A DNA stretch of 64,000 nt, taken from the NCBI GenBank assembly GCA_003171035.1, contig PMXR01000109.1, forward strand, positions 29,019 through 93,018, read 5' to 3'. Shown here one piece after another: positions 1 to 64,000 of this stretch. Position 1 is the stretch's first letter; each line of letters opens with the position of its first letter. The stretch is from Chloroflexota bacterium. Its GTDB lineage: Bacteria; Chloroflexota; Limnocylindria; Limnocylindrales; CSP1-4. Both the position numbers and the translations under genes were made by a program. The notes beneath the pieces are model-generated. The model saw only the letters and a program-made list of their open reading frames with translations. It was not told the origin of the DNA and made no database searches.

Positions 1-440
1 TCGGCTGCGCCACCCATGACCGCGACCACGCACGAGTCGCCGGGGGTTATGCGAGACGACTCGTGATCGGACGGACCGTCGGTGATCGAGACATCGAACA
101 AGTGCCGTTTGCGGTATGTCGCTGCGATCCCACCGGCCGGATCCAGCAGCACGGACGTGTTGAACGGCCGCAGCGGATCGGTGGAACGTTCGGCCACGCT
201 ACCGAGCAGGATCCAACAGTTGAGCTCGCGAGCCAGATCGGAGAAGGGCTCGGTCAGCGGCCCGGGCAGCGTTGAGGCCGACTCGCGGAACCCCGCCACG
301 GGACCGCGGTAGTGGAACATCTCGGGCAGCGCCACGAGCCCCGGCTTGCTCTCACCCGCCGTTCGGATCAGCGCCGCGGCACGGTCCAGATTGGCGGCCA
401 CGTCCTGATCGGCTGCCAGCTGGACGAGGGCAACCCTGAG
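1..440 (-). CDS. carbon-nitrogen hydrolase (nitrilase superfamily) family protein. The C-terminal part runs off the window start.
   Basis: The reverse-strand translation from the ATG at 440 reads MTKLRVALVQLAADQDVAANLDRAAALIRTAGESKPGLVALPEMFHYRG..., which is the catalytic-Glu region of the nitrilase/CN-hydrolase fold. A GGAGG ribosome-binding site lies about 8 nt upstream. No stop codon occurs before position 1. Confidence 0.6.
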
Positions 441-519
441 TTTGGTCATTTTCTGCGCCCCTCCGATATGCGGCTTGCCGGCACGAGCTTGCGTGCCGGG
501 TCGATGGTACCTTCCGGCT

Positions 520-1035
520 TCAGGCTCGGTCGGTGTGAACCGGGACGCCCGGGAACGCCGAGGCCTCATCGTCGTCGGCGCGGACCCAGTCCAGCATTTC
601 CCGGTTGATGATCAGCGTACTTACGTCCCGCATCTGCAGGCCGGCGCGGCTGACGAAGCCGATCGTGGCGTCGGAGAGCGGAATCATGGGACCACGGGCG
701 TGCAGGTAAGGCAGTGGCATCTGCCCGGGCAGCGCGTGGAGCAGCCCCAGCGCGGTGTACGGCCCGAGCTGGACCTGGAGCCGGTGGCGGATGGTGTGGA
801 TGCGCCGCGCGGCCTCGCCGCGGCCTCCGCTCGCCTCGATCGCATACAGCACGTTGCGATCGACTTCACCGTCGCCGAGGTTCGTGACCGTGTCGTCTTC
901 GAAGTTCTCCACGAACGTCTCGCGCACGACGATCGACTCGGCCCGATTCAAGAGGTCTGTCAGTCGCTCCCCTTCGCACTCGACATAGCCGATGAAGCGG
1001 CGACCAATGGCATAGCCGATGAACGGGAGGAGCAC
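520..1035 (-). CDS. hypothetical protein, upstream of and co-directional with the CN-hydrolase
   Basis: 171-aa ORF with ordinary, non-Arg-rich composition. No recognisable motif. The start is uncertain. Confidence 0.3.
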   Translation of the reverse strand: MLLPFIGYAIGRRFIGYVECEGERLTDLLNRAESIVVRETFVENFEDDTVTNLGDGEVDRNVLYAIEASGGRGEAARRIHTIRHRLQVQLGPYTALGLLHALPGQMPLPYLHARGPMIPLSDATIGFVSRAGLQMRDVSTLIINREMLDWVRADDDEASAFPGVPVHTDRA

Positions 1036-1362
1036 TCAGCCTCCTGAAAGGCTAGTCGAGACCCGACGGGTCCTTGATTGACGTGCCGGGAGACTACGCC
1101 GGCCGGAGCTCCGGGCCCCTCCCACATAAGTACGGGTGGGGCGTACGCGCACCACGCCGAGTCGGTCGAGCGGTCGCGGGGTCCTACCCCCTGCCGTCGC
1201 GGGCTTCAGCCGTTGCGCAGGCTGCTGGTATTCACGACCCCGACGAACGTCCCTTCACGCCGAGCCATCCGTACGCGGCAGGCATAGTCAGGCCCGATCT
1301 GGGGCCGAAGGGGCAGTCGGAGATAGACTGGATCTACTACCGACCAAGAGAGCCGAGGGTTC

Positions 1363-2586
1363 ATGACCGCCCACGAGCCAGACGCGGCCCCCGCCGCCGT
1401 GATGGGGACTCGAGATACCTGGATTTCGTTCACCGACCTCGCCGTCTGGTCGTTCGTGCTTTACGGCCTCGGCATCGCCACTCCGTATCTGCAGAAGGAT
1501 CTGCACCTCACGGCGTTCGAGGCCGGGCTGCACGGGTCGGCACTGGCGATTGGGGTATTGATCGCCGGTGTCGTCACCGACCGGGTCGCTCGACTTGTTG
1601 GCATGCACTGGCTGCCGGACCTGGAGGTCGCGATCATCGGCCTCGGGATCGCTCTGTTTGCCCTCGCTCCGAGTTTGCCCGTTTCGCTCGCCGGCGCGAT
1701 GTTGATGGGTCTGGGCGGCTCCATCCTCAGCACCGACAACAACGTCCGCCTCGGCCGGGTGAAGGGGGAGGGTTCCCGCAGGCTTCTTGCACAGGCCTAC
1801 GGCCTATCGATGATCATGGCCGGCGCGGCGCCGCTGGCGATCGGCCTCGCGGCTGCACATCTGGCGACGTGGCGGGTGGCGATGGCGATCCCGGTAGCGG
1901 TGTTCGTCTTGCTGGCGTTCCTGAGATCGCGCGAATCCGAACCGCCGACTTCGGTCGTCAAGGCGCAAGGCAGCCTGACGCTGCCGTACTGGGTCGCGGT
2001 CCTCGTGATCGCCCTGTCCGTCTCGATCGAGTTCTCGTTCGTATATTGGGGCTCTTCGATGGTCGGCCGGCGAGCCGGAATTGCCAGCTCGGATGCGACC
2101 CTCATGGCCAGTCTGTTCGTGGTCGGGATGTTCCTGGGCCGCACGGCTGTCGGTCGTGGGCTGGGTGCCGGCCGCTCGCCGCGCACACTGCTTGCGGCGG
2201 GTCTGATCGTCGCCATGATCGGCGCATGCGTGGTCTGGATATCGCCGATTGCGGCTCTGTCCGGGCTCGGGCTGTTGCTCGGTGGCCTCGGGACGGCTGC
2301 CCTCTTCCCGGTGGGCCTCACCGTGGCACTTCATGCAGCCCCGAACGCCCAGATGACTGCCATGGCCCGCACCGCTCTGGCCGTGGGGCTGGCGTTGCTC
2401 GTGGTGCCCTCGACACTGGGCCTGGTCTCCGACGCGATCGGCCTGATCGGCGCCTGGGCGATCATCCCTGCCATCGCGCTGGCCGCTCTCGCGGTAGTGG
2501 CCACCATGCCCGGCTCGGAGAAGATGACGGCGCAGGACCTGGCCGCAAGCGCCGAGGCGCCGCCGCTTGGTGAGTTGCCGGTCTAG
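1363..2586 (+). CDS. MFS transporter
   Basis: 407 aa, about 12 predicted hydrophobic helices, typical of the major-facilitator family. MFS-type D-R-x-G-R-like loop (GRTAVGRG). Confidence 0.65.
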   Translation: MTAHEPDAAPAAVMGTRDTWISFTDLAVWSFVLYGLGIATPYLQKDLHLTAFEAGLHGSALAIGVLIAGVVTDRVARLVGMHWLPDLEVAIIGLGIALFALAPSLPVSLAGAMLMGLGGSILSTDNNVRLGRVKGEGSRRLLAQAYGLSMIMAGAAPLAIGLAAAHLATWRVAMAIPVAVFVLLAFLRSRESEPPTSVVKAQGSLTLPYWVAVLVIALSVSIEFSFVYWGSSMVGRRAGIASSDATLMASLFVVGMFLGRTAVGRGLGAGRSPRTLLAAGLIVAMIGACVVWISPIAALSGLGLLLGGLGTAALFPVGLTVALHAAPNAQMTAMARTALAVGLALLVVPSTLGLVSDAIGLIGAWAIIPAIALAALAVVATMPGSEKMTAQDLAASAEAPPLGELPV

Positions 2587-3878
2587 ATCTGATCCGCCGG
2601 GGGCGCCGTCGGGCTCTGCCATGACGGGGACACGTCGGTTCGCAGACCCCCGATTGCCCGGCTGACCCCCGAGCCGACGAAGAGGGCCGTGTAGACGGGC
2701 CAGCCGACGACTGCCGACACGGCCAGGGCGGCGCCGCACGCCAAGGCCCCGACCGCAAACGCGGCAGAAGTTGCACCGACGTAGTAGCTCTGGCACCGCA
2801 CTCGGAGGTCCGGCGGCGCCAGTCGGTACAGCCGCTCGTTCGCCGCCAGCGCGCCGGCGTTGCCGGCTCCGTTGAAGAGCGCCGAGCCCAGGACCAGCAT
2901 CGGCAGAGCGGCAGGATTGCCGGGGATCGCAAGCGCACATATGACGGCCGCGACCGAACGCGCGAGGAACGAGAGCCGCAGCACACGGCTCGAGGAGCCT
3001 CGCAGCAGGAAGGCGCCGGTCGTCAGCGAGCCGGCAAGGGCCCCGGCCGACGCCGAACCCGAAAGGATCACCGCGAAGCCCGCCGACGCGCCCAGAACCT
3101 GCATCGCGTACAGGGACAGATAAGGAATCAGGCCCTGGCCCAGCGAGGCGACGGCGGTCGCGGTCGTGAACCGCCTGAACTCCTCGGGCAGCGGCTCGGC
3201 CGGCTCTTCACCAGTCTTGACCAGGACGCGGCCTGGATAAGGAAGCCGGGCGACCGCCAGCGGCGTCAGGATCGAGACCAACCCGCCGACCGCGAAGAAG
3301 CCGGCGTATGTCCACAGGCCGATCGATCGCAGTCCGGCGTCCAGAACCGCGCCGGCCGGCAGAAGCAGCAGGGTCGAGAGCGCCATGTTCATGGCGCCCA
3401 TTCGCGGACCAACCAGTCGGCGCTCCTGGTCCGGCAAGACCACGGCCGCCCACAGATTGATGTTCGAGGCCGAGAGCACGCCCGCCGTCTGGCCGATCGC
3501 GACCGTCGCCGAGACAAGGACTATCCCCACTGGAGCGCTGATCAGGCCGGAGGCGATGGCGGCGACCACGGCCGCGTGTGCGAAGCCGCGCAACTCGGCC
3601 AGTGTCAGGAGCAGCGTGAGTCGGCGCAGATTGCCGCCCATGCGCCTCAGGATCTGCGGCGCCAGGGCCTGGACCACCGACGCTGCCACGGGAAAGGACC
3701 CGACCAGGATCACGAGCTCCGGCGGGGCCCCGAGTCGAAGCAGCAGAGGCACGAAGAGCGCGTCGGAGGCGTAGGAACCGGTGAACGCCTGACCTGTCGC
3801 GATGGCCTGGAAGGGACGGTAGCGCGGGGAGGCGAACGCGCGCCAGCGGCTCAGGTTTGGTAGGTGCATTGGGCACAT
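2583..3878 (-). CDS. MFS transporter
   Basis: 431-aa polytopic membrane protein with MFS-like helix spacing. Convergent with the previous MFS gene, overlapping it by 4 nt. The start is uncertain. Confidence 0.55.
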   Translation of the reverse strand: MCPMHLPNLSRWRAFASPRYRPFQAIATGQAFTGSYASDALFVPLLLRLGAPPELVILVGSFPVAASVVQALAPQILRRMGGNLRRLTLLLTLAELRGFAHAAVVAAIASGLISAPVGIVLVSATVAIGQTAGVLSASNINLWAAVVLPDQERRLVGPRMGAMNMALSTLLLLPAGAVLDAGLRSIGLWTYAGFFAVGGLVSILTPLAVARLPYPGRVLVKTGEEPAEPLPEEFRRFTTATAVASLGQGLIPYLSLYAMQVLGASAGFAVILSGSASAGALAGSLTTGAFLLRGSSSRVLRLSFLARSVAAVICALAIPGNPAALPMLVLGSALFNGAGNAGALAANERLYRLAPPDLRVRCQSYYVGATSAAFAVGALACGAALAVSAVVGWPVYTALFVGSGVSRAIGGLRTDVSPSWQSPTAPPADQI

Positions 3879-3946
3879 GATGCGCTACAGCGGGTCGCAG
3901 CGGGTTGCGGCCTCAGTCGGGCAGCCGGATAACCGGTGGCGAGATC

Positions 3947-3999
3947 CGGGGGAGTGGAGCCGACACTCGGATTTGAACCGAGGACCTGCTGTTTACGAA
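3947..3999. repeat. 53-bp direct repeat copying the 3' half of tRNA-Thr, from the anticodon loop to 8 nt past the CCA. This is the distal att site of the island.
   Basis: It is identical to 17322..17374 on the same strand: cgggggagtggagccgacactcggatttgaaccgaggacctgctgtttacgaa. The match diverges exactly inside the anticodon loop. Confidence 0.8.
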
Positions 4000-4431
4000 C
4001 TGGAGCGGCCCTTACGCAGTGGCGCAAGCGTGGAAATTCGTGCGTAAGTCGCTCAGTTAGCAGGCCCTCGCGGTGTCGTCGTAGCCCTGCTGTCTGTTGC
4101 CTCCGAGGACGCAGTTGACGAGGCCATGGTACGCCTTCTTGGGCCGGACGAGGCCATGTCCGGCCGCACCGCGTGATCGGCCACGCCGCCCTAGCTCGAA
4201 CCCGCGACATTCTGCTTGGGAAATATCTGCGTGGGAACGGTATGTCTTCACGCGTGGAATCGAGTCCGAAAAGTGTCCATCTAGAGTGTCGGAACAAGCG
4301 CGGCTCGCGAGGTTCGCTCCGCGACCGGTTCGACGGTGCTCCTAGCCTGACGCAAGAGCGTTGCGCCCCTAATTCTGTACGTCCGAGTATTTGCGTCCGT
4401 CTATCATCGGCCGAGTGAAGCACCCACGCAG

Positions 4432-5511
4432 GTGGAGATGCGGCGAGGCGAGCGCATGTTGCAGATAGGCCGGCAGGATTCCTTCGAACGCGAGTACGTG
4501 GGGAAGTTCCGTTCGCTTGTCGCCAAATTCGGCGAGGTGGTCACCTACGAGAGGGACCGAGGGGCGCGGGACATCGGCGTGCACTTCACGCGAAGGCTTC
4601 CGTCTGACAATGAGGTCGTGTCGGCGGCTCTTTGCTGGTTCCAGCTGAAGGGCTTCATGGAAACCACGTTGTCGACAGAGGACTTCGAAAGCCAGGACGA
4701 GATAAGAATCTCGTTGGAAGTCCGTCACCTTCGCTACTGGTATCTGCAGCCCGTCCCTACGTACCTGGCCCTCTACGTGGCTAGCGTGGACGCTTTCCTG
4801 GTGCTCAACCTTAGCGACTACATAGCCACGACCTGGGGACCGGGCATTCTTGGTCTAGAACAGGAGTCGGCCACAGTCCGCATCCCCCGACGAAGCAGGT
4901 TGGATGAGCAGGCATTTGGGCTGATCATGGCCAAGTCCGATGGGGACGCTTGGGCCAGAGCCCTGGGAAAGGACGAGCTCATCGGCGACTCGTGCTATCG
5001 GGACTATCAGCTCATCTGGCACCTGGGCTCGGCACCGGACCGCGGAGTCCGACATCGAGTCGTGTTCTGGGATTGGCAGAGCAAGACGCGCAGCCAGTTC
5101 TGGTTCCAGGAGAAGCCCCCGGCAGGTGGCTCCTGGATCGACCTTCGCGAGCACTGGCAGTACATGATGGACGTGGCAGAACTCGAAGAAGCCTACCCGT
5201 ATGTTGAATTCTTTGATCCGCCATCGGAGGACATCGAAGGATACCCGGATTGGCTCGTCAAGACCAATTGGAACGAGGATGAGGCCATTCTCGGAGAGCC
5301 ACCCACGGTTGAACTACGGAACGGCGATGCAGTTCCCGGCCTGAATTGCATGGATGAGTACTTCAAGTACATCTTCGGTGCGAGGTTGAATGATCTGGGC
5401 TGGGATCTCTACGAATCAGTCGGGATCTTGCAGAAAGCCGGGTTGGTCGAGGTGGCTCCTGGCCAGAAGGAGAATGTCAGCGTCGCCCCCTGGCACTACC
5501 GAGCCGTGTGA
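4432..5511 (+). CDS. hypothetical protein with a restriction-endonuclease-like (PD-(D/E)xK-like, DUF4365-like) N-terminal domain and an uncharacterised C-terminal domain
   Basis: 359 aa. The N-terminal 160 aa carries D...(E/Q)xK-like elements (ERDRGARDIGVHF ... CWFQLKGF) that I recall from DUF4365-type nuclease domains. Codon usage is lower-GC than the flanking chromosome. It is the first gene inside the island. Confidence 0.45.
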   Translation: MEMRRGERMLQIGRQDSFEREYVGKFRSLVAKFGEVVTYERDRGARDIGVHFTRRLPSDNEVVSAALCWFQLKGFMETTLSTEDFESQDEIRISLEVRHLRYWYLQPVPTYLALYVASVDAFLVLNLSDYIATTWGPGILGLEQESATVRIPRRSRLDEQAFGLIMAKSDGDAWARALGKDELIGDSCYRDYQLIWHLGSAPDRGVRHRVVFWDWQSKTRSQFWFQEKPPAGGSWIDLREHWQYMMDVAELEEAYPYVEFFDPPSEDIEGYPDWLVKTNWNEDEAILGEPPTVELRNGDAVPGLNCMDEYFKYIFGARLNDLGWDLYESVGILQKAGLVEVAPGQKENVSVAPWHYRAV

Positions 5512-5575
5512 CGTTTGGTCCCGCCGGCCAGATCCGTCGCAGAAGTCCCTCAGTGTCGGATGGAGCTGCGACTCC

Positions 5576-5854
5576 CTACGGTCGGCCGGCCTCGAGAGTT
5601 TCTTGGATCTCTTCGGTCAAGGCCTGGACGTCGTGCGAAACACGACGATAGTCTTCCGACACCTGCATCTGGCTCCTGTTTGCCAGAAAGCTCAAGCGCT
5701 CAGACGCCGACCGAAGCAGCGTCACGACCTCCGAGTCCGGGCTCATGCGATTGCTGTCGGTCCAGCGATTGATGGCTTGGCTCGAGAGACCGAACAGCTC
5801 CTCATGCCACTCTCTTGAGTTCACCACCTGCAAGAGGGCCCGTTGGGCGCCCAT
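5576..5854 (-). CDS. small hypothetical helical protein downstream of the nucleotidyltransferase (possible third gene of the operon)
   Basis: Its ORF overlaps the NTase 3' end. An internal Met start (MGAQRALL...) at 5854 leaves a 17-nt spacer after the NTase stop. Composition is non-Arg-rich and coding-like. Confidence 0.3.
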   Translation of the reverse strand: MGAQRALLQVVNSREWHEELFGLSSQAINRWTDSNRMSPDSEVVTLLRSASERLSFLANRSQMQVSEDYRRVSHDVQALTEEIQETLEAGRP

Positions 5855-5871
5855 TCGATCGACAAACTCGC

Positions 5872-6498
5872 TCACTGCACGCTCACTTTCGCCATCAAGG
5901 CGCCCATCCATCGGTTGATCTCTGGCAGGTTCGACAGAACATGCGCAACGTCGTCTTCCGAGGGTCTAGCGCCGAATCCACGCGTAGACAGGATCCGGGC
6001 GTCGTCAAGGATCTTGCGCGACCTAGCGTCCAGAGCGATGCTGTCTGGGCCGATCCTGTCGCAGGCGCGTCGCGAGAAGACAGGCGAGGCACGGTTCATC
6101 AGCGAATAGCAGATTGCCATGTTCCTTATGGCCAGGAACATGGTGGCGAGTTCAAAGACGGCGGTGTCGCGGCGAGCAGCGAGCACGCCGGACGCCGCAA
6201 CGTATAGCTGGTTGAACTTTTCGCTATCTGCCCGCCAACTCATGTATGGCCCTGGCTCGCCCAACTCGCGTACGAAGTCGACGCCGTCCTCTGCAAAGAT
6301 CAAACGAGACTCTATGAACAGGTGCCAGGCGAAGGGATTGCCCTCCGTCCAGAGTTCCCTGAGTCGGGCATATGGATAGACGGAGTAGACGACAGGATCG
6401 AACCTCGAGTCGGGACCATCGACCGCCGCCAGAAGGTCAATGTCTGAGCCAGGCTCGACCTCGCCGCGACAGACTGATCCGTAAACGTAAATGTGCAT
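5872..6498 (-). CDS. minimal nucleotidyltransferase (Pol-beta superfamily) with a C-terminal helical domain
   Basis: The N-terminus reads MHIYVYGSVCRGEVEPGSDIDLLAAVDG, which is the canonical hG[GS]-x(9-13)-DhD nucleotidyltransferase motif. 208 aa. Its start is 4 nt after the stop of the upstream pentapeptide-repeat gene. Confidence 0.7.
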   Translation of the reverse strand: MHIYVYGSVCRGEVEPGSDIDLLAAVDGPDSRFDPVVYSVYPYARLRELWTEGNPFAWHLFIESRLIFAEDGVDFVRELGEPGPYMSWRADSEKFNQLYVAASGVLAARRDTAVFELATMFLAIRNMAICYSLMNRASPVFSRRACDRIGPDSIALDARSRKILDDARILSTRGFGARPSEDDVAHVLSNLPEINRWMGALMAKVSVQ

Positions 6499-6501
6499 CG
6501 T

Positions 6502-7386
6502 TCACCGCCGCGCGAACCGACGGACAAGGATGGATACGAACAGGCCAAGGATGACATACCGGGTCAGAGCGATCGCCGCGACGATCAGCCCCGGATAGCT
6601 GGGCGCTGTCGTGCCAAGGAACACCTGTGGAGCATCTGCCAGGGCGGAAATCCAGTCCTTGACTAGCACTGGATTCCTGGTAAGGAGCGTGTCAAGACTG
6701 GCAAGCAGGACCACGAGCGCGAGGGCGGTCCGGATGAGGTGGGAGGCGCTCTCGCCGTTCCCCCAAATGACGTCGCTAACCACGAACCTCAACCACGTGA
6801 AGAAGGCCTTGAGCCTGGCGGTGCCCGCGTACTTTTGCCGGTAGTAGGACTCGTTGCTCCGCCATGCCTTGCTCAGATGAACTCTCGTCGCGTGGAGCTC
6901 GACAAGTATCGCTTTGTTGACCGCATCGCGGTCACCGAGAGCTTCGTAGTTCGTGCGAAGTGTTCTGGCAAACCAGAGCTTTAGGTTCTCGAATGGCGGG
7001 CAACAGTTGTCCAGGATATCGCTATCGATGAGTGTTCTCTCGAACAGTGCATAGTCGAACTTGCAGCCCGAGAACGTGGAGCCATGGAAGCTGCTTCCGA
7101 CGAACCTGCACCCGGTGAAGTCGCACGAATCGAACGCGCACAGGCGTAGGTAGCAGCCATCGAATACGCAATACCTGAAGTCCACGTTTTCGAAGCGGAC
7201 CTTCTTGGCGCTGACTCGCTCGAAGATTCGGTTCGAGAGGACGACATCGGATACGTCGTCGACCCATTCCTTGTCGGTCTCGACGGTCCGCTTTAGAGGC
7301 TTCAGGGCGGATGCTGGCGCTTGCCCTGATCCATGATGATCGCGTCGCGGAAGTCGAACGGTGCCCAACGCGCTCCTCAAAGACAC
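6502..7386 (-). CDS. pentapeptide-repeat protein with a C-terminal transmembrane region
   Basis: Consecutive A(D/N)LxF-type pentads (FENVDFRYCVFDGCYLRLCAFDSCDFTGCRFVGSSFHGSTFSGCKF). The last 80 aa contain two hydrophobic helices (LALVVLLASL..., GLIVAAIALTRYVILGLFVSILV). Confidence 0.65.
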   Translation of the reverse strand: MSLRSALGTVRLPRRDHHGSGQAPASALKPLKRTVETDKEWVDDVSDVVLSNRIFERVSAKKVRFENVDFRYCVFDGCYLRLCAFDSCDFTGCRFVGSSFHGSTFSGCKFDYALFERTLIDSDILDNCCPPFENLKLWFARTLRTNYEALGDRDAVNKAILVELHATRVHLSKAWRSNESYYRQKYAGTARLKAFFTWLRFVVSDVIWGNGESASHLIRTALALVVLLASLDTLLTRNPVLVKDWISALADAPQVFLGTTAPSYPGLIVAAIALTRYVILGLFVSILVRRFARR

Positions 7387-7475
7387 CGGTCCTCCTCACC
7401 TAGGCTGTACAGCGATCATATGCCAGTCTCGCGGTATTTGCGGGCACAAGAATCGAATCTGTCGGATCTGGGACC

Positions 7476-8825
7476 TCAGATGGGCTTGTTCACTTGGAGG
7501 CCAACCCGGTAGTACCCCCTAGCTACCGCCCGATGCATCGTCGGATCGGCCGCCTGGTAGCGGCGGATAAGGTGCAAGCCCAGGCGCTGCTCGGCAGGCT
7601 CGTAGCTGCGGCACAGCATGTCGGTCGCGCGTTCCAGGTCGGGCCATTCACGCCGGTCGGCGAGGAGCGATGCTGCCTTCAGGGCCTGTCGGACCGTGCG
7701 ATGTCGCGCGGTGATAAGCACGGCAAGCTCGAGGCTGGTCATGTCCTCAAGGTCGAACGCCGGCGCGGTCTCGGGGGGCGACATGGAAGTGGCCCGCGTT
7801 TCGATGGCCGCAGGCTGAGCTGGCTCCTCGACGACCGAATCGATGACGGCGGCTAAGGGAACCGGCTCGGTGGGCTGGCGCTCGACGCCGTGCCAGAGCG
7901 GGCCGATGTCCTCGCGGCCGCCATTCGCGAGGAGTCTGATCCAGGCGGCCGAGCCAACCTCATAGTCGCTCCGCCGTGCCTTCGGATCCGTCGCGATCCC
8001 GCGAAGCGGACGAGGCTCGAGGCCCGCACCGATGGCCAGGACCTCGGCGTCCGCGCCTCGATCGGAGACGTCGCCGATCGCCACGCCCCAGCAACGGCCC
8101 GAGAGCATCGCGTCCTTCGTCGGGCCGGCGATCTGGCGTAGGCGTGCCAGGCGCTCGCGGCTGTTGGCAACCCAGAGCAGATGCCAGCCAACCTGGTGGT
8201 TCTCGAAGAGCTTGGCGTAGGAGCGAAGCCGGTCGCGGATCACCGGCGGCCGTTCGGTCGACTCGTCGACTTCGACGAGGATCACCGCCGATGCCTCGCC
8301 GGTGTCGATGACGACGAGGTGGTCGGGCTTGACGCCCCAGTCGTAGCCGAGGATAAGCCACTCGGGCCACCAGAGCTGCACGAGCCCCGGATCGTGGCGG
8401 ACGAGGGATGCCACGAACTCGACGCCATCGAGCGAGTGACGGGTCGTGATGAGACCTGGCGATCGATAGGCGTTGAGGTGGATGCGGCGTCGTCCGGATG
8501 AACTGAGTCGATAGGCGAGTGGGATTCCACCGCGTTCAGCGGGAAGGGATTCTCTGGTGACTAGATTCTGGAGTGCGAGCTTGCGTGTTCGTCGGAGAGC
8601 CGTGCGAAGGGATGGATACACAAGGGTGGCGAGCTGGCTAGCGGTGCAGACGCGGGCGTATTCGAGAAGGCGAAGGCAAGCACGGTCGGAGAGCGAGAGC
8701 AGGCTGACGTCTACTGGTGTATGGACATGAGCGGCAGGAGAAGGACGGTAGCTCATGTAAGTTGCATCCAATCCGCCGACCGATTGAGCGTGAAATCGCG
8801 ACATTGGGTTGTCGTGGGTCGACAC
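7476..8825 (-). CDS. replication-relaxation family protein (plasmid/AICE-type), putative
   Basis: 449 aa. The N-terminal winged-helix-like segment (LSLSDRACLRLLEYARVCTASQLATLV) resembles the replication-relaxation family found on actinobacterial plasmids and integrative elements. The assignment is from memory of that family, not from a search. Confidence 0.4.
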   Translation of the reverse strand: MSTHDNPMSRFHAQSVGGLDATYMSYRPSPAAHVHTPVDVSLLSLSDRACLRLLEYARVCTASQLATLVYPSLRTALRRTRKLALQNLVTRESLPAERGGIPLAYRLSSSGRRRIHLNAYRSPGLITTRHSLDGVEFVASLVRHDPGLVQLWWPEWLILGYDWGVKPDHLVVIDTGEASAVILVEVDESTERPPVIRDRLRSYAKLFENHQVGWHLLWVANSRERLARLRQIAGPTKDAMLSGRCWGVAIGDVSDRGADAEVLAIGAGLEPRPLRGIATDPKARRSDYEVGSAAWIRLLANGGREDIGPLWHGVERQPTEPVPLAAVIDSVVEEPAQPAAIETRATSMSPPETAPAFDLEDMTSLELAVLITARHRTVRQALKAASLLADRREWPDLERATDMLCRSYEPAEQRLGLHLIRRYQAADPTMHRAVARGYYRVGLQVNKPI

Positions 8826-9625
8826 CGTCCAACGTCAGTCCGATGCACCGCCCCGCGCCAGGTTTCGACGCCGCCGGCGGCCGGGCGGCGACAGGCACTC
8901 TGAAGTCCGCTCGGCTTCTGGGTGGCTGAGCGGCAGGTCGGGGTTCTTCGGTTGGGATCGGGACGCATCCTCGGGATCGAGCTACTAGTCGTCCAGGTAT
9001 AGGGTGCGAGGTCGTCGCGCGCGTTCTGCTCGCGCCCGGGCGGACAGATAGGCGAGGCGGGCGAAGTGGGCTGCTCGGGCATGCGCCGCACGCCGAGCGC
9101 GCTCTTCGGGTTCGAGCAGACCGTCGGGATCGACCTCTCGCTCGAACGACGACATAAAGGCGAGCCTCGCCGCCTTGGTCGTCTCGCGAGGGTCGTGGGT
9201 CGCGTGGAGTCGGTGCGCACCGATCCGCCCGCGAAGGGCCTGACTGGCCCGTTCTGTTTCATCCATCTCCAGATGCGTCCTCGTCCTTCGGTGGTGTTGC
9301 CCGGCGCTTCGACTGAAAGCTCCTGCCCTGCTGGGAGGCGAGCCGTCACTCGATCGCCGGGATGTTGCTCGTCTCGCTCTGGCCTCCTGCTTGACCGCGC
9401 CTGGGGCCGAGATCAGGAGGCGGAGCGAGAACCAGCCGACCCTAAGCCTTCATCGGCTGGTCCGCAAGACATTGTGTACAATACCAGGTACGTGTCTCAC
9501 TGTACGGGTTGTCGCTTCAATCTCGTCCACATAATGCCTTGTCCGGAGAGCCCAGCCGGAGTACGGTGACGCCGAAGACCACATCGAAAGGACACGTCGT
9601 GACCATTGGTGGCGTTCTCGAAGCC

Positions 9626-10195
9626 ATGGGAATGCGGGAGTTGCGCGCCAACCTTCGGGCAGTCGTCGAGAAGGTGGAAGCGGGCAACCCGGTCGTGTGC
9701 CTCAAGGACGGGCAGCCCCTCGCGGTCATGATCAGCCACGAAGAAGCCGAGCACTGGCGCAAGATCGAAGATGCGCTCGCGGTCCTCCATGCGCTTCGCG
9801 TGTATCCGGAAGCGTTGGCTGACCCCTCGGAGCTTGCCGATCTCGCCTCGCTCCAGCGGCCCGACCTCGCCACAATCCGAAGGCTCACGTCGGAGCCTCG
9901 GGCGATCCTCTCGCCGCTACGGACGATCGGCGTCTCCGATGCCCGGGCGGCCTTCGCAACCCTCGTTGGCGAGGTTGCTCAGGGCCGGGTCCGAACGATC
10001 GTCGCGAAAGGTCATCTCGCCGTCGCAGTCATCCCGGCGCCGGAATACGACAGACTCCGCGCCATGAACCGAGTCGTCAGTTGGTTTCGCGGTGCCGGCC
10101 TGGACCTGGCCACCGCGCCGGAACAGCAGGTCATCGACTTTGTCACCAACAACCGCGCCGGGACCGGCGCGGCGCAGCAACAGTCGGCAGGGTAA
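9626..10195 (+). CDS. tandem Phd/YefM-type antitoxin-domain protein
   Basis: Two successive Phd/YefM-like modules: MRELRANLRAVVEKVEAGNPVV...AVMISHEEAEHW and RAAFATLVGEVAQGRVRTIVAKGHLAVAVIPAPEYDRL. The ATG at 9626 was chosen over the longer ORF starting at 9509. Confidence 0.45.
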   Translation: MGMRELRANLRAVVEKVEAGNPVVCLKDGQPLAVMISHEEAEHWRKIEDALAVLHALRVYPEALADPSELADLASLQRPDLATIRRLTSEPRAILSPLRTIGVSDARAAFATLVGEVAQGRVRTIVAKGHLAVAVIPAPEYDRLRAMNRVVSWFRGAGLDLATAPEQQVIDFVTNNRAGTGAAQQQSAG

Positions 10196-10263
10196 GCGAG
10201 ACCGTGGCGGCACGGAACGAGGGGGCGCGTAGAACTTTGACCTTCTAGAAGGTTAGGCTTATA

Positions 10264-10611
10264 GTGTGGGAGATCGAAGGCACGGACCAGTTCGCTGACT
10301 GGTTCGGCCAGCTAACCAGAAGCGACAAAGTAAGAGTCGAAGCCGCGATCGAGCGGCTCGAAGAAGAGGGTCCCGGCCTCGGTCGTCCTTGGGTCGACAG
10401 CCTCGTCGGGACGAAGGTCAAAGAACTCAGACCGCGCGGCGGATATCTCCGGATCTTGTTCCGCTTCGACCCTCGGAAGACGGGAATTCTCCTGACGGCC
10501 GGGAACAAGGAAGGCCTCTGGGATCAGTGGTACAGGACCGCGATCCCGGACGCAGAGAGGTTCTACGAAGCCTACGTCGCCGAGTTGCGGAGAGAAGGAC
10601 TACTGAAATGA
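10264..10611 (+). CDS. type II toxin-antitoxin system RelE/HigB-like toxin (addiction-module killer family)
   Basis: 115 aa. Its stop overlaps the start of a downstream XRE-type HTH gene as ATGA, the arrangement typical of HigB/HigA modules with the toxin first. Confidence 0.55.
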   Translation: MWEIEGTDQFADWFGQLTRSDKVRVEAAIERLEEEGPGLGRPWVDSLVGTKVKELRPRGGYLRILFRFDPRKTGILLTAGNKEGLWDQWYRTAIPDAERFYEAYVAELRREGLLK

Positions 10612-10949
10612 CGACGAGCAAGTTCCGGACGATGCGGCAGGAGATGCTCGACGACCCTGCCTTCCGGGCCGAGGTGGCTCGAGAGAAGGCCATCATGGCC
10701 GAGATCGATCTGGCGGCCGCGCGCCAGACCAGTGGCATGACCCAGGAGGCCGTGGCGGCCGAGATGGGCAAGTCGCAGGAGAACGTCTCCCGGATCGAGC
10801 GCCAGCGCGACGTACGCGTTTCCACCCTGGCGCAGTTCATCCAGGCCCAGGGTGGTGAGCTGGAGATCAACGCCGTCTTCTCTGGCAAGCGCGTCAGCCT
10901 GATGAGGGCCGCAGGGGCGCCAGTCAAGGCAAGCCGCCAGCGCGCCTAA
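10608..10949 (+). CDS. XRE-family HTH antitoxin (HigA-like)
   Basis: 113 aa. The helix-turn-helix reads SGMTQEAVAAEMGKSQENVSRIERQRDVRVSTLAQFIQA. Translationally coupled to the upstream toxin. Confidence 0.55.
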   Translation: MTTSKFRTMRQEMLDDPAFRAEVAREKAIMAEIDLAAARQTSGMTQEAVAAEMGKSQENVSRIERQRDVRVSTLAQFIQAQGGELEINAVFSGKRVSLMRAAGAPVKASRQRA

Positions 10950-11347
10950 TTCGAGTCCGTAGCTCGGCTGAGCGACGTCCCGTGGTCCGTCAGCACCTCG
11001 TCGAGGAGGCGCTGGACGCGACGACCCCGCGTTCGCGCAGCGTCCCGAAGTCGCGAGGATGTCGTCAGGCTTCGATCGAGCGTGCTGCGTACTGCCGCGA
11101 CGACCTGGTCCGGTGCGACCCCGACTATCGGGTGTCGTTCATCTCCTAGATGATGCTTAGGAAGTCAACGACATGGCGGGGCTCCCGGAGGACGGCTGCG
11201 GAGTGGACAGGCGCCAAGGCGCCAAGTCCAAACCAAGCGGCAATCGCGCCTGAGGCGGACTGATAGGCAACCCCGCCAACTCCCGTCCGACCGGACTGGC
11301 TCGGTGCCGCTCGAACACCGACCGCGACGCCGGACGCCGGACGTCGG

Positions 11348-11959
11348 TCAGGTAAACCCGATCCAATAGAGAAAGCCGAAGACGGCGGCGTCGGCCAGCA
11401 CGCATCCAACGATGATCCCAGTCGCTAGGACTCCACGAAGCCGCGGTCTCGAGGCAACTCGGTTCAACAAACGCAGCGAAGCAAAACCGATCACCCAGAT
11501 CGAGACTCCCCAGATGACCAGCATGAACCCCGAGCGCAGCGACTTCTGAGCCGCCCCTATCAGCGCTCGGAGGGCGCCGAGCCCGAAGATCGCGGCCATC
11601 CACCCCTGGATGATTCGCCGAGACATTTGGATTGGATCGAGCGGACTCCGATATAGGGCGCTGGAAAGCCGCGCATCAGTGGTTCGACCGGCTACCGCAG
11701 CAAGCGGGCTGCTGTCCCACAAGGAAGTGCCGTCGACGAAAACGTCGCACCTTACCGAGTCGCCGAAGTCGCGTGACTCGGCGTAGATGACGACCTGTCT
11801 CCCATCGATCGCCATCGGCGCGGTCAGGATCGATGGCTGCTTTCGGCCGGGCTTGGCAAACGTCGCGGCTCGCTTGCCGTCGACGGACAGATGCATGGGT
11901 CCCCGACCAAACCGCCCGCAGTCGAGCTTGAGGATGTGCAGACCCGTGGTGCCCGTCAT
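11348..11959 (-). CDS. hypothetical membrane-anchored protein
   Basis: The C-terminal 90 aa contain two to three hydrophobic helices. The upstream part of the 336-aa ORF is Arg/Pro-rich and probably non-coding, so an internal Met start was chosen. Weak call. Confidence 0.25.
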   Translation of the reverse strand: MTGTTGLHILKLDCGRFGRGPMHLSVDGKRAATFAKPGRKQPSILTAPMAIDGRQVVIYAESRDFGDSVRCDVFVDGTSLWDSSPLAAVAGRTTDARLSSALYRSPLDPIQMSRRIIQGWMAAIFGLGALRALIGAAQKSLRSGFMLVIWGVSIWVIGFASLRLLNRVASRPRLRGVLATGIIVGCVLADAAVFGFLYWIGFT

Positions 11960-12263
11960 GCGCCAGATCTTCGCGGGGGTAATTGCCCCCTTCAGGCCGT
12001 AGCGAACTGGGGCCGCCACGGGCCCTGTCACAGTCTTCGTCGGTTCCACAAAAGGCAACTTGAGCCTCTTCCTGGGAGCAGAGAGTAGGGCTGAGCGTAC
12101 TCGCGGTGACTGCAGTCCGTCTCGACATTTCTCCTCCGGAGCGTGGTCCCGCGAGGCGTGACCGGCACCAATTTCCACGCACGGAAAAGTTGGTCCGCCA
12201 ACGCTCGGGAAAGAGGGATAGCGGCCCGTGCTTCTTGCCGGCGAATCTCGACGTGCCGGAACG

Positions 12264-12983
12264 CTACAGGGCCGCGAGACGGCTGAGCGCGATGATTCCG
12301 TCCGTGGCGCCCGCGATTCCGCGCCACTCCGCGTTCGCCGGATCAAGTAGCTGCTCATGAGCGCGCAGGTAGCCGCGTTCCTTGGCGGTTAACTGGGAGC
12401 GCATCTCCTCGATGTTCGAGACGAGCACCAAGAGTCTGGCGAGATCCCGCAGATGTTTCGCGAGTGAACTGCTGGAAGCGGCCCTGGCCTTGATGACCAA
12501 TGCGCCTGCCAGTGTCGGCACCGGAAGTTTGAACACGTCGCCGAGGACGTCGATCGTCACTTCGCGCCGGCGATGCAGCGCCTGCGTACCTCCGACGGTC
12601 TCGAGGGTCGTGCCTGGCGGCGAAGTGGTCAGGTCTGCCCGAGGCCCGAGGTTCTCTGGCGCGAGCACGTCCACAACGTCGTCGCCTCGGACGAAGCGGT
12701 AGCTGAGACCGTCGTTAGTCAGCTTTGCGGTGAACCCGACCGACTCCAGCCGCCGGGCGGCCTCTTGGGTTGCGCCGGTGAGCGCCCGCACGTCCATCAG
12801 CGCGTCCACGTCCCGAGTCGCGCGCCCCGTCCTGCCGCCATGCTCGCGTTCGAGAAGCGTGACCATTTGGCCGCCGATCAGGACCCACGGCAGCCCGGCG
12901 AGGAGATCGGCGATCTCGTGCGTGACTCGCCAGAGCCGCTCCTCTGCGTCGTCTCTGGGGACTATGACGATTGGGCGCTCCAT
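12264..12983 (-). CDS. nucleotidyltransferase, AbiEii/AbiGii-like toxin family (type IV TA)
   Basis: 239 aa. Contains a GG...DVD nucleotidyltransferase-like segment (LIGGQMVTLLEREHGGRTGRATRDVDAL). The start overlaps the upstream AbiEi-like gene stop as ATGA. Confidence 0.5.
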   Translation of the reverse strand: MERPIVIVPRDDAEERLWRVTHEIADLLAGLPWVLIGGQMVTLLEREHGGRTGRATRDVDALMDVRALTGATQEAARRLESVGFTAKLTNDGLSYRFVRGDDVVDVLAPENLGPRADLTTSPPGTTLETVGGTQALHRRREVTIDVLGDVFKLPVPTLAGALVIKARAASSSSLAKHLRDLARLLVLVSNIEEMRSQLTAKERGYLRAHEQLLDPANAEWRGIAGATDGIIALSRLAAL

Positions 12984-13663
12984 CAGCGCTGATACCGATC
13001 GAACAGCTGGTTCGCAGCTTCCTGTGAACGCGGGTCGGCGTCGTCGGCCAGGTCGATGGCCACGACCGAGCCGGGCGCAAATGGGCGAGCGGGCCAGCCG
13101 GGCGTGAGCGCTGGCGTCGTGCGTAGCATGAGGTTGGGCTGCTGGCCCTCGATCAGCTTGTACTTGTCGACCAGGGTGTCGAGGCGTTCTCTCGTGACGT
13201 ACGCGTCGAACTCGTCGGCCGGCAACAGATCGAGGCCAACGTCGCGCGCGGCTGAAACGCCGGTGCGCATCAAGCCCGACTCGCGCCGGATTGACGCGAG
13301 GTCCGATGGGTGGGCGCGAAACTGGCGGCGTTGGGCGCGCGTCACCAGCCGCGGGCGCAACGAGGCAAGGTCGTGGCGGGTGATGAAATTACGGAGCTTC
13401 GCGCGCGACACCGGGTCGAGCCACGGCGCATCGAGGCCGTCGAGCAGGAACAGCAGACCCCACGCCCGCTGTGGCGAGAAGCGGCGACCATCCAGGGTTC
13501 CTAGCTGTGCTCGGCGATCCACGCTCGCCGCGTCTATCAGCAGGACGCGTCCGAAGTGCCGCGCTACAAGCTCGCCGGATGCGATCAGCGTTCGTACCCG
13601 TCCGGCCGTAACGCCGAGTCGAAAGGCGGCTTCAGGGACTGACAGATCTCTTTCCTCAACCAT
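12983..13663 (-). CDS. AbiEi-like antitoxin / transcriptional regulator (winged HTH, N-terminal)
   Basis: 226 aa. N-terminal HTH-like segment (VPEAAFRLGVTAGRVRTLIASGELVA). Translationally coupled to the downstream NTase-like gene. Confidence 0.45.
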   Translation of the reverse strand: MVEERDLSVPEAAFRLGVTAGRVRTLIASGELVARHFGRVLLIDAASVDRRAQLGTLDGRRFSPQRAWGLLFLLDGLDAPWLDPVSRAKLRNFITRHDLASLRPRLVTRAQRRQFRAHPSDLASIRRESGLMRTGVSAARDVGLDLLPADEFDAYVTRERLDTLVDKYKLIEGQQPNLMLRTTPALTPGWPARPFAPGSVVAIDLADDADPRSQEAANQLFDRYQR

Positions 13664-13763
13664 GGTGATAACAGCATAGTTGAGGAAATCGTCGCGTCAA
13701 GCCGCTAAGTTCGGAGCGTCGAGATGAGCCTCTTGGCCCAAAGCCGATCGCTATCCTGACGAT

Positions 13764-14669
13764 ATGATCGGCTCGCGCGACATCGAGATCAGGCGCGCCG
13801 TGTTCGACTGGCTGACCGAGCAGCGCCAGGAACACGGTGAGGCGCTGTCGCGCGCATCGCTCGAGTCGTTCTCGTTGGGCGGCAAGCGGATCCCGCTGGT
13901 AGGGCCAGCGGGTATCTGGAAGCCCGCGGTCTGCGAGCTGCCGGTTTCGATCACGACGGTCGTGCGCGGACCGTACGACGACGCGTTCGACGAGCGGACC
14001 GGGAGGCTCTCGTACGCCTACCGAGGCACGGACCCAACTCACAAAGACAACGTCGGTCTGCGGACCGCCTGGGCGGAGCGCGTCCCCCTCGTCTATTTCC
14101 ACGCGCTCGAGCCGGGGGCATATGTCGCCTGGTACCCCACGTTCGTTGTCGGCGACGATCCGGTGGCTCTGAGGTTCTCCGTCCAGGTGGACGACATCTC
14201 CGCTGCGTACGCGGTCTCGAGCCGTCAGGTCGCCGACGGCACGGAGGAGGCGCGCCGCGAGTACGTGACTCGGACTGTGCGCCAGCGGCTCCATCAGGAA
14301 CGCTTCCGCGAACGGGTATTGCATGCCTACCAGGACCGATGCGCACTTTGCAGCCTGCGGCACCAGGAGTTGCTCGACGCGGCCCACATCACGCCGGACA
14401 GCCACCCCGAGGGCGAGCCAGTCGTGAGCAATGGCGTCGCGCTCTGCAAACTTCACCATGCCGCGTTCGACCGTCTCTTCTTCGCGGTCCGGCCGGACTA
14501 CGTGATCGAGGTCAAGCCGTCGATCCTGGCCGAGCATGACGGGCCGATGCTCGTCGTCGGCCTGCAGCAGATCCACGGCAAGCTGCTGCTCCTACCGCGG
14601 CGGCCGTCGGATCGCCCAGATCCCACAAGGCTCGAACGGCGTTACGCCGACTTCCTGCGGGCAAGCTGA
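13764..14669 (+). CDS. HNH endonuclease domain protein (restriction-like), with an uncharacterised N-terminal domain
   Basis: C-terminal HNH motif with paired Cys/His ligands: CALCSL...LDAAHI...NGVALCKLHHAAFD. 301 aa. Confidence 0.55.
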   Translation: MIGSRDIEIRRAVFDWLTEQRQEHGEALSRASLESFSLGGKRIPLVGPAGIWKPAVCELPVSITTVVRGPYDDAFDERTGRLSYAYRGTDPTHKDNVGLRTAWAERVPLVYFHALEPGAYVAWYPTFVVGDDPVALRFSVQVDDISAAYAVSSRQVADGTEEARREYVTRTVRQRLHQERFRERVLHAYQDRCALCSLRHQELLDAAHITPDSHPEGEPVVSNGVALCKLHHAAFDRLFFAVRPDYVIEVKPSILAEHDGPMLVVGLQQIHGKLLLLPRRPSDRPDPTRLERRYADFLRAS

Positions 14670-14784
14670 CCGCGCACCGATACTCTGTGCCGGATGCGGC
14701 AGTGCGGCTGGAGAACGCGCTCCGGCGATGCGACAGGTAGAAGGGGCAGTGTTCGGCGGGGTGCTCGGGCATACTTGAACTGTA

Positions 14785-16134
14785 TTGACCGTCGACGAAC
14801 AAGGAGGGCGGGTGTCGGCACCCACGCGCGAAATTGGGTTTCGGACGGGCCGAGTCCGCACCAGCGCCCGGCTTGGCGAATACGTCGAGTTCGGAGAGCC
14901 CTGGCGTCGATCGCTGCTCGTGATCGGCCTTTGGCTGGCTGGTGCGGCGCTATGCGTGGAATGGGCAACAACGACGCAATTCTCGACGGATTGCTATCGC
15001 GGCGTCTGTGGGGCGCAGGCGGCGGAGGCCAACAAGCAAGCAGTTGTTTGGATGGCGGTCGTCTGCTTCGTCGGCTCCGCCCTGTTCATCTGGCGGCGGC
15101 TGCTCCGGCACCCTGGTTTGCGCGTCGGCCAGGGCGGCTTCGAGATAAGGACCCAGGTGCTCGCCCGACACAAGTTCGTGCGATGGCAGGATGTGAGAGT
15201 TCTCTATCCGTCCAGACGTTACATGCGGATCTGGCGCGGGATGAACGTTGGCCTGGTCCACGCCGCCGTTGCCCAAGGTGCGCCGTCGTTCGTGACCGTG
15301 CGACTAAGCGGCCTGTCGGCGCCGCCGTCCGAAATCGAGGCGGAGATGGCAGAGAGGGTTAGGCAGGCGCACCCCAAACGGCCCCACCTCGTGGATAGGC
15401 GAACAGTTTCGAACGGTCAACGGACCCTCCTGGGCATCACGGTTGCCACCGGGGACGACCAGACCTACACAGACATCACATCTGCCAGGTTGATGGATCT
15501 GCTGGAGGGCCTCGGGCCGGATAGCCAATTCCTGATCCTCACCGCTCCCAGCTCCCGAGACGATCAGCATTACATTCAAGTCTGCCAGGCCGGCGCCGGA
15601 GGATGGCACGTCGAGTATCGGGACGGTGGGCCCGATAGCCATTACGGCCTCGAATGCGACGACTTGGAAAAGGTTCATCAAGTCTTGCTTGCTTGGGCCG
15701 ACGACTCGCCCGACTGGCGGACGCGGCTGCCCTGGTATCCGATGGAGATTCACGAGACGGAGGCTCTGGCGCTGCGAGCTTCCGACACGACTCCAGCCCG
15801 GACGCCCGAAGTCGGGCCCATGCCCCCGTTCGCGCCCACGACAGTCATTGCTCACACCGGGGTGGGCAGATTCTTCCCGCGCCTTCGCATTCTGATGAGC
15901 GATTCGGGCATCAAAGCGCCCACCCACCCGTTCTACGCTTGGCGAGAGATCGCCTCGATCGAAGTCGATCCGGAGCGAGGCCATTTGCTGCGACTCTGGA
16001 CGTACGTCGGAGGCAACCCTCGCGATGGGGTGAACGGGATCCCGATTTTGGTGAACCTCAACGGGTATCGAATGCGACCGCGGGATCTGGCCGCAGCCAT
16101 CAAGCGCGAGTTCGATCTCTACAGCGCCCGGTGA
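14785..16134 (+). CDS. hypothetical membrane protein (two N-terminal transmembrane helices plus a large soluble domain)
   Basis: 449 aa. Hydrophobic helices at LLVIGLWLAGAALCVEW and VVWMAVVCFVGSALFIW. Same strand as the HNH gene, 116 bp downstream. Confidence 0.4.
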   Translation: MTVDEQGGRVSAPTREIGFRTGRVRTSARLGEYVEFGEPWRRSLLVIGLWLAGAALCVEWATTTQFSTDCYRGVCGAQAAEANKQAVVWMAVVCFVGSALFIWRRLLRHPGLRVGQGGFEIRTQVLARHKFVRWQDVRVLYPSRRYMRIWRGMNVGLVHAAVAQGAPSFVTVRLSGLSAPPSEIEAEMAERVRQAHPKRPHLVDRRTVSNGQRTLLGITVATGDDQTYTDITSARLMDLLEGLGPDSQFLILTAPSSRDDQHYIQVCQAGAGGWHVEYRDGGPDSHYGLECDDLEKVHQVLLAWADDSPDWRTRLPWYPMEIHETEALALRASDTTPARTPEVGPMPPFAPTTVIAHTGVGRFFPRLRILMSDSGIKAPTHPFYAWREIASIEVDPERGHLLRLWTYVGGNPRDGVNGIPILVNLNGYRMRPRDLAAAIKREFDLYSAR

Positions 16135-16253
16135 CTCACCCTCCGGCCCTGAAGTAGCCTCGCGGCGAGTCGCTCTCTGACGAGCGTGGGTTCCGCGAAT
16201 ACGCGTCGCCGAGATGACGTGAACCCCGGATGGCGTGCCCGGTCGCAGCCGCG

Positions 16254-17189
16254 TCAATACTTGTCGCTCGGCGCGATCCTCCGATAGGCGGCGATCGCGC
16301 GGTCGGTGCCGGCGGAGGCCGCATAGCGCGCCACCATCTGGCGGCTTCGCCAGCCTGCCAGACGCAGGAGGTCGGTTTCCTGCATTCCGGCGGACAGCAG
16401 CGTGTGGGCGAACAAATGCCGGAACGCGTGGGCGCCGATACGCGGCAAGCCTGCCGCTTCGGATCGTCGTTCGAGGATGTCGCCGATGCCGTCACTACGG
16501 ACAGGACCATTGTGGCCGAGCCAGAGTTCCGGCCGAGCGGCGTCGCGGTGGGTTCGGCGTTCCCGCAAGTAGCGATCAAGCGCCTGGGCGGTTCGCGGTC
16601 CAAAGGTGATGATCCGAGGGCGGCGACCCTTACCCAACACCGTCGCCGTCTTCTCGCGCAGATCGATCGAGTCGACCGTGAGCCCCGCGATCTCACTCCG
16701 GCGGGCGCCCGAATCGAGGAGCAGACGGATGAGCGCGACATCGCGACGGTCGTTGAATAGACGGCCCTCGCAGGCGCGCAAGAGGGCGCGGACGGCGTCC
16801 TCGCCAAGCAACGGGACCGGCTCCTCCGGCACCCGGGGCGGGCGCATCCGCAGCATCGGCGACGCCTCGGTCATTTCCTCCTCGGCCAGCCAGTCGAAGA
16901 ATCGCTTGAGTGCGAGGTAGCGATTTCGGGCGGTGTTGGGCCGCCAGCGCGCGATCTGGTCGGCGATGAACGCCTCGACGTGCTCGCGTCGGATGCTCGC
17001 GGGCTCGGTGGGCATGGCCCGTTCGACGAGAAACCGGCCCAAGAGGGCGACCGCTTCCTCGTAGGTTCGAAGTGTCTTTGGGGCCAGATTCTCGGCCTCG
17101 CAGGAGAGCAGGAACGAATCTAGCTCGGCCTGGAAGGAATCGGGCAGGGGGATCGAAGGGGCGGTCGGCAAAGGGCTTTTGGTACGCAT
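16254..17189 (-). CDS. tyrosine-type site-specific recombinase/integrase (XerC/XerD-like)
   Basis: C-terminal catalytic region reads HAFRHLFAHTLLSAGMQETDLLRLAGWRSRQMVARYAASA (the R...HxxR...Y signature). It lies immediately beside the tRNA-Thr att site. Confidence 0.8.
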   Translation of the reverse strand: MRTKSPLPTAPSIPLPDSFQAELDSFLLSCEAENLAPKTLRTYEEAVALLGRFLVERAMPTEPASIRREHVEAFIADQIARWRPNTARNRYLALKRFFDWLAEEEMTEASPMLRMRPPRVPEEPVPLLGEDAVRALLRACEGRLFNDRRDVALIRLLLDSGARRSEIAGLTVDSIDLREKTATVLGKGRRPRIITFGPRTAQALDRYLRERRTHRDAARPELWLGHNGPVRSDGIGDILERRSEAAGLPRIGAHAFRHLFAHTLLSAGMQETDLLRLAGWRSRQMVARYAASAGTDRAIAAYRRIAPSDKY

Positions 17190-17321
17190 ATAGCGCCTCC
17201 ACGGCTGCTCCGGAATGCGTACCCCGAGTGCAAGTTAGCAGGTCTTCGAGCCTTGTGGCGAGCCCCGCGGCCCCGTTGCGCCCCTCGGAAGACGAGATAG
17301 CAGGTCTTCCTGAGCGTGGAT

Positions 17322-17374
17322 CGGGGGAGTGGAGCCGACACTCGGATTTGAACCGAGGACCTGCTGTTTACGAA
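17322..17374. repeat. integrase-proximal att copy; the 3' half of tRNA-Thr, identical to 3947..3999
   Basis: Exact 53-bp match to the distal copy. Confidence 0.8.
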
Positions 17375-17404
17375 ACAGCTGCTCTACCGCTGAGCTATGT
17401 CGGC
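17330..17404 (-). tRNA. tRNA-Thr (anticodon CGU)
   Basis: Manual fold of GCCGACATAGCTCAGCGGTAGAGCAGCTGTTTCGTAAACAGCAGGTCCTCGGTTCAAATCCGAGTGTCGGCTCCA. The acceptor stem has 7 of 7 pairs. D, anticodon and T stems are all paired. The anticodon loop is TTCGTAA and CCA is encoded. Confidence 0.85.
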
Positions 17405-17512
17405 GCGACCGGGATCGTATCACGCCGATCGGTGGGCCACGACCAGAACCGCTCGAAACCCGCGTGCCGCCGGCCGTCGGCGCGAAAGAATGTCAGGTCA
17501 GACGCGCTCCGC

Positions 17513-19720
17513 ATGGGTAGGATGATCGCCATGCAAATTGCCACGCTTCTCCGCCGGTCGGTCGGACCGCTGCTGATCTCCGGATGGCTCCTGGGAGCGT
17601 CGTCGGGGGCGTTGCTGCTCCCGGCCGGGACGGCTGCGGCCCAGCCCGTGCCGATGCTCACGAGCCAGATCACCGACCAGGCCGGCGTCCTCGGCTCCGG
17701 CGAGTCGGGCGTGCAAACGGCCCTGGACAACCTGCTCGCCCGGGACAACGTCCAGGTCTGGGTCGTGCTGGTGCAGTCCGGCAACGGAACGAGCGCGCCG
17801 GACCTCGCGACCCAGATCTACGAAGCCAACGGTTTCGGCGGCAACGACTTCGTGTTGCTCGTCGCCGTCAACGACCACCGCTACGGCTGGGCCGAAGACA
17901 CCGCCACCGGCCTGCCCGGGTCGCAGATCGACAGCTTGATGAGCGCCCAAATGGATTCGCACTTCAAGGCCGGCGACTACTCCGGTGGCATCGTCGCGTT
18001 CGTCGACGCGCTGGGCACGGAGGTCGGGGCGGCCCGGTCGGGCGGCGCGAAGCCGACCGACTACACGGGCGGCGACACTGCCAGCCCCTCTGGCTCCGGC
18101 AGCACCGTAAACATCGACACATCGGGTCTCGCGGCGGTCGCCTGGACCTTGATCGCGATGCTCATCATCGGCTTCGGCTTCATCCTGATCTGGCTCTGGT
18201 TCCGCTCATGGCGGAGAGGTCGCCTCAGCGCTGAGGAGCGCGACAAGCAGACCGGCGATCTGGCGCGCCAGGCCAACCAGCTGCTGGTCGGCACCGACGA
18301 TGCCGTGACCGAGGCTCAGCAGGAACTCGGTTTCGCCCAGGCGGAGTTCACCGACGCCGACTGCGCGCCGTTCGCCGCCGCCATCACGACCGCCCAGGCG
18401 GAGCTCAAGCAAGCCTTCACGTTGCGCCAGCAGCTCGACGATTCAACACCCGAGGATCCGCCGACACGAGCGACGATGCTCGGCCAGATAATCGCCCACT
18501 GCCAGACCGCCAATGCGGCGATGGACGCCGAGGAGCAGCGGATCAAGACGTTGCGTGACCTCGAGAAGACCGCGCCGGATGTGCTGGCGGCGTTACCAAA
18601 GTCGATCGACGCGCTCCAGGGCCGGCTGCCCGCGATACAGGCCGCGACGAAGAGGCTCTCCGCCTACGCGGCGTCGAGCTGGAGCGCCGTCAAGGGCAAC
18701 GCCGAAGAGGCCGACAAGCGGGGCCACTTCGCCGAGACGCAGGTCGCGGCCGGCAACGCGGCCCTGGCGGCGAACCCGCCCGACCACGCCGCCGCCGCTC
18801 GCTCGGCCCGGGCAGCTCAAGAAGCAGTGGCCAAGGCCAACCAGCTGCTCGACGCCGTTGACCAGCTGGCCGACGCCCTGGACAGCGCCAGGGACAAGCT
18901 CGCCGACGAGGCCGGCTCGGCGGAGTCTGACCTCAAGGCCGCCAAGGCGGCATTCGAGGCAGACCCAACCAGCCCGGCAGGGGCCACCTGGGCCGCGGAC
19001 ATCGCCAGGGCCGAGACGCTACTGAAGACCGCCCAGGCAGGCGGCCCGGCCGCGGCCGGGGACCCGGTTGCCGCGCTGAAGGCAGCCCAGGACGCTCACG
19101 CCGCGGCCGACGCGGTGCTGTCGGGTATCCGCGACGAGTCCTCGCAGCTGGCCCGCAACAAGACGGCCTTCCAGGTCGCGCGCGCATCGGCGGCGGGGAG
19201 CGTCAGCCAGGCCAGCGCCTTCATCACTTCACGCAGCAACGGTGTCGGCACCGCAGCTCGTACGCGGCTGGCAGAGGCTCAGCGGCACCTGGCCACGGCC
19301 GACTCGCTGGCAGCCACAGACCTCGCCACGGCCACGACCGAGGCCGGAGTCGCCACCAACATGGCGAACTCGGCGTACACGCTGGCGAGCGGCGACTTCG
19401 TCGACTTCGAGCGCGGCGGCAGGCCGGGCGGTGGCTACGGCGGCGGCTACGGCGGCGGTGGCGGTGGCGGGGTCGGGATTGGCGGCGCCATTCTGGGCGG
19501 CATCATCGGCGGCATGCTCAGCGGCGGCAGTCGCGGCGGCGGCTTCGGCGGAACCCCGTGGGGATCCGGCGGAGGTTGGACCGGAGGCGGCCACTCCGGC
19601 GGCTTCGGCGGCTTCGGCGGTGGGGGCGGCTTCGGCGGTGGGGGCGGCATTCACAGCGGCGGAGGCAGCTTCGGCGGCGGTGGCGGTGGCGGCACCCACA
19701 GCGGCGGAGGCGGCTGGTAA
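17513..19720 (+). CDS. TPM-domain protein (YgcG-like) with a signal peptide, transmembrane helix, long Ala-rich helical region and Gly-rich C-terminal tail
   Basis: Signal-like N-terminus (MQIATLLRRSVGPLLISGWLLGASSG). TPM/TLP18.3-like region (ITDQAGVLG...NVQVWVVLVQS...NDFVLLVAVNDHRYGW). TM helix at WTLIAMLIIGFGFILIWLW. The C-terminus is GGGYGGGYGGGG...GGGW. The upstream part of the longer ORF overlaps the integrase and tRNA, so the ATG at 17513 was chosen. Confidence 0.55.
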   Translation: MGRMIAMQIATLLRRSVGPLLISGWLLGASSGALLLPAGTAAAQPVPMLTSQITDQAGVLGSGESGVQTALDNLLARDNVQVWVVLVQSGNGTSAPDLATQIYEANGFGGNDFVLLVAVNDHRYGWAEDTATGLPGSQIDSLMSAQMDSHFKAGDYSGGIVAFVDALGTEVGAARSGGAKPTDYTGGDTASPSGSGSTVNIDTSGLAAVAWTLIAMLIIGFGFILIWLWFRSWRRGRLSAEERDKQTGDLARQANQLLVGTDDAVTEAQQELGFAQAEFTDADCAPFAAAITTAQAELKQAFTLRQQLDDSTPEDPPTRATMLGQIIAHCQTANAAMDAEEQRIKTLRDLEKTAPDVLAALPKSIDALQGRLPAIQAATKRLSAYAASSWSAVKGNAEEADKRGHFAETQVAAGNAALAANPPDHAAAARSARAAQEAVAKANQLLDAVDQLADALDSARDKLADEAGSAESDLKAAKAAFEADPTSPAGATWAADIARAETLLKTAQAGGPAAAGDPVAALKAAQDAHAAADAVLSGIRDESSQLARNKTAFQVARASAAGSVSQASAFITSRSNGVGTAARTRLAEAQRHLATADSLAATDLATATTEAGVATNMANSAYTLASGDFVDFERGGRPGGGYGGGYGGGGGGGVGIGGAILGGIIGGMLSGGSRGGGFGGTPWGSGGGWTGGGHSGGFGGFGGGGGFGGGGGIHSGGGSFGGGGGGGTHSGGGGW

Positions 19721-19811
19721 CCCAGTCGCGACGGCGCCCCGATTGGGCGAACTTTCAGTCACGAAATGCAGTCAACCAGGCAGTACGTAGACAGATAGGG
19801 AGAAGACATCC

Positions 19812-20522
19812 ATGGCTCAGACGACGATCCTCGGCCGCGTGGGCCAGCTCCTTCGGGCGAACATCAATTCCATGATCGACGGCGCCGAAGACCCGGAGAA
19901 GATGCTCGACCAGCTCGTCCGGGACTTCACCAACAACATGAGCGATGCCCAGGACGCGGTGGCCCAGACGATCGGCAACCTGCGCATGGTCCAGGACGAT
20001 GCCAAGGAAGCCTCGGACGCAGAGGCCGATTGGGGCGCAAAGGCCGCCGCCGCCTCCAAGAAGGCCGACGAGCTGCGCGCCGCCGGCAACACCTCGGACG
20101 CCGACAGGTTCGACAGCCTGGCCAAGCTGGCGCTCGGTCGCCAGATCAGCTTCGAGGCTCAGGTCAAGACCTTCCAGACGCAGATCGATCAGCAGAGCGC
20201 GCTCGTCGACCAGCTCAAGGACGGCCTCAACAAGATGACCGTGCGCCGCGACGAATTGGTCCAGAAGCGCGATGAGCTGGTTGCCCGAGCCAAGATGGCC
20301 AAGGCTCAGACCCAGGTTCAGACAACCCTCAAAAACGTCTCGGTCATGGATCCGACAAGCGAACTCAGCCAGTACGAAGACAAGATCCGCCACCAGGAAG
20401 CCCTGGCTCGCGGTATGGCCGAGGTCAACGCCAACTCCATCGACGAGCAGTTCGCGTCTCTCCAGGGGGACGAGGATTCCGCCGAAGTGGATGCGCGCCT
20501 GGCGGCTCTGAAGGCCAAGTAG
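19812..20522 (+). CDS. pspA: PspA/IM30 family protein (phage-shock protein A / Vipp1-like)
   Basis: 236-aa coiled-coil protein. Its N-terminus (MAQTTILGRVGQLLRANINSMIDGAEDPEKMLDQLVRDFTNNMSDAQDAVAQ) is typical of the PspA/IM30 family. Confidence 0.8.
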   Translation: MAQTTILGRVGQLLRANINSMIDGAEDPEKMLDQLVRDFTNNMSDAQDAVAQTIGNLRMVQDDAKEASDAEADWGAKAAAASKKADELRAAGNTSDADRFDSLAKLALGRQISFEAQVKTFQTQIDQQSALVDQLKDGLNKMTVRRDELVQKRDELVARAKMAKAQTQVQTTLKNVSVMDPTSELSQYEDKIRHQEALARGMAEVNANSIDEQFASLQGDEDSAEVDARLAALKAK

Positions 20523-20742
20523 CCGCGCGAGACTCCAACCCGCACAGCCGCGGAACGGTGCGAGCCGTTCCGCGGCTCTTCTGTGTCCGCCGCGTTTCAC
20601 GGCCCACGGTCCGCGTGCCACGGCCGCGGCGAGCCGCCTGACGCGACAGTTCCGCGCCGTCACGGATCGCCTGTTCAGGCGGCCGGCACTGCCCTAAAGT
20701 GTGGGCGCCGCACCGCTTGGGGCGGGACACCAGGAGGGTTCG

Positions 20743-21450
20743 ATGCACACTGAGTATCTACCCAAGTTGCTGCCGACGGTTATCGACGAGGGGCAGGGAC
20801 CCGGCGTTCAGTTCCGGACCGATGGGGAGCTCGTCCCGGCGCTGACGATGGAGCTGGACGGATCGATGGCCGTCTACTTCGAGCACCACATCGTGCTGTG
20901 GAAGACCCCGTCGCTAGAGATCGGCATCCACCCGATGAAGGGCGCATTCAAGCGCGTCATGGCCGGCATGCCGATCTTCATGACCGAGGCCACGGGCGCC
21001 GGCCAGATCGCCTTCAGCCGCGACGGCGTGGGCCACGTCTTCCACCTGCCGATCGCTCCCGGCCAGACGATCGAGGTCCGCGAGCACCAATTCTTGGCCG
21101 CGACGGCCAACATCGACTACAGCTTCCGGCGGCTGAAGGGCGTGGCCAACATGCTCTTCGGTGGCACCGGCATCTTCATCGACACGTTCACCGGCGGCCA
21201 GGGCGGCGGGATTCTCTGGCTGCACGGCTACGGCAACGTCTTCGAGAAGGTCCTCGGGCCGGGCGAAGTCTTTGACGTCGAGCCGGGCGGCTGGGTCTAC
21301 AAGGATCCGCAGGTCGCGATGGACGTGAAGGTTACCGGGCTGCGCATGGGTATGTTGGGCGGCTCGGGGAACCTGGTCTTCAACCGCTTCACCGGCCCCG
21401 GCCGGATCGGCATCCAGAGCATGTACCTCCACATGCCCACGGCGGAGTAG
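20743..21450 (+). CDS. AIM24 family protein (DUF124/TIGR00266)
   Basis: Gly-rich beta-repeat protein (GGTGIFIDTFTGGQGGGILWLHGYGNVFEKVLGPGEVFDVEPGGWV) characteristic of AIM24-family proteins. Start chosen at MHTEYL. Confidence 0.55.
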   Translation: MHTEYLPKLLPTVIDEGQGPGVQFRTDGELVPALTMELDGSMAVYFEHHIVLWKTPSLEIGIHPMKGAFKRVMAGMPIFMTEATGAGQIAFSRDGVGHVFHLPIAPGQTIEVREHQFLAATANIDYSFRRLKGVANMLFGGTGIFIDTFTGGQGGGILWLHGYGNVFEKVLGPGEVFDVEPGGWVYKDPQVAMDVKVTGLRMGMLGGSGNLVFNRFTGPGRIGIQSMYLHMPTAE

Positions 21451-21529
21451 CTGCTCTCACTTTGACGCAACGAGAAGCGGCCGCCGGGTATGACCGGCGG
21501 CCGCTTCGGCTGACTGGCGCGGAGTTTGT

Positions 21530-22084
21530 TTAGGCGGCGACGGTGGCAAGTTCCGCTGCGGCTTCGGCCTGCAGAACGGCAAGGTCGATGGAGATCTTGA
21601 TGTCATCGCCCACCAGGAAGCCGCCACTCTCCAGGGCAACGTTCCATGTCAGGCCCCAGGCCTTGCGGCTGATCTTGGTGGAGGCGTTGAACGCCGCGCG
21701 ACGTCCACCCTGCAGGTTCGGCACCACGCCGCCGATCTCCGCCTCGAGAGTCACCGGTCGCGTTTCACCGCGAATGGTCAGCTCGCCTTCGACCGTGTAC
21801 CCATCGCCGCTGGGGACGATGCTCGTACTGCGGAACGACAGAGCCGGGTAAGTGTCCGCATCGAAGAAATCCGGGCTCTTGAGGTGCGCGTCGCGAGCCT
21901 CCATGCCCGTATCGATGCTGGATGCATCAATATTCGCCGAGACTGTGGATCGCTCGGGGTGTTCCTCGTCGAAATCGACGTCGACGGCGAACTTGCGGAA
22001 CTGCCCGCGAACCGTCGTCACCATCATGTGCTTGACGGAGAACTCGATCTGGGAATGAGCCGGATCAAGGGTCCAGGTGGTCAT
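21530..22084 (-). CDS. YceI family protein
   Basis: MTTWTLDPAHSQIEFSVKHMMVTTVRGQF... is the YceI-like polyisoprenoid-binding beta-barrel signature. ATG at 22084. Confidence 0.7.
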   Translation of the reverse strand: MTTWTLDPAHSQIEFSVKHMMVTTVRGQFRKFAVDVDFDEEHPERSTVSANIDASSIDTGMEARDAHLKSPDFFDADTYPALSFRSTSIVPSGDGYTVEGELTIRGETRPVTLEAEIGGVVPNLQGGRRAAFNASTKISRKAWGLTWNVALESGGFLVGDDIKISIDLAVLQAEAAAELATVAA

Positions 22085-22177
22085 GTATTGCCTCTCAAAT
22101 GCAATTCGTGCTCGCGGACCCTGTTCAGGATCGTTCACTAAGCAACTAAGTGCTATAGTAGTTGCACAAGCAAGGAT

Positions 22178-22726
22178 TTGCAAGTGACCAACCTACAAGC
22201 GCCCCAAATCGACTCGACAGCACCCGTTCCCCGGAGCGAGGACCTGCCAGAGTCCGCGGCACGGCCCTTCGCCAACATGGACCCAACCACCGAGCTCGAC
22301 GAGCTGGAGCGCCGTGCCTGGCGGTCGTTCCTGGTCGCGCACGCGCGCGTCGCGCGGCGCCTCGAGGCCGACCTGCTGGCGACCAGCGATCTGCCCCTGG
22401 CCGAGTTCGACGTTCTGTTTCAACTCGACCTCGCCGAGGGAAGCCGCCTGCGGATGAACGAGCTCGCCAACCGGGTCGTGCTCAGCCGTGCCGGGATGAC
22501 CAGGCTGGTCGACCGGTTGGCGGCCGACGGCCTCGTGGCGCGAGTCAAGTGCGCATCCGACGCCCGCGGCGCATATGCCGTAATGACCGACCGGGGCCGC
22601 GAACGACTCATGTCAGCCCGTCCCGGTCACTTCGCCGCGGTTCGGCGCTTCTTCATCGCCGCGTTCACTCAGCCCGAACTCGAGCAGCTGGCGTGCTTGA
22701 TGGAGCGAAGCTTCCCGACCGAGTAG
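22178..22726 (+). CDS. MarR family transcriptional regulator
   Basis: The winged HTH reads RMNELANRVVLSRAGMTRLVDRLAADGLVAR. Divergent from the YceI gene. The start may instead be the internal Met at 22277. Confidence 0.7.
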   Translation: MQVTNLQAPQIDSTAPVPRSEDLPESAARPFANMDPTTELDELERRAWRSFLVAHARVARRLEADLLATSDLPLAEFDVLFQLDLAEGSRLRMNELANRVVLSRAGMTRLVDRLAADGLVARVKCASDARGAYAVMTDRGRERLMSARPGHFAAVRRFFIAAFTQPELEQLACLMERSFPTE

Positions 22727-22749
22727 CGCGACGGAGCCGTCAGCTACAG

Positions 22750-23667
22750 CTAGCGGCGGCGGGGGGCGCGGAAGACCGGCGGCATCTCGAACGGCTCGTT
22801 CAGCGACGAGCGGACGGGGTTGCTCGTGGGAGCGGGCCCCGCAACGCCGGCCGCCGGACTACCGGGGGCGGCAATCCCCGTCGGTGGGACGACCGGGACC
22901 ACGGCCGAGGTCGAGTTCCATCGTTCTTCGGCGGCGGCAACATCCTCTGGTCTGTCGATTTCCACCCAGCCACCCTGGATTGTGACCGCCTTGATCGGCA
23001 CGTCACCGCTCACCAGCTCGTCCAGCAGGTCGTAGATCGTGAGCTTGGCCATGGCGTTGGTGTGTCCAAGGATGGGCCGCCTGTAGGCCGCATCGGTGGT
23101 CGCCCGCTGCCACGCCCTGCGCAGGGCCTTGACGCCGCGTCCGCGGAACATGATCAGGCCGATGGGCTGGCCCTGGACGTCTTCGAGTCGATTCACCGTC
23201 TGGCCGATGGATCGAATCGTGCCGTCCGGAGTCATTCGCAATGTCCTGGCGTCTTCCAGGTCCTCGCCGAAGCGCCGCTCCCAGTACGGCCTCCAGTCGA
23301 CGTCCACCACGACGGCGATCTCCGCCGGCGACGCCAGGAGAGCCTTCAGGACCTCGGGTCGGAAGGCGATGTCCCCGTAGGCGACCACGAAGCCGTCACC
23401 GAAGAATTGGTCGGCGATCATCAGGCTCCCGACCTGACCCGAGGTCAGATAGTCGGGGTTCTTGAACAGGCGCGCGGTCTTGCTCGCGAGCGCTTCGTAC
23501 CTGTGGCCGCCGACCACGATTACTTCCGTGAAGTCGCCGGCCGCGGCCGCGCTCGTCGTCCAGTCCAGCAACGGCCGACCAAGAAACGGCACCATCGCCG
23601 TTGGCCGATCCTCGTTTAAGGGACGCAGCCGCAGATCCTGTCCGGCTGCCAGAACTACCAGATACAT
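22750..23667 (-). CDS. NTP-transferase (sugar-phosphate nucleotidyltransferase / MobA-like) domain protein with a Pro-rich C-terminal tail
   Basis: N-terminus MYLVVLAAGQDLRLRPLNEDRPTAMVPFLGRPLL is the LAAG-x-G-x-R nucleotide-binding motif of the NTP_transferase fold. The six-frame ORF is an artefactual fusion with the antisense of ligD-pol. The ATG at 23667 was chosen. Confidence 0.55.
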   Translation of the reverse strand: MYLVVLAAGQDLRLRPLNEDRPTAMVPFLGRPLLDWTTSAAAAGDFTEVIVVGGHRYEALASKTARLFKNPDYLTSGQVGSLMIADQFFGDGFVVAYGDIAFRPEVLKALLASPAEIAVVVDVDWRPYWERRFGEDLEDARTLRMTPDGTIRSIGQTVNRLEDVQGQPIGLIMFRGRGVKALRRAWQRATTDAAYRRPILGHTNAMAKLTIYDLLDELVSGDVPIKAVTIQGGWVEIDRPEDVAAAEERWNSTSAVVPVVPPTGIAAPGSPAAGVAGPAPTSNPVRSSLNEPFEMPPVFRAPRRR

Positions 23668-23808
23668 GCTTCCTCGGAACACCGATGCTGGGCTCAAACG
23701 CGAGGTCCGGGAGCGCCTCGGCGCCTTGAAAACCCTACCACGGTCGCGCCCTTCGCCACCACCGGCTGGTACATTTCGCGCCGGCCGGTCAGGCAGTATC
23801 TTTCGGCC

Positions 23809-25233
23809 ATGCCAACGCGCAGCGAAGTCGTCGACGTTGCCGGTAAGCAGGTCGCAGTCAGCAACCCGGACAAGGTCTTCTTCCCGGGACCGGGCTATAC
23901 CAAGCGCGACCTGGTCGCCTATTACGTGGCCGTGGCCGATGGGGCGCTGCGCGGCGCCGGCGGCAGACCGATGGCGCTCAAACGCTACGTCAACGGCGCC
24001 GAGGGCGAGTACTTCTTCCAGAAGCGCGCCCCCGAGTCGCGGCCCGAGTGGGTCCGGACAGTGGAGCTGTCGTTCCCGTCCGGCCGGACGGCCGACGAGG
24101 TCGTGCTGGACGACGCCGCAGGTCTGGTCTGGGTCGTGAACCTGGGCTGCCTGGACCTGAACCCGCACGCCATTCGGGCCGACGATCTGGACCATCCGGA
24201 CGAACTGCGTGTCGACCTCGACCCGATGCCCGGCGTGGCCTGGGACGACATCCGCCGAGTGGCCCTGGTCGCGCGCGAGGTCCTGACCGACCACGGCCTG
24301 ACCGGCTGGCCGAAGACCTCCGGGTCGCGAGGAATCCACATAAACGTACGCATTGAACGCCAGTGGTCTTTCGATCAAGTGAGGCGCGCCGCTGTGGCTC
24401 TGGCGCGCGAAATCGAGCGGCGGGCGCCGGCTATCTCCACCAGCAAGTGGTGGAAAGAGGAACGGCACGGCGTGTTCATCGACTACAACCAGAACGCCAA
24501 GGATCGAACCGTCGCATCGGCCTACTCGGTACGCCCCGTCCCGGACGCGCGCGTCTCGGCACCGGTTACGTGGGACGAGCTGCCCGAGTGCGAGCTCGGC
24601 GACTTCACGATCGCGACGGTCCCGGCCCGATACGCTCGGATCGGCGACCCCGGCGCCGGTATCGACGCGGCCGTCGGGTCACTTGCCGGCTTGCTGGAAC
24701 TCTCCGCCCGGCAGGAGCGCGACGGACAGGGCGATGCGCCGTGGCCGCCCCACTACGCCAAGGCGGCCGGCGAGCCGCCACGTGTCATGCCGTCGCGGGC
24801 GAAGGGCGCGGCGGGGGCTGCCGGCGTCGGCGACGGGGCTGCCGGAACCGGGGCTGCCGGCGTCGGCGACGGGGCTGCCGGAACCGGGGCTGCCGGAACC
24901 GGGGCTGCGCGTGCCGGCGCTGCGCCCGGGGCGCGAGCAGGGACCGGCCGCCGCGTCTCTTCGAAGCCACTCATCGAGATTGCCCGGGCCGCCACAAAGG
25001 ATGAGGCGCTGGCAGCGTTCGAGCGCTGGAAGTCGCGCCACGAGTCGATTGTCGGCCATCTCGAACCCACCGACGTACTCGTCGACGGCATGCGCGGCCG
25101 CTATCAGCTGTGGTACCGCATCCGCGTCAATCTCGAGCACGTCCCGGAGGCCGAGCGGCCGGAGCAGGAGCCCCTCGAAGTCGACTACAACCCGTGGGCC
25201 GGGATGGCCGATCCACGCGTGTCGGAGCGCTGA
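23809..25233 (+). CDS. ligD: non-homologous end-joining DNA polymerase (LigD polymerase/primase domain, standalone)
   Basis: Archaeo-eukaryotic primase-like LigD-Pol signature (VAYYVAVADGALRGAGGRPMALKRYVNGAEGEYFFQKR ... LDLNPH ... GSRGIHINVRI). The C-terminus carries a GAAGVGDGAAGT tandem repeat. Confidence 0.7.
   Translation: MPTRSEVVDVAGKQVAVSNPDKVFFPGPGYTKRDLVAYYVAVADGALRGAGGRPMALKRYVNGAEGEYFFQKRAPESRPEWVRTVELSFPSGRTADEVVLDDAAGLVWVVNLGCLDLNPHAIRADDLDHPDELRVDLDPMPGVAWDDIRRVALVAREVLTDHGLTGWPKTSGSRGIHINVRIERQWSFDQVRRAAVALAREIERRAPAISTSKWWKEERHGVFIDYNQNAKDRTVASAYSVRPVPDARVSAPVTWDELPECELGDFTIATVPARYARIGDPGAGIDAAVGSLAGLLELSARQERDGQGDAPWPPHYAKAAGEPPRVMPSRAKGAAGAAGVGDGAAGTGAAGVGDGAAGTGAAGTGAARAGAAPGARAGTGRRVSSKPLIEIARAATKDEALAAFERWKSRHESIVGHLEPTDVLVDGMRGRYQLWYRIRVNLEHVPEAERPEQEPLEVDYNPWAGMADPRVSER
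24815..24901. repeat. 36-bp in-frame tandem repeat (2.4 copies) inside the ligD-pol 3' end, encoding GAAGVGDGAAGT
   Basis: The unit ggggctgccggcgtcggcgacggggctgccggaacc is repeated head to tail. Confidence 0.7.
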
Positions 25234-25293
25234 CGCCACGGCGGACATCGATGAGTAGCAACCTCGACGGGCGCGGTTCGGGACTCCGCCCTT

Positions 25294-25325
25294 CCCGAAT
25301 GTCACCGGGGGTGACCGTAAAGGGG
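25294..25325. repeat. conserved palindromic repeat element (GTCACC-N3-GGTGAC core with conserved CCCGAATG / CGTAA flanks), copy A
   Basis: Copy A is cccgaatgtcaccgggggtgaccgtaaagggg. Related copies lie at about 25425..25455, 27781..27808, 27829..27856 and 27961..27985. Confidence 0.5.
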
Positions 25326-25589
25326 ATTTGGGTGCCCATAACCGACCCGCCACAGTCCTGGGCCTGATCGCAAGCGTGGGTTGGGCCTCCGAAGCGTCGA
25401 CCTCGAGCCCTAACCAGCGCCATTTCGCGGTTAGCGTCACCCGGGGCGACATCCGGGAATATCGGCGCGGGCAAGTGGCGGCGCGGCGCGCCGGGCGGCG
25501 GTTCGGGCAGGGGCGCGAGCGGAGCTGGGCGCGGGCGGGCACGCGGCGCGCCGGGCGGGCAGGGGCAGGGCGGCGCGAGGAGCGAGCGC

Positions 25590-26672
25590 CTACCGTCCGA
25601 AGATCGCGGCCAGCTCGAACGGGGCGGTGACATCGAGCTGATCGTAGCGGCAGTCGGCCGGGCCCTTGTCGGGTCGCCAGCGCACGAACGTGGTTCCGTG
25701 GCGGAAGCGGTCGCCCTGAAGGTGGTCGTAGGCGACCTCGCAGACCCGCTCGATCCGTAGCGGCTCCCAGGTGAGGTCCTTGTCGCGGTTCCAGCGGCTC
25801 TGCGCCCCGGGCATGCGCCGGCCGTCCGCCCGCGCCTGGGCCTCCCATTCGGCCCATTCGGCCCAGGGATGACCGGCCAGGGCGTTCTCGCGCAACGGCG
25901 CCAGTTCCTCGACGAGGGCGACGCGCTTTTCGTTGGTGAAGCTCGACGTGACGCCGACGCTGTTGAGCCGGCCCGTGTCGTCGAAGAGCCCCAGCAGCAA
26001 CGAGCCGACCATCGTCCCCGGGCCGTTCTTGTGCCAGCGAAAACCCGCCACCACGCAGTCGGCGGTCCGGGCATGCTTGATCTTGGCCCAGCCGCGTTTG
26101 GCCGGCATGTAGGGGTCCGAGAGACGCTTGGCAACGACGCCGTCCAGGCCCGCGCCCTCGAATCGGTTGAACCAGTCGGCTGCGATGGCCGCATCCGACG
26201 TGGCCGGCGTAAGGTGGACGGGCGGCTTCGCACCCGCGAGTGCCTGCTCGAGGAGCGCGCGTCGCTCACCCTGGGGGACGCCGCGCAGGTCTCGATCGTC
26301 GAAGGCGAGCAGATCCCAGGCCACGAACGAGGCGGGGGTTTCGGCGGCGAGCATCTTCACGCGTGACGCGGCGGGATGGATCCGCAGCAGCAACGAATCG
26401 AAGTCCAGACCGCTCGGCCCGACGATGACCACCTCGCCGTCGAGAATGCAGCGCTCCGGCAGCGCCGCTCGAAGCGCCGGCGGCAGCTCGGGGAAGTAGC
26501 GCTCGAGCGGCTTGAGGTCGCGGCTCTGGATGTAGACCTCGTCGCCGTCGCGGAAGACAAGGGCCCGGAAGCCGTCCCACTTCGGTTCGTACTGCCAGCC
26601 CTCCCCGACCGGAATCTCCTCGGTGAGTTTGGCGAGCATCGGCTCGATCGGCGGCTGAAACGGCAGGTTCAC
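25590..26672 (-). CDS. ATP-dependent DNA ligase (LigD ligase-domain / LigC-like)
   Basis: MNLPFQPPIEPMLAKLTEEIPVGEGWQYEPKWDGFRALVFRDGDEVYIQSRDLKPLERYFPEL contains the KxDG adenylation motif (EPKWDG) and the ligase OB region. Confidence 0.75.
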   Translation of the reverse strand: MNLPFQPPIEPMLAKLTEEIPVGEGWQYEPKWDGFRALVFRDGDEVYIQSRDLKPLERYFPELPPALRAALPERCILDGEVVIVGPSGLDFDSLLLRIHPAASRVKMLAAETPASFVAWDLLAFDDRDLRGVPQGERRALLEQALAGAKPPVHLTPATSDAAIAADWFNRFEGAGLDGVVAKRLSDPYMPAKRGWAKIKHARTADCVVAGFRWHKNGPGTMVGSLLLGLFDDTGRLNSVGVTSSFTNEKRVALVEELAPLRENALAGHPWAEWAEWEAQARADGRRMPGAQSRWNRDKDLTWEPLRIERVCEVAYDHLQGDRFRHGTTFVRWRPDKGPADCRYDQLDVTAPFELAAIFGR

Positions 26673-26938
26673 CCCGCGACTATAGCCGGGGCCGCCGGCG
26701 GCGGAAGAGGCTCGTGCGACGGAGGGCGGCGCGCGAGACGCGGTGCCGGCCGCCGGCCGCAGGAACGTTCCGCGGGCCGGGTCGCAGGGAACCGGCGCGA
26801 GCCGGCAGCGTCGTTACTCTTACGGCACTCGTATCGGCGTGCACGGCGAGGCCAACCCGAACATCGCGAGAGGAACCGATGCGCAACCTGTTGTCTCTGC
26901 TGGCAGTTCCGCTCATCGCCGCGGGCTGAGGCGCGGCG

Positions 26939-27754
26939 ATGAGCGGTGCGACGAGTGGCGCATCGGGCTCGCCCGCCTCTTCGCCGGCCAAGTACCAGGT
27001 CGCCACCGGTGCCGACAAGCTGATTCTGCAGATTGCCGGCGAGGGCGGGCTAATCAACCCCAGCTTTCAGCTGACCGTGACGCCGCTGCTGGCCTTGTAC
27101 GGTGACGGGCGGGTGATCGTCCGCGGCCCCACGAGCCAGGTGAGCCCCGGCCCGCTGCTGCCGAACCTCCGCCAGAAGCACGTTACGGGAGCCGAAATCC
27201 AGGAGATCATGGCGGCTGCCGATTCGGCCGGCCTGCTGGGCCCGAATGTCAGCTACGACTCCGGCGGCGTCATGGATGCCGGGACGACGACATTCCGGAC
27301 GACGGTCGGTGGCATCACCCACCTCGTCAGCGCCGGAGCACTCGGAGCCGGCGACGGCACAATGGTGTCGCCCGATTCTGCCGCGCGGGCCAAGCTGCTC
27401 CACTTCGAGAACTCGATGAACGATCTGTCGAGGATGCTCGGGCGGACGGTCGCCGACGACGGGGCGTATCAGCCGGCCGGGTTCGACGTCTTCTCGAGCG
27501 AGGCGGCGCAGCCCGACGCCACTCAGCCGGTTGTGACGTGGCCTCTGGCCTCCGACCCAGGCACCGCCGGCAGCACGACTCTCGTTGATGGAGTGCGCTG
27601 CCTGGCGGTCAAGGGCGCGGACCTGGCGGCGTTCGTCGGCGTGGCCCAGACCGCGCCGCTCGGCACCATCTGGAAGGCGCCGAGCGGCGAATACAACGTC
27701 TCGGTCAGGCCGCTGTACCCGGAGGAGTCGGGCTGCGCGGCCGTCGCGGGGTAG
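26939..27754 (+). CDS. hypothetical secreted protein or lipoprotein. The mature part is called here. A signal peptide lies in frame upstream, separated by a TGA codon.
   Basis: An ORF starts at 26939. In the same frame, 26879..26926 encodes MRNLLSLLAVPLIAAG, followed by TGA and then GAAMSGATSGASGSPASS, i.e. the lipobox cysteine position is occupied by a stop codon. Confidence 0.45.
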   Translation: MSGATSGASGSPASSPAKYQVATGADKLILQIAGEGGLINPSFQLTVTPLLALYGDGRVIVRGPTSQVSPGPLLPNLRQKHVTGAEIQEIMAAADSAGLLGPNVSYDSGGVMDAGTTTFRTTVGGITHLVSAGALGAGDGTMVSPDSAARAKLLHFENSMNDLSRMLGRTVADDGAYQPAGFDVFSSEAAQPDATQPVVTWPLASDPGTAGSTTLVDGVRCLAVKGADLAAFVGVAQTAPLGTIWKAPSGEYNVSVRPLYPEESGCAAVAG

Positions 27755-28070
27755 GGAGGCGGCAGCGCGCTTTCTGCCCTGATGTCACCCCGGGTGACGC
27801 AATCGGGGCACGTGGCTCGATTCATACCCGAATGTCACCCGCGGTGACCGTAACCGGCAACCGCTTGGTCCCAGGCGGCTACTCACGCTACTGGAGCGCT
27901 CGGGCCGAGCGTGGATTGGCCGATTCGGGACGTCTCACTGGCGCATCGGTCGGGGATTCTCCGGTTAGCGTCACCCCGGGTGGAATCTGCCAACGATACG
28001 GGTGGGCGGTGCGCCGAGCTGGGCGGTGCGCCGAGCGCGATGCCCGTTCGGCCGCTAGCCTGATCGGGCC

Positions 28071-28880
28071 ATGATCGATCTCTTCTTCAAGATCATCCTG
28101 CCGGTGCTGATGATCGGCATCGTTACCGTCGCGGCCCACCGCTGGGGCCCGGCGGTCGGTGGCGTGCTGGGCGCCGTCCCGTCCAAGGGCGGCCCGATCC
28201 TGTTGTTCCTCGCGGTCGAGCAGGGGCAGCAGTTTGCGGCGACGTCGGCCGTGACCGCGCTCGGCGGCGCGGCGGGCTGCGGCGTCTTCTGCCTCGTCTA
28301 CGCTCGCATCTGCCACCGCATGAACTGGCCGGCCGCCGGGCTCATTTCGTACGGCGCGTTCCTGGTCGTCTGGGCGGCGATGGTCCCGATGGAGAGCTGG
28401 GGTCTGCTGCCCTCTTTCGCGGCCGCGGTGGTGATCTTGATCCTATCGCGCCGGCTGCTGCCCGTGGCGCCGCCGACGCCGAAACGCGCGATGACCCGCT
28501 CCGATTTGCCCGTGAGGATGGGCGCCGGCGCGGCGATGGTCGTCTTCGTCACGACCACCGGCCCCAACTTCGGGGCCACGATCAGCGGCATGCTGACCAC
28601 GATCCCCACCATTTCCGCGGTGATGGCGATCTTCACCCACGCCCAGGAGGGGCCGGATCGCACGGTCGGCATCATGCGCGGCATGACCCACGGGCTGCTT
28701 GGGTTCGCCGCGTTCCTGGCCACGGTCGGCGCCACGCTGGTTCAGCTCGGGATCGTCGCCTCGTTTAGTCTGGCTCTAGCGGTGGTTGTGGTCGTCCAGG
28801 CCGTCGAGCTGCGGTCGGCCTTCAAACTGCACGACGAGACCGGCACAATCGACGACGTGCTACTCGAAGTCGCGGACTGA
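28071..28880 (+). CDS. hypothetical polytopic membrane protein
   Basis: 269 aa with about 7 hydrophobic helices. Confidence 0.45.
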   Translation: MIDLFFKIILPVLMIGIVTVAAHRWGPAVGGVLGAVPSKGGPILLFLAVEQGQQFAATSAVTALGGAAGCGVFCLVYARICHRMNWPAAGLISYGAFLVVWAAMVPMESWGLLPSFAAAVVILILSRRLLPVAPPTPKRAMTRSDLPVRMGAGAAMVVFVTTTGPNFGATISGMLTTIPTISAVMAIFTHAQEGPDRTVGIMRGMTHGLLGFAAFLATVGATLVQLGIVASFSLALAVVVVVQAVELRSAFKLHDETGTIDDVLLEVAD

Positions 28881-28980
28881 GCCCGGCGCCCGAACCGCCT
28901 CGCGAGCCGCCCCAGCCGCCGCCCGGAAAGCCCGCGCCGCCGACTGAGCGGCACTTGACACGACATGCATACTGGTACGC

Positions 28981-29826
28981 ATGTCTGACCAGCCACTAGT
29001 CGCGACCGCGCGAAAGTCCATCCTCGCGGCCGCGCGACGCCAGACCGCCGCGGACCCGGCCGGCCTCTCCATCCAGGCCGTGGCGGCTGAGGCGGGCGTC
29101 TCCAGACAGACCGTCCATCACTATTTCGGCGGCGCGAAGGGGCTTCGGGCCGCGCTTGCCGCCGAGGGGCTGGCGGTCGACACTACCGCGGACGAACCCA
29201 CTCGCGATCGGCTGGTCGAGGCGGCGATCCGGCTCATGTCGCGACCGGGCGGCGACCTCGCTTCGATAGAGGCGATAGCCGCCGAAGCCGGCATGACCAA
29301 GGGCGCGGTCTATCACCACTTCGCTGACCGGGCCGAGTTGCTCCGAGCCGTGGCCCGGCGCGTCTCCCCCGTCGATGAAATGCGGGCGCAGATCGGACCC
29401 AGCACCGATCTGCCGGCCCGCGACGGCCTGATCGTCATCGCCCGCGCCTACTACAGTGCCATGCGATCCCGGGCGGACATCATTCGGAACCTGGCCGCCA
29501 ATTCGTCGCGCGATCCGGAACTGGCCGGAGTGGTGATGAGCGAGATCATCGGCCAGGGCGCGCCGCTACTGCTGGGTTGGTTCGCGCTGCAGGTGAGCCG
29601 CGGGAGGCTGCGCCCGGTCGATCCGACGCTGGTGATCCAGGCCCTTTTTGGGCCCGTCTTCTTGCTCGTAACGCTCGGGCCGGCCGTCTTCGACGAGATC
29701 GCCCGAGCGGGCATTCATCCGGCCATCGACAACGTCGAGGCCTACGTGGACCTCCTCTTGAGAGGTATCGCGCCGGCCGAAGGCGACAACGACAGCAGCG
29801 TCGGCTCAGGCGCAGGAGGTTCGTAA
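28981..29826 (+). CDS. TetR/AcrR family transcriptional regulator (two tandem TetR-type HTH segments)
   Basis: Two HTH segments: LSIQAVAAEAGVSRQTVHHYF and SIEAIAAEAGMTKGAVYHHF. Lies upstream of the ABC exporter genes. Confidence 0.6.
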   Translation: MSDQPLVATARKSILAAARRQTAADPAGLSIQAVAAEAGVSRQTVHHYFGGAKGLRAALAAEGLAVDTTADEPTRDRLVEAAIRLMSRPGGDLASIEAIAAEAGMTKGAVYHHFADRAELLRAVARRVSPVDEMRAQIGPSTDLPARDGLIVIARAYYSAMRSRADIIRNLAANSSRDPELAGVVMSEIIGQGAPLLLGWFALQVSRGRLRPVDPTLVIQALFGPVFLLVTLGPAVFDEIARAGIHPAIDNVEAYVDLLLRGIAPAEGDNDSSVGSGAGGS

Positions 29827-30642
29827 ATGGTCATCGCCGCCACCATGCCCCCGACGCCGGCGGTTGAAGCCGTCGCTCTACGCAAGGACTTCGGATCGAT
29901 CCACGCTGTAGACGGCATCGACCTGTCGCTGCCGCCCGGCCGGATCTACGGCCTGCTTGGGCCCAACGGTTCCGGCAAGACGACCCTGATCAGGCTGCTG
30001 ACCGGCCTCGCTTCGGCGACCAGCGGCACCGTCCGGGTCATGGGCGTGGCGATGCCGTCGCGCTCCAACCTGGCCCGCGTCGGATACATGACCCAGGCCG
30101 ACGGCATCTACCCCGAGTTGTCCGTCTGGGAGAACCTGAGGTTCTTCGCCGCGCTCTACGGCCAGACCGACCGGGCCCGGATCCTCGAAACCTTGGCACT
30201 GGTCGAGCTGGCCGACCGGCTCGATACGCCGGCGCAGAACCTCTCGGGCGGTATGAGGCGGCGGCTGTCGATGGCCTGCGCGCTGGTCCACCGGCCGGCG
30301 GTGATCTTCCTGGACGAGCCGACCGTCGGCGTTGACCCGGCCTTGCGAGTCCAGTTTTGGGACCACTTCCACAGACTCGCCGCGGACGGAGCCACTCTCC
30401 TTGTTTCGAGCCACGTGATGGACGAGGCGGATCGCTGCGACGAACTGCTGTTCATTCGCGACGGGCGCGTTCTCGCGCGCGGAACCACAGCCGAACTACG
30501 CACGCGAGCCGGCACCGACAACCTCGAGACGGCATTCCTTTACTACGCCGGTCAGCCCGCGCCGGGTGCGGGCGCGGGTGCGGGTGCGGGCGCGAGCTCG
30601 AGCGCGGCCGCGAGCGACAGCTCGAAGGGAGCCGCCCGATGA
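29827..30642 (+). CDS. ABC transporter ATP-binding protein
   Basis: Walker A (GPNGSGKTT), ABC signature (LSGGMRRRL) and Walker B (IFLDEP). Confidence 0.8.
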   Translation: MVIAATMPPTPAVEAVALRKDFGSIHAVDGIDLSLPPGRIYGLLGPNGSGKTTLIRLLTGLASATSGTVRVMGVAMPSRSNLARVGYMTQADGIYPELSVWENLRFFAALYGQTDRARILETLALVELADRLDTPAQNLSGGMRRRLSMACALVHRPAVIFLDEPTVGVDPALRVQFWDHFHRLAADGATLLVSSHVMDEADRCDELLFIRDGRVLARGTTAELRTRAGTDNLETAFLYYAGQPAPGAGAGAGAGASSSAAASDSSKGAAR

Positions 30643-31790
30643 ACCTCCACAGGGTCGCCGCCGTCTTCATCCGCATCGTCTCCCAGTTCCGCCACGACAG
30701 GCGGACCCTCGCTCTCCTTTTCCTCGCCCCAATCGCGATCATCGCTCTGCTGGGCTGGGTTTTGAGCAGTTCCGGCGCTACCACCGTGCGCGTCGCCGTC
30801 ATCAACGAATCGGGCAATCCCGCCGGCGACGTGGTCGTGCAGAAGCTGACGAACGCCCTGGCCGGCCAGCCCAAGATCCAGATCGACGGCGCCGTTCATG
30901 ACTCCGTCACGGCCCGCCAGGCGCTGATCGACAAGAAGCTCGATCTGGTCATCGCCCTGCCGGCAAGCTTCAGCGTCCAGAACCGCGTCATAGACCTCGA
31001 AACGCTGGGGCTCAATCCGACCGGCGAGGCGGCGGTGATCCCGGCGATCTCGCAGGCGCTCGTGGGAGTCCTGATTCAGGACGCCGGCGGCGCCCTGCCC
31101 ACGATCGAACGCTCGAGCGTCTACGGCTCGCCCGATGCCACACAACTCGACACCCTCGCCCCGGTGGTGGTCGGATTCTTCGTCTACTTCTTCGTCTTCA
31201 TCCTGACCGGCGTCAGCTTCCTGCGCGAGCGGATGGGCGGGACTCTCGAACGACTCATGGCCACACCGGTCAGCCGGGCCGAGATCGTCCTCGGTTACAG
31301 CCTCGGCTTCGGCTTCTTCGCCACGCTGCAGATCGCGCTGGTGCTGGCCTTCGTCATCGGCCGACTCAGCGTCCCGGAGCTTGGGCCGATGCCGGCGTTT
31401 GCCATCGGGTTGGGCGTCAGGACGGTCGGCAACCCGCTGATCGCCTACCTGATCGTTCTGATGCTCGGCATCGGAGCCGTATCGTTGGGCATCTTCATTT
31501 CGACGTTCGCCCGGTCGGAGTTCCAGATCCTGCAGTTCATACCGATCGTGATCGTGCCCCAGGGCCTGCTGGGCGGCTTCTTCTGGCCGATCGACCAGCT
31601 GCCGAGCCTGCTCCAGCCGGTCGCCCGGATCCTGCCGGTGACATACGCGATCGACGGTTTGCGCCAGGTGATGATCGCCGGGGCCGATCTGACCTCGCCG
31701 CAGGTCCTGCTCGACCTCGGAGTACTGGCCGGGATAGCGGCGGTCTTCGTGGTCCTCGCCGCGGCCACGATCAGACGCGAGGTGGCGTAG
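30639..31790 (+). CDS. ABC-2 family transporter permease
   Basis: Six-helix ABC-2 permease topology. ATGA overlap with the upstream ATPase stop. Confidence 0.7.
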   Translation: MNLHRVAAVFIRIVSQFRHDRRTLALLFLAPIAIIALLGWVLSSSGATTVRVAVINESGNPAGDVVVQKLTNALAGQPKIQIDGAVHDSVTARQALIDKKLDLVIALPASFSVQNRVIDLETLGLNPTGEAAVIPAISQALVGVLIQDAGGALPTIERSSVYGSPDATQLDTLAPVVVGFFVYFFVFILTGVSFLRERMGGTLERLMATPVSRAEIVLGYSLGFGFFATLQIALVLAFVIGRLSVPELGPMPAFAIGLGVRTVGNPLIAYLIVLMLGIGAVSLGIFISTFARSEFQILQFIPIVIVPQGLLGGFFWPIDQLPSLLQPVARILPVTYAIDGLRQVMIAGADLTSPQVLLDLGVLAGIAAVFVVLAAATIRREVA

Positions 31791-31799
31791 CCGCGGCCG

Positions 31800-33245
31800 C
31801 TATGCCGGGATCCGGGCCCGGGCGCTCCGCAGGCGGTTGCGGAGCCCGTGGCGGCGCGGGCCCGCGATCATCAGCGCCGTGGTCCAGGCCAGCACCGAAA
31901 CCATGGCGATGCCGTAGACCGGCCAGTAGTTGCCGATCCGGTCGTACATCAGGCCGCCCGCGTTCATGACGATGACGCCGCCGGCCGGGTAAGCCATGGC
32001 GGTGACGCCGAAGATCGCCCCAAAGTTGTGGCCGCCGAAGACGTCCGAGAATGCGGCCGATCGAATGGCGATGGTCGCGCCGATGCCGAAGCCGTATATG
32101 GCGTTCCCGGCCACGGCAAGCGCCAGCAGCGAGCCGGTCGCGGCGAAGATCGCGGTCGCACCCACGGCCATCAAGGCCGCGCAAATGAGCCCGACATAAC
32201 GCCGCCCGAATCGGTCCGATAGACCGCCGCCCACGACCTGACCGGCGACGTACGCGTACGACTGGACGGCCAGCAACGTCGCCGCGAACCCGACGTCGAT
32301 GCCCTGCGAGACGGCGTGCCGCGACGACATCTGGAAGATGCCCTCGTCGATGCAGCCGATGCCGATCGCACCGACCAGCAGGATCAGGAAGCGGCGAGTC
32401 CGGATTGAGCGGCGCAACGCCTCGGTCCGCGTCCGACTCCCCGCCGGCAGCAGCTCTCGGGACGCGCCGATGGAGCCCGGGGCCGAGGTTTCGTGAAGCC
32501 CGGTTGCCGACGGCGATGCCGGAGCGCCGGCCGCGCGAGAGGTTGCCGCAGCCTGGGTCTGAGCCGTCGTCGGGGGCAGAGCCGCCGTCGGGGGCAGAGC
32601 CGCCGAGCCCGTGCCCGCATCCGCGACCGCCTTCTTGGCCTTCGCCTCGGCCGCGAACAGGACCGGCGGTCCCATGGTCATGATCCAGACGAACGGCACC
32701 GCTATCAACGAGATGACGCCGAATGCGCCGGCCGTCGAACGCCAGCCGATCTCGGGTATCAGGCCCGCGGCGAGCGGCAGCGCCAGAGCCACTCCGATGC
32801 CCGGTCCCGCATAGGCCACGCCCAGGGCCAGCCCTGCGGCCCCGGCATAGCGGCGGGCCATGGCCGTGGTCGTGCCGACGAAGACGAGCTGGATCCCGAT
32901 CGCGAGAAGTGCCCCGTACGCGGCCATGAGGAATACCACGCCGGTCGCGACCGATGCCACGAACCAGCCGGCGGCGAGCAGCACCGCCCCGAGGAGCAGC
33001 AGGACCCGATCGGCCACGATGTCGAATGCGCGCCCAAGGACCGGCGAACAGAGCGCCGACACGACCAGGAACATCGTCCACGGCATCTGGCCGAGCTCAC
33101 GCGAAGTGTGGAAGGCGCCCTCGAATTGCGGCGCCAGCAGCGGGTAGCAGTACAGCGGCGCATACGCCACCGCGCCGACCACGAACGCGGCCAGGACCGG
33201 GACCGTACGGCGAAGGCCGGCACGGGAGATCGACAGCTTGGGCAC
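31800..33245 (-). CDS. MFS transporter (with a long Ala/Pro-rich central loop)
   Basis: 481 aa with two six-helix bundles separated by a low-complexity loop. Confidence 0.6.
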   Translation of the reverse strand: MPKLSISRAGLRRTVPVLAAFVVGAVAYAPLYCYPLLAPQFEGAFHTSRELGQMPWTMFLVVSALCSPVLGRAFDIVADRVLLLLGAVLLAAGWFVASVATGVVFLMAAYGALLAIGIQLVFVGTTTAMARRYAGAAGLALGVAYAGPGIGVALALPLAAGLIPEIGWRSTAGAFGVISLIAVPFVWIMTMGPPVLFAAEAKAKKAVADAGTGSAALPPTAALPPTTAQTQAAATSRAAGAPASPSATGLHETSAPGSIGASRELLPAGSRTRTEALRRSIRTRRFLILLVGAIGIGCIDEGIFQMSSRHAVSQGIDVGFAATLLAVQSYAYVAGQVVGGGLSDRFGRRYVGLICAALMAVGATAIFAATGSLLALAVAGNAIYGFGIGATIAIRSAAFSDVFGGHNFGAIFGVTAMAYPAGGVIVMNAGGLMYDRIGNYWPVYGIAMVSVLAWTTALMIAGPRRHGLRNRLRSARARIPA

Positions 33246-33281
33246 GTGCCAATCGTAGGCCCTGCCAAGTCGGAACGGAAC

Positions 33282-34175
33282 TTACTCCTCCGCTCGGTGG
33301 CGGACCGGCCGGATAGAGGCGACCCACTGCCCCGTCAGCATCCGGCGCAGGAACCAGCCCGCGCCCAGGAACACCGCCAGGACGATCAGCAGCTGGAAGC
33401 CGCGGATCATCCGCTCGATGGCGATGGTCTGGCTCACGCTGAAGCCCTTGGTTTGTGAGTTGTTCGCAGCGGGATTAGCAGATGCGCTTGCGGCCGGCAA
33501 CGCGCTCGGCGTGGGGCTCGGCGTGGGGCTCGATGCCGGCGTGGGGCTCGGGGCCGGAGTGGGCGTGGCCACGTACTGACCCACGACCGCGCTCCCCATG
33601 AACGACAGCGAGAGGCACGAGTCCGGCTGATCGGTGACGGGGACGTTGCAGTCCGGCGGTGGCGGATGGGCGATGTCGCGGACCAGTCCGACGACAAGCC
33701 AGCCGCAGACCACAATTACGATCAGCGGGATCGCGATCCGCAGAATGTCGCCCCGCAACTCGAGGCTCATACCCGACCTTACGCTGGTGACCGTGCCCTG
33801 GTCGTCGACGGCAAGGTGCTGCAGCTCGTCGCCGCCGGTCATGATCAGGAATGCCCACCACAGCGAGTAGAGGCCGGGCACGACCAGCGCCACTTTCAGG
33901 CCCCATGAACCGGTCCCGAATAGCTGGCTGACCAAGACGGCAACTACGGCAAGAACCACGACGACCCTTAGGTGCAAGCCGTGGTTGACCGCATTGCTGC
34001 GAACCAGAGTCGCCTCGAACTCGCCCTGACTCTTCAGGGTGGCACGGACCTCTCTGGTCTCGTCGAAGACGGCCCGCTCGAGCAGAGCCTTGCGCTCGTC
34101 CACGGTGAGGGGTGTGCCGGGATGTAACCCCTTGTCCGAATCTCGATCGTCGGCCATCGCTGGTTCCTGCTTCAT
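33282..34175 (-). CDS. hypothetical membrane protein with a Pro/Ser/Thr-rich extracytoplasmic segment
   Basis: Hydrophobic helices plus a PTPAPSPTPASSPTPSPTP linker. The internal ATG at 34175 was chosen because the ORF's N-terminus is Arg-rich. Confidence 0.3.
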   Translation of the reverse strand: MKQEPAMADDRDSDKGLHPGTPLTVDERKALLERAVFDETREVRATLKSQGEFEATLVRSNAVNHGLHLRVVVVLAVVAVLVSQLFGTGSWGLKVALVVPGLYSLWWAFLIMTGGDELQHLAVDDQGTVTSVRSGMSLELRGDILRIAIPLIVIVVCGWLVVGLVRDIAHPPPPDCNVPVTDQPDSCLSLSFMGSAVVGQYVATPTPAPSPTPASSPTPSPTPSALPAASASANPAANNSQTKGFSVSQTIAIERMIRGFQLLIVLAVFLGAGWFLRRMLTGQWVASIRPVRHRAEE

Positions 34176-34248
34176 GCGCCGGCAAGCCGCCGTGCGCCGA
34201 GAATCGGCGAGGCGCCCGTCAGGGCGCCTCGCTGTTTGCGATCGGCCG

Positions 34249-34899
34249 TCAGGCCTCGGGCTTGGCGTCGGCCACCGGAGCAGCCTCCTCAACGCCCTCG
34301 ACAGGAGCCTCGACCGCGGCGACTTCCTCGACCTTCGGCGGAGCCACCTTGGCCACGACCTCGTCGGCGTCCGACAGGAGGGTCACTCCCTCGGGCAGCG
34401 GCAGGTCGCGGAGGTGGATTGCCGTATCGAAGTCCAGGATGGATTCGACCGAGTACTCGAGCGACTCGGGCAGGTTCTCCGGCAGGGCACGAACCCGGAT
34501 GTGGTCGATGTTGTGCAGGAGCGTTCCGCCGAGGCGGACGACGGCGAAAGACTCGCCCGTCGAATGGAGCGGGACCTCGACCGTAACTTCCTCGCCCGAC
34601 TTGAGCTCGAAGAGATCGACATGGAGCAGGTGCCGATACCGCGGGTCGATCTGGATCCCGTGGATCAGGACGCGGTGCATGTCCTTGCCGTCGATCTTGA
34701 GTTCGACGATGGTGTTGGAGTGGACGGTTCGACGGATGTGGTCGAACTCGTGCGCGTCCAACGAGATCGGGATCGAATCGATGCCGTGACCGAAAACGAC
34801 CGCCGGGACGCGACCGGCCTTGCGGAGCAGAGATACGTGCTTGCCGATCTCAGTCCGGCGGGTCGCCGCTAGAGTTGTTGTCGCTGACTTCGCTGACAC
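34249..34899 (-). CDS. rplY: 50S ribosomal protein L25 / general stress protein Ctc
   Basis: ...RRTEIGKHVSLLRKAGRVPAVVFGHGIDSIPISLDAHEF is the L25 N-terminal beta-barrel signature. GTG start at 34899 with a GAGAGG ribosome-binding site. Confidence 0.75.
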   Translation of the reverse strand: MSAKSATTTLAATRRTEIGKHVSLLRKAGRVPAVVFGHGIDSIPISLDAHEFDHIRRTVHSNTIVELKIDGKDMHRVLIHGIQIDPRYRHLLHVDLFELKSGEEVTVEVPLHSTGESFAVVRLGGTLLHNIDHIRVRALPENLPESLEYSVESILDFDTAIHLRDLPLPEGVTLLSDADEVVAKVAPPKVEEVAAVEAPVEGVEEAAPVADAKPEA

Positions 34900-34985
34900 G
34901 TTGTTGGAACCTCTCTGACGGGTCCATCGAGCGCACTGGCCGGATTCGGCGGCGCTGCGGCATGTGAGCCTACCACGCAAGGGCC

Positions 34986-35732
34986 TTGCCGGTAGGCGGC
35001 AGCAAAGCGACCGACGGGTGTAGGATCGCCCACGTGGCCGCCACGATCCTGATCGTCGAGGACGAATACGCCGTCGCCAGGGGAATCCAGTACGCCCTCC
35101 AACAGGAGGGCTATCAGGTTGCGGTCACGCGCTCGGGCGAGGAGGGCCTCGAATTCGCCCTTCGCGAGGGACCCGATCTCATCGTTCTGGACGTCCGGCT
35201 GCCGGGCATCGACGGCTTCGAAGTCCTGCGGCGGCTGCGCACGGGCGGCTCCAAGGCCCCGGTCCTGATCCTGACCGCGCGCGATGAGGAGATGGACAAG
35301 GTCATCGGGCTGGAACTCGGCGCGGACGACTACATGACCAAGCCGTTCGGGCTGCGCGAGCTGATGAGCCGGATCAAGGCGTTGCTGCGCAGGGCCTACG
35401 GCGACCTCTCCGACGCGGGCGGTGGGCGGCTGCTGCGCCACGGCGATCTGCTGATCGATCTCGAACGGCGGCGCGTCCAGCGCGGCGACCGGCGCATCGC
35501 CCTCACCGCCACCGAGTTCGAGATCCTGCGCCACCTCGCCAGCAAGCCGGGCCGTGTCTACTCGCGCCGCGAGCTGCTGGAGTTGATCCGCGACTACGAG
35601 GCCCTGGACCAGGACGAGAAGACGATCAACGTCCACGTCAGCCACCTGCGAGAGAAGCTCGAGGACGATCCCTCGAGCCCGCGGTTCGTGCTGACCGTCC
35701 GAGGCGCCGGGTACGCCTTCGCGGAGCGCTGA
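34986..35732 (+). CDS. OmpR-family response regulator (MprA/CseB-like)
   Basis: Receiver domain (ILIVEDEYAVARGI...LIVLDVRLPGIDGFEVLRRLR...VLILTARDEEMDKV) plus a winged-helix output domain. The start may be at the internal GTG near 35033. Confidence 0.8.
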   Translation: MPVGGSKATDGCRIAHVAATILIVEDEYAVARGIQYALQQEGYQVAVTRSGEEGLEFALREGPDLIVLDVRLPGIDGFEVLRRLRTGGSKAPVLILTARDEEMDKVIGLELGADDYMTKPFGLRELMSRIKALLRRAYGDLSDAGGGRLLRHGDLLIDLERRRVQRGDRRIALTATEFEILRHLASKPGRVYSRRELLELIRDYEALDQDEKTINVHVSHLREKLEDDPSSPRFVLTVRGAGYAFAER

Positions 35733-35733
35733 A

Positions 35734-37554
35734 GTGGCGCCGGGGCGGAAGCGCAAGAAGCCGGGCTCGCCGGCATCGAGCAAGAAGAAGTCTCGGGCCG
35801 TAGCGCCGGTTCCGGTTCCCGCCGCCAACGGGCAGGCTCCCGCCGAACGCGCCGGCTTGTCGGTGCCGCTCTCCCGAGTTCTGCCGCGAACCTTCCAGGG
35901 CCGCCTGACCCTGGCTTTCGTTCTCGTGTTCCTGCTCGCGGTCGGCATCGTCTCGGCCGTCACGCTGGTCGTGCTGAACGACAACCTGCGTCAGCAGGAA
36001 CAGGCCAACCTCGGGGCGCGAGCCAACGCCGTGGCCGAAGTGGTCAGGGTCCAGGCCGAAAGCGCCGTCGCCGACGATCCGGCCAACACCACGGTCGTGT
36101 CCGGTAGCGACATCCTGAACCCGAGCGTCATCGCGGCCATCGGCGACGACGCCACGCTTAGCGACTACGCCAACAACGTGGCCCAGGCCGATCTACGGCT
36201 TCGCTTTGGCCTCGGGTCCGACACGTCGCGCGGCTTCACGCTGGTCCCGACGTCTCCCGACTCCGCGTTCAGCGCGCGACTGACCGCCCTGCCCAAGATC
36301 GGCCAGGCGCGCGACACGGTCAGCTACACCCAGGTCTTCCGGTTCGAGGATCCCACCGGCGTCAGCCCAACCTGGTATCTCGAGGTCAACCTCTCGGCGC
36401 CGTATACGACGCGCAGCAGCACCATCAGAAACGTCGTCGGGTTCCTGTTCATCACCGTGGCCGTCGCATTGGCGTTGGCGATCGTGGTGTCGGCGATGCT
36501 GGCGCGCCGCTTCACCAAGCCGCTCCGAAGGTTGACCGACGCCGCCCGGGCGCTGGCCGGCGGCGACCTGACGCGCCGGGTTCCGGCCGATAGAGCGCGT
36601 TCCGGCGGGCTGGAGATAGCCGAGTTGTCGCGGCAGTTCAACACCATGGCCGATCAAGTCGAGGAGACGCTCGAGGAGATCCGCCAGGACCGCGACCGTG
36701 GCCGCGAGTTCATGGCCGATGTCTCGCACGAGCTTCGGACGCCGCTGGCGGCGCTGCGCACGTTCAACGAGCTGCTTCAGGAGAAGGCCGGCGACGACGT
36801 CGCGGCTCGAACCGAATTCCTCGAAGCCAGCGCCCAGCAGATCGAAAGGCTCGACTGGCTGGCCCAGAACCTGCTCGAACTCTCCAAGCTCGACTCGGGG
36901 CTGATCCGGCTGGACCTGCGACCGGACGACCTACGGACGACGATCCTGTCGGCGATCGAGCAGGCCGGCGTCTCGGCCCAGCGGCGCGGCCTCAGCCTCA
37001 CGTCCGAACTGCCCGAAGAACCGCTGGTCACGCGGCACGACCCGCAGCGGCTCGGCCAGGTCCTGACGAATCTGATCGGCAACTCGCTGAAGTTCACGCC
37101 GCGTGGCGGGTCGGTGAAGGTGGCCCTGACGCCGAGCGGCCGCGGGGCGCGGATCCAGGTCATCGACACCGGCGTCGGGATCGAGGCGGCCGAATTGCCC
37201 CACATCTTCGACCGCTTCTATCGCGGCTCGCGCGCCAACGAGGCTCGGGGCAGCGGCAGTGGACTCGGTCTGGCGATCGTGCGCTCGGTCGTGGAGATGC
37301 ACGGCGGCCGCGTCATGGTCGAGAGCCGGGTCGGCAACGGGTCGATATTCACCGTCACTCTCCCGGCCGATCCGCGCCAGTCGGCGGACGCGGTGGCCAC
37401 GGGCGCCGTTTTGCCCGCGCCGGGGTTGGTTGCGGCGTCGTCCGCGGCGGCGCCGGTTTCGCCCGCACCGGGGTCGGTCGCGGCGGCGCCGGCAGTGGCG
37501 ACGCCGGTTTCGCCGGCGCCGACTCAGCCTTCAACGCCCGACGACTCCAAGTGA
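35734..37554 (+). CDS. sensor histidine kinase (HAMP-HisKA-HATPase; MprB/CseC-like)
   Basis: Two TM helices, a HAMP linker, an H-box (ADVSHELRTPLAAL), and N/G1/G2 boxes (IGNSLKF..., IDTGVGI, GSGLGLAI). Confidence 0.8.
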   Translation: MAPGRKRKKPGSPASSKKKSRAVAPVPVPAANGQAPAERAGLSVPLSRVLPRTFQGRLTLAFVLVFLLAVGIVSAVTLVVLNDNLRQQEQANLGARANAVAEVVRVQAESAVADDPANTTVVSGSDILNPSVIAAIGDDATLSDYANNVAQADLRLRFGLGSDTSRGFTLVPTSPDSAFSARLTALPKIGQARDTVSYTQVFRFEDPTGVSPTWYLEVNLSAPYTTRSSTIRNVVGFLFITVAVALALAIVVSAMLARRFTKPLRRLTDAARALAGGDLTRRVPADRARSGGLEIAELSRQFNTMADQVEETLEEIRQDRDRGREFMADVSHELRTPLAALRTFNELLQEKAGDDVAARTEFLEASAQQIERLDWLAQNLLELSKLDSGLIRLDLRPDDLRTTILSAIEQAGVSAQRRGLSLTSELPEEPLVTRHDPQRLGQVLTNLIGNSLKFTPRGGSVKVALTPSGRGARIQVIDTGVGIEAAELPHIFDRFYRGSRANEARGSGSGLGLAIVRSVVEMHGGRVMVESRVGNGSIFTVTLPADPRQSADAVATGAVLPAPGLVAASSAAAPVSPAPGSVAAAPAVATPVSPAPTQPSTPDDSK

Positions 37555-37680
37555 GCCGGCCCAGGCGGTGACGGAATCTTCACCGTCCGGCCTCTGGAAC
37601 GGCAACGTGACTAACCGCAAGCTTCCAGACGTTGCCGCGTTCGCGCCTGCCGGCAAGCCTTCAGGCGCGAAACTCCGTAT

Positions 37681-39009
37681 TTGCCTAGCATTGGCCACCG
37701 CATGTCCGACCCCACTTCCGAATCGCAGCGGTACGAGCCGCAACCGGTCGACCGCCATCACCGCATGGCGGAGTTCGGTGGTGGGCAGTTTCCGGGCCAG
37801 ACGGCGACTCCGGAACGCTGGCTCCAGCCATTCCCCGAGCTTCCGGCCCAGCCCGGCTGGAGCCCCGCGCCGCCGGCGAGCCGTGGCATCAGCCGCAGAT
37901 TCGCCGCCGTCTTGTTCGCCACATCGCTGATCGGTGCCATCGCGGGCTCCGGCGGCGTCTACGCGGCGTTGCGAGCGTCCGGCGCATTCAACGCAGCGAC
38001 GCCTTCACCGCGACCCGCGAACGGCACCACCGTTTCTGTCCAGTCGGATGACTCGACCGTCATAGCCGCCGTCACCCTGGTCGGCCCGGCGGTGGTCGCC
38101 GTCAGCACCACTTACGGGTCGGGCTCGTCGTTCGTTGGCGCCGGCGTCATCTACGACAGGCGCGGCTGGATCCTCACCAACAGGCACGTCGTCGAAGGCG
38201 CCACGTCGATCACGATCCACATCTCCGACGGACGCGAAGCCGCCGGCAAGGTCTACGGCCTCGACAGCCTCACCGATCTGGCGGTCGTGAAAGTCGACGG
38301 CCTGGCCGGACTGACCGTGGCCCCGATCGGCTCGTCGGCGTCCATCCAGGTCGGCCAGCTCGCGATCGCCATCGGCGACCCCCTCGGGCTCAACTACCCC
38401 AACAGCGTCACGACCGGCATCGTGTCCGCGCTGGGTCGCGATCTGGTCGTTACGGGCAGCGACGCCACCTCGACTTCCACGCTGCACGACCTGATCCAGA
38501 CCGACGCAGCGATCAACGCCGGCAACAGCGGCGGGCCGCTCATCGACGCCTCCGGCCGCGTCGTCGGCATCGCCACGGCCGAGAACCAGGTGGGCCAGGG
38601 GATCGGCTTCGCGGTCCCGATCGACATCGCCAAGCCGATCATGCAGCAGGCCCTGGCCGGCGAGAAGCTGTCGCGGCCGTTCATCGGCGTCTCGTACCTG
38701 ATGATCGATCCCGGCGTGAAGCAGCAGTACAAGCTGCCGCTCAACGACGGGGCGTGGGTCCACACGGAGGACGCGACCGGCAACTCGATCGAGGCCGTCG
38801 TCGCGGGCAGTCCCGGGTCCAAGGCCGGCATCAAGACCGGCGACATCATCACCGAGGTCGAGGGCCAGGCCATCACGGGCAGCAACCCGCTGCAGGACGT
38901 TCTGGTCCAGTACTCCCCCGGCCGAACGGTCAGCCTGCGGGTCTACCGTGCCGGCAAGTACCTGACGTTCATGGTCTCCCTGGGGATCCGGCCGGAAGCG
39001 GCGAGCTAG
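37681..39009 (+). CDS. S1C (HtrA/DegP/PepD-like) serine protease with a PDZ domain
   Basis: Catalytic-triad context (TNRHVV, DLAVVKV, GNSGGPL) and a C-terminal PDZ region (GSPGSKAGIKTGDIITEVEG). Confidence 0.8.
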   Translation: MPSIGHRMSDPTSESQRYEPQPVDRHHRMAEFGGGQFPGQTATPERWLQPFPELPAQPGWSPAPPASRGISRRFAAVLFATSLIGAIAGSGGVYAALRASGAFNAATPSPRPANGTTVSVQSDDSTVIAAVTLVGPAVVAVSTTYGSGSSFVGAGVIYDRRGWILTNRHVVEGATSITIHISDGREAAGKVYGLDSLTDLAVVKVDGLAGLTVAPIGSSASIQVGQLAIAIGDPLGLNYPNSVTTGIVSALGRDLVVTGSDATSTSTLHDLIQTDAAINAGNSGGPLIDASGRVVGIATAENQVGQGIGFAVPIDIAKPIMQQALAGEKLSRPFIGVSYLMIDPGVKQQYKLPLNDGAWVHTEDATGNSIEAVVAGSPGSKAGIKTGDIITEVEGQAITGSNPLQDVLVQYSPGRTVSLRVYRAGKYLTFMVSLGIRPEAAS

Positions 39010-39278
39010 CTAAGTCGCGAACCGCCGACGCGGGCCGATTTGGCTGCCGGCGGGATCCAGCCATCCCGCTCTGGTCCCGTCCCGCGCCACACGCCCCGCG
39101 CCCGCTCACGTACCGCCGGTGGTCGCGCCCGCGGGCGGCTTCGCCACGCACGGCCTCTTGGATGGACGCTCCCCGCCGTTTCTTCCTTGTACTCCCCACA
39201 CGAGTGTTTTGGAAGCGCCGTCGGCACCCCGGCGGGGTGGCAGGCCAGCCGGAGGTTCCTCGCAGGCAGAATCGGGCC

Positions 39279-39305
39279 CGAAACGGGGTCCTATGCCCCG
39301 TTTCG
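39279..39305. terminator. perfect 10-bp-stem hairpin in a convergent intergenic region (candidate bidirectional factor-independent terminator)
   Basis: The sequence is cgaaacgggg-tcctatg-ccccgtttcg. It sits between the HtrA gene (+) and the 3' end of the fol operon (-). Confidence 0.35.
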
Positions 39306-39487
39306 CGGCCCTGACGAGCCCTCTCGTGGCCGAATCGGCCGATTCTGCGACGGCCGCACCCATCAAGTTTCATAGCACTCGCCCGGGGAGTAGAAGGGAA
39401 TCGCGGCGCGGTGCTGCGCCGGGCCACGCCCGCGCCCCGCGCCCCGTGCTCGTACGCGTCGGCGACTGGAACCCCAGCCGCCGCAGT

Positions 39488-39862
39488 TCAACGGCCCCGG
39501 TGACGCGTGATTTCGACGGCCGCCGAATCCAGGTCGCCGGGCAGCATGACCGCGGGCTTGCGGATGCGCACGACGACCTCGGAAACGGCCACCTGCTCGT
39601 ACGCGGCCAGCAGGCGGGCGGCGATCTTCTCGGCGAGGGTCTCGATCAGCTGGCAGGACGGGCCCTCGATCGTGTCGCGGCAGATTTCGAAGGCCTGACG
39701 GTAGTCGGCGGTCCTGGATAGATCGTCGGTCTGGCCGGCGGGCGCGAGGTCGAGATGTAGCTCGACATCGACTTCGAACGGCTGCGGCGCAACATGCTCT
39801 TCCTCCAGGACGCCGTGCGTGCCCTCGAATTGCATGTTGGTCAGGACGATCCGATCGGTCAC
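39488..39862 (-). CDS. folB: dihydroneopterin aldolase
   Basis: VTDRIVLTNMQFEGTHGVLEEEHVAPQPFEVDVELHLD is the FolB signature. Its GTG start overlaps the folP stop as GTGA. Confidence 0.7.
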   Translation of the reverse strand: MTDRIVLTNMQFEGTHGVLEEEHVAPQPFEVDVELHLDLAPAGQTDDLSRTADYRQAFEICRDTIEGPSCQLIETLAEKIAARLLAAYEQVAVSEVVVRIRKPAVMLPGDLDSAAVEITRHRGR

Positions 39863-40830
39863 AGGTTGTCCCCCCGGCTGATGCCGTCGGCGACTAGCGC
39901 GGCGCGCACGTTGGCCAAAACGTCGTGGACGCGGACGATGTCGACACCCGCGGCGATGCCGATGGCGGTGGTCGCGAGCGTGCCTTCGAGCCGCTCTTCC
40001 GGCGGCAAGCCACCGAGCACGCGGCCGATGGTCGACTTGCGCGACGTGCCGAGCAGGACCGGCTGGCCGAGCCCACGCAACCGAGCCAGCTCGCGCATGA
40101 CGATGAGGTTGTGGGCCGGCGTCTTCCCGAACCCGAAACCGGGGTCGAGGATGACGTTTTGTCGCGGGACTCCGGCGGCGATCGCCCGAGCCAGCGCCGC
40201 ACGCATGTCGGCCATGAACTCGGCCACGAAGTCGCGGTATTCGGGCGTGGCGCGGTTGTGCATCAGGATGATCGGGACCTGGCGAGCGGCGGCGAGGCGG
40301 CACATGGCGTCGTCGGGCGAGACACCCCAGACGTCGTTGATGAGCGAGGCGCCGGCGTCGATGGCGGCCGCGGCCACGGCCGGCTTGGACGAGTCGATGC
40401 TGATCGGCACGTCGGGCAGCGCGGCGTGGATGGAGGCGATAACCGGAACCACCCGCCCCGCTTCCTCATCCTCGGCCACCGGCTCGTGGCCGGGTCGGGT
40501 GGATTCGCCACCGACGTCGAGGATGTCGGCGCCTTCGTCGACCATGCGGCGGGCCTGGGCAACGGCGGCAGCGAGGGCATCGGCGGCGCGCGCCACGGAT
40601 GCGCGGGCGCCGGTGGCGCCGGCGCTGGTCGTGGGGCCGGCGGCGGTCGCCAGCAACCCGTCGCCCGAGAACGAGTCGGGGGTCACGTTGACGATGCCCA
40701 TGACGTAGGTGCGGCTGCCCCACTCGAAGAGCCGCGGCCCGATCTGGGTGGGCGGCAGCGGCTCCGGCGCAGAGGCCGAGCGGCGATGCTGATCGGAAGC
40801 CGAGCGGCGATGCTGGTCGGCAGTCGTCAC
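39859..40830 (-). CDS. folP: dihydropteroate synthase
   Basis: VMGIVNVTPDSFSGDG ... DILDVGGESTRPG ... LMHNR ... GFGFGKT ... GTSRKS are the DHPS motifs. The GTG start at 40830 overlaps the folC stop; the start is uncertain. The N-terminus contains a 24-bp tandem duplication. Confidence 0.8.
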   Translation of the reverse strand: MTTADQHRRSASDQHRRSASAPEPLPPTQIGPRLFEWGSRTYVMGIVNVTPDSFSGDGLLATAAGPTTSAGATGARASVARAADALAAAVAQARRMVDEGADILDVGGESTRPGHEPVAEDEEAGRVVPVIASIHAALPDVPISIDSSKPAVAAAAIDAGASLINDVWGVSPDDAMCRLAAARQVPIILMHNRATPEYRDFVAEFMADMRAALARAIAAGVPRQNVILDPGFGFGKTPAHNLIVMRELARLRGLGQPVLLGTSRKSTIGRVLGGLPPEERLEGTLATTAIGIAAGVDIVRVHDVLANVRAALVADGISRGDNL

Positions 40831-42185
40831 GGCAGTCCCTCGCGGTGCGATACGGGCGGGTCCGGCTCGAGCAACGGATCCGACACGAGTATCCCTCGCG
40901 CGGCGCCGACCAGGTAGAGGGAACCGGCGACGACGATCGGGCCGGAGCCACTCCCCGAGGACGTGGCCGCGTCCAGCGCCGCGGCCGGCTCCGCGACCGC
41001 CTCCGCGGGCCAGCCCGCCAGCGACTCCCACCGCGCTGCCAGCAGGTCAGCCGCCATCGCGCGGCCGCCCGCAGGAGAGGTGCAGATGACACGGGCCCCG
41101 CGCAGGTACGTCGACGCCGCCAGCGCGCCGATCACGCCATCCACGTCCTTGTCAGCCATGATCGCCAGAACGAGGGTCGGGCGGCCGGGGCGGAGCAGCG
41201 GAGCCATGTCGTCGAGCGCTTCGGCGAGGGTCGCGGCCCCGGCCGGGTTGTGGGCGCCGTCGAGCAGGATCTCGCGGCCGGCGGCAACGACGAGTTCCAG
41301 CCGCCCCGGCCAACGAACCGCCCCGTACCCGGCCCGCCGCCACTCCCCGGCGACTCGGGCAATCCCCGCCGCCTCGAGAGCGTCCAGCGCCGCGTCGGCG
41401 ACCGCCACGTTCGCCGCCTGGTGGCGGCCACGCAGCCCGACGCGAACCCGTCCCAGCCGCCCCAACTCGACTTCGATCCCGTCACGATCGGCAGCGAGAA
41501 GCTGCGCCGGCGGCGTCACAGTCAGCGGAGCCCGGACTCCCCGGCTTCGGCGCTCGATCACTTCGAGCGCCGAACCTCGAGCACCCGTCACCGCCAGGTC
41601 GCCGCGCATGATGATCGCGGCCTTCTCCTTGGCGATCGCTTCGATCGTGGAACCGAGCCGGTCCATGTGGTCCAGCGAGATGTTCGTGATAACGGCCACG
41701 CCGCCGTCCCAGGCATGAGTGGCGTCGAGCCGGCCGCCCAGCCCAACCTCGACGACCGCCAGATCGAGCCCAACCTCCGCGAACCACAGGAACGTGATCG
41801 CGGTCAGGAGCTCGAACTCGGTGGGATCGCCGTGGCGGCGGGCGATCTTGTCGGCCGCGGCCAGGACGTCGCTCGCGAGTCTGGCGAAGGTTTCGGGGTC
41901 GACCGGCTTGCCGCCGATCTGGAGCCGCTCTCGATACGTGACCAGGTGCGGCTTGGGCGTCAGGCCGACCTTGTAACCGGCCGCGGTCAGAGCCGAGCCC
42001 ATAAGTGCCAGCACGCTGCCCTTGCCGTTCGTGCCCGCGATCAGCGCGCCGCGGAACGACCGCTCCGGATGATCGAGTCGGGCGAGGAGAGCGTTGGTTC
42101 GGCCGAGCCCGAGCCGAATCCCGAATCGGCCGCGAGAAGCCAGTTCCGCGAGAGCTTGCGCGTAGGTCAGCCGGTCCGAAGTCAA
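40827..42185 (-). CDS. folC: bifunctional folylpolyglutamate synthase / dihydrofolate synthase
   Basis: Mur-ligase-family P-loop (IAGTNGKGSV) and the FolC domain order. Lies immediately upstream of folP. Confidence 0.8.
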   Translation of the reverse strand: MTSDRLTYAQALAELASRGRFGIRLGLGRTNALLARLDHPERSFRGALIAGTNGKGSVLALMGSALTAAGYKVGLTPKPHLVTYRERLQIGGKPVDPETFARLASDVLAAADKIARRHGDPTEFELLTAITFLWFAEVGLDLAVVEVGLGGRLDATHAWDGGVAVITNISLDHMDRLGSTIEAIAKEKAAIIMRGDLAVTGARGSALEVIERRSRGVRAPLTVTPPAQLLAADRDGIEVELGRLGRVRVGLRGRHQAANVAVADAALDALEAAGIARVAGEWRRAGYGAVRWPGRLELVVAAGREILLDGAHNPAGAATLAEALDDMAPLLRPGRPTLVLAIMADKDVDGVIGALAASTYLRGARVICTSPAGGRAMAADLLAARWESLAGWPAEAVAEPAAALDAATSSGSGSGPIVVAGSLYLVGAARGILVSDPLLEPDPPVSHREGLP

Positions 42186-42727
42186 TCCTTCGTCAGATCG
42201 TCTTCATAGAAGACGCACTGATTGAAGCGCGGCGTCAGGCAGACGTCGTTGACGTAGCCCTGCTCAAGATGGACGCCGCCGCGGAGCTGGCAGCGGGAAA
42301 CGTTCTGCTCCTGGCGGATCAGCGCCTTTAGCAGATGCGGCGCCTGGATCGGGATGGCACCGCGGCTGCCGGTCATGTAGAAGTGCGGGCAGACGTTGCG
42401 GCGCAGGCTCGGAAGACCAAAGCCGCCACGGGGCAGCGGCATCGTCGGGTAGCGCTGCGAACCAGGCTCGGCATGGGTGATCACCGGCATGCGCGGAGCG
42501 GTCGGGGTCGTGACCCGGCCGGCAGGCCGCGGATAGCCGGCAGGCCGCGGATAGCCGGCAGGCCGCGGATAGCCGGCAGGCCGCACGTAGCCGGCAGGCT
42601 GCACATACGAGGGCCGCATCCCGGGCCGCAGGCCGGGATTGTGGCCCGGGCCGCCATCGGGGCTTCGGGGCCGATCTGGCTTAGGGTCGCGTGCCTGCAC
42701 TGTCGCCTCGAACCGAAGCGGACGCAC
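42182..42727 (-). CDS. hypothetical Cys-containing protein with an N-terminal PAGYPR tandem repeat
   Basis: 181-aa ORF whose stop overlaps the folC start as ATGA. An 18-bp DNA repeat encodes (PAGYPR)x4. The C-terminal 100 aa are non-repetitive and carry 4 Cys. Confidence 0.3.
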   Translation of the reverse strand: MRPLRFEATVQARDPKPDRPRSPDGGPGHNPGLRPGMRPSYVQPAGYVRPAGYPRPAGYPRPAGYPRPAGRVTTPTAPRMPVITHAEPGSQRYPTMPLPRGGFGLPSLRRNVCPHFYMTGSRGAIPIQAPHLLKALIRQEQNVSRCQLRGGVHLEQGYVNDVCLTPRFNQCVFYEDDLTKD

Positions 42728-42826
42728 CTGAACGTCCGCTTTCTATAGCAGAGTACATCGATCCGCCCGCTGCGCGCATGACAACGGTGCGGCAGGTTGG
42801 TTCGTCCTACTCCCGAGTAGTCGGCA

Positions 42827-44107
42827 TTGTTTCGGTCGGCAACAGTATTTCCGGGCATCGTGGACGATGTCCGGTGCGGCAGTGATGCGACAATACCGAG
42901 GATGCGAATGCGAGAACGACGAGCCGCTCAGGTCAGGCCCCGGCCGCCAGCCAGCGACCGATTGCCGACACACGCCGTCCGAGCATCCGCTCCGCCGACC
43001 GACATCCTGCGCAAGTACAGCCGGAGTCAGCCCGGGCCCCGCGCCTCCGGTCCGACGGCCATGGTCATCGTCGTCTTCTGCATCGTGGCCGGGCTGGTGA
43101 CGATCACCATCGGCCCGCGTCTGATCGGCGACTTCGCCAGCGGGGTCGCCGGGGCGTTCGGCAATTCCATCAACCGGTTGACGTCGCAGAACCCGGCCAC
43201 GGCCGCACCGTCCGGTGCGCAGCTCGACACGCCGGTGATCAACGAGCCGGGTACCGGGGGCTACACGGCTCAGGCATCGATACCGCTGCAGGGCAGCGTG
43301 CCCGCCTCCGTCGTGGGCAAGTCCGGGTACGAGGTCAACATCTATGCCGTGCTCAACGGAGGAGGGTCGCGCAGGGTGGCGAGCGTTTCGGTCGGCGGCA
43401 CGACCCAGTTCATCACTTCTCCGATCACGCTAACGGAGGGCAGAAACAACTTCGTGGCCCGCCTCCAGGGCCCCAATGGCGAAGGGGTGCCGTCACCCGT
43501 GGTCACCTTGATCCTGGACACGATCGCACCCAAGCTCACGATCTCGTCGCCCTCCAAGGACGCGAAGGTGAGCGCTTCCACAGTCGACATACTCGGCAGC
43601 AGCGAGGCGGGAGCGACGGTGGCCGTTCGCAACGAACAGGCCCCGGGCGGTTCGCTTAACGAGACCACTGTCGGCGCCGACGGCCACTACAGCCTCACGG
43701 TTACGGTCGTGGCCGGCTCGAACACGATCGACCTCACGGCGACCGACCAGGCCGGCAACGTATCGACGACCGGCGTCACCGTGACCCGCTCCTACGGCCA
43801 GCTCGCGGCCCATCTCTCGGTATCGCCGAGCAAGTTCCCATCCACTTCCCACACCACTCTGAAGCTGACGACGCTCGCCACTTCGTACGGTGGGTCGCCG
43901 CTGGCAGGGGCTTCGGTGACGTTCACGATCTTGATCTATGGCCTTGCGCCGATTGTCTCGCCGGTACTGACGACCGATTCCAAGGGCGTCGCGACCTGGC
44001 AGTACGTCATCACGGGCGCAACCGCGGGGTCCGGCCGGGCCAACGTTCTGGTGACGTCGCCACAGGGTGACGTGATCACCGCCACGTACGGCATAACCAC
44101 GACCTAG
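42827..44107 (+). CDS. hypothetical membrane-anchored protein with Ig-like beta-rich extracellular repeats
   Basis: TM helix MVIVVFCIVAGLVTITIG followed by Thr/Ser/Val-rich beta-strand repeats. The start may be the internal ATG at 43061. Confidence 0.35.
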   Translation: MFRSATVFPGIVDDVRCGSDATIPRMRMRERRAAQVRPRPPASDRLPTHAVRASAPPTDILRKYSRSQPGPRASGPTAMVIVVFCIVAGLVTITIGPRLIGDFASGVAGAFGNSINRLTSQNPATAAPSGAQLDTPVINEPGTGGYTAQASIPLQGSVPASVVGKSGYEVNIYAVLNGGGSRRVASVSVGGTTQFITSPITLTEGRNNFVARLQGPNGEGVPSPVVTLILDTIAPKLTISSPSKDAKVSASTVDILGSSEAGATVAVRNEQAPGGSLNETTVGADGHYSLTVTVVAGSNTIDLTATDQAGNVSTTGVTVTRSYGQLAAHLSVSPSKFPSTSHTTLKLTTLATSYGGSPLAGASVTFTILIYGLAPIVSPVLTTDSKGVATWQYVITGATAGSGRANVLVTSPQGDVITATYGITTT

Positions 44108-44149
44108 CCAGCTCTGGTCTGGCGGGGCCATCGCATCTACAATCGAGCC

Positions 44150-44611
44150 ATGGCCAGCTGGCGCTGTCCGCATTGCGATGCACCGCAGCCGGAAACGGCG
44201 CGATGCTGGGTTTGCCACCGCTCAACGACCTTGTGCGCCACCTGCCGCCACTTCCGTCGGGCCGTAGCCGTGAAGCTTGGCTACTGCGGCCTGGACAAGG
44301 GCCGCGTCCCACTCACCGGGTCCGAGGAACGTCCGTGCTGGGAGCGCCGGCCGGCAGAGCCGCGAGACGCGGTCCCGCCGTTGCCCGATGCCGGCGAGGG
44401 CATCTGGGGAGCGGGGGCGGACGGTCCGGAGCCGCCGGATCAGCCTCCGCCGAGCCTCGGGATGTGGGCCGAGCCGGATATCGACAGAGACGCGGAACCC
44501 GAACGCGATCCGCCCGGAGGTTCCATTCGGCCCCGGCCCTGGGGACCGGTTCCGGGCCACCGCGACGCCGCTGGGGGTCTTCGCGGCGGCAAGTGGCCGC
44601 GCCAGGGCTAG
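44150..44611 (+). CDS. hypothetical Cys-rich (zinc-ribbon-like) protein
   Basis: CPHCD...CWVCH...CATCRHF has three CxxC pairs in the first 35 aa. The rest is Pro/Asp/Glu-rich. Confidence 0.3.
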   Translation: MASWRCPHCDAPQPETARCWVCHRSTTLCATCRHFRRAVAVKLGYCGLDKGRVPLTGSEERPCWERRPAEPRDAVPPLPDAGEGIWGAGADGPEPPDQPPPSLGMWAEPDIDRDAEPERDPPGGSIRPRPWGPVPGHRDAAGGLRGGKWPRQG

Positions 44612-44677
44612 AACGAACGGGCTAGAACGCGAGAACGAACCGCCAGGGCTCGCGGGCAGGGGCTGGACCGCCGGGCG

Positions 44678-46555
44678 CTACGGGCCAGGCGGGCTCGGCG
44701 TCGGAGCCGGGGTCGGCGTGTGAGTCGGCGTAGGCGTCGGCGCCGGCGTGGGAGTAGGAGTCGGCGCCGGAGTAGGAGTCGGGCTCGGGCTCGGGCTCGG
44801 GCTTGGGCTAGGGCTGGGTGAAGGCGTGTCCGTTGGACTGGGGCCCTGGGAGAGCACGTAGTCGACCAGCGAGTTGGCCAGCACCGGGATGCCGGAATGC
44901 GGGTTGGAGCTGATGACCTGGCCGGCCGGGATCGCGGGGTCGTAAGCATTGGTGACGACGCCCGCCTGCAGCCCCACTCCGGTCAGGGCGCTCAGGGCGT
45001 CGGTTTCCGTCATGCCCACGAGGTTCGGAACCGTGACGGTCTTCTGACCGGTGACGACCGTGATGGTGATGGTGTCGCCGGCGTGCATTTCGGTGGCTGC
45101 GGCCGGATCTTGGGCGATAACGGTGCCGTCGGCCTGGGTCGTCGTATTCGGTGTGAACTGGACGATCACGCTCAGGCCATCGCGTTGAGCCTGCGCCTGG
45201 GCTTGCGTGTAGGACTCGTACATCAGGTTGGGGGCGTAGATGGGCGCCTGAGGCGACTTGCTGGCCAGGGTGAAGACGATGAAGGCGACCACAACGATGA
45301 CCATGATCAGCAGCACGCCGGCGATCCAAGCCCACGGGCTGGCACCGACCTGCTCGGTCTCGTCGTCCAGTTGCGAGGGGCGCCGGACGGGCCGTCGTGG
45401 GCGCTCGGGCTCCGGCGAGTAGGCGTTGGACGCTTCGTACTCGGCGTCCTCGTTGAAGCGTTCCACGGGGCCGCGCCGCGACGCGTATGCGTCCGCGGAA
45501 TAGTTGCCCCGGCCGAGGCGCGCCGAACTGCCGGCGCCGTCGGCGGAGGCCACGCCCGCTCCGGCGGCGAGATCGGCCGCGGCTGCGATCGGGACCGCGC
45601 GGCGCAGAGCGGATCCGGAACTCGCCGGCGTTTCCGACACGGTCGACGATGCGGCGGAGTACGTCGCCGCGGCCGCGGCGGCGGACCTGGCCGCGCCGCG
45701 CACGGAGGCGTCCGGCTCGACGTATCTCTCCAGCGCGTCGGCAACGTCGGCGGCCGATGCGTAGCGTCCCTCGCCTGCGTGCAGTAGGGCCTTCATGGTG
45801 ATCTGGTCGAGCTCGGGCGGGACGGCTGTATTGAGTGTCGACGGCACGGGCGGTGGCCCGGCCTTGCGCGCGGCGACGACTTCTTCCACCGATTGCCCGA
45901 TCCACGGTGCGCGGGCGGTCAGCATCTCGTACAGGAGGCAGCCGAGCGCCTCCACGTCGGACGCCTCCGACGGCGCGCCGCCGAGCATCGCGCTCAAGAC
46001 CGGCGGCGTGGCCTTCTTGGGAGAATCGGCGTCGTAGCTCTTGATATTCGAAGACGACGAGTCCGTTACCGCCAGGGCGGCGCGGGCGATACCGAAGTCG
46101 GTGACCTTGATCGTCCCGTCCCGGGTGACCATGACGTTGTCCGGCTGGAGGTCGCCGTGCGGCAGCCCGCGTTCGTGAGCGGCGGAGAGAGCCCGGGCAA
46201 CCTCGGCGGCCGCTCGCGCGGCGCGGCGCGGCGGCACGGGCCCATTGCGCTCGATGAGCGTGCCGAGATCCGCCCCGTCGACGTATTCCGTCGCCAGGTA
46301 GGTGCCGGCGTCGTCGGTGCCGAAGTCGTAGACGGCGGCTACGTTCGTGTGGTCGAGGCTGGTCGCGACTCGAGATTGCCAGCGGAAGTCCGACATGAAG
46401 TCCAGGTCGTCGGCGTACTCCGGACGAATCAGCTTGAGCGCGACGTCCCGCCCCATCTGGACATCGTGAGCCCGGTATACCGTGTCGAAACCACCCTCGC
46501 CGAGCAACTCAACGAGCCGGTAACGGCCCCCGATCATTCGTCCGATCTCGACCAC
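44678..46555 (-). CDS. Ser/Thr protein kinase with extracellular PASTA domains (PknB-like)
   Basis: Kinase subdomains ([13 protein letters not shown]...[27 protein letters not shown]). Single TM helix, then two PASTA-like repeats. The tail is a (SP/TP)n low-complexity run. Confidence 0.8.
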
Positions 46556-46639
46556 CAGAGATCCTCACTGGGCTATTGGGCTATATGGGACGCCGCCGCG
46601 TCGAATGCTCGACTGCCACTCCCCACAGATTACCCGCCA

Positions 46640-47518
46640 TCAGCGCAGATCGAGCGATTGGAGGTACCGGCGGAACTCGGTTCCCATTTCCGGTCTCTGC
46701 AGGGCCAGTTCAACAGACGCTTTGAGCCAGCCCATCGTGGTGCCGGCATCGTATCTCACGCCGTCGAAAGCGTAGCCGTACACGTCCTGCTCCTGCATCA
46801 GCGCCTGGATCGCGTCGGTCAGCTGGATCTCGCCGCCCGCACCGCGCGGCGTCTGCTCGAGCTTCTCGAAGATCTTGGGCGTCAGGACGTAGCGGCCGAT
46901 GATGGCCAGGTTGGACGGCGCCGCGGATGGCTCGGGCTTTTCGACAAGGTCGGTGACGTGATACAGCCGCGGATCGGTCGAGCCGGCGACCTGCTCGCCG
47001 CCGATCACGCCGTATCGGAAGGTCTCCTCTTGCGGAACTTCCATCACGGCCACGACCGAACTGTGGGTCTCTTCATAGGCTTGGATCAGCTGCCCGATGC
47101 AGGGCCTCTCGCCCACCACGACATCGTCCGAGAGGATCACGGCGAAGGGCTCGTGGCCGATCAGGTCTTTGGCCATGAGTACGGCGTGGCCGAGGCCCAG
47201 CTGCTCCTTCTGGCGAACGTAATAGACCTGAGCTAGGTCCGAGATCGCTCGGATCTGGCGCAGCTTCTCGATTTCGCCACGCGATTCCAGGAGTTGCTCG
47301 AGTTCGACACTTATGTCGAAGTGGTCCTCGATCGCCCGCTTCTGGCTGCTGGTGACGATGATGACCTGCTCGATGCCGGCTTCGACCGCTTCTTCAACGG
47401 CGTACTGGATGACCGGCTTGTCGACCAGGGGGAGCATCTCCTTGGGCTGGGCTTTGGTGGCCGGGAGAAAGCGGGTTCCCCAACCCGCGGCCGGAAGTAC
47501 CGCCTTGCGTACGTGCAT
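46640..47518 (-). CDS. galU: UTP--glucose-1-phosphate uridylyltransferase
   Basis: MHVRKAVLPAAGWGTRFLPATKAQPKEMLPLVDKPVIQYAVEE is the GalU N-terminal signature. Confidence 0.8.
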   Translation of the reverse strand: MHVRKAVLPAAGWGTRFLPATKAQPKEMLPLVDKPVIQYAVEEAVEAGIEQVIIVTSSQKRAIEDHFDISVELEQLLESRGEIEKLRQIRAISDLAQVYYVRQKEQLGLGHAVLMAKDLIGHEPFAVILSDDVVVGERPCIGQLIQAYEETHSSVVAVMEVPQEETFRYGVIGGEQVAGSTDPRLYHVTDLVEKPEPSAAPSNLAIIGRYVLTPKIFEKLEQTPRGAGGEIQLTDAIQALMQEQDVYGYAFDGVRYDAGTTMGWLKASVELALQRPEMGTEFRRYLQSLDLR

Positions 47519-47524
47519 CTGCCC

Positions 47525-47902
47525 TCAGCTCTGGTCGGCCGCCACGGCGGCGGGATCGACGAACTCGTGATCGTCACGGTGGATACCGTCGCACAGCCCC
47601 ATCAGAGGAGGCTCCGCCGTCACCCAGACCGGTCGCATTATCTCCCGGACCTGTGAACGCCGGCAGAAGAGCATTCCTCGCTTGCTCATCCAGGCCAAGA
47701 CATGGCTTGGGTCGCCGTGGAACTCAAACGGACCGGGGTTCAGCGGCGCGGATTCTGTGGATGGGACCGGCGACTCCGGCGCCACGATTTCCAGCAGGCT
47801 TACTCGCCACGGTCGCCCGGCGATGACCTCTCCGCAGCCGGAGCAGCGGCCCGCCTTGTTGTCGGTGACAATCGTGGGAATCCGGACGCCGTAGAGATCC
47901 AT
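47525..47902 (-). CDS. hypothetical protein
   Basis: 125-aa ORF ending 6 nt before the galU start. Composition looks like coding sequence. No motif recognised. Confidence 0.3.
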   Translation of the reverse strand: MDLYGVRIPTIVTDNKAGRCSGCGEVIAGRPWRVSLLEIVAPESPVPSTESAPLNPGPFEFHGDPSHVLAWMSKRGMLFCRRSQVREIMRPVWVTAEPPLMGLCDGIHRDDHEFVDPAAVAADQS

Positions 47903-48205
47903 CTACGCCGGATCGTAGCAGGTCGCCGAAGGAAAGGAGCAGAGTCTCGATCTAATGGACGGATACGACAACGACCTGCCGCCCTCGGAGGCGGCCCGCG
48001 ACAGGCGCCGCGATCGTGACGCCGACGCACGGACCAGGGCCGGGATGAAGACCGGCCTGGCCAAGCAGTTCAAGCAAGTGCTCGACGCCCAGGTCAAGCG
48101 GGCGCGTGATCTCGAGCCGCCCGCCTCGGACGATTTCGACGGCCCGGACGAGCCTGCGGCCCGAGCCACTCGAAAGCCCCGGTCACGCTCCGGCGCCACC
48201 GGGAC

Positions 48206-50011
48206 TCAGCCGCCGAACGTGAAGGAATAGGCGCGCGCACCCGCAGCGTTGAACGTGATGATGACCGTGCCACGGGCCGCGGACGGCAGGTGGACGACGT
48301 GGTACAGGCGCGCCGCCCCGATGCCCATGGCACCGTCGGCGCCCACGTCCTCGGTCGGCGACGCCCCCGTGACGCCGGTCACCTGGACCGTTGCCGGCAC
48401 CGGCGAATCGGCCGCCACAACCAGGTAGACGTCGCGAGCGTAGAACGAGAGCTCAAGCTGATCGCCCGCCTGGGTCGCGGTTGCGTACTGGGGCTGGAAG
48501 TCGAAAGTGCCCGAGACGGCAAACGTGTCGTCCGATAGGTAGCTCGGGAAGGTGTACTTGGCCGCTCCCGCGCCGGCCACCTGGGGCGAGGCGAAGCTGG
48601 TCGCGCGATCCGTCCCGATGTACGTCTCGGGCGTCTGGTTGGCGATGAATGGCGGTGGCGGGGCCGATGGCGCCGCACTCGGCAAGGCCGCCTGGCCCGC
48701 CTCGGCCAGGAGCCCGCGGATCTCGATCTCCGTCTGGTTGTAGTCGCCCTCGCCGAAGTGCGTCGAGCGGATGTGGCCGGTGGCGTCGATCAGATAGTCG
48801 GCCGGCCAGTACGCATTGCTATATGCGTTCCAGGTGCCGTACTCGTTGTCCTGGGCCACCGGATAGGTGATGCCGAAGCGGACGATGGACGCCGCGACGT
48901 TGCCCGTGTCGTGTTCGAAGGCGAATTCCGGAGTGTGGACCCCGACAACGACGAAGCCGTCCGCCGCGTATTTCTGATACCAGCTCTCGACGTAGGGCAG
49001 GGTCCTGATGCAGTTGATGCAGGAGTAGGTCCAGAAGTCGACCAGGACAACCTTGCCGCGCAGCCCGGCCATCGTCAGCGGGCTCGAATTGAGCCAGTGG
49101 TCGATGCCGGTGAAGTCCGGCGCGGCCGGCCCGACCGGCAGCCCCGAGATGCCCGACGCGGGTCCGCTGACCGTCGTCGCCCCGTTGGCGCCGATGTCCT
49201 GAAGAGCGGACTGGACCTGGTTGGTCCGTTCCAGCGTCTGGAGCGTGTTCGTCCAGTCTGGCAAGGCGCCGGTCAGGTCGGCCGAGAGCGCGGTGTCGGC
49301 GCCGACGGCCATCAGGCCCGCCGTCGCGAGGACGAGTACACCGAAGGCCCGACCGGCCCATGCCGAAGCCGATCGCATCCGAAGCCGCGCCAGTGCCGCT
49401 CGGCCGCCCATGGCGATTGCGAGGAGCGGCAGCCCGGCACCGATTGCGTAAGCGACGACAAGCGCGAAAGTGGCCAGCGAACCCGGGGCGGTCACCGCCA
49501 GGCTGGTTATCGCACCGAGAATCGGGCCGGCGCAGGGCGTCCAGACGAGCCCGAGCCCGACGCCCGTGGCCAGACCCGCGATCACGCCCGCGGCTCCGAC
49601 ACGTGGCTCGCCGACGCCGAGCCGGTCGGTGCCGAGCCTGCCGGTGCCGAGCCTGCCGGTGCCGAGCCTGTCGGTGCCCGCCAGCCGCGCACCGATCCCC
49701 GGCAGGCCGGCCGTCAGCCGCTCGAAGCGGGTGGTCAGCGCCGGCACGAGTAGCGTCAACCCGAACAGCGCGATGATCGCGATGGCGATGTCCCGCAGCG
49801 TCGAGCTGGGCAGATGCAGGGTCTGGATGATCTCGACGCTGGCCAGGGTGAAGAACGAGAAACTGCCGATCAGGCCGGCGATGACCAGGACCGGACGACG
49901 TCTGTCGCCGTCGGCGCCCGTGGCCAGAACGATGGGAAGTATCGGCAGGACGCACGGGGACACGGCCGTGACCAGTCCCGCGATGAAGGCGACAAATATG
50001 AGTACGAGCAT
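48206..50011 (-). CDS. cytochrome c biogenesis / thiol-disulfide transfer protein: CcdA(DsbD-TM)-family membrane domain fused to a TlpA/redoxin-like thioredoxin domain
   Basis: N-terminal CcdA-like helices with the conserved Cys (AVSPCVLPILPIV ... WTPCAGPILG). Thioredoxin-fold segment with CxxC (VVLVDFWTYSCINCIRTLP). Internal GTGRL 15-bp repeats. Confidence 0.6.
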   Translation of the reverse strand: MLVLIFVAFIAGLVTAVSPCVLPILPIVLATGADGDRRRPVLVIAGLIGSFSFFTLASVEIIQTLHLPSSTLRDIAIAIIALFGLTLLVPALTTRFERLTAGLPGIGARLAGTDRLGTGRLGTGRLGTDRLGVGEPRVGAAGVIAGLATGVGLGLVWTPCAGPILGAITSLAVTAPGSLATFALVVAYAIGAGLPLLAIAMGGRAALARLRMRSASAWAGRAFGVLVLATAGLMAVGADTALSADLTGALPDWTNTLQTLERTNQVQSALQDIGANGATTVSGPASGISGLPVGPAAPDFTGIDHWLNSSPLTMAGLRGKVVLVDFWTYSCINCIRTLPYVESWYQKYAADGFVVVGVHTPEFAFEHDTGNVAASIVRFGITYPVAQDNEYGTWNAYSNAYWPADYLIDATGHIRSTHFGEGDYNQTEIEIRGLLAEAGQAALPSAAPSAPPPPFIANQTPETYIGTDRATSFASPQVAGAGAAKYTFPSYLSDDTFAVSGTFDFQPQYATATQAGDQLELSFYARDVYLVVAADSPVPATVQVTGVTGASPTEDVGADGAMGIGAARLYHVVHLPSAARGTVIITFNAAGARAYSFTFGG

Positions 50012-50268
50012 TAACGAATGCTAGACCCGAGTGGCGTGCGTGTCCTCAAAGCCGGGCCGGCCAGGCCACCCCGTGGGCCGTGGTGGCAGCCGGGCTTGGC
50101 GATCCCGCGGGCGCGTCTCAGCCAACTAAGTGAGTTCGGCCACTGGCTTCAGGATTATCCGAGTGCGAAGATGGCATACACGTGTCGCTGGAAGAGGGCC
50201 GACTCGCTCCATGTCGGCCGACTTCCTTGCTCCCGTCTCCACACGGGAGGTGCGAAGAGGTGAACTTG

Positions 50269-51294
50269 ATGAAGGCTTCCCTTTGGCGGTGGCGATTCGT
50301 CCCGCTGGCCCTGGCATTGATTCTCGCCGGCGTAGCCTCGGTGGCCTACGCCCTGGGCGCCGCGTCCGGGGCCCCCGACGGCGCGATGGCGGCGCAGGCC
50401 ACTACGATCCCCGGCCACCCCGAACTCGGTCCCGGCTGGACCGGCGGCGGGGCACTCGGCGGCGGGGCACTCGGCGGCGGGGCACTCGGCGGCGTTTCCG
50501 GTCGGATGGCGATTGCCATCACCAAGATCGACGGCACCAAGCTGTCGCTGCAGACGAGCGACGGCTGGACGCGGACGATCGACGCCACCGGCGCGGCGAT
50601 CACCAAGGCCGGCAAGACGGTCACGGTCTCCGATCTGGCGGTCGGCGACACGATCACGTTCCACGAAACTCGCCAGACGGACGGTACCTACAAGATCACC
50701 GCGATCCAGGTCGTGATGCCGACCGCCTCGGGGACGGTCACGGCGGTGACGTCGGGCTCGGTCACGATCTCGCAGGGTGGCAACTCCACGAAGACGCTGA
50801 CGGTCACCGGTTCCACGACCTACAAGCAGGGCGGTGCGGCCGCTTCAGCGAGCGCGCTCGTGGTCGGCGTGCGAATCACGGCGCAGGGTACGGTCGATTC
50901 GGCCGGCAACTTCACCGCCACCACGATCAACATCTCGGCCGCGGCGGTTCGCGGAACGGTCGCCGGCAAGACGGCCACGACGATCGTCGTCACCACCTCG
51001 CCGGGCAAGACGGTCACGGTCAATGTCTCATCCTCGACCAAGTACGTGGTTCGCGGCGTCACGGCCCCGACGCTGAGCGACGTCGCCGCGGGAGCCTTCG
51101 TCGTTGCCAGCGGCACGCTCAACGCCGACGGATCGCTCAACGCCACTAACGTCCAGGCCGGGTTCGGCGGCGGGCCGGGCTTCGGCGGAGTCGGATCGGG
51201 GATCCCGGGTGGACCCGGCCGGGGCCGCTGGCCAAGCGGCGGCGGCACCGGGACGCCGGGCGCCACGACACCGGGCCTCGGCTCGAACACGTAG
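50269..51294 (+). CDS. secreted repeat protein (DUF5666-like beta-repeat domains)
   Basis: Signal peptide (MKASLWRWRFVPLALALILAGVASVAYA). Repeated ...KTVTVSDLAVGDTITF... / ...TVTVNVSSSTKYVV... units. GGGAG ribosome-binding site upstream. Confidence 0.45.
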   Translation: MKASLWRWRFVPLALALILAGVASVAYALGAASGAPDGAMAAQATTIPGHPELGPGWTGGGALGGGALGGGALGGVSGRMAIAITKIDGTKLSLQTSDGWTRTIDATGAAITKAGKTVTVSDLAVGDTITFHETRQTDGTYKITAIQVVMPTASGTVTAVTSGSVTISQGGNSTKTLTVTGSTTYKQGGAAASASALVVGVRITAQGTVDSAGNFTATTINISAAAVRGTVAGKTATTIVVTTSPGKTVTVNVSSSTKYVVRGVTAPTLSDVAAGAFVVASGTLNADGSLNATNVQAGFGGGPGFGGVGSGIPGGPGRGRWPSGGGTGTPGATTPGLGSNT

Positions 51295-51406
51295 GTCGCG
51301 GGCCTGGCCCCTCGGGAGCCCGAGCCCCGCGATCGAGCGCGCCCCTCGGCCGTCCTGAATACTGAGCATCCGATGACCTAAGCATTCCGGCGGCTGCCTG
51401 CGTCTA

Positions 51407-51964
51407 TTGGATGTGATGACGAGAGAGCTCGCTCCCGACACTCACCTCGTGGCGAAAGCCGGCGAGGACCCGGAGCGCGAGCGCCGCGTGCTGTCGTTGC
51501 ACGAGCGGCGCGGGCAGGATCTATACGGGTTCGCTCTCGGCCTCGGGCTCTCTGAGGAGGAAGCAGCCGACGCCGTGCAGGAGGCGATGCTCCGGCTCTG
51601 GCGCGAGCTGGCTGCTGGACGAGAGGTTCTGGACCTCGACGCCTGGACATTCCGGACGACGTATCGCATCGCCGTCGACCACCACCGCCTTCGGCTCCGC
51701 ATCTCCGGCTCTCTAGGGCGCTTGATCGCGCGAGGAGAGAGGCATGGGTCCGACCCGGCCGACTCGGCCGACGCCGACGCGCTCTGGCAGGCGGTCGACG
51801 AGCTTTCGGGACGGCAGCGTGCGGTCCTCTATCTCCGCTACCGCGCCGACCTTCCGTTCGAGCAGATCGGATTCGCGCTGGGGATCACCTCAAACGCGGC
51901 CCGCAGCCATGCAACCAATGCAGTCGCAACTCTGCGCCGTCGACTCGCGCAGGAGGAATCGTGA
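51407..51964 (+). CDS. ECF-subfamily RNA polymerase sigma factor
   Basis: Sigma70 region 2 (LYGFALGLGLSEEEAADAVQEAMLRLW) and region 4 HTH (VLYLRYRADLPFEQIGFALGITSNAARSHATNAV). Confidence 0.7.
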   Translation: MDVMTRELAPDTHLVAKAGEDPERERRVLSLHERRGQDLYGFALGLGLSEEEAADAVQEAMLRLWRELAAGREVLDLDAWTFRTTYRIAVDHHRLRLRISGSLGRLIARGERHGSDPADSADADALWQAVDELSGRQRAVLYLRYRADLPFEQIGFALGITSNAARSHATNAVATLRRRLAQEES

Positions 51965-53502
51965 TGGACATCGAAGTCATCGAGGAGCGGCTTCGCGGTT
52001 GCTGGCCGCGGGAGCGCACATATGCCGGGAATGTGACCCTGCCGGCTGAAGCGTCGGGGCCGTTGCGGGTCGCTGTTCGGACACGAGGCGGCGCGTCGGT
52101 CGGGTTGAGCGCGGCGGTCGTAACTCTCCTTCTGGTGGTCGTCGCGGGCATGGCCGTCGTCGGCGGCCAGCGGGCCGGCCACGTGAGCGCGTCCGGATCG
52201 CCGACCGCAGTGCCGACGTCGGGCCCGGACAGATCGGCCGCGGTATCCGGCCCCACCCTCATCGAGCCGAAGACCGTTCTTGATCTGGGTGATTCCGACC
52301 TGACTGGGCTGGTGCTCGGTCCCGACGGTGCGGCCTACATCCTCGACACCAACGCGAACGAGGTCGACCGGGTGGACCTCACGACCGGCGCCCGGCTCGC
52401 CGTGGTGGCCGCAGGCCAGGAGGCGCCTGCGCCGGACGGAATAATGGGCGTGGTGGCGAAACCCCGGTTCATGACGACCGGCGGCGGGGACGTCGTGATC
52501 CTTGACTCGTCAAACTCGCTATGGGTGTGGCATCCGGCCACCAGCAATGCGTCGGGCCGCGGTGTTCTCAAGAAGATCTCCATTCCCGACAGCGAGACGT
52601 GGAGCGCAGGCGCCAGGGCGATCGGCACCTACGTCACCAACCCGGTATTGGGCCAGTACAACTTCTACATCGTGCTGCCGAGTGCGCAACAGATCATCAA
52701 GTACCCGACCGCTCCGGACGGCAGCGGCTATCCCACGGCCGGCCGCGCGAACTACTTGAGCCTGGCCCAGGATGTCAGCAACGTCACCGACATGTACATC
52801 GACGGGAACGTCTACCTGGTGGACGACGGCCGGATCACGAAGTACCAGCTCGGCCAGGCCGTCGATGGCTGGTCGCTCGCGACTCCTCCAGGCCTGGCGA
52901 AGACACCCAAATACACCCTGCTGGCGGCCGACAATTCCGCCCCCGGCCAGGGACACCTTTACGCCTATGACGCGGCCAACCAGCGCATCTTGGAATTCGC
53001 CAAGACGGATGGCGCGTACGTGGCGCAGTACGAAGCCGACCCGCTGGGTGCGCCATGGCTTTCCTCGGCGGGCGGCATCTTCGTCAAGACCGACGCCGGG
53101 GACGCCAACCCGACGGTCTACTGGACTCAGGGCAGCTATCTCCTAAGCGCCTCGCTGCGAACATCGGCGGCACAGCCGTCGGCATCGGCCGCCGAGCCGT
53201 CTGGGTCGGTCGCCGCGCCGTCCGCGTCTGATTACGCCGCGCCGTCGACCACCAATTCGCCCGGGCCACTGCCGACTCCGGTGTCTCCGTCGTGGACGTC
53301 CGGCCCGGGCTGGTTCGCCTACAAGGTCTTGCCGGGCGACACCCTGTCCGCGATCGCCACGAAGTTCAACCTTCAGTTGTGGCAGCTGGAGCTGGCCAAC
53401 CCGCAGATCACGAACTTCAACAAGCTGTATGTAGGCGAGACGTTGTACATTCCGCCGCCCGCGCTCCTCACCCAGCCGCCGACGACGCCCGTCCCGTCGT
53501 AA
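51961..53502 (+). CDS. putative anti-sigma factor / membrane protein with a beta-propeller-like ectodomain and a C-terminal LysM domain
   Basis: Overlaps the sigma-factor stop as ATGA. Single TM helix (VTLLLVVVAGMAVVGG). C-terminal LysM (YKVLPGDTLSAIATKFNLQLWQLELANPQI...LYVGETLYIP). Confidence 0.5.
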   Translation: MMDIEVIEERLRGCWPRERTYAGNVTLPAEASGPLRVAVRTRGGASVGLSAAVVTLLLVVVAGMAVVGGQRAGHVSASGSPTAVPTSGPDRSAAVSGPTLIEPKTVLDLGDSDLTGLVLGPDGAAYILDTNANEVDRVDLTTGARLAVVAAGQEAPAPDGIMGVVAKPRFMTTGGGDVVILDSSNSLWVWHPATSNASGRGVLKKISIPDSETWSAGARAIGTYVTNPVLGQYNFYIVLPSAQQIIKYPTAPDGSGYPTAGRANYLSLAQDVSNVTDMYIDGNVYLVDDGRITKYQLGQAVDGWSLATPPGLAKTPKYTLLAADNSAPGQGHLYAYDAANQRILEFAKTDGAYVAQYEADPLGAPWLSSAGGIFVKTDAGDANPTVYWTQGSYLLSASLRTSAAQPSASAAEPSGSVAAPSASDYAAPSTTNSPGPLPTPVSPSWTSGPGWFAYKVLPGDTLSAIATKFNLQLWQLELANPQITNFNKLYVGETLYIPPPALLTQPPTTPVPS

Positions 53503-53648
53503 CGCCGCCGGCCGCCGTCCGGCGGCGCCGCCCGGTCCGCCTGGCGGTGCGACGATGTTTCAGCACGCGGGCCGCCGCTGCGGCGAGCGCATGATCGATT
53601 CACTCGGGCGCACGCGGCAGAAGGCCGCGGCCCGACGAGGATCGAGTC

Positions 53649-54692
53649 ATGCCGGCAATCACCGTCCCAGATATCACCATCCTGCCCCGCATCCCGGAGC
53701 CGGATCCAGCGACCGCCCGGATGCGCCCGGTCCGCAGCCTGACCACGGCCCCGCACGGGCTCGAGGGTGAGGGCTTTCCGGTCCGTCGCGCTTTCGCGGG
53801 CGTCGACCTCGGCGAGCTCGACCCGTTCGTCCACCTCGACCAGATGGGCGAAGTCGAGTACGCGCCCGGCGAACCGAAGGGCACGCCATGGCACCCGCAC
53901 CGCGGCTTCGAAACGGTCACGTACATGATCGACGGCACGTTCGAGCATCAGGACTCGAACGGCGGCGGCGGCACCATCACCAACGGTGACACGCAGTGGA
54001 TGACCGCCGGCGCCGGAATCCTCCATATCGAGAAGCCGCCGGAGTGGCTCGTCACCAGCGGCGGCCTGTTCCACGGATTTCAGCTCTGGGTCAACCTGCC
54101 GCGCGCCCAGAAGTGGCTCCAGCCGCGCTACCAGGACATCCGCGCCCGAGAAGTCGCGATCGCCTCGTCGCCGGACGGCGGCGCGCTCGTCCGGATCATC
54201 GCGGGCGAAGTTGCCGGGCACAAAGGCCCGGGCTCCACGTACACGCCGATGACTCTGGTCCACGCCACACTCAGCCCCGGTGCCAAGCTGACTCTGCCGT
54301 GGCGGGCGGACTACAACGCCCTCGTGTACGACATGGCCGGGCTCGGCACCGTCGGCGCCGAGGCGCGGCCGATGGAGACGGGCCAGCTGGCGGTTCTCGG
54401 TTCTGGAAACACGCTTGCCGTGGCCGCGGCCCAGGTCCAGGAGAGCCGCAGCCCGAATCTCGATCTGCTGATCCTCGGCGGCCGCCCGATCGGCGAGCCG
54501 GTGGCCTGGATGGGCCCGTTCGTGATGAACACCCGCGAGGAGATCATGACGGCGATGGCCGACTACCAGGCCGGCCGCCTGGGAACGATCCCGGCCACGA
54601 CCGCGGTCCACAACACGCCGACGACGATCGTGGAATCCGGCCGGCCCGAGGACGACCGCCAGGGCGACGCGCCGGCCGACAACCAGGCCTGA
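53649..54692 (+). CDS. pirin family protein
   Basis: Cupin motifs HPHRGFETVTYMIDGTFEHQDS and MTAGAGILHIE. The overlapping 652-aa minus-strand ORF is judged an antisense artefact. Confidence 0.75.
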   Translation: MPAITVPDITILPRIPEPDPATARMRPVRSLTTAPHGLEGEGFPVRRAFAGVDLGELDPFVHLDQMGEVEYAPGEPKGTPWHPHRGFETVTYMIDGTFEHQDSNGGGGTITNGDTQWMTAGAGILHIEKPPEWLVTSGGLFHGFQLWVNLPRAQKWLQPRYQDIRAREVAIASSPDGGALVRIIAGEVAGHKGPGSTYTPMTLVHATLSPGAKLTLPWRADYNALVYDMAGLGTVGAEARPMETGQLAVLGSGNTLAVAAAQVQESRSPNLDLLILGGRPIGEPVAWMGPFVMNTREEIMTAMADYQAGRLGTIPATTAVHNTPTTIVESGRPEDDRQGDAPADNQA

Positions 54693-54849
54693 CCGGGTGA
54701 CCGGCGATGCCACCTCAAGTCGGCAGTTTCGATCCTCACTGCGCTGCGAGCCGAGCCGTAGACCGCCGCGAACACCTAAAGTGAGGCCACGCAGAGGCGC
54801 GAACCGGCGCGAGCCGGCGCGAGCGGCATCGTGATTTGGAGGCGGCACA

Positions 54850-55188
54850 ATGACCCAGGAGCTCGACGAAGCTGAGGAGCGGGCTCGCCTGGCGGCCGCG
54901 GACCTGCTGGCTGCCGCCAACGACTTGGTTAGGCGGCGTTCGGTCAGCTGGGGCAACGCGCGGGACGAGGTCGATTTCGCGGAGCTGTCGCGGGTCGGCA
55001 GGTACCTACCGTCGCGCAAGCTCGACGACGCCAGGGCATACGTCGACAGCGTGATCGGCGTCCGGGCCGAGATCGACGCCATCGTTGCCGCTCGCCACAC
55101 GGAACCGGCGACCGAGGGCGAGTCGATCCGCCGCCTCACGGCCATCGCCGACGACTGCGAGCGCCGGGCGATCAGCCTGCGGCTATAG
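54850..55188 (+). CDS. hypothetical small helical protein
   Basis: 112-aa ORF with non-Arg-rich composition. Confidence 0.25.
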   Translation: MTQELDEAEERARLAAADLLAAANDLVRRRSVSWGNARDEVDFAELSRVGRYLPSRKLDDARAYVDSVIGVRAEIDAIVAARHTEPATEGESIRRLTAIADDCERRAISLRL

Positions 55189-55336
55189 AGTTGAAGGCTC
55201 TCGTCCCTCGGCTGTACATCCCGATGATTGTGCCGGGCGCTCGCGTCGGCGTCCTGATCGATCCGGCGGACCCCAGCAGGGTCTCGATCGACTTCACTCG
55301 AATCGCCGGCTGGGAGAGGCCGCCCGGCCATATGAC

Positions 55337-56179
55337 ATGACTGTCACCACCAAATCCAGCGCGCTGAGCGCCATCTACCTGCGCGCCCGCGGCGCATCCC
55401 TTCGAGTCTGGCGACGCATAACGCCGGCCGCCACTAAGGTCCCGGAAATCACCGTCCTCTTCTGGGTGGTCAAGTTGCTGACCACGGCGATGGGCGAGGC
55501 AACCTCGGACTTCCTCGTCTTCCAGATCGATCCGGCGATCGCGGTCGTTGTCGGGGCGATCGGCTTCACCCTGGCGATGGCTCTGCAGCTACTCGTGCGC
55601 CGCTACCTGGCTCCGGTCTACTGGCTGGCCGTGGCTATGGTCGCGATCTTCGGGACGATGGGCGCGGACGTCGTTCACATCGGGCTCGGGATTCCCTATC
55701 TCGTCTCCACTGTGTTCTTCGCCATCTGCCTCGCCGTCATCTTCGCGGCCTGGTACGCGTTCGAGAAGACGCTCTCGATCCACAGCATCTATACGCCCCG
55801 GCGAGAGCTGTTCTATTGGGCCGCGGTCGTGGCCACGTTCGCACTCGGCACCGCCGCGGGAGACATGACCGCGACCACAATGCGCCTGGGCTACTTCGCG
55901 TCCGGGGTGTTGTTCGGGATCTTGTTCGCGCTCCCGGCACTCGGCTACCGCCTGGTCCACGTGAATCCGATCCTGACGTTCTGGATCGCCTACGTTCTGA
56001 CGAGGCCGTTCGGAGCCTCCTTCGCGGACTGGGCGGGCAAGTCGCGCATCTCGAGCGGCCTTGGACTCGGGACAGGTGAAGTCGCCGTCGTCCTGACCGT
56101 CCTCATCGCCATTCTGGTCGGGTACATGTCGGTGACCCTCAAGGGCGTCGAGCGCGAGCCGGCGACTCCAAAGCGGTAG
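55337..56179 (+). CDS. hypothetical membrane protein
   Basis: About 8 hydrophobic helices. Start chosen at MTVTT. Confidence 0.4.
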   Translation: MTVTTKSSALSAIYLRARGASLRVWRRITPAATKVPEITVLFWVVKLLTTAMGEATSDFLVFQIDPAIAVVVGAIGFTLAMALQLLVRRYLAPVYWLAVAMVAIFGTMGADVVHIGLGIPYLVSTVFFAICLAVIFAAWYAFEKTLSIHSIYTPRRELFYWAAVVATFALGTAAGDMTATTMRLGYFASGVLFGILFALPALGYRLVHVNPILTFWIAYVLTRPFGASFADWAGKSRISSGLGLGTGEVAVVLTVLIAILVGYMSVTLKGVEREPATPKR

Positions 56180-56378
56180 GCCTGAGGATCAGATTTGCCG
56201 GCCTACCGCAGGTCGGTCGGCCCGTGGTGGAACGGCAGAGTGGGTTTTCATCCTCGCGCCGGTTCCGAATCCGGCCTAGCGTGAGCGATCCGGTGTCTTT
56301 GAAATGCCAGACAGCATCTCTTCGGGACGTCGCGCCCCGATCGGAAGGTTCGGGGACCAGTCGAACAAGGAGTTCCGC

Positions 56379-56990
56379 ATGCCCGCCGCAGCACTGGTAA
56401 TCGCCGCGGTCGTGATCGTCGCGATCCTGATTTTGGCCGTGTGGTCGTCCGCGAGGCGACAGCGAACCCAGGGGCTGGAGCGGAGCGAGAAGCTTCGCGA
56501 GCAGTTCGGGCCCGAGTACGATCGGACACTCGCCGAGACGGGCGACGCCCACAGCGCCGAGAACGAGCTGACGGCCCGCCAGGAGCGAGTCTCGCAATTC
56601 GAGATCCGGCACCTCGGCGCGGATGAAGGCCAGCGCTTCAACGATGAGTGGCTGGTTGTCCAGGCGAGCTTCGTCGACGACCCGTCTACCGCCGTTCACG
56701 ATGCCGACGCCCTGGTCGGGCGGGTCATGGTGGCCCGCGGCTACCCGGTCAGCGACTTCGAGCAGCGCTCGGCCGACATGTCGGTCGATCACTCGCCGGC
56801 CATAGCGCACTACCGCGCCGCGCACGAGATCGCGCTCCGCGACGCACAAGGCCAGGCCGATACGGAAGAACTGCGCCAGGCCGTGATCAGTTCCCATGTG
56901 TTGTTCAACGACCTGGTCGAGGCGCCTCAAGAGGCGCCTCAAGAGGCGACGGTCACTCCCGAGACGAAAGTTCTCGTCGCGGCCCAATGA
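56379..56990 (+). CDS. hypothetical membrane-anchored protein (paralogue 1 of a tandem pair)
   Basis: N-terminal TM helix (AALVIAAVVIVAILILAVW). AACAAGGAG ribosome-binding site. Shares a conserved core (…QASFVDDPSTAVHDADALVGRV…) with the next gene. Confidence 0.35.
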   Translation: MPAAALVIAAVVIVAILILAVWSSARRQRTQGLERSEKLREQFGPEYDRTLAETGDAHSAENELTARQERVSQFEIRHLGADEGQRFNDEWLVVQASFVDDPSTAVHDADALVGRVMVARGYPVSDFEQRSADMSVDHSPAIAHYRAAHEIALRDAQGQADTEELRQAVISSHVLFNDLVEAPQEAPQEATVTPETKVLVAAQ

Positions 56991-57412
56991 TCACCGGCGA
57001 CATCTCGTCGGGAACGTCGCCGACGCCGACGACCTCGAGCCAGAACGGCTCCGGCACCAACCCATCCGACCCGGCCCAGCGGCCTTCAGATCAGCCGAGG
57101 ACGGACCTGCGAGGACAACGTCGACGGTCGACGAGGCGGAGCAGCATCCTGCTCTTCGATGCCGGCGCCGCCGAGTCCTTCCGGTCTCGATGGCTGGACA
57201 TCCAAACGAGCTTCGTGGACGAGCCGGGACTTTCGGTCGAACAGGCCGATCTCCTGGTGGCAGAGGTCTTGCGCAAGCTGACCAAGTCGTTCGCCGAGAA
57301 GCGCGCAAAGCTCGAACCCCAGCTGGTGAAGGGCGAGGAAAACTCAACCGAGGATCTCCGGATCGCCTTGCGCCATTACCGGTCGTTCTTCGACCGCCTG
57401 CTACTCGTCTAG
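56987..57412 (+). CDS. hypothetical protein (paralogue 2 of a tandem pair)
   Basis: ATGA overlap with the previous gene. Core (…QTSFVDEPGLSVEQADLLVAEV…) homologous to the previous gene. Confidence 0.35.
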   Translation: MITGDISSGTSPTPTTSSQNGSGTNPSDPAQRPSDQPRTDLRGQRRRSTRRSSILLFDAGAAESFRSRWLDIQTSFVDEPGLSVEQADLLVAEVLRKLTKSFAEKRAKLEPQLVKGEENSTEDLRIALRHYRSFFDRLLLV

Positions 57413-57428
57413 TAAAGAAGGTCCCAAC

Positions 57429-57500
57429 ATGGAACTACTGCTGGTCATCATCATCGTGATCCTGCTCTTCGGCGGAGGCTTCAGCTTCTACCGTCGCTAA
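57429..57500 (+). CDS. 23-aa hydrophobic micro-peptide ORF (MELLLVIIIVILLFGGGFSFYRR)
   Basis: Strong AAGAAGG ribosome-binding site 7 nt upstream. A single predicted TM helix. Not in the ORF track because it is under 60 aa. Confidence 0.25.
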   Translation: MELLLVIIIVILLFGGGFSFYRR

Positions 57501-57582
57501 GGCCGAGCGTCCCTGCGGGTCGGACCGCGCGCACCTAACGAGACGGCGTCCGATTGCGGCGCCGTTTCGGCTCGCGGCATGA

Positions 57583-59289
57583 CTACGAAGCGGCGTTTTG
57601 CTCCAGAACCAGCGCCAGCAGCGAGCAACCGTGCTGCAGCGTCCAGAAGTCGTCGAAGTAGCGATGCTCTTTGTTGAGAAGCACGGCCACGACCCCCCAG
57701 TCGTGGCGCGGAGTCCCGATCGGCAGGATGGTCACCGTGCCGGACGCACCGTCCCCCTCCGCATCTCCCACCCAATCGGCCGGAGGAAAGTCTTCGACAG
57801 CGATCCGGGATCCCGCTCGCAACTTGCCGGTCGCCAGACCGTAGGTGGCGCGGACTACCAGTTCGCGGCCGTGCTCCGTGGGCTCCCAGAAAGCCAGGCA
57901 GCCATGGGTGGCGTTGACCTTGCTGAGCCACTCGAGATCGGTCTCTCGGCCGGGCTCGAGCCTGAGGAACCAACGCGTCAAGTCCAGCTGGACATCCGCC
58001 ACCTCGGTATGCAGCGAATCGACGGTCGCGCAATAGCGGAGGATCTGCAACCGTGCCTGAGCCAGGAACTCCCTCAACCTCGGGCGGATCGTGTCCGGGT
58101 CCTTGCTGGCGCCGGGCTGGCGGAATAACCCAACGAACTCGAGGAGGTCGACGAGGCCCAGCAGCGTCTCCGCGTTCCGAGTCTGGCGACTGGCGCTGCG
58201 CCACGCTTCATCGAGTTCCGTGACATGCGTGACGGGCGCTCCGAGCACCGCCGCATCAAATGCTCGAATGACGGTCTTGACGCCGGGCCAGATTTCGCCG
58301 GAGCGATCCGTCGAGCTGAACTCTGGCAAGCCGACGAGAGCCTTCTCCAACACCTCGCTCAGACGTTCCTTCCAGTCGGGCGCGTTCCAGTCGTGCGCCG
58401 AGTGGACGAGCCCTTCCTCGGCATCGAAGCAGCCGCATGAGTGACGCAGGACCAGGGCGGTCGGCATCACGTGGACGCCCTCGGTGCCCGGCGTGCCGTT
58501 CATCAAGTCGAGCAACACCCGCATTGCGGCGGTGCCAAGCGCTCGTGGGTTCTGGCGGACGGACGTCAGGGCGGGCACCGCGCTCTGGGCGACTTCCGAG
58601 TCGTTGAACCCGATGATGGCGATGTCATCCGGCACAACTATGCCCGCCTCGGCGAACCCCACGATCAGATCGAGCGCAAGCCCATCGGTCGCGGCAAAGA
58701 TGGCGCTTGGCGGCAGTCCTGCTTCCATCATTGATTTCGCGGCCTCACGCCCGGAGGGTGACATTTCAGTCCGAGCGATGCGGACCAGGGCCGGGTCGAC
58801 ATCAATTCCGGCCGCTTCGAGAGCGCTGCAGTAGCCGCGATATCGGCCCACGTAGTCGTCCTGGTTGAGCGCGCCGACGAAGCCGATTCTTCGGTGACCA
58901 TGCGTGAGGAAGTGCTCGACTGCCTGGGCGGCGCCACCGGCGTTGTCGACCACCATGGACGGGCCGTCCGGATGCGGATTCCGACCGGCGATCGCGACCA
59001 TCGGCTCGTCTATGTGCGACAGGATCGCCAGTTCCTCGGGATGCGACGTCGCCGTTATCGGGATTATCCCGATCCGCAGCGCTCGAACCATCCGGTAGTA
59101 ATCGGCCGCCGGTCCCGCGTCCATCGTCGACGCCTGCCACCCGAAGGCGGTCTGGATGACCACGGGTTGGAGATTCTGCTGAATGCAGACGTCATCGATG
59201 CCGGTCAGGACTTCGCCGGCATAGAAGCCCCCTCCTTGCGGCGTGAACACGCAAATCCGGCGTGCGTTCGCCCGCCTCTGTGGCATCAA
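57583..59289 (-). CDS. LacI-type periplasmic-binding-fold ligand-binding domain (no HTH) fused to an uncharacterised C-terminal sensory-like domain
   Basis: The N-terminal 270 aa match LacI/PurR sugar-binding cores (IGFVGALNQDDYVGRYRGYCSALEAAGIDVDPALV...DDIAIIGFNDSEVAQSAVPALTSVRQN) but lack the N-terminal DNA-binding helix. The C-terminal 250 aa are of unknown fold. Confidence 0.4.
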   Translation of the reverse strand: MMPQRRANARRICVFTPQGGGFYAGEVLTGIDDVCIQQNLQPVVIQTAFGWQASTMDAGPAADYYRMVRALRIGIIPITATSHPEELAILSHIDEPMVAIAGRNPHPDGPSMVVDNAGGAAQAVEHFLTHGHRRIGFVGALNQDDYVGRYRGYCSALEAAGIDVDPALVRIARTEMSPSGREAAKSMMEAGLPPSAIFAATDGLALDLIVGFAEAGIVVPDDIAIIGFNDSEVAQSAVPALTSVRQNPRALGTAAMRVLLDLMNGTPGTEGVHVMPTALVLRHSCGCFDAEEGLVHSAHDWNAPDWKERLSEVLEKALVGLPEFSSTDRSGEIWPGVKTVIRAFDAAVLGAPVTHVTELDEAWRSASRQTRNAETLLGLVDLLEFVGLFRQPGASKDPDTIRPRLREFLAQARLQILRYCATVDSLHTEVADVQLDLTRWFLRLEPGRETDLEWLSKVNATHGCLAFWEPTEHGRELVVRATYGLATGKLRAGSRIAVEDFPPADWVGDAEGDGASGTVTILPIGTPRHDWGVVAVLLNKEHRYFDDFWTLQHGCSLLALVLEQNAAS

Positions 59290-59522
59290 GTCCCTGCCTT
59301 TGCGACAACGGTTCGACGGCGCGAGCCTGCCTGCGGCTCCAGGAAGTCTCGAGCTGTGCTAGTGGTGTCGGCGTGTATCCCTGGCGGACAATACGGACCG
59401 TGCACTACGGCCCATCGATGATAAGGCCACCGAATAGGGGACCCTGCGGCCGGCTAGAATCGCCCGACTCGCAAGGCCCGGAGACGCGCGGTTGATCGCG
59501 ATCCGGGGCCGGCGCGTTCAAG

Positions 59523-59966
59523 ATGGAGGCGCAATCAATGAGCCCGGACAACGCGGCGATCGAGTACCTCGGCCAGACCCCGACCGCCGATGAGTTCGAG
59601 CGGCTCTTCCGGCTGAGTGGCTGGACCGAGGCGATGGACATATCCGCCTATCGCCTGGCCGAAACGCTGCCCCATGCCTGGTACTCAGTGTGCGCGCGGC
59701 GCGACGGCGAGATCGTCGGCACGGGCATGGTGCTCGGCGACGGAGTGCTCCACGCCCTGATCGTGGACGTCATCGTGATGCCCGAGATGCGCGGCCACGG
59801 CATCGGAACCGAGATCATGAAGCGACTAATCGCCCACTGCCACGAGGAGCGAATCCTCCAGGTCCAGCTCTTCAGCGCCCGCGGCAAGCGCGGGTTCTAC
59901 GAGAAGCTAGGCTTCGTGGCGCGCCCGGACGACGGGCCCGGCATGGAACTGGCCGAACTCGGCTAG
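59523..59966 (+). CDS. GNAT family N-acetyltransferase
   Basis: Acetyl-CoA-binding motif VMPEMRGHGIGTEIMKRLIAHC ... GFYEKLGF. Confidence 0.7.
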   Translation: MEAQSMSPDNAAIEYLGQTPTADEFERLFRLSGWTEAMDISAYRLAETLPHAWYSVCARRDGEIVGTGMVLGDGVLHALIVDVIVMPEMRGHGIGTEIMKRLIAHCHEERILQVQLFSARGKRGFYEKLGFVARPDDGPGMELAELG

Positions 59967-59997
59967 GCGCCGACCGACCGCTCGCCGCTGCCCCGCG

Positions 59998-61614
59998 CTA
60001 ACTCTTCGGCGGCCAGATAACTCGAGGCGCCCCCAGGAAGATCTGCTTGTACAGGTCCTCGCCGTAGCTCGTCGGAAGCGGCTCCGCCTCGACGACCTTG
60101 AAGGTCCGCCGCGTGTCGTCCTCGCGCTCGGCGCGGAGGAAGAGCGCCGAGTCGAGGTTCTGGGCGAAGAAGCCGTGGGCCAGATCGTAGAGGTGGGTCA
60201 CGTACAGGACCCGGACGCCGGATTCGATCAGGGCGCGGACGATCTGGCGGGCTATCTCGGAGCCCTCGCGCTCGTTCGTGGAGGCGAAGGATTCGTTGGC
60301 GAGGAGCATGCTGCCCGGCCGCGCCGCGTTGACGATCTCGCTCATCCGCGCCAGCTCCTCGTCGAGCCGGCCGCTCCTCATGGTCGAGTCTTCCTCGCGT
60401 TTGAAGTGCGTGAAGAGGCCCGCGCACGTGCTCGCCCGGTACGCGACGGCGGCCACGAACATGCCGCACTGCATCATCAACTGGGCCTGGCCGATGCTGC
60501 GCAGGAAGGTCGACTTGCCGCCGCGATTGGCGCCGGTGACCATGACCAGCGTCTTGCCGTCGGCGTCGATGTCGTTCGGGACGACCTTGCCCCTCATGCT
60601 CAGGCTGAGACAGACGTCGTACACGGCCATGGCGCGGAGACGAGGTTCGCCGGCCGGCAGCGGTTCGGGCGTGCACACGGGCTGTCCCGTTGCGGCGATC
60701 TGCTGGCGGAGGTTGAGGCAGCCGATGTAAAAGGCCAGCTCGAACCGCAGGCTGCGCAGGAACCCCAGGATGTTGTCGGCCGCCTGGGCGAGCGAGGCGG
60801 CGACCGAGCTGATGCCCCTGCCCTTCAAATCGGAGAGGGCCTTGGAGCGGTCCTCTTCCGTACTGCTCTCGAGCTTGCCGTTCGACCGCTGGGCCAGCAG
60901 CGGCATCAGCGCCAGCGCCGGCGACATAGGCGACCCGGGCAGCGTCCGGTGCGTTGGACCGTGCGACGTGTTGACGGTGCGAACGTCGTCGATCCGATCG
61001 GAAACGAACCGGTACCAGGTCGCGGGGCGCGGTTCGAGCAGGACGTAGGAAGGGCTCTCGTCGGCCGGACCGAGAACGGCGCTCATCGGCACGCCGTCCT
61101 TGAAGGTCAGGAGCCGCAGGTGGCCGTCGAGAGCCTTGAGGAAGTCGTCGTCGAGCTCGCGCGAGAGCATGCCGAAGAGCGTTGCGAAGCCCTCGGAGTG
61201 GAACTTGCCGGCTTGCCGATCGGCGACGTGGCGCAGTTTCTTGAGCGAATCGGACAGCAACTCCAGCACGGCCACCGACCTGTGGAGCAGACCCTCGGCA
61301 TAGTCGTCCAGGAGCCCGCCCCAGATCCGGCGTTCGGCGGCGAGGGTCTTGCCGGTCAGCTCGTACAACTCCCGGACGGCGGCCGCGTGCTCGTTGCAGT
61401 CGGCCAGGACCCGCTGCCGATAGCGGATCTCGTCCGGTTCGATGAGGCCGGCCAGCACCACCGTCCGGACGGTCTCGCGAACGAACTCGTCGCCCTGAGC
61501 CATCGACCGGAAGAGGAGTTCGAGACCCAGGTCCTCGACCAGGCCGGTGGCGGTCGGCGGCAACGCGGCCTGCGGATCGAAGTCGCGATCGGCATGGAGG
61601 AGGAGCGCCTTCAT
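59998..61614 (-). CDS. MutS-related protein (MutS domain V ABC-ATPase; no mismatch-binding domain I evident), paralogue A
   Basis: Walker A (TGANRGGKSTFLRSIGQ) and MutS-type signature/D-loop region (...ANESFASTNEREG...). ATG at 61614 overlaps the stop of paralogue B (ATGA). Confidence 0.55.
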   Translation of the reverse strand: MKALLLHADRDFDPQAALPPTATGLVEDLGLELLFRSMAQGDEFVRETVRTVVLAGLIEPDEIRYRQRVLADCNEHAAAVRELYELTGKTLAAERRIWGGLLDDYAEGLLHRSVAVLELLSDSLKKLRHVADRQAGKFHSEGFATLFGMLSRELDDDFLKALDGHLRLLTFKDGVPMSAVLGPADESPSYVLLEPRPATWYRFVSDRIDDVRTVNTSHGPTHRTLPGSPMSPALALMPLLAQRSNGKLESSTEEDRSKALSDLKGRGISSVAASLAQAADNILGFLRSLRFELAFYIGCLNLRQQIAATGQPVCTPEPLPAGEPRLRAMAVYDVCLSLSMRGKVVPNDIDADGKTLVMVTGANRGGKSTFLRSIGQAQLMMQCGMFVAAVAYRASTCAGLFTHFKREEDSTMRSGRLDEELARMSEIVNAARPGSMLLANESFASTNEREGSEIARQIVRALIESGVRVLYVTHLYDLAHGFFAQNLDSALFLRAEREDDTRRTFKVVEAEPLPTSYGEDLYKQIFLGAPRVIWPPKS

Positions 61615-63146
61615 GCGCCGATCCGCCGCTTCACGCTCGCGTACGAGAGCTTGTACTTCTCGGCGATCGCGGCCGCGTAGGCGAGCCCGTTGGCCGGGCG
61701 GCGAGTCACCTTGTACGTCCGTACGGCGGGGTCGTCCGGGTCGACCGAGCTGACCATGCTCACCGTCTTCTCGTTGAGCGTCGACAGCTCGTCGAGGAAA
61801 GTCACGCAGACGCACAGGGCGTCGAGGTTGCTGACCCGCACGAGGACCGCCCGGTTGAGATAGACCGCATCGGTCAGCGACGTCGAGCTGAAGACCTCGT
61901 TCAGGATGATCAGGCTCTTGGACGTCGCGCGCTCGAGAAGCTTGTGGACGTGCAGGAGTCCTATCTCGAGCTCGCTTCGCTGGTTCTCGACCTTCTCCTG
62001 GCGCTGGAAGTGGGTGAGGACTTTGTCCGTCAGGAGAAGCTTCGCATCGCGGCCGGGCACGGGCAGGCCAAGGCTCGCGAGGAAGTGCATCTGGCCGAAC
62101 ATCCGCGCGAACGTCGTCTTGCCGCCCTGGTTCGGGCCGGTGATGACGAGGATGCGTTCGGGGTCGTCCAGGTAGAAGTCGTTGGTCACGATCGCGTCGG
62201 CGTCGTTCAGCCGGTGGGCCAGCGCCAGGTCGAAGGCGGCGTGTCCGGCGATCGCTTTCGAAGTCGCGCTCACGACCGGGTAGCAGAACGCCAATCCAAT
62301 GGCCCGCAGCCCGGCGGTGTAGCGAAGGTATTCCAGGTAGAAGTGGATCTCGCGATCGAAGGCGGCGATCTTGGCGTCGACGAAGCCGGCGTGCCGATCG
62401 GCGTAGCGCTCCAGCGCGCCGAAGACCCGCGGGTAGGTCTCCGCCACGGTGTCCAGCACCGCGCCTTCCAGTTCGTACATCGCCGCCGAGGCAGATGCCG
62501 TGAAGGAGTACTGCGTCGCGGCGTCGGTCTTGAACCTCTCGAAGGTCCGATCCACTTCGGCGGCGTAGTCGGTCTCGGGCCGGTCCGACGCCCTGGCGAC
62601 CCGAACCTGATCGCCGTCTATGTGGAGCCGGTACCTGATCGACGCCAGCTCGTCGGTGATCTTCGTGGTGTCGGCGACCAGAGTCGCGAACTCGGCCGAT
62701 GCAACGTACGCCGCCAGGTAGTCGTGCAGGCCCACAAAGCCCTGTGACTTCACGGTCGTCGCTGCCAGCGCGTCCGCGAGATCGGTCACGGCGCGGCAGT
62801 AGATGCCGACGGCGCCCGCAAACCAGCGCAACCTCTGGTACCTGGCGAGCAACTCGCCGTGGGCCAGATGCTCGCGCATGGAACGCAGCGTCTTGGCGAA
62901 GGCGCGGAGATGCGCCACGAGCGCGGGATCCTCGAGATCGCGGAACACGTCCTGCCGGTAGTTGACCGAATCGACGTTGCGGAGCGGCGCGAGAAAGTGG
63001 GGTCTCAGGTCGTACTCGTCACGATCGTCGGCGATCGAGTCGATGACGTGATCGAGTCTCAGGTCGGCGAGCAGTTCCCGAGCGGCGCCGTCATCCAGGG
63101 GTCTGGCCGCGTCGGGTCGATCGAACAGGATGCTCTGGAAGTCCAC
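61611..63146 (-). CDS. MutS-related protein (MutS domain V ABC-ATPase), paralogue B
   Basis: Walker A (TGPNQGGKTTFARMFGQ) and ...LNEVFSSTSLTDAV.... N-terminal helical domain homologous to paralogue A. Confidence 0.55.
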   Translation of the reverse strand: MDFQSILFDRPDAARPLDDGAARELLADLRLDHVIDSIADDRDEYDLRPHFLAPLRNVDSVNYRQDVFRDLEDPALVAHLRAFAKTLRSMREHLAHGELLARYQRLRWFAGAVGIYCRAVTDLADALAATTVKSQGFVGLHDYLAAYVASAEFATLVADTTKITDELASIRYRLHIDGDQVRVARASDRPETDYAAEVDRTFERFKTDAATQYSFTASASAAMYELEGAVLDTVAETYPRVFGALERYADRHAGFVDAKIAAFDREIHFYLEYLRYTAGLRAIGLAFCYPVVSATSKAIAGHAAFDLALAHRLNDADAIVTNDFYLDDPERILVITGPNQGGKTTFARMFGQMHFLASLGLPVPGRDAKLLLTDKVLTHFQRQEKVENQRSELEIGLLHVHKLLERATSKSLIILNEVFSSTSLTDAVYLNRAVLVRVSNLDALCVCVTFLDELSTLNEKTVSMVSSVDPDDPAVRTYKVTRRPANGLAYAAAIAEKYKLSYASVKRRIGA

Positions 63147-63262
63147 CCCGCGATCTTACGCCGGGCGACGAGGCGAAAGTCGCCGATACCTTCAGCGGGA
63201 GCGGCTCTGCCGATCCGCTAGACTCAGGACTCCACTTCGGGTAGCAGTGAGGATCGCAATTC

Positions 63263-64000
63263 AGTGCCAAGGGCTGCCATAGCCTGCGCTTTGCCACACG
63301 CCGACTTTGTCGCCGCGCGTGACGAACTGGCCGCGGCCGGATACGAGCCGATCGCAACGGAAACTGCCGACGATCTGGAGCGGTTGCTGGAGAGCCGGAA
63401 CGACGTGGGAGTCGCGATTCTCGACTCCGAGGCAGACCTCGACATAACCCTCGAGATGTACGCGATCCTCCATGAGGCCGGCCGAAACATCCCCGCGTTG
63501 CTCCTGATGCCGCCGCTGACCCAGGGCAAGATGTCCCTCGGCGGCGGCCGCAACGAATCTAACGACGAGTACTTCTCGAGACCCTTCTCCGCGGAGTCGC
63601 TGCGATACCGCATAGACGCGATGCTGATCCGGAGCGGCGCCATCCCAGCCGAGGAAATCGTCGCCGACCGGATCTCTCCGGCGCCGACCGAGGCAGCCGC
63701 CGTTCCCGCAGCCCCCGTTGCGCCCGCCGTTCCCGTAGCGCCGACGCGCGAGATCGGTCGCACCGCGCCGGCCGCCCCCGCGCCGGCCCATGCCGCCGAA
63801 TACGCCGGTCTGGCCAAGGTCGGCGGCACCACCACCTACTACCCGCCCGCCCCGCCTATCGAGCCGCCCGATGGGTCGCAGCGCGGACGGCTGATCATCG
63901 TCTTCAACCCCAAAGGCGGCGTGGGCAAGACCACGGTCTCTATCAACCTCGGGGCCACGCTGCAGCTACGCAAGCATCTCACGGTCCTGCTGGTCGACTG
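63263..64000 (+). CDS. CpaE/TadZ-like protein: degenerate receiver-like N-domain plus ParA/MinD-type P-loop ATPase. Partial, continuing beyond the window end.
   Basis: Frame 2 is open from a GTG at 63263 (GAGGA ribosome-binding site upstream) to the window end. The C-terminus shows the deviant Walker A (FNPKGGVGKTTVSINLG). Not in the ORF track because there is no stop codon in the window. Confidence 0.45.

Follow-up and report, generated by a model that had tools for sequence, protein, structure and literature searches.

A probable integrative element, specific for tRNA-Thr(CGU), in an uncultured Candidatus Limnocylindrales bacterium

The tRNA-Thr locus

The DNA analysed here, a stretch of 64,000 nucleotides referred to as the window, belongs to an uncultured peat Chloroflexota bacterium from a Candidatus Limnocylindrales lineage. 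ARAGORN detects a single tRNA in it, tRNA-Thr(cgt), on the minus strand. A repeat search of the window returned a family (D4) of two 53-nt direct copies with 100% identity; they form the attL and attR cores of Table 1 and are spaced 13,375 bp apart. A 32-nt stretch of the repeat has exactly two matches in the window with up to three mismatches, against 0.00 expected (100 shuffles). On the tRNA strand the repeat reads TTCGTAA ACAGC AGGTC CTCGG TTCAAAT CCGAG TGTCGGC T CCA (CTCCCCCG); it therefore runs from base 1 of the anticodon loop to a point 8 nt past the encoded CCA. The initial annotation had described an intact tRNA-Thr whose 3' half, between these two points, is exactly duplicated. The tRNA predictor (one intact tRNA and one 3' fragment), a recheck of the copies (53/53 identical) and the strand reading all agree with this. 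For the second copy that annotation gave only the coordinates of the tRNA; the copy itself occupies 17322-17374. The crossover region is predicted to be the anticodon-loop heptamer, at 3993-3999 in the attL core and 17368-17374 in the attR core.

Table 1. Features of the island and its ends, with positions in the window
Feature	Position	Strand	Support
attL core: 45 nt of tRNA-Thr, from anticodon loop to CCA, and 8 nt of trailer	3947..3999	-	Exact 53-nt repeat
P' arm (left end of element)	4000..4100	-	Core-like sites GGCCTGCTAACT 4055-4066 (-), GCCCTGCTGTCT 4084-4095 (+)
DUF4365 protein, 359 aa, nuclease-like cargo	4432..5511	+	PF14280 34 bits (cutoff 24.3); weak PADLOC PDC-M02A match
111-aa ORF downstream of nucleotidyltransferase gene	5576..5911	-	GC3 0.71
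Nucleotidyltransferase-domain protein, 208 aa	5872..6498	-	PF01909 26.8 bits (cutoff 21); PADLOC PDC-S09 28 bits
Pentapeptide-repeat protein, 294 aa	6502..7386	-	PF00805 46.9 bits
Replic_Relax protein, 449 aa as longest ORF	7476..8825	-	PF13814 53.9 bits (cutoff 25.3)
Uncertain ORF, 198 aa	8753..9349	-	L001 gene caller instead predicts 8985-9266 (93 aa)
Phd/YefM-domain antitoxin-like protein	9509..10195	+	PF02604 52.5 bits, two stretches
Gp49/HigB-like toxin, 115 aa	10264..10611	+	PF05973 57.2 bits
HTH_3 (HigA-like) antitoxin, 113 aa, 4-nt overlap with toxin stop	10608..10949	+	PF01381 30.1 bits; 113-aa gene call in L001
223-aa protein, no assigned family	11348..12019	-	Gene call in L001
AbiEii-like nucleotidyltransferase toxin, weak match	12264..12983	-	PF08843 21.1 bits, under cutoff 22.5
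HTH_17/excisionase-type DNA-binding-domain protein, 226 aa, 1-base overlap with AbiEii-like gene	12983..13663	-	PF12728 29.7 bits
HNH_2 endonuclease, 301 aa, defence-type	13764..14669	+	PF13391 37.6 bits; PADLOC HNH 70.6 bits
449-aa protein, convergent with int	14785..16134	+	Sub-threshold matches only; kept beside int in L090
int: 311-aa simple (core-binding and catalytic domain) Xer-like tyrosine recombinase	16254..17189	-	Pfam PF00589 81.9 bits
int leader hairpin, GGUACGCAU paired with AUGCGUACC; start codon 17189-17187	17181..17223	-	Fold prediction
P arm (right end of element)	17190..17321	-	Core-like sites GACCTGCTATCT 17295-17306 (-), GACCTGCTAACT 17233-17244 (-)
attR core: element-derived 3' part of now-functional tRNA and 8 nt	17322..17374	-	Exact repeat
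Intact tRNA-Thr(CGU): host 5' part (17375-17404) and element 3' part	17330..17404	-	ARAGORN; Rfam tRNA model 72.6 bits

Base composition and cargo genes

The GC content is 0.638 for 4000-17321 and 0.681 on each flank, with a sharper dip to 0.595 at 4000-7450. GC and GC3 are both lower inside than outside, so the early remark on a lower GC holds. The cargo consists of two or three toxin-antitoxin pairs together with nuclease and defence genes. It had been described from the outset as addiction-module, nuclease and replication-relaxation genes, and Pfam recovers Phd/YefM, Gp49 with HTH_3, a weak AbiEii, HNH_2, DUF4365 and Replic_Relax. Carrying such toxin-antitoxin and defence genes would make the island more stable and give its host protection. 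The 111-aa ORF matches no family above cutoff in Pfam, PADLOC or PHROGs and is possibly the toxin-antitoxin partner of the adjacent nucleotidyltransferase. No family match was obtained for the 198-aa ORF in Pfam, NCBIfam or PHROGs, nor for the 223-aa protein in Pfam. The HNH_2 protein scores 60.6 bits with the NCBIfam PT-DNA restriction endonuclease model, under that model's cutoff. For the 226-aa HTH_17 protein (TIGR01764 27.6 bits, cutoff 28.8), an AbiEi-like antitoxin is a likelier identity than an excisionase.

The Replic_Relax protein has a weak PHROG match to 'replication initiation by nicking' and shares a PD...ExD..TER block with its homologue in a related element (L082). It is taken to be a PD-(D/E)XK-type nicking enzyme in the MOBC class of relaxases, a candidate relaxase or replication initiator. 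The family has been tied to MOBC relaxases (PMC5357655), and the fold of such enzymes is covered in PMC3424549. As the island encodes this nuclease, it may be mobilizable. Pfam finds no coupling-protein, T4SS or mating-pore domain in any island ORF, and no oriT was identified in the island. Classification as an ICE or AICE was rejected, since Pfam and NCBIfam reveal no conjugation machinery of its own (T4SS or FtsK-like Tra translocase) among the island ORFs.

The integrase and its leader

A tyrosine integrase adjoining the intact tRNA had also been called, and the reading frame proves genuine, with Phage_integrase and SAM-like N-terminal domains. The catalytic set is complete in the alignment with XerD: R163, K187, H254, R257, W280 and Y289 correspond to R148, K172, H244, R247, H270 and Y279. 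The SAM-like domain begins at residue 23, the XerD alignment at residue 24, and the catalytic domain covers residues 128-293. An N-terminal arm-binding domain is missing, which fits the simple (arm-less) class of Smyshlyaev et al. 2021. By pairwise score, the best PDB match is XerD 1a0p (4e-18), compared with 2e-12 for Brujita gp33 (5vfz). A length of 311 aa is the commonest among the homologues listed, and no relative was found in IMG/VR. The protein is not a chromosomal XerC/XerD dimer-resolution recombinase: NCBIfam scores are 131.6 bits for XerC (cutoff 335) and 121.3 for XerD (cutoff 329.6), and int is missing in a sister strain along with the island, hence it is not a conserved core gene. 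The score with NCBIfam XerA is far under cutoff, and membership of the IntI family was rejected as well (TIGR02249 43 bits, cutoff 265).

Searches of the island ORFs with Pfam and NCBIfam revealed no recombination directionality factor; the only excisionase-like domain is part of the probable AbiE-type antitoxin and is missing from related elements. Expression of int may be controlled in its leader, where the inner stem of the predicted hairpin masks the GGAGG ribosome-binding site (17196-17200). An equivalent fold is predicted in six family members with modest z-scores (-0.9 to -3.1), and one compensatory change occurs, in L080. The 3' arm of the hairpin is also under coding constraint. From the fold prediction we infer that a hairpin covering the ribosome-binding site and start codon would keep int output low.

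Attachment arms

The core half-sites form an imperfect inverted repeat drawn from the anticodon stem and its neighbours, GAGCAGCTGT and ACAGCAGGTC on either side of TTCGTAA. A 95%-identical integrase (L021) lies beside a tRNA with an identical anticodon arm but a different acceptor stem and T arm, which fits recognition of half-sites in the anticodon arm. The core half-site GACCTGCT is repeated in both attP arms, always at -67, +68 and +130, with the 12-mer consensus GACCTGCT(A/G)(A/T)CT. A scan of the window with the 12-mer gave eight occurrences against 0.94 expected, six of the eight within att regions, and it recurs at identical offsets in dozens of contigs. The P' arm aligns with those of 13 other elements carrying other cargo (14 in all), with the site at -67, and in 11/11 members the int ATG lies 139-141 nt from the tRNA end. 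In a recombinase without an arm-binding domain, this pattern suggests that the extra half-site copies would build the attP complex.

The same motifs could instead be operators for another protein of the element or host, promoter elements, or RNA structure serving int and the tRNA trailer. The Brujita integrase is not known to need accessory sites. Lunt & Hatfull 2016, by the title given in the reference list of PMC8138268, present it as a simple, arm-less system. The first P-arm site also lies within a 7-bp hairpin right after the tRNA (GGAAGAC...GTCTTCC), the second is directly upstream of the int leader, and no consensus sigma-70 promoter was found. However, the octamer GACCTGCT is common to the arm motif and the core half-site in the tRNA, where a chance 8-mer match to the 53-nt core has a calculated probability of about 1 in 700. 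Offset and orientation are constant on both arms, including the P' arm far from int, and the sites are kept in integrase-less mini-elements, which have no int to regulate. A regulatory or structural role thus seems somewhat unlikely, and we favour a role of the half-site copies in attP assembly. Integration-dependent immunity of the BPs/Brujita type, with attP inside a repressor gene, was rejected because the sole ORF across attL (3851-4423, minus strand) is non-coding: GC1, GC2 and GC3 are 0.65, 0.64 and 0.55, the translation is Arg-rich nonsense, and P' arm alignments contain indels that are not multiples of three.

Empty sites, polymorphism and spread

Empty tRNA-Thr sites occur in a sister population with 91.6-92.7% nucleotide identity (L089, L091 and L093). 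Its flanks abut with one copy of the core, so that window 4000-17374 is absent to the base. L089 1562-5561 corresponds to window 1-3999 and L089 5512-13346 to window 17325-25216, with one 50-nt core common to both alignments. The sequence left of the attL core (the trailer) is homologous to the empty-site trailer in L089. The gene order in the sister contigs is MFS, 428-aa gene, tRNA-Thr and TPM, with precisely 13,375 bp missing. The 53-nt repeat might be an artefact, because the data are metagenome assemblies in which repeats can produce mis-joins, or it might reflect a chance or segmental duplication without recombination. Yet independent assemblies of several samples, in JGI, ENA and Logan data, show the same structure. 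At the empty site, both flanks are collinear around exactly one copy, and zero chance matches are expected; these explanations are almost certainly wrong.

Window 4000-17374 (13,375 bp, one repeat copy counted) is very probably an element that integrated site-specifically into tRNA-Thr(CGU) in a bacterium of the Candidatus Limnocylindrales (Chloroflexota). Relatives do not uniformly share its gene content: L090 carries the island, L089 has the empty site, and the two are 98.98% identical over 10,265 nt of flank, which amounts to an indel polymorphism within one species-level population. The window and L090 share 95.4% identity over the island and 91.6% over the flanks. An island more alike than the host flanks suggests horizontal spread between hosts. 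More distant Limnocylindrales MAGs (L010-L019) conserve the synteny MFS ... tRNA-Thr-TPM-PspA and have none of the queried island genes.

The island might have integrated site-specifically and since become a fixed, domesticated defence and toxin-antitoxin island, with excision lost in this lineage. All six retrieved contigs of the 99-100% identical population (99.4-100%) are occupied, a sample biased by retrieval via the integrase. The 59 metagenome contigs that hold the core include no attP junction or excised circle of this exact element and no attB or empty-site contig of its population, a weak negative as the collection also lacks the source contig. Decay is seen in a sister lineage (L044, L032), which has lost int and the 449-aa gene, so that HNH_2 now adjoins the tRNA at 27 nt from the core; that no excisionase was identified points the same way. 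On the other hand, the repeats remain identical, int is full length with all catalytic residues, both arms and every arm site are intact, genomes that are 99% identical differ in having or lacking the island, and island copies in different hosts resemble each other more closely than the flanks do. Moreover, Brujita-type arm-less integrases work without a directionality factor (PMC3694055). Domestication is quite improbable, and the element may still be excisable.

Related elements and mini-elements

Integrases of the same clade (77-95% identity) lie beside tRNA-Thr(CGU) in other chromosomal contexts and with other cargo (L082, L084 and L021), such as mercury/metal genes with Replic_Relax in L082 and an MmeI-like restriction-modification gene in L084. 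Replic_Relax is missing from some family members. More distant relatives of the integrase (56% identity; L086 and L087) are located at the end of a prophage with terminase and tape-measure protein, and the same tRNA-Thr fragment serves as attP in an IMG/VR viral contig, whose 395-aa integrase is unrelated. Together with Gp49 and HNH, which are common phage-associated genes, this could indicate a prophage remnant or phage satellite rather than a plasmid-like mobilizable island. But Pfam and PHROGs reveal no gene for capsid, portal, terminase, tail or lysis among the island ORFs, no relative of the integrase was found in IMG/VR, a tailed phage would need more than 13.4 kb, and the replication/transfer-type gene that the island carries is Replic_Relax. 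A prophage remnant or phage satellite is very improbable.

Related metagenome contigs also contain integrase-less mini-elements of 1.2-5 kb with 1-3 genes and the same arms, often in tandem at tRNA-Thr. At least three att cores with integrase-less units between them are present in L037, L039, L045, L067 and L074. The frame of a mini-element consists of a P' arm of about 100 nt, a P arm of 140-250 nt and fixed core-like sites. The window itself is not a tandem accretion array or CIME, as it has two core copies only, even with three mismatches allowed. A bolder and rather doubtful proposal is that the island is the autonomous member of an undescribed system of Limnocylindria-type Chloroflexota, in which one arm-less Xer-like integrase would serve many tiny integrase-less cassettes stacking at tRNA-Thr(CGU). 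If true, this would be an integron-like gene-capture platform on a tRNA gene with double-stranded att sites.

A model for integration

Directly supported are the anatomy of the island, the intact integrase, the precise empty site in close relatives and an island more similar than its hosts. In the proposed mechanism, the recombinase, with core-binding and catalytic domains like those of XerC/D, would recombine a circular attP with the tRNA gene, and strand exchange would take place within the 7-nt anticodon loop. The element would bring along a tRNA segment reaching from the loop to the CCA, and the displaced host 3' part would become the distal repeat. Because the element supplies its own tRNA 3' part, the tRNA gene stays intact. 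Half-site copies in both arms may bind Int and assemble the attP complex, while translation of int would be held low by the leader hairpin. The putative Replic_Relax (MOBC-class) nicking enzyme might allow mobilisation or replication of the excised circle.

Comparison with known systems

The island is real and recently mobile, a fairly ordinary kind of element and a new member of the known class of tRNA-targeting integrative elements. The sublocation classes that Williams reportedly set out in 2002 include an anticodon-loop crossover type. As in tRNA-gene genomic islands with tyrosine integrases, int is the gene immediately downstream of the intact tRNA and shares its orientation, the direct repeat is the tRNA 3' part from the anticodon loop, the GC is lower, the cargo is accessory, and relatives have an empty site. 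Unlike in those islands, the integrase is short (311 aa) and Xer-like, with no arm-binding domain. As far as our search reached, the literature holds no description of such elements in this uncultured Chloroflexota lineage. tRNA targeting by integrase clusters has been described (PMC8138268).

The arm-less phage integrases of Brujita and BPs (PMC8138268, PMC3694055; structure 5vfz) likewise consist of CB and CAT domains only and reside on a mobile element. The gp33 match (E = 2e-12), the lack of an evident directionality factor and a probable control via the Int level, here by the leader hairpin, are further likenesses. In contrast, the island Int is closer in sequence to XerD than to gp33 and has no obvious C-terminal degradation tag, its attP is outside any repressor gene and has conserved accessory core-like sites, and the carrier is an island, not a phage. 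Streptococcal Rel_PF13814/MobC IMEs (PMC5357655, PMC5704250) likewise encode an integrase and a PF13814 protein of their own, carry toxin-antitoxin and adaptive genes as cargo and have no type IV secretion genes, whereas the VirD4-type coupling protein of those IMEs is missing from the island, as is an identified oriT.

Compared to CIMEs and tandem accretion of the ICESt1/ICESt3 type (PMC5704250 and references therein), the related contigs similarly hold tandem integrase-less elements with both att sites at the same tRNA, each adjoining another such element or the tRNA. The window, however, holds a single autonomous element with no tandem, and the mini-elements, very small and with conserved arms of about 100-250 bp, resemble cassettes more than they do decayed ICEs. 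Integron attI sites have accessory IntI-binding direct repeats, and their recombinase has no arm-binding domain. The island resembles them in its arm-less tyrosine recombinase and an attachment site with extra core-type site copies, for which binding is predicted; it differs in lacking attC-type folded single-strand sites, in targeting a tRNA gene and in having an integrase outside the IntI family. To the initial annotation, the analysis adds the host lineage, the simple arm-less Xer-like Int, the fixed arm half-sites, the predicted leader hairpin, the MOBC-class assignment of Replic_Relax and the mini-elements that share the arms.

The tRNA-Thr site and its occupancy

ARAGORN finds one tRNA in the window, tRNA-Thr(cgt), and Rfam concurs (72.6 bits). 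The repeat search of the window returned an exact direct repeat of 53 nt whose copies are spaced 13,375 bp apart, and a 32-nt piece of it has just these two matches at up to 3 mismatches, with zero expected. On the tRNA strand, the repeat starts at base 1 of the anticodon loop (TTCGTAA) and includes the encoded CCA, ending 8 nt beyond it. These searches confirm the intact tRNA with an exactly duplicated 3' half that was described in the initial annotation; its position for the first copy stands, and that of the second is corrected to 17322-17374. The lower GC claimed for the island is also borne out, at 0.638 versus 0.681 on each side, with GC3 of 0.71-0.88 in island genes versus 0.83-0.91 in flank genes.

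The flanking TPM-domain protein matches metagenome-assembled genomes (MAGs) of Chloroflexota / Candidatus Limnocylindrales from fens, peat, and soil. The gene order MFS ... tRNA-Thr(CGU)-TPM-PspA-AIM24-YceI-MarR is kept, whole or in part, in many such MAGs, and the island genes queried were absent from all of these Limnocylindrales MAGs. In one compared contig (L017), 169 nt lie between the end of the MFS gene and the tRNA. An exact look-up with the left-flank 431-aa protein for a strain-level empty site gave no record, and the same kind of look-up with PspA led to three contigs (L089, L091, and L093) that carry MFS, a 428-aa gene, tRNA-Thr, TPM, and PspA without the island. L089 aligns over 1562-5561 with window 1-3999 (92.7%) and over 5512-13346 with window 17325-25216 (91.6%). 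Both alignments overlap in one 50-nt stretch, a single core, so that the empty site lacks exactly 13,375 bp.

A further contig, L090, carries int, the adjacent 449-aa gene, and HNH_2, and is 98.98% identical to L089 across 10,265 nt of flank from the tRNA onward; therefore, occupied and empty states of the site coexist in one species-level population. This indel polymorphism at the tRNA supports the tyrosine-integrase island originally proposed, the finding is real, and we consider it very probable that the integrative-element explanation is right. The window and L090 share 95.4% identity in the island and 91.6% in the flank, which fits a spread of the island among lineages that had already diverged. 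The island is present in every contig with an identical integrase from the JGI, ENA, and Logan assemblies, and these contigs match the window at 99.4-100% identity. The element is cleanly delimited and evidently recently mobile, its host belongs to an uncultured, little-studied phylum of soil and peat, and with the occupied and the empty site both in hand, excision and integration are directly testable.

Three features of the flanks were also noted. The left-flank 431-aa gene (window 2583-3878, minus strand) has no Pfam or NCBIfam match and no homologue in more distant Limnocylindrales MAGs; because its 428-aa counterpart is present in the empty-site sister strain, it is chromosomal and lies outside the island. 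The TPM-domain protein has a C-terminal tail made of Gly-rich degenerate repeats (GGYGGG / GGFGGG) at 19426-19692. Tandem 36-nt and 15-nt repeats (GGGGCTGCCGGCGTCGGCGAC...) at 24798-24919 lie within ORF 23809-25233, which is LigD Prim-Pol by the gene calls of the source and adjoins an ATP-dependent DNA ligase.

Gene content and candidate transfer gene

Since the genome is GC-rich, genes were called by third-position GC and then checked against Pfam, NCBIfam, PHROGs, and PADLOC. Searches that included Pfam and PHROGs found no virion, type IV secretion, or FtsK-like genes and no second recombinase in the island, and the int-adjacent 449-aa and the 223-aa proteins received no family assignment from Pfam, NCBIfam, or PHROGs. 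The cargo adds another case of small integrative islands that carry toxin-antitoxin and defence genes. A GC step at about 7450 (0.595 over 4000-7450 versus 0.653 over 7451-17321) suggests that the island is of mosaic origin. The block of DUF4365, nucleotidyltransferase, and pentapeptide genes at 4000-7450 looks like a separately acquired module. The HTH_17 protein, which falls just under the TIGR01764 cutoff, was considered as an excisionase or directionality factor and rejected; it is part of a larger protein in an AbiE-like pair and is missing from related elements.

Features of the island, listed inward from the tRNA, and of integrase-less mini-elements on other contigs (mini-element coordinates in window orientation)
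Feature	Contig	Coordinates	Strand	Size	Content or place
tRNA-Thr(CGU)	window	17330-17404	-		intact tRNA
Core, tRNA-side copy	window	17322-17374		53 nt	attR
P arm	window	17190-17321		132 nt	non-coding, tRNA-proximal end
int	window	16254-17189	-	311 aa	next after P arm
No-family gene	window			449 aa	after int
HNH_2 endonuclease gene	window				after 449-aa gene
HTH_17 protein gene	window				after HNH_2; overlaps weak AbiEii-like nucleotidyltransferase gene
No-family gene	window			223 aa	after AbiEii-like gene
Gp49(HigB-like)/HTH_3 pair	window				after 223-aa gene
Phd/YefM-domain protein gene	window				after Gp49/HTH_3 pair
Replic_Relax protein gene	window			449 aa	after Phd/YefM
Pentapeptide-repeat protein, nucleotidyltransferase, 111-aa ORF	window				after Replic_Relax
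DUF4365 protein gene	window				last before P' arm
P' arm	window	4000-4100		~100 nt	far end of element
Core, far copy	window	3947-3999		53 nt	attL
Mini-element	L074	405-1683		1.2 kb	RibD_C gene
Mini-element	L045	887-2511		1.57 kb	SnoaL
Mini-element	L067	235-2300		2.0 kb	GMC oxidoreductase
Mini-element	L037	4398-6485		2.0 kb	DUF2652-SRPBCC
Mini-element	L043 and L071	2120-6019 (L043)		3.8 kb	HipBA + Schlafen/AlbA_2 protein
Mini-element	L049	6112-10507		4.3 kb
Mini-element	L039	1025-6178		5.1 kb	TOTE primase-helicase, AlbA_2, toxin-antitoxin pair

The Replic_Relax protein, distinct from the int-adjacent protein of equal length, matches PF13814 at 53.9 bits. This family has a PD-(D/E)XK fold (PMC3424549) and corresponds in CONJscan to the MOBC relaxase class (PMC5357655). 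A homologue in the related element L082 has a PD...ExD..TER block in common with it, a sequence search against the PDB gave no match, and the gene is not found in all members of the element family. Because it combines an integrase and a candidate relaxase with no mating-pore genes, the island might be an integrative and mobilizable element as defined at the sequence level (PMC5704250), an assignment that we regard as tentative and rather doubtful.

The integrase and its relatives

Int consists of a SAM-like core-binding domain (23-107) and a catalytic domain (128-293) with the complete catalytic set R, K, H, R, W, Y. Beside these two domains there is no space for an arm-binding one. Its best curated NCBIfam matches are XerC, XerA, and XerD, at about one third of their cutoffs; among solved structures, it comes nearest to XerD (1a0p, 4e-18) and to gp33, the arm-less integrase of phage Brujita (5vfz, 2e-12). 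In the counts of Smyshlyaev et al. (PMC8138268), 27 phages have such 'simple' recombinases and 410 have arm-binding ones, and for ICEs the corresponding numbers are 12 and 211; thus, Int is of a minority type. A family search at E <= 1e-20 gave 2,337 matches overall, and the best 120 of these contain about 38 clusters at 74-95% identity, followed by many at 51-58%. Nearly all relatives among the matches listed are 300-315 aa long and annotated 'XerD'.

Members with 77-95% identity adjoin tRNA-Thr(CGU) in unrelated chromosomal contexts and with other cargo (L082, L084, and L021). The L082 element at tRNA-Thr (9787-20936, Int 79% identical) combines Replic_Relax with mercury/metal resistance genes, namely HMA, a pyridine-nucleotide-disulphide (MerA-like) reductase, and ArsR/MerR regulators after Replic_Relax, and looks like a metal-resistance island; that of L084 carries an MmeI-like restriction-modification gene. 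A phage origin of the island was rejected, as the integrase is without a relative in IMG/VR. A phage link through the viral contig L081 (IMGVR_UViG_3300045968_000086) was likewise rejected, its 395-aa integrase and arms being unrelated to those of the island. L081 does carry the same 45-nt 3' part of tRNA-Thr(CGU) as attP (6274-6318) beside that integrase, so phages, too, use this tRNA for integration. Separately, another integrase of the 305-312-aa family, 56% identical, ends a Chloroflexota prophage with terminase and tape-measure protein (L086/L087, 10001-20918), and no tRNA was detected beside it.

Attachment sites

Scanning metagenome contigs with the 53-mer gave 59 contigs. Sorting of their flanks revealed that the P arm, downstream of the tRNA, and the P' arm, at the far end, are conserved among elements with other cargo; in empty-site genomes, neither follows the tRNA. 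The arms contain a 12-mer, GACCTGCT(A/G)(A/T)CT, at fixed offsets from core base 1 and always in the same orientation: P' has it at -67, and P has it at +68 and at either +130 or +139, with another copy near +227 in one subgroup. The window has 8 copies versus 0.94 expected, 6 of them in the att regions. An inverted copy, GACCTGCTGTTT, occupies the core at +5, where it comprises the anticodon stem's 3' strand and the variable region, and the 5' side of the tRNA supplies a 10/12 partner of the motif, GAGCAGCTGTTT. The attB site reads GAGCAGCTGT TTCGTAA ACAGCAGGTC, the usual layout of two putative inverted recombinase half-sites flanking a 7-nt overlap, and identity between attP and attB begins exactly at the heptamer TTCGTAA. 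L021, with a 95% identical Int, differs from the window (tRNA 3632-3706 versus 17330-17404) in the acceptor stem and T arm and shares only the anticodon arm and variable region, which supports this reading of the half-sites. Outside the recombinase sites, the core of the L021 element appears to follow the host tRNA.

Int would bind the core half-sites, strand exchange would occur inside the anticodon loop, and the arm copies of the 12-mer may be accessory sites that substitute for an arm-binding domain. Such an enzyme, paired with an attP that has a rigid, conserved array of core-like sites, is a convenient natural case for studying site choice and directionality of 'simple' tyrosine recombinases, and the compact int-attP module, with its conserved tRNA target, could become an integration tool for Chloroflexota. 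None of the 59 metagenome contigs joins the two ends of this element as a circular form. P arm-core-P' arm junctions in L041, L056, L057, and L067 were rejected as circles and are tandem junctions or array members; each of these contigs has further core copies at a distance of a few kb. Scans for sigma-70 promoters and intrinsic terminators around either att site found none, and a layout for integration-dependent immunity was rejected.

The int leader

In 11 distinct members, the int ATG follows the end of the tRNA at a distance of 139-141 nt. RNAalifold gave no convincing consensus structure for the whole P arm (-8.7 kcal/mol) from a MAFFT alignment that misplaced the GGTACGC block, and leader structures were taken from single-sequence folds instead. 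For all six members folded, the predicted hairpin joins GGUACGCR to UGCGUACC, a stretch that includes the start codon AUG, and has the GGAGG ribosome-binding site in an inner stem (window 17181-17223, minus strand; stem strands GGUACGCAU/AUGCGUACC). Besides the window, members with the hairpin are L028, L034, L050, L064, L072, L076, L080, L082, L084, and L020. Its z-scores range from -0.9 to -3.1, and one compensatory change, A-U to G-C, occurs in L080. No sigma-70 promoter or intrinsic terminator was seen between the tRNA and int, and transcription might therefore read through from the tRNA into int. For arm-less integrases that catalyze both directions, control of the Int level sets stability (PMC3694055); a role of the predicted hairpin in such control would fit that logic.

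Integrase-less relatives and known systems

In at least 15 contigs, the tRNA is flanked by the P arm, with no integrase within 1.3 kb. Several contigs have a second core copy 1.2-5 kb off with an adjoining P' arm, which delimits mini-elements of 1-3 genes each, bordered by tRNA-Thr core copies and the same conserved P'/P arms and often in tandem. A second P arm past the distal core in L037, L039, L045, L067, and L074 indicates tandem arrays; the window itself is not tandem. One P arm type is tRNA-proximal in L043 and L071 and distal in L039, the order that insertion of each newcomer at the intact tRNA would produce. A decayed sister island was also seen (L044 7330-9102 and L032 1-973). It keeps Gp49, HTH_3, and HNH_2 (87-92% amino acid identity) and has lost int and the adjacent 449-aa gene by deletion; the end of HNH_2 lies 27 nt from the core, and the P arm is reduced to its first ~17 nt.

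The island is a further example of a well-known kind of element. Beyond routine are the pairing of an arm-less, Xer-like integrase with an attP of rigid multi-site layout, the evidence from populations that an element of an uncultured phylum was recently mobile, and the cassette-like integrase-less units in the family of the element. The pattern in the related contigs is the same as in the CIMEs and accretion of streptococcal elements (PMC5704250), but the units are very small.

Follow-up and report, generated by a model that had tools for sequence, protein, structure and literature searches.

A stand-alone DREN (DUF4365) nuclease with a family-specific acidic C-terminal domain, a candidate one-gene defence system at the edge of a tRNA-Thr island

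What does the gene at the very edge of a mobile island encode, and could it protect the cell that carries it? The question is raised by positions 4432 to 5511 of the 64,000-nt stretch of DNA analyzed here (the window), where the original prediction placed a stand-alone protein with a nuclease-like N-terminal domain as the first gene inside an att repeat. We examined the surroundings of this gene. An exact 53-nt repeat, which comprises the 3' part of tRNA-Thr and 8 nt more, was found at 3947 to 3999 and, in identical form, at 17322 to 17374. The latter, integrase-proximal copy overlaps the 3' part of tRNA-Thr(CGT) (17330 to 17404; the combined feature spans 17322 to 17404 on the minus strand), as determined with ARAGORN, Rfam, and repeat comparison. 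No intact tRNA was found by ARAGORN or Rfam at 3947 to 3999, the island-distal copy, and Rfam detected nothing beyond tRNA. A tyrosine integrase gene is located at 16254 to 17189 on the minus strand (Pfam Phage_integrase, E 5.9e-23, with SAM-like N-terminal domains), and the GC content is 0.59-0.65 in the island and 0.66-0.70 in the flanks. The carrier is a tRNA-integrating tyrosine-recombinase genomic island of 13.4 kb at tRNA-Thr. As no credible coding sequence was present between 3999 and 4456, the gene is indeed the first inside the repeat, at the integrase-distal edge.

The predicted open reading frame at 4432 to 5511 on the plus strand, 359 aa when counted from GTG 4432, was recovered, and both of the motifs on which the nuclease assignment had been based (DRGARDIGVHF and CWFQLKGF) lie inside its translation. 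The true start is almost certainly ATG 4456, judging from the sequence comparisons, which gives a protein of 351 aa; the frame from GTG 4432 is 24 nt longer. M9 (residue numbers throughout are counted from GTG 4432) aligned with the first residue of all 35 aligned homologues, including one with 90% identity. A Shine-Dalgarno sequence, GAGG, lies at 4445 to 4448 on the plus strand, 7 nt ahead of ATG 4456, and reads GAGGTGG in the sister elements L001 to L003. Independent gene callers had recorded exactly the 351-aa product. Because the homologue starts, the conserved GAGG, and the independent gene calls agree, we place the gene at 4456 to 5511 on the plus strand.

Homologues at E <= 1e-3 numbered 128, the majority of them full length. 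Against a relative with 87% identity at the DNA level, dN/dS was 0.14 overall; taken separately, the N-terminal domain gave 0.10 and the C-terminal domain 0.17. By this measure both domains are under purifying selection, and on the strength of the sequence comparisons a chance open reading frame is ruled out for 4456 to 5511. Upstream, homology to the sister elements begins at ~4196-4208, and a leader or promoter region at 4208 to 4455 (plus strand) is conserved at ~87% identity to L001 to L003. Since indels of 1 nt and 7 nt separate the relatives, these ~250 nt are considered non-coding; the small open reading frames between the att copy (3999) and the gene (4456) were rejected, as these indels break their frames in the relatives. 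A sigma-70 consensus scan found no promoter for the gene, although this consensus may not cover the promoter type of the host, and the promoter and terminator scan as a whole was uninformative.

We next turned to the N-terminal domain. Residues 9-154 (4456 to 4893, plus strand) very probably form a DREN-family (DUF4365) nuclease domain of the PD-(D/E)xK type, as suggested by Pfam, by Foldseek, and by an order of helices and strands that fits the nuclease core. Pfam PF14280 (DUF4365) matched residues 26-167 over profile positions 8-137 of 139 with an E value of 3.5e-8, and at 34 bits the match exceeds the gathering score of 24.3. The AlphaFold model of the full-length protein had a pLDDT of 88 and a pTM of 0.81, the latter predicting a defined mutual arrangement of both domains. 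When this model was compared with the PDB by Foldseek, all 11 matches at E <= 1e-3 were SPARDA DREN-APAZ chains (E 1e-5 to 3e-4), with domain-sized alignments of ~150 columns and an rmsd of ~4 A. The original suggestion of a DUF4365 or PD-(D/E)xK fold was thus borne out by both the profile search and the structure search that it had called for.

The catalytic residues could also be assigned. D42, D47, Q71, and K73 were invariant in 36 sequences with 39-90% identity, and E19 was conserved in at least 90% of them. In the model, E19 is placed in helix 1, D42 and D47 in strand 2, and Q71-x-K73 in strand 3. The putative metal-binding motif D42-R-G-A-R-D47 (4555 to 4572, plus strand) has the form DxGxxD, a variant of the DUF4365 motif DxGxD with one residue more, and D42, D47, and G49 are invariant in the 36 sequences. 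The QxK motif Q71-L-K73, in strand beta-3, is encoded at 4642 to 4650 on the plus strand, and W69, F70, Q71, K73, and G74 are invariant there. Direct sequence searches of the PDB were empty: the single protein gave nothing relevant and the family profile gave no match at E <= 1. The link to solved DREN structures was for this reason made through the fold search and through a bridge protein, P0210, which carries a canonical DUF4365 domain (E 4.5e-26), finds SPARDA DREN chains in sequence comparison (E 2e-8), and has a C-terminal part with 30% identity to that of the window protein (E 1e-12). In the bridge alignment, D47 is the counterpart of NbaDREN D41, and Q71 and K73 are the counterparts of Q60 and K62; D41, Q60, and K62 are experimentally proven catalytic residues of NbaDREN (PMC12205087). 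Q62 and K64 of TmuRE have likewise been shown to be essential. The acidic residues and QxK pattern originally noted here are therefore counterparts of DREN catalytic residues, and we infer that the 351-aa protein is an active nuclease.

Annotation resources for known families gave little more. No NCBIfam family matched. The model PDC-M02A, from a candidate system of PADLOC, matched the window protein partially and weakly (residues 93-156, E 3.3e-4) and gave weak partial matches in 14 of the 36 family members (best E 6e-6); no trace of PDC-M02 was found in the literature. The match to the Argonaute-associated REase model was also weak and partial, and no established PADLOC system was matched by the family.

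The remainder of the protein was then analyzed. Two long helices link the domains (residues 155-205; 4894 to 5046, plus strand), as indicated by the AlphaFold model and by conservation; H159-178 and H182-199 are modeled with a pLDDT of ~90, and D158, D191, and R204 are invariant. They are followed by a beta-rich, acidic, family-specific C-terminal domain (residues 206-359; 5047 to 5508, plus strand), which when modeled separately had a pLDDT of 86 and a pTM of 0.82, and in which K218, R220, E227, P256, Y257, E309, A352, and W354 are invariant. An acidic loop that varies in length (residues 262-296; 5215 to 5319, plus strand) is partly disordered in the model (pLDDT < 50 at 273-281); its net charge is -8 in the window protein, with a mean of -7.7 and a range of -18 to 0 in 36 homologues. 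The protein ends in a conserved tail, SVAPWHYRAV (consensus SVAPWHxRxV; 5479 to 5508, plus strand), in which A352 and W354 are invariant and conservation reaches 90% or more at S350, P353, H355, and R357. Eleven Trp and ten Tyr residues were counted in residues 155-359, in agreement with the aromatic-rich C-terminal domain of ~200 aa described originally. This part is strongly acidic (pI 4.5; mean net charge ~-18 for residues 155-359), unlike the N-terminal domain, which is slightly basic on average.

No known domain could be assigned to the C-terminal part. Pfam gave no match for the C-terminal domains of 26 members; weak leads to HemS (3/26, best E 0.0095) and SUKH (a single member) were treated as noise. 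Foldseek searches with the C-terminal model returned nothing at E < 0.05 in the PDB and nothing at E < 0.008 among viral structures in BFVD, and leads to GAF- and LasR-like folds (TM < 0.2) were likewise regarded as noise. A degenerate second copy of the nuclease was rejected, with an hhalign probability of 0.2% between the N- and C-terminal profiles. In an exhaustive profile search, the domain was found in 105 protein clusters only, essentially always behind DUF4365 in proteins of ~340 aa. One protein of 892 aa (P0200), in which the domain is fused to an E1 dehydrogenase, is probably a gene-call or assembly fusion. The C-terminal domain is novel and restricted in distribution.

These properties bear on the possibility that the protein is a direct-acting restriction enzyme, of type IV or another solitary kind, whose C-terminal domain recognizes something in the DNA, for example a modified base or a particular structure, and directs the DREN domain to the DNA of the invader while the host is spared. 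Such an enzyme would fit a single PD-(D/E)xK gene that lies in a mobile island and has no conserved methyltransferase partner (a C5 methylase was 1 of 82 neighbors), and the many aromatic residues might in principle provide a pocket for a base. However, so acidic a C-terminal part (pI 4.5, mean net charge ~-18) would be unusual for a DNA reader, and neither Pfam nor PDB fold searches recognized a type IV reader domain (SRA, EVE/YTH-type, or winged helix) joined to the nuclease, or any other known DNA-reader domain. The characterized DREN nucleases, moreover, are indiscriminate. We regard restriction as unlikely, and continue with the reading of the C-terminal domain as a regulatory module of an effector nuclease.

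Next, the distribution of the family and its genomic neighborhoods were investigated. Members occurred patchily, in 23 of 185,579 species genomes from many phyla, and the gene is rare island cargo rather than a conserved core gene. No match was obtained by tblastn in phage genomes, and the single match among 72,556 plasmids was a megaplasmid of R. pomeroyi, on which the homologue lies in an integrase/AlpA island beside a Gabija-like pair (AAA_15/21 and UvrD) and tRNA-Phe. Other homologues adjoin TIR/HNH/SNase genes, NERD/DUF4365/DUF2971 genes, or a CHAT-PNP gene, and three further loci have tRNA genes upstream, at distances of 34 nt to 1.5 kb. The 82 neighbors in 17 genome loci were mostly housekeeping genes, with two transposases and single cases each of a C5 methylase, an SNF2 helicase, a protein kinase, and a PemK toxin. 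The family occurs in mobile and defence contexts, often close to tRNAs, integrases, or defence genes (Avs1-like, Gabija-like, and TIR), and the enrichment of defence genes among its neighbors is modest. In an all-versus-all comparison, no neighbor family was common to more than 2 of 26 loci; there is no conserved partner gene, and the description of the protein as standalone holds.

Scattered single-gene occurrence of this kind would also be explained if the gene encoded a selfish homing-type endonuclease, free-standing and able to spread by itself to specific sites. The presence in few genomes of many phyla, the lack of conserved neighbors, and the repeated closeness to tRNA genes are compatible with this, and DREN tetramers resemble the PD-(D/E)xK homing endonuclease I-Ssp6803I (PMC12205087). 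The insertion contexts, however, are heterogeneous, without a recurrent target gene, no intron or intein setting was seen, and the copies of the window and of R. pomeroyi clearly ride integrase-driven islands. Known homing enzymes do not carry an additional large acidic domain. A homing endonuclease is therefore an improbable explanation.

A still weaker reading is an exported toxin acting against competitors, for example as cargo of an eCIS or of a polymorphic-toxin system, and it arises from EAT16. This eCIS-associated toxin of Photorhabdus is also a two-domain protein with an N-terminal DUF4365 domain, and it kills E. coli by means of the same motif residues: DxGxD...QxK (D42, D46, Q66, and K68) is required for its toxicity (PMC11297309). 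A contractile injection system goes with EAT16, whereas none is found at the window gene. Neither the island nor the surroundings of the homologues contain genes for secretion or injection, no immunity gene is adjacent, and the C-terminal domain is conserved and specific to the family rather than a delivery domain common to other toxins. We consider this explanation very improbable.

The closest comparison is with SPARDA (NbaSPARDA, XauSPARDA, and TmuRE-Ago), whose DREN-APAZ proteins carry the same N-terminal DUF4365 nuclease, were the best structural matches, and have the same D...QxK catalytic constellation. Both the SPARDA effector and the window protein are two-part proteins in which the nuclease is followed by a regulatory module, which is predicted in the case of the window protein. 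The DREN of SPARDA is inactive until Argonaute filaments bring tetramers together and then degrades DNA and RNA indiscriminately. In contrast to SPARDA, the window protein lacks APAZ: its C-terminal model is unlike the APAZ part of the SPARDA chains and found no PDB match although the library includes many DREN-APAZ chains, so that identity with APAZ was rejected. Furthermore, no short pAgo (MID-PIWI/PIWI) gene lies beside the window gene or at ~26 related loci. Machinery for nucleic-acid guides is thus missing, and both the trigger and the route of activation must differ from those of SPARDA.

A second precedent is Divona, a single-gene DUF4365 system of the Vibrio cholerae chromosomal integron that is experimentally anti-phage (bioRxiv 10.1101/2024.07.02.601686). 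Divona, too, is a single gene with an N-terminal DUF4365 domain and a non-nuclease C-terminal domain, found on mobile elements near integrases. Its C-terminal domain is described as Crr6 (PF08847), a description that sets it apart from the family of the window protein: Crr6 was rejected here, as none of the 26 C-terminal domains matched at E <= 10.

Resemblance to DNA-processing enzymes raises a further alternative, in which the protein is an element-maintenance nuclease. It would be either a structure-specific nuclease like Hjc/RecU that acts with the Replic_Relax protein when the island replicates, recombines, or is transferred, or an addiction or toxin module by which the island is stabilized. 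DREN is reported to share the PD-(D/E)xK core topology of the archaeal Hjc/Hje resolvases and the QxK active-site variant of TnsA of Tn7, and Foldseek gave weak matches of the window protein to PrfA/RecU resolvase at E 0.1-0.2. Hjc/Hje, RecU/PrfA, and TnsA are core DNA-repair or transposition proteins without the C-terminal domain, and the likeness is at the level of the fold only. The sister element L001 keeps both the gene and the Replic_Relax gene, with the genes between them replaced by an Avs1b-like STAND protein, and close relatives invariably have the gene at the edge of the island, which would suit a maintenance role. Yet homologues in other phyla lack Replic_Relax or any common neighbor, and many lie among housekeeping genes with no recognizable element. 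There is also no conserved antitoxin-like small gene: the 250 nt upstream are non-coding, and the window and L001 have different genes downstream. A role in maintenance thus seems unlikely, slightly more so than restriction.

We return to an effector in defence. Context slightly favors a defence function, and a one-gene anti-phage or anti-plasmid weapon is plausible. As an overall description, we give about even chances to a self-contained effector nuclease with a regulatory C-terminal module, carried as island cargo and acting in an abortive-infection-type defence that is activated by a trigger. A regulatory partner domain is expected for a DREN nuclease, and the C-terminal module would be the regulatory or sensor part. 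It would keep the DREN domain inactive, possibly by laying the acidic loop or tail on the DNA-binding surface. On an infection-associated cue, the module would permit the DREN domain to oligomerize and become active, and the activated nuclease would degrade nucleic acids of both the cell and the invader, giving a single-gene abortive-infection-type defence. The autoinhibited, trigger-activated mechanism itself is tentative; the putative sensor and autoinhibition roles are suggested by charge, conservation, and analogy. In its most specific form, which we offer as a possibility below even odds, the acidic Trp-rich fold may combine a DNA-mimicking inhibitor (the loop or tail) with a sensor of a phage or plasmid cue. 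It would represent an undescribed, Argonaute-independent control of DREN, with sensing, oligomerization, and abortive degradation of DNA and RNA in one 351-aa chain.

DREN (DUF4365) has become known chiefly through SPARDA, where it is the collateral nuclease, and its Argonaute-triggered activation has already been exploited for nucleic-acid detection. In the present family, the same nuclease appears to be wired to a different, putative control domain without a partner gene. Should the gene act in defence, it would rank among the smallest DREN-based systems, with its C-terminal domain as a new sensor or inhibitor module. If it is a solitary restriction-like nuclease only, it would be a routine cargo gene of an island.

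In the window, the gene is flanked by the att site and by a convergent operon for a 111-aa protein, an NTase, and a pentapeptide protein. The slot between the gene and the Replic_Relax gene is a swappable cargo site, and the gene itself moves as cargo beside it, at the integrase-distal edge of the tRNA-Thr island. This interval is a cargo hotspot of a tRNA-integrating element family, in which different immune-type genes are exchanged.

The original prediction described a protein of 359 aa at 4432-5511. An ORF with these limits, on the plus strand and beginning with a GTG codon, was present in the ORF listing with every peptide quoted from it, but its start needs correction: the gene is 4456..5511, with an ATG start and a product of 351 aa. 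This start is indicated by the N-termini of homologues, the spacing of a GAGG sequence and an independently called product. When 36 family members were aligned, the N-termini of the homologues all fell at M9, including that of P0001, a 351-aa protein 90% identical to the studied protein. The GAGG (4445-4448) lies 7 nt upstream of the ATG at 4456; in three sister contigs the position reads GAGGTGG, and the GTG codon there is GTC. The identical 351-aa product has already been called in JGI metagenome 3300037049 (contig Ga0334846_000011, 218,795 nt), where the adjoining gene calls agree with those made on the window. Residue numbers in this text are counted from GTG 4432, and 8 is subtracted to obtain the number in the true protein. 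The gene is genuine: 128 homologues were found at E <= 1e-3, the majority spanning 97-98% of the query, and dN/dS against sister contig L001 (87%-identical DNA) was 0.14 overall, 0.10 in the N-terminal domain and 0.17 in the C-terminal one. Family members are named 'DUF4365 domain-containing protein' or 'hypothetical protein' in the databases.

The N-terminal domain had been suspected of a DUF4365 or PD-(D/E)xK fold, and both profile and fold searches bore this out. Pfam DUF4365 matched residues 26-167 with an E value of 3.5e-8 (34 bits, gathering score 24.3). A full-length AlphaFold2 model built from the 36-sequence alignment had a mean pLDDT of 88 and a pTM of 0.81. When it was compared with the PDB by Foldseek, all 11 matches at E <= 1e-3 were DREN-APAZ chains of SPARDA complexes (9qbp, 9qcc, 9jt2, 9jsz and 9vx6), with domain-sized alignments of ~150 columns and an rmsd of ~4 A. 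The family profile, searched against the PDB by sequence only, gave no match. A sequence link is provided by P0210, a protein of 294 aa that contains a canonical DUF4365 domain (E 4.5e-26), matches SPARDA DREN chains in sequence (E 2e-8 to 1.5e-6) and resembles the studied protein in its C-terminal part (30% identity, E 1e-12). Alignments through P0210 paired 'DTGIDGQIEI' with 'DRGARDIGVHF', 'GVQVKSG' with 'CWFQLKGF' and 'DLAYW' with 'HLRYW'. From these motif correspondences, D47, Q71 and K73 are the equivalents of D41, Q60 and K62 of NbaDREN, mutation of which abolishes nuclease activity and defence (PMC12205087; bioRxiv 10.1101/2023.06.08.544223). The equivalents of Q71 and K73 in TmuRE are Q62 and K64 (PMC10810196), and D42 takes the first Asp position of DxGxD, a motif shown by mutation to be needed in the toxin EAT16 (PMC11297309). 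Across the 36 members, no substitution occurs at D42, D47, G49, H51, W69, F70, Q71, K73 or G74, and at least 90% of them keep E19 in helix 1. We therefore conclude with high confidence that this domain is an intact DREN-type PD-(D/E)xK nuclease.

The model of residues 155-359 shows two long helices and, after them, a beta-rich domain; on their own, these residues gave a model with a pLDDT of 86 and a pTM of 0.82. The Trp/Tyr-rich character proposed for this part held on counting (11 Trp and 10 Tyr). Searches with the C-terminal domains of 26 members against Pfam at E <= 10 gave no credible match, and Crr6 was matched in none of the 26. With Foldseek, the C-terminal model had no PDB match under E 0.05 and no significant match among viral predicted structures. 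An APAZ identity was ruled out, since APAZ domains are present in the PDB library and none was matched. A degenerate copy of the nuclease was likewise rejected (hhalign probability 0.2%). An exhaustive search of 1.84 billion cluster representatives with the C-terminal profile returned only 105 proteins at E <= 1e-3; full-length matches covered residues ~147-340 of ~340-aa proteins, which is the same architecture. The sole exception was P0200, an E1 dehydrogenase fusion that looks like a gene-call artefact. The C-terminal part is acidic (pI 4.5), and the nuclease domain is slightly basic on average (mean charge +2.6). Loop 262-296 is modelled with low confidence and varies in length; its net charge averages -7.7 (range -18 to 0). 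Invariant polar residues in the 36-member alignment are D158, D191, R204, K218, R220, E227 and E309, and the tail is conserved as SVAPWHxRxV.

The isolated DREN domain is monomeric with no detectable nuclease activity, and Argonaute filaments assemble it into D2 tetramers that degrade DNA and RNA indiscriminately (PMC12205087). A DREN protein lacking APAZ or Argonaute would thus need another means of controlling assembly, and the family-specific C-terminal module is the only candidate here. The module evolves under purifying selection, is inherited together with the nuclease, is acidic and, in the model, is predicted to pack on the nuclease in a defined arrangement. The nuclease identity is shown; beyond it, we infer, tentatively, that the protein may be a nuclease activated by a trigger and complete in one polypeptide. 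Its C-terminal domain would be the sensor of an infection cue and would control oligomerization, the acidic loop or the tail might mask the DNA-binding face at rest, and the activated enzyme would degrade nucleic acids non-specifically, ending in abortive infection. A solitary restriction-type enzyme with the C-terminal domain as a DNA reader is unlikely, given that this domain is acidic and that characterized DREN enzymes are indiscriminate.

From sequence and model, the protein is assigned to the DUF4365/DREN domain family by every testable criterion. Membership of SPARDA is rejected, since both the APAZ domain and the pAgo neighbour of those systems are missing. The protein also departs from the domain make-up published for Divona, which includes a Crr6 domain that is absent here. 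The PADLOC candidate PDC-M02A showed weak, partial similarity only, and no description of a DUF4365 plus acidic C-terminal architecture was found in the searchable literature. The protein pairs a known effector nuclease with a putative control domain of undescribed type, and its family is small and horizontally scattered. The DREN assignment itself would be expected by a specialist; what makes the protein reasonable to test by experiment is its Argonaute-independent DREN architecture, together with a C-terminal fold that has no match.

A scan of 185,579 species (pattern plus tblastn, one genome per species) detected 23 loci, showing a rare and patchy family. The loci were found in Chloroflexia, Anaerolineae, gamma- and alphaproteobacteria, Desulfomonilia, Nitrospirales, Kofleriaceae, Acidobacteriota, Ignavibacteriales and one cyanobacterium, and an archaeal Nitrososphaera MAG is named as the source of one homologue. 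The 50,697 phage records searched held no match, and the only one of 72,556 plasmids to give a match (35% identity) was the megaplasmid of Ruegeria pomeroyi DSS-3 (NC_006569.1, 71380-88480), a cultured and tractable organism usable to test the family. Its homologue, WP_011241866.1, lies directly upstream of an AAA_15/AAA_21 (DUF2813) ATPase and a UvrD-like helicase, a Gabija-like pair, in an island with an integrase, AlpA, a GIY-YIG nuclease and a tRNA-Phe at its end. Elsewhere, TIR, HNH and SNase genes or a CHAT-PNP protein gene lie near the family member. In Halomonas sp. G15 (JAJSPA010000027.1, 2793-9309), genes for two NERD-domain proteins, one DUF2971 protein and a second DUF4365 protein, shorter at 282 aa, share 7 kb with the family member, and the locus resembles a small island rich in nucleases. 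Upstream of the family member, a tRNA gene is found at a distance of 34 nt in L027, 1.1 kb in L018 and 1.5 kb in L012. Locus L024 has a HigB/HigA pair 1.8-2.2 kb from its family member, similar to the toxin-antitoxin-like cluster at window 9509-10949. The neighbourhood is often, not always, mobile or immune. The majority of 82 immediate neighbours at 17 genome loci were housekeeping genes, with isolated mobile or defence genes, and strong defence-island enrichment is therefore not claimed. A conserved partner gene is lacking: when all ORFs up to 6 kb away at 26 loci were compared with one another, no neighbour family recurred at more than two loci. This lack of a common neighbour speaks against an element-specific role, and an element-maintenance or addiction nuclease is quite improbable. 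A selfish homing-type nuclease is very improbable, and an exported toxin is scarcely credible.

On the island side of the integrase-distal att copy, the gene comes first, confirming its predicted place as first gene inside the repeat. The exact 53-nt direct repeat occurs at 3947-3999 and 17322-17374; the second copy overlaps the 3' part of tRNA-Thr(CGT) (17330-17404, minus), the sole tRNA found in the window. A tyrosine integrase (16254-17189, Phage_integrase E 5.9e-23) adjoins the intact tRNA. GC content is 0.59-0.65 in the island and 0.66-0.70 outside. Directly downstream of the DREN gene and convergent with it is a three-gene unit on the minus strand, encoding a 111-aa protein (5576-5911), a 208-aa nucleotidyltransferase (5872-6498; Pfam NTP_transf_2, weakly PADLOC candidate PDC-S09) and a pentapeptide-repeat protein (6502-7386); the 111-aa and 208-aa genes overlap by 40 nt. 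A Replic_Relax protein follows (7476-8825, minus).

Sister contigs L001-L003 encode a 90%-identical protein and align to window 4208-5553 at 87% identity. L001 also aligns to 7530-8376 in the Replic_Relax gene (79% identity), with no alignment between the two blocks. This slot (window 5553-7530, L001 1463-7771) holds the three-gene unit in the window and a 1992-aa STAND NTPase in L001 (Avs1b match, E 8e-26). The DREN gene thus adjoins an exchangeable cargo slot, with the Replic_Relax gene at the other side. L002 opens (1-45) with a tRNA 3' end in reverse complement, TGGAGCGGGAGACCGGATTCGAACC, directly at the point where homology with the window starts. A degenerate look-alike, CCTAGCTCGAACCCGCGAC, lies at window ~4190-4215, about 200 nt inside the present att copy, and could be left over from an earlier attachment site. 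Together, the two sequences suggest that relatives use a different tRNA for integration, with the DREN gene again at the extreme edge.

The island further encodes a 228-aa protein (9509-10195) in which two stretches resemble Phd/YefM, a Gp49/HigB-like toxin (10264-10611) with an HTH_3 partner ending at 10949, an AbiEii-like nucleotidyltransferase (12264-12983, minus; sub-threshold match) adjoining an HTH_17 gene (12983-13663, minus), and an HNH endonuclease (13764-14669, plus; Pfam HNH_2 2e-9, PADLOC HNH 2.7e-20). A 306-aa ORF antisense to the HNH gene (13656-14576) overlaps nearly its whole coding region and is probably spurious. Gly-rich imperfect repeats occur at 19410-19692 within an 882-aa TPM-domain ORF (17072-19720), and an 18-nt unit, GCCGGCAGGCCGCGGATA, is present in four to five tandem copies at 42518-42607.

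Follow-up and report, generated by a model that had tools for sequence, protein, structure and literature searches.

A putative modification-dependent HNH nuclease with an SRA-like N-terminal fold, next to a very rare membrane-protein gene in a tRNA-integrated island of a Chloroflexota bacterium

In a stretch of 64,000 nucleotides of a Chloroflexota genome (referred to below as the window), a 13.4-kb integrative island in a tRNA gene carries a gene for an HNH protein of 301 aa, followed on the same strand by a gene (ORF2) for a two-TM membrane protein. We consider the HNH protein to be a self-contained, type IV-like nuclease, i.e., a reader domain joined to an HNH domain, which would act in a modification-dependent manner and to which the downstream gene would be unrelated; we assign to this reading a probability of roughly 0.6.

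Long open reading frames are expected by chance in DNA of 65% GC, and antisense reading frames of 306 and 317 aa overlap the HNH gene and ORF2; therefore, coding was tested for both. Both are real genes. GC3 is maximal in the plus-strand frames of both genes, reaching 0.84 in the HNH gene and 0.75 in ORF2, and in a comparison with an 89%-identical contig (L084) the substitutions fall mainly in third codon positions, with 20/10/62 at the first, second and third positions of the HNH gene and 25/22/62 in ORF2. Protein-level homologues were found for both products. The reading frames listed in a preliminary description of this DNA, 13764..14669 (+, 301 aa) and 14785..16134 (+, 449 aa, starting from TTG), are present as described there. 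The HNH gene is composed of the following parts:

13764..14669, + strand: gene of the 301-aa HNH protein, a putative restriction endonuclease that would stand alone and depend on DNA modification (type IV-like) (ORF; Pfam HNH_2, E 2e-9)
13764..14195, + strand: predicted N-terminal SRA-like (PUA-superfamily-like) reader domain, aa 1-144 (AF2 model and Foldseek matches)
14196..14339, + strand: linker with a long helix, aa 145-192 (AF2 helix H162-191, low pLDDT)
14340..14489, + strand: HNH_2 nuclease core, aa 193-242 (Pfam PF13391)
14490..14666, + strand: conserved C-terminal extension, aa 243-301 (59 aa), with the invariant pattern RPDY...DGPML.VGLQ...PD..L..RY

The N-terminal 200 aa had been described as one domain; the AF2 model divides this part into a globular domain of 144 aa and a helical linker of ~45 aa, which together precede HNH_2. 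The globular domain (aa 1-144) is modelled at a pLDDT of 70-93 and includes an extra N-terminal helix, aa 7-24. When this domain was compared with the PDB using Foldseek, ranks 1-6 were occupied by the SRA domain of SUVH5 (prob 1.00, TM 0.45-0.56 on target length) at an E-value of 4e-3, i.e., not <1e-3, and an rmsd of 4-5 Å. Below these are ScoMcrA SBD-SRA, SauUSI and ScoMcrA chains, and the high-probability matches are SRA modification readers only. Among viral proteins the single significant match is a haloviral (HHPV3) ScoMcrA-like SRA protein (E 4.7e-4). The predicted structure thus supports an SRA fold, i.e., a distorted beta-barrel reader, at the fold level only.

At the sequence level, the N-terminal domain gives zero matches to Pfam, NCBIfam or PDB sequence profiles. 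Pfam SAD_SRA (PF02182) is absent at E<=1 from the window protein and from all of 36 diverse family members, while a canonical SAD_SRA control protein scores E 5.5e-46 for SAD/SRA in the Pfam scan. Likewise, the N-terminal profile has 0 matches among PDB sequences at E<=10, and no Pfam match to EVE, YTH or PUA was found in the HNH protein or the family members scanned. The reader-HNH, type IV-like architecture that had been proposed, together with a domain search of the N-terminal part, hence has support as far as the fold is concerned, with the reader domain undetected by Pfam sequence models.

A comparison of the N-terminal profile with a 41-sequence SAD/SRA profile using hhalign yielded one collinear 70-column alignment, which is weak (E 1.1e-3, prob 20%) and pairs GIwKP with GVHRP, PYxD with GGYEDD, YxYRG with YTGHGG, DNxGLR with GNLAL and PLVYF with PVRVIRG. 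With the UHRF1 SRA sequence alone (UHRF1 414-619) hhalign found nothing. In SRA domains the flipped base resides in a pocket with two tyrosine walls and a carboxylate at the Watson-Crick edge, i.e., Y55, Y67 and D58 in TagI, where D58 corresponds to the cytosine-edge carboxylate D469 of UHRF1 (PMC6212794). The near-invariant residues of the N-terminal domain are Y71, D73, Y84, Y86, N96 and R100. In the register of the weak alignment (prob 20%), Y71 and Y84 coincide with the pair of pocket tyrosines of TagI and UHRF1, while the position of D58/D469 is occupied by the variable A74, with the invariant D73 located one residue earlier. Because the carboxylate position falls on A74, a 5mC-type pocket is not established for the HNH protein. 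Other architectures carrying the N-terminal domain were not found; the proteins of odd length (P0175, P0167 and P0228) display HNH_2 only or nothing.

The linker harbors a conserved motif, RRxYVT...RLHQxxFRERV (columns R164, R165, H177, Q178, F181 and R182), and lies within the matches to the NF045808 and PADLOC HNH profiles. The canonical C/H-liganded HNH motif of the preliminary description is intact: Pfam HNH_2 covers aa 193-242, the H-N-H motif is composed of H208, N223 and H232, and residues C193, C196, C228 and H231 are putative zinc ligands; all of these residues are invariant across 54 sequences. The HNH domain matches that of the SAD_SRA+HNH_2 protein WP_217495212.1 (prob 89.6%, E 1.9e-6), and the best PDB sequence matches, which involve the HNH part only, are the type IV enzymes TagI (E 0.08) and VcaM4I (E 0.15). 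In the AF2 model this half of the protein is poor (pLDDT <50). A phmmer search of the HNH protein against the PDB returned a chance match only.

Among the closest known counterparts are the SRA-HNH enzymes, e.g., TagI, ScoA3IV/Sco5333 and TbiR51I (PDB 6ghs; PMC6212794, PMC4333417). Like these, the HNH protein, which is ~300 aa long, has a putative reader at its N-terminus, an HNH domain of the HNH_2 type with a Cys/His zinc site at its C-terminus, an SRA-like N-terminal fold (predicted here) with two conserved tyrosines that, in the weak alignment, coincide with the pocket walls, and a solitary gene without a methyltransferase. The JGI name "putative restriction endonuclease" is used for this family and for canonical SAD_SRA proteins alike. 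Unlike in the SRA-HNH enzymes, the N-terminal domain is undetectable as SAD/SRA by Pfam or PDB sequence profiles, the cytosine-edge carboxylate is not at the equivalent position, and the protein adds both the N-terminal helix and the conserved 59-aa C-terminal extension. The EVE-HNH/PUA-HNH enzymes (VcaM4I, TspA15I; PDB 6yex; PMC7897488, PMC6765204) display the same order, i.e., a PUA-superfamily reader followed by HNH, and a weak sequence similarity in the HNH part; however, the structural neighbours of the N-terminal domain are SRA domains, VcaM4I is absent from its Foldseek matches, and VcaM4I does not harbor the CxxC pair. The viral SRA-wH-HNH enzymes of the HHPV4I type (PMC10101028) also end in an HNH nuclease and are related to the HNH protein at the fold level only, but the winged-helix domain was not identified here. 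HHPV4I owes its m6A dependence to the wH and HNH domains rather than to its SRA domain (PMC10101028); the presence of an SRA-like fold is no proof of a reading function.

In the mechanism that we infer, which comprises modification dependence, base flipping, dimerisation and a role in defence, the SRA-like fold of the N-terminal 144 aa would probably flip out the modified base and take it up in a pocket with Y71 and Y84/Y86 as its lining, together with D73. The helical linker would couple this reader to the zinc-stabilised HNH_2 (beta-beta-alpha-Me) nuclease with H208, N223 and H232, which may nick or cut the DNA near the modified site, probably as a dimer by analogy with TagI. Neither a methyltransferase nor a partner gene would be needed.

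The HNH family is large (>6500 clusters at 90%); the homologues are full length and many are named "putative restriction endonuclease". The N-terminal domain alone is found in 1206 representatives of 50% clusters. Among 44 family members scanned against Pfam, most display HNH_2 and none has another domain above cutoff. Full-length conservation at 51-57% identity extends to Chloroflexota, Gemmatimonadota, Proteobacteria, Bacteroidota, Acidobacteriota, Nitrospirota and Spirochaetota. An actinobacterial origin of the DNA, to which the GC content had pointed, is contradicted by the relatives, which are Chloroflexota MAGs. Across 80 HNH loci no neighbour gene is conserved; the largest apparent cluster of conserved neighbours proved to be the HNH gene itself, in copies that were frameshifted or extended. 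Also, a methyltransferase was not found among the scanned island genes, i.e., the gene is solitary, as are those of the SRA-HNH type IV enzymes, and the modification-dependent PUA-HNH enzymes are likewise mostly not adjacent to methyltransferases (PMC6765204). The DNA homology to three other loci (L004, L005 and L007) spans 13749/13752 to 14670 only. In one of these (L004), the gene is found beside Mrr-like and AbiE genes, together with a second, decayed copy. As a discrete cassette, the HNH gene would be carried among the defence/TA genes of islands integrated in tRNA genes, both in Chloroflexota and in many further phyla.

That the gene is a precisely bounded mobile cassette, with a decayed second copy in one locus and an integrase next to it in the window, would also suit a nuclease that acts independently of modification, either by low-specificity nicking or in homing or mobility of the island or of its own cassette, and in which the N-terminal domain serves general DNA binding. 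Such HNH enzymes, e.g., ScoA3III, coexist in genomes with modification-dependent ones (PMC6765204), and both the lack of conservation at the characteristic SRA carboxylate position and the dispensability of the HHPV4I SRA domain for modification dependence (PMC10101028) point in the same direction. Yet we regard modification-independent action as unlikely: the N-terminal fold matches modification readers only, the two aromatic residues, along with others in the pocket region, hardly vary across phyla, and the HNH subtype, size and domain order are those of TagI, VcaM4I and the SAD_SRA-HNH_2 enzymes. Furthermore, in the majority of the 80 loci an adjacent integrase homologous to that of the island was not observed, and an intron, intein or homing-site context was not seen.

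As a self-contained reader-plus-HNH nuclease, the HNH protein is an ordinary addition to the already known reader-HNH enzymes, beside an orphan gene. If this reading is right, the modification-dependent restriction enzymes of the reader-HNH kind gain a very abundant, unmodelled clade whose single-gene cassette passes from one tRNA-integrated defence island to another in soil/freshwater Chloroflexota and in many other phyla. Because such enzymes serve to map DNA modifications, the practical value lies in the modification specificity, and the family merits a domain model in the curated databases. A more tentative suggestion, which we consider possible but doubtful, is that the N-terminal domain founds a large cross-phylum SRA-like clade (at least 1200 clusters at 50%), for which a Pfam/NCBIfam model or characterised member was not found, and that with its tyrosine pair kept and its carboxylate displaced it might read a modification other than 5mC/5hmC, e.g., 6mA, a hypermodified pyrimidine or a 7-deazapurine. 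If true, the stand-alone type IV enzymes would gain a class with a new specificity, and modification mapping possibly a new reagent.

The host genome of the island is that of a Limnocylindria-like member of the Chloroflexota. The island is delimited and accompanied by the following features:

3947..3999, unstranded: att repeat, distal copy (repeat family D2), at the other end of the 13.4-kb island
12264..12983, - strand: AbiEii-like nucleotidyltransferase, sub-threshold (Pfam AbiEii E 3.3e-4, 21.1 bits vs cutoff 22.5; PADLOC AbiEii E 0.012)
12983..13663, - strand: HTH (excisionase/MerR-like) protein (Pfam HTH_17 E 8e-7; TIGR01764 excise)
16254..17189, - strand: tyrosine integrase of the island (Pfam Phage_integrase E 5.9e-23 and SAM-like N-terminal domains)
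17322..17374, unstranded: tRNA-proximal att repeat (53 nt), a 100% match to 3947-3999 (repeat search)
17330..17404, - strand: tRNA-Thr(CGT), the integration target (ARAGORN; Rfam tRNA 72.6 bits)

A perfect 53-nt repeat of the 3' part of the tRNA gene is thus found at both ends, with the integrase adjoining the tRNA. The HTH gene is divergent from the HNH gene and its stop overlaps the next gene; it adjoins the HNH gene in one other locus (L006) too. To judge from their sequences, the HTH and AbiEii-like genes probably form an AbiE-like toxin-antitoxin pair. The cargo around the HNH gene also includes, according to domain scans, HigBA, Phd and DUF4365. This layout, with a tyrosine integrase and TA/Abi/nuclease cargo, is that of other tRNA-integrated genomic (defence) islands, and nothing in the present one is unusual.

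Between the HNH gene and the integrase lies ORF2:

14801..14807, + strand: Shine-Dalgarno AAGGAGG, 4 nt upstream of GTG 14812 (read from the sequence)
14812..16134, + strand: orphan gene for a two-TM membrane protein; translation from GTG 14812 yields 440 aa, and from TTG 14785 it yields 449 aa
14902..14970, + strand: TM helix 1, aa 40-62 in the 449-aa numbering (AF2 helix 40-62; hydropathy peak at aa 52)
15040..15105, + strand: TM helix 2, aa ~86-107 (AF2 helix 77-108; hydropathy peak at aa 94)
15481..15783, + strand: aa 233-333, which may form a YbjN/TY-Chap3-like domain (sub-threshold match to Pfam PF22552, E 1.1e-3 and 2.5e-4)
15757..16131, + strand: C-terminal ~125 aa, only in the window protein and its homologue P0122, absent from the 314-aa relatives (alignment)

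We consider GTG 14812 the likelier start, because the AAGGAGG sequence is found at 14801-14807 and the homologue P0122 begins at the equivalent residue. Of the 116-bp, same-strand spacing given in the preliminary description the strand is correct, while the distance from the HNH gene is 115 nt to TTG 14785 and 142 nt to GTG 14812. The two TM segments noted there agree with the hydrophobic peaks centred on aa 52 and 94, and the statement that the protein has no recognisable domain is nearly right: the only matches, both sub-threshold, are to NCBIfam STM3941_fam at aa 45-138 (27.9 bits, below the cutoff of 40) and to Pfam TY-Chap3 at aa 233-333 (20.1-22.2 bits, below the cutoff of 27). The AF2 model, built from 4 sequences, is poor (mean pLDDT 42), with the TY-Chap3-like stretch as the best-modelled part (pLDDT 50-71), and its Foldseek matches, all at probabilities <=0.3, are noise only. 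The predicted topology of the product is N-in with two TM segments, followed by a body of ~340 aa in the cytoplasm. A candidate internal duplication of a PH-like module, aa 108-200 vs 345-449, is suggestive only (BLASTP E 0.15). Scanning the gap between the HNH gene and ORF2 for promoters and terminators gave no useful information.

The HNH nuclease and the two-TM protein had been proposed to form a two-component restriction or abortive-infection module; as a two-gene unit they might be, e.g., a membrane-anchored sensor/effector with its nuclease. The genes are on the same strand, 115-142 nt apart, within an island rich in defence and TA genes, and the weak match to TY-Chap3 (chaperone-like) hints at protein binding. 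Furthermore, in the sister contig L084, the sole other co-occurrence of the two genes, the 89% identity continues through the intergenic region although the pair is found beside a different integrase (57% identity), a pairing that is compatible with some linkage between the genes. The gene distribution, however, largely refutes such a module and makes it highly improbable. ORF2 has just 4 relatives among 5.8 billion proteins, vs the >6500 clusters of the HNH family, and a relative of ORF2 is present in 0/80 HNH-bearing genome loci, a family without any conserved neighbour. The two 314-aa relatives of ORF2 (L001 and L085), i.e., 2/4 of the contexts of its family, share another context without an HNH gene. 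In HNH relatives of 95%, 89% and 85% identity, the nucleotide homology ends exactly at the HNH stop codon, beyond which other genes are found. ORF2 also has a strong ribosome-binding site of its own, and zero matches of its product to PADLOC or PHROGs were obtained. Recurrent co-localisation in unrelated genomes, a check that had been suggested with the proposal, was not seen; only the 89% segment of L084 repeats the pair. Most likely, given this distribution of sequences, the membrane protein is the product of a very rare, unrelated cargo gene rather than a conserved partner, i.e., ORF2 would be a separate cassette, located where the genes between HNH gene and integrase vary, and most likely independent of the nuclease. 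Recruitment of the orphan protein as a partner in this one lineage is less likely. Adjacency alone is no ground to annotate it as a restriction or abortive-infection component.

The SBD-HNH enzymes, which are phosphorothioate-dependent (SprMcrA, EcoWI; NF045808; PMC7461809), are similar in length (284-aa profile) and homologous to the HNH protein from the linker through the HNH domain into the C-terminal extension, but their sulfur-binding half (profile positions 1-156) is unmatched. That the HNH protein is itself such a nuclease, as might be read from its best NCBIfam match, NF045808 "phosphorothioated DNA-binding restriction endonuclease" (E 1.2e-16), and from the ScoMcrA structures among the Foldseek matches, is likewise highly improbable, since that match is limited to the linker and HNH (60.6 bits vs a cutoff of 180) and SRA domains rather than the SBD head the list of structural matches. 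The match pairs aa 173-285 with profile positions 157-270 of 284, i.e., the C-terminal extension is in common with NF045808 up to position 270.

The HNH gene probably encodes a stand-alone, modification-dependent nuclease that is functionally unrelated to its neighbor ORF2, a two-TM membrane protein; we assign this reading a probability of about 0.6. The two are the final cargo genes of an integrated 13.4-kb island, as deduced from a perfect 53-nt direct repeat, the tRNA-Thr(CGT) gene whose 3' part constitutes the second repeat copy, and the integrase that adjoins this tRNA gene.

Features of the island (positions in the window)
3947-3999, first copy of the direct repeat
4432-5511, DUF4365 protein
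5576-6498, minus strand, small ORF and NTP_transf_2 nucleotidyltransferase, possibly an MNT/HEPN-like pair
6502-7386, minus strand, pentapeptide-repeat membrane protein with hydrophobic segments at its C-terminus
7476-8825, minus strand, Replic_Relax-like ORF
9509-10195, Phd/YefM-type antitoxin ORF
10264-10611, HigB/Gp49-like toxin, after the Phd/YefM ORF
10608-10949, HTH antitoxin of the HigB/Gp49-like toxin
12264-13663, minus strand, HTH (excisionase-like) and AbiEii-like nucleotidyltransferase genes, overlapping at 12983 and divergent from the HNH gene
13764-14669, plus strand, HNH gene, 301 aa
14785-16134, plus strand, ORF2, 449 aa from TTG or 440 aa from GTG 14812
16254-17189, minus strand, tyrosine integrase
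17322-17374, second copy of the direct repeat
17330-17404, tRNA-Thr(CGT), whose 3' part is the second repeat copy

Because long ORFs arise by chance at the GC content of the window (60-73%), and because antisense ORFs of 306 and 317 aa overlap the HNH gene and ORF2, coding was tested directly. The GC3 values peak in the proposed frames (0.84 for HNH and 0.75 for ORF2), substitutions relative to an 89%-identical contig are found mainly at third codon positions (20/10/62 at positions 1/2/3 in HNH and 25/22/62 in ORF2), and both proteins have homologues. The two ORFs are found where the preliminary description had placed them. For ORF2, GTG 14812 is the more likely start, because the motif AAGGAGG is located 4 nt upstream and the homologue P0122 begins at the equivalent residue; the distance from the HNH gene is 142 nt to this GTG and 115 nt to the TTG.

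The N-terminal domain of the HNH protein yielded no sequence match in Pfam, NCBIfam or the PDB, even with profiles and lax thresholds. In an AlphaFold2 model, residues 1-144 are predicted confidently (pLDDT 70-93), while the C-terminal half is poor. When the N-terminal domain was compared with the PDB using Foldseek, the first six matches were SUVH5 SRA chains (probability 1.00, E 4-8e-3), followed by ScoMcrA SBD-SRA, SauUSI and ScoMcrA chains, beyond which the probabilities collapse; among viral proteins, the sole significant match was a ScoMcrA-like SRA protein (E 4.7e-4). Alignment of the N-terminal profile to a SAD/SRA profile built from 41 sequences (hhalign) gave one weak, collinear 70-column alignment across the core SRA motifs (E 1.1e-3, probability 20%). 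In TagI and UHRF1, two tyrosines wall the flipped-base pocket (PMC6212794), and in this weak register (probability 20%) the near-invariant Y71 and Y84 fall on these residues. The SRA carboxylate position is, in the same weak register, variable in the HNH family, and the invariant D73 is found one residue earlier. We read the domain as an SRA-like reader, probably a remote SRA homologue with altered pocket detail. The DNA reader proposed earlier, and with it the type IV reader-HNH architecture, is supported at the level of the fold.

The nuclease half contains an HNH_2 domain (Pfam, residues 193-242) in which C193, C196, H208, N223, C228, H231 and H232 are invariant among 54 homologues. The NCBIfam model NF045808 (phosphorothioate-DNA restriction endonuclease) matches only the linker and the HNH half, far under its cutoff, and the PADLOC HNH model shows the same pattern. 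Against PDB sequences, the family profile retrieved only TagI (SRA-HNH) and VcaM4I (EVE-HNH), weakly and in the HNH part. The positive control was a canonical SRA-HNH protein encoded on a Janthinobacterium plasmid; Pfam recognizes SAD_SRA (E 5.5e-46) and HNH_2 in it, and its HNH domain aligns to the window HNH family with a probability of 89.6%.

By analogy, the HNH protein resembles the SRA-HNH type IV enzymes in build and presumably in function. It agrees with these enzymes in the fold, the HNH domain, the domain order and the solitary gene, but lacks their SAD/SRA sequence signature. By the tests available, the protein is a member of neither the SBD-HNH nor the EVE-HNH enzymes. The family is best described as a divergent clade of SRA-HNH-like enzymes without a domain model. 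If it operates as TagI does, its SRA-like domain would flip out a modified base and hold it, and a dimer of the HNH domains would cleave the DNA a short, variable distance away. Phage or plasmid DNA that enters the cell with the modification would be cut, while the host would be safe because, as proposed, it does not carry the modification. Caution is called for, because in HHPV4I (SRA-wH-HNH) modification dependence is not conferred by the SRA domain (PMC10101028), and some HNH proteins are modification-independent though the genome also encodes modification-dependent enzymes (PMC6765204).

Clustered at 90% identity, the family comprises more than 6500 clusters; a search with the N-terminal domain alone retrieved 1206 representatives of 50% clusters. 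The members that were compared with Pfam contain HNH_2 and no other confident domain. Full-length relatives (51-57% identity) are found in many phyla, and plasmid copies are annotated just as "HNH endonuclease". This clade of probable readers is very abundant.

DNA homology between window 13749-14670 and three other HNH contigs (L004 5986-6907, L005 5989-6907 and L007 633-1550) extends from 12-15 nt before the start codon to the stop codon. Across these islands the HNH gene is 80-91% identical, and neither the flanks nor the integrases (49% aa identity) are related. As judged from these boundaries, the gene moves between islands as a precisely bounded single-gene cassette. In L004 it is found beside Mrr-like and AbiE genes, which suggests a defense-island setting. 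The L004 HNH locus is 95% identical, with upstream neighbors at 5110-5886 (minus strand) and 3575-5064; read by eye, their translations resemble a membrane-anchored restriction endonuclease of the Mrr type, whose C-terminus carries a zinc-finger-like motif, and an AbiEi/AbiEii pair. Some 2.5 kb before the intact gene, L004 3377-3521 holds two short fragments that match window 13881-13943 and 14029-14111 at 84-88% identity; they are a decayed second HNH copy inside the AbiE-like region.

That the HNH gene and ORF2 form a two-component restriction or abortive-infection module, as had been suggested, is not borne out at the family level. When every ORF within 4 kb of the HNH gene was clustered across 80 loci, no conserved partner emerged; the only recurrent neighbors were DUF2442/DUF4160 toxin-antitoxin genes (three clusters, each in 5-8 of the 80 loci), and ORF2 relatives were absent from all 80. 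Between the HNH gene and the integrase, L004 and L007 carry other genes in place of ORF2, and in another HNH locus, L006, HigBA directly follows the HNH gene. The one exception is contig L084, which retains both genes and the DNA between them at 89% identity beside a different integrase (57% identical), the homology ending 4 nt past the ORF2 stop codon. This comparison indicates that the two genes travelled together recently, for which adjacency alone suffices as an explanation.

Only four relatives of ORF2 were found among 5.8 billion proteins: an identical protein on a contig matching the window, P0122 on L084 (89% identical), and P0123 and P0124, which are 314 aa long, 60-65% identical and without the last ~125 aa. 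The loci of the latter two share a different neighborhood, with a lipoprotein-like gene downstream and no HNH gene. Because of this common neighborhood (L001 and L085), the ancestral context of the ORF2 family looks like a chromosomal membrane-protein cluster rather than a defense island. The downstream secreted/lipoprotein-like gene is conserved between L001 10001-12479 and L085 66-1601 (45% identity over 82 aa), and in L001 small multi-TM proteins also flank the 314-aa relative.

Hydrophobic segments centered at residues 52 and 94 of ORF2 agree with two predicted helices, and Arg/Lys clusters occur both N-terminal and C-terminal to them, which, by the positive-inside rule, suggests that both termini and the ~340-aa body are cytoplasmic. 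The statement that ORF2 has no recognizable domain is correct in that nothing exceeds a cutoff, but there are sub-threshold hints of STM3941-like (residues 45-138) and TY-Chap3 (residues 233-333) domains. The AlphaFold2 model is poor, and the fold search with it returned noise. Residues 325-449 (window 15757-16131, ~125 aa) occur in no version other than the island-borne ones, i.e., the window and P0122, and show a faint similarity (BLASTP E 0.15) to the membrane-proximal domain within ORF2 itself; they may be a duplicated PH-like module gained on becoming island cargo.

Elsewhere in the island, the weak Replic_Relax (replication-relaxation) match at the called N-terminus of ORF 7476-8825 hints at a possible origin of the island from a plasmid-like or integrative mobilizable element, or at remnants of one within it. 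The single ORF at 9509-10195 contains two Phd/YefM-like stretches that apparently arose by tandem duplication; no toxin gene is obvious immediately downstream. The overlapping HTH and AbiEii-like genes represent an AbiE-like toxin-antitoxin arrangement, both Pfam matches of the nucleotidyltransferase being under cutoff. The HTH gene adjoins the HNH gene also in L006 (80% aa identity), with DNA homology unbroken across the shared promoter region. The HNH DNA and nine of nine island proteins tested are identical on the JGI metagenome contig Ga0334846_000011, and the closest genomes are Chloroflexota (Limnocylindria-like) MAGs. Just beyond the island, a large protein (17522-19720, plus strand) ends in a tail with an extreme abundance of Gly (GGGYGGGGGG... 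repeats), which corresponds to tandem repeats in the DNA (19426-19692). PspA (19812-20522) comes next, and then AIM24, YceI, MarR and LigD/ligase genes on the source contig.
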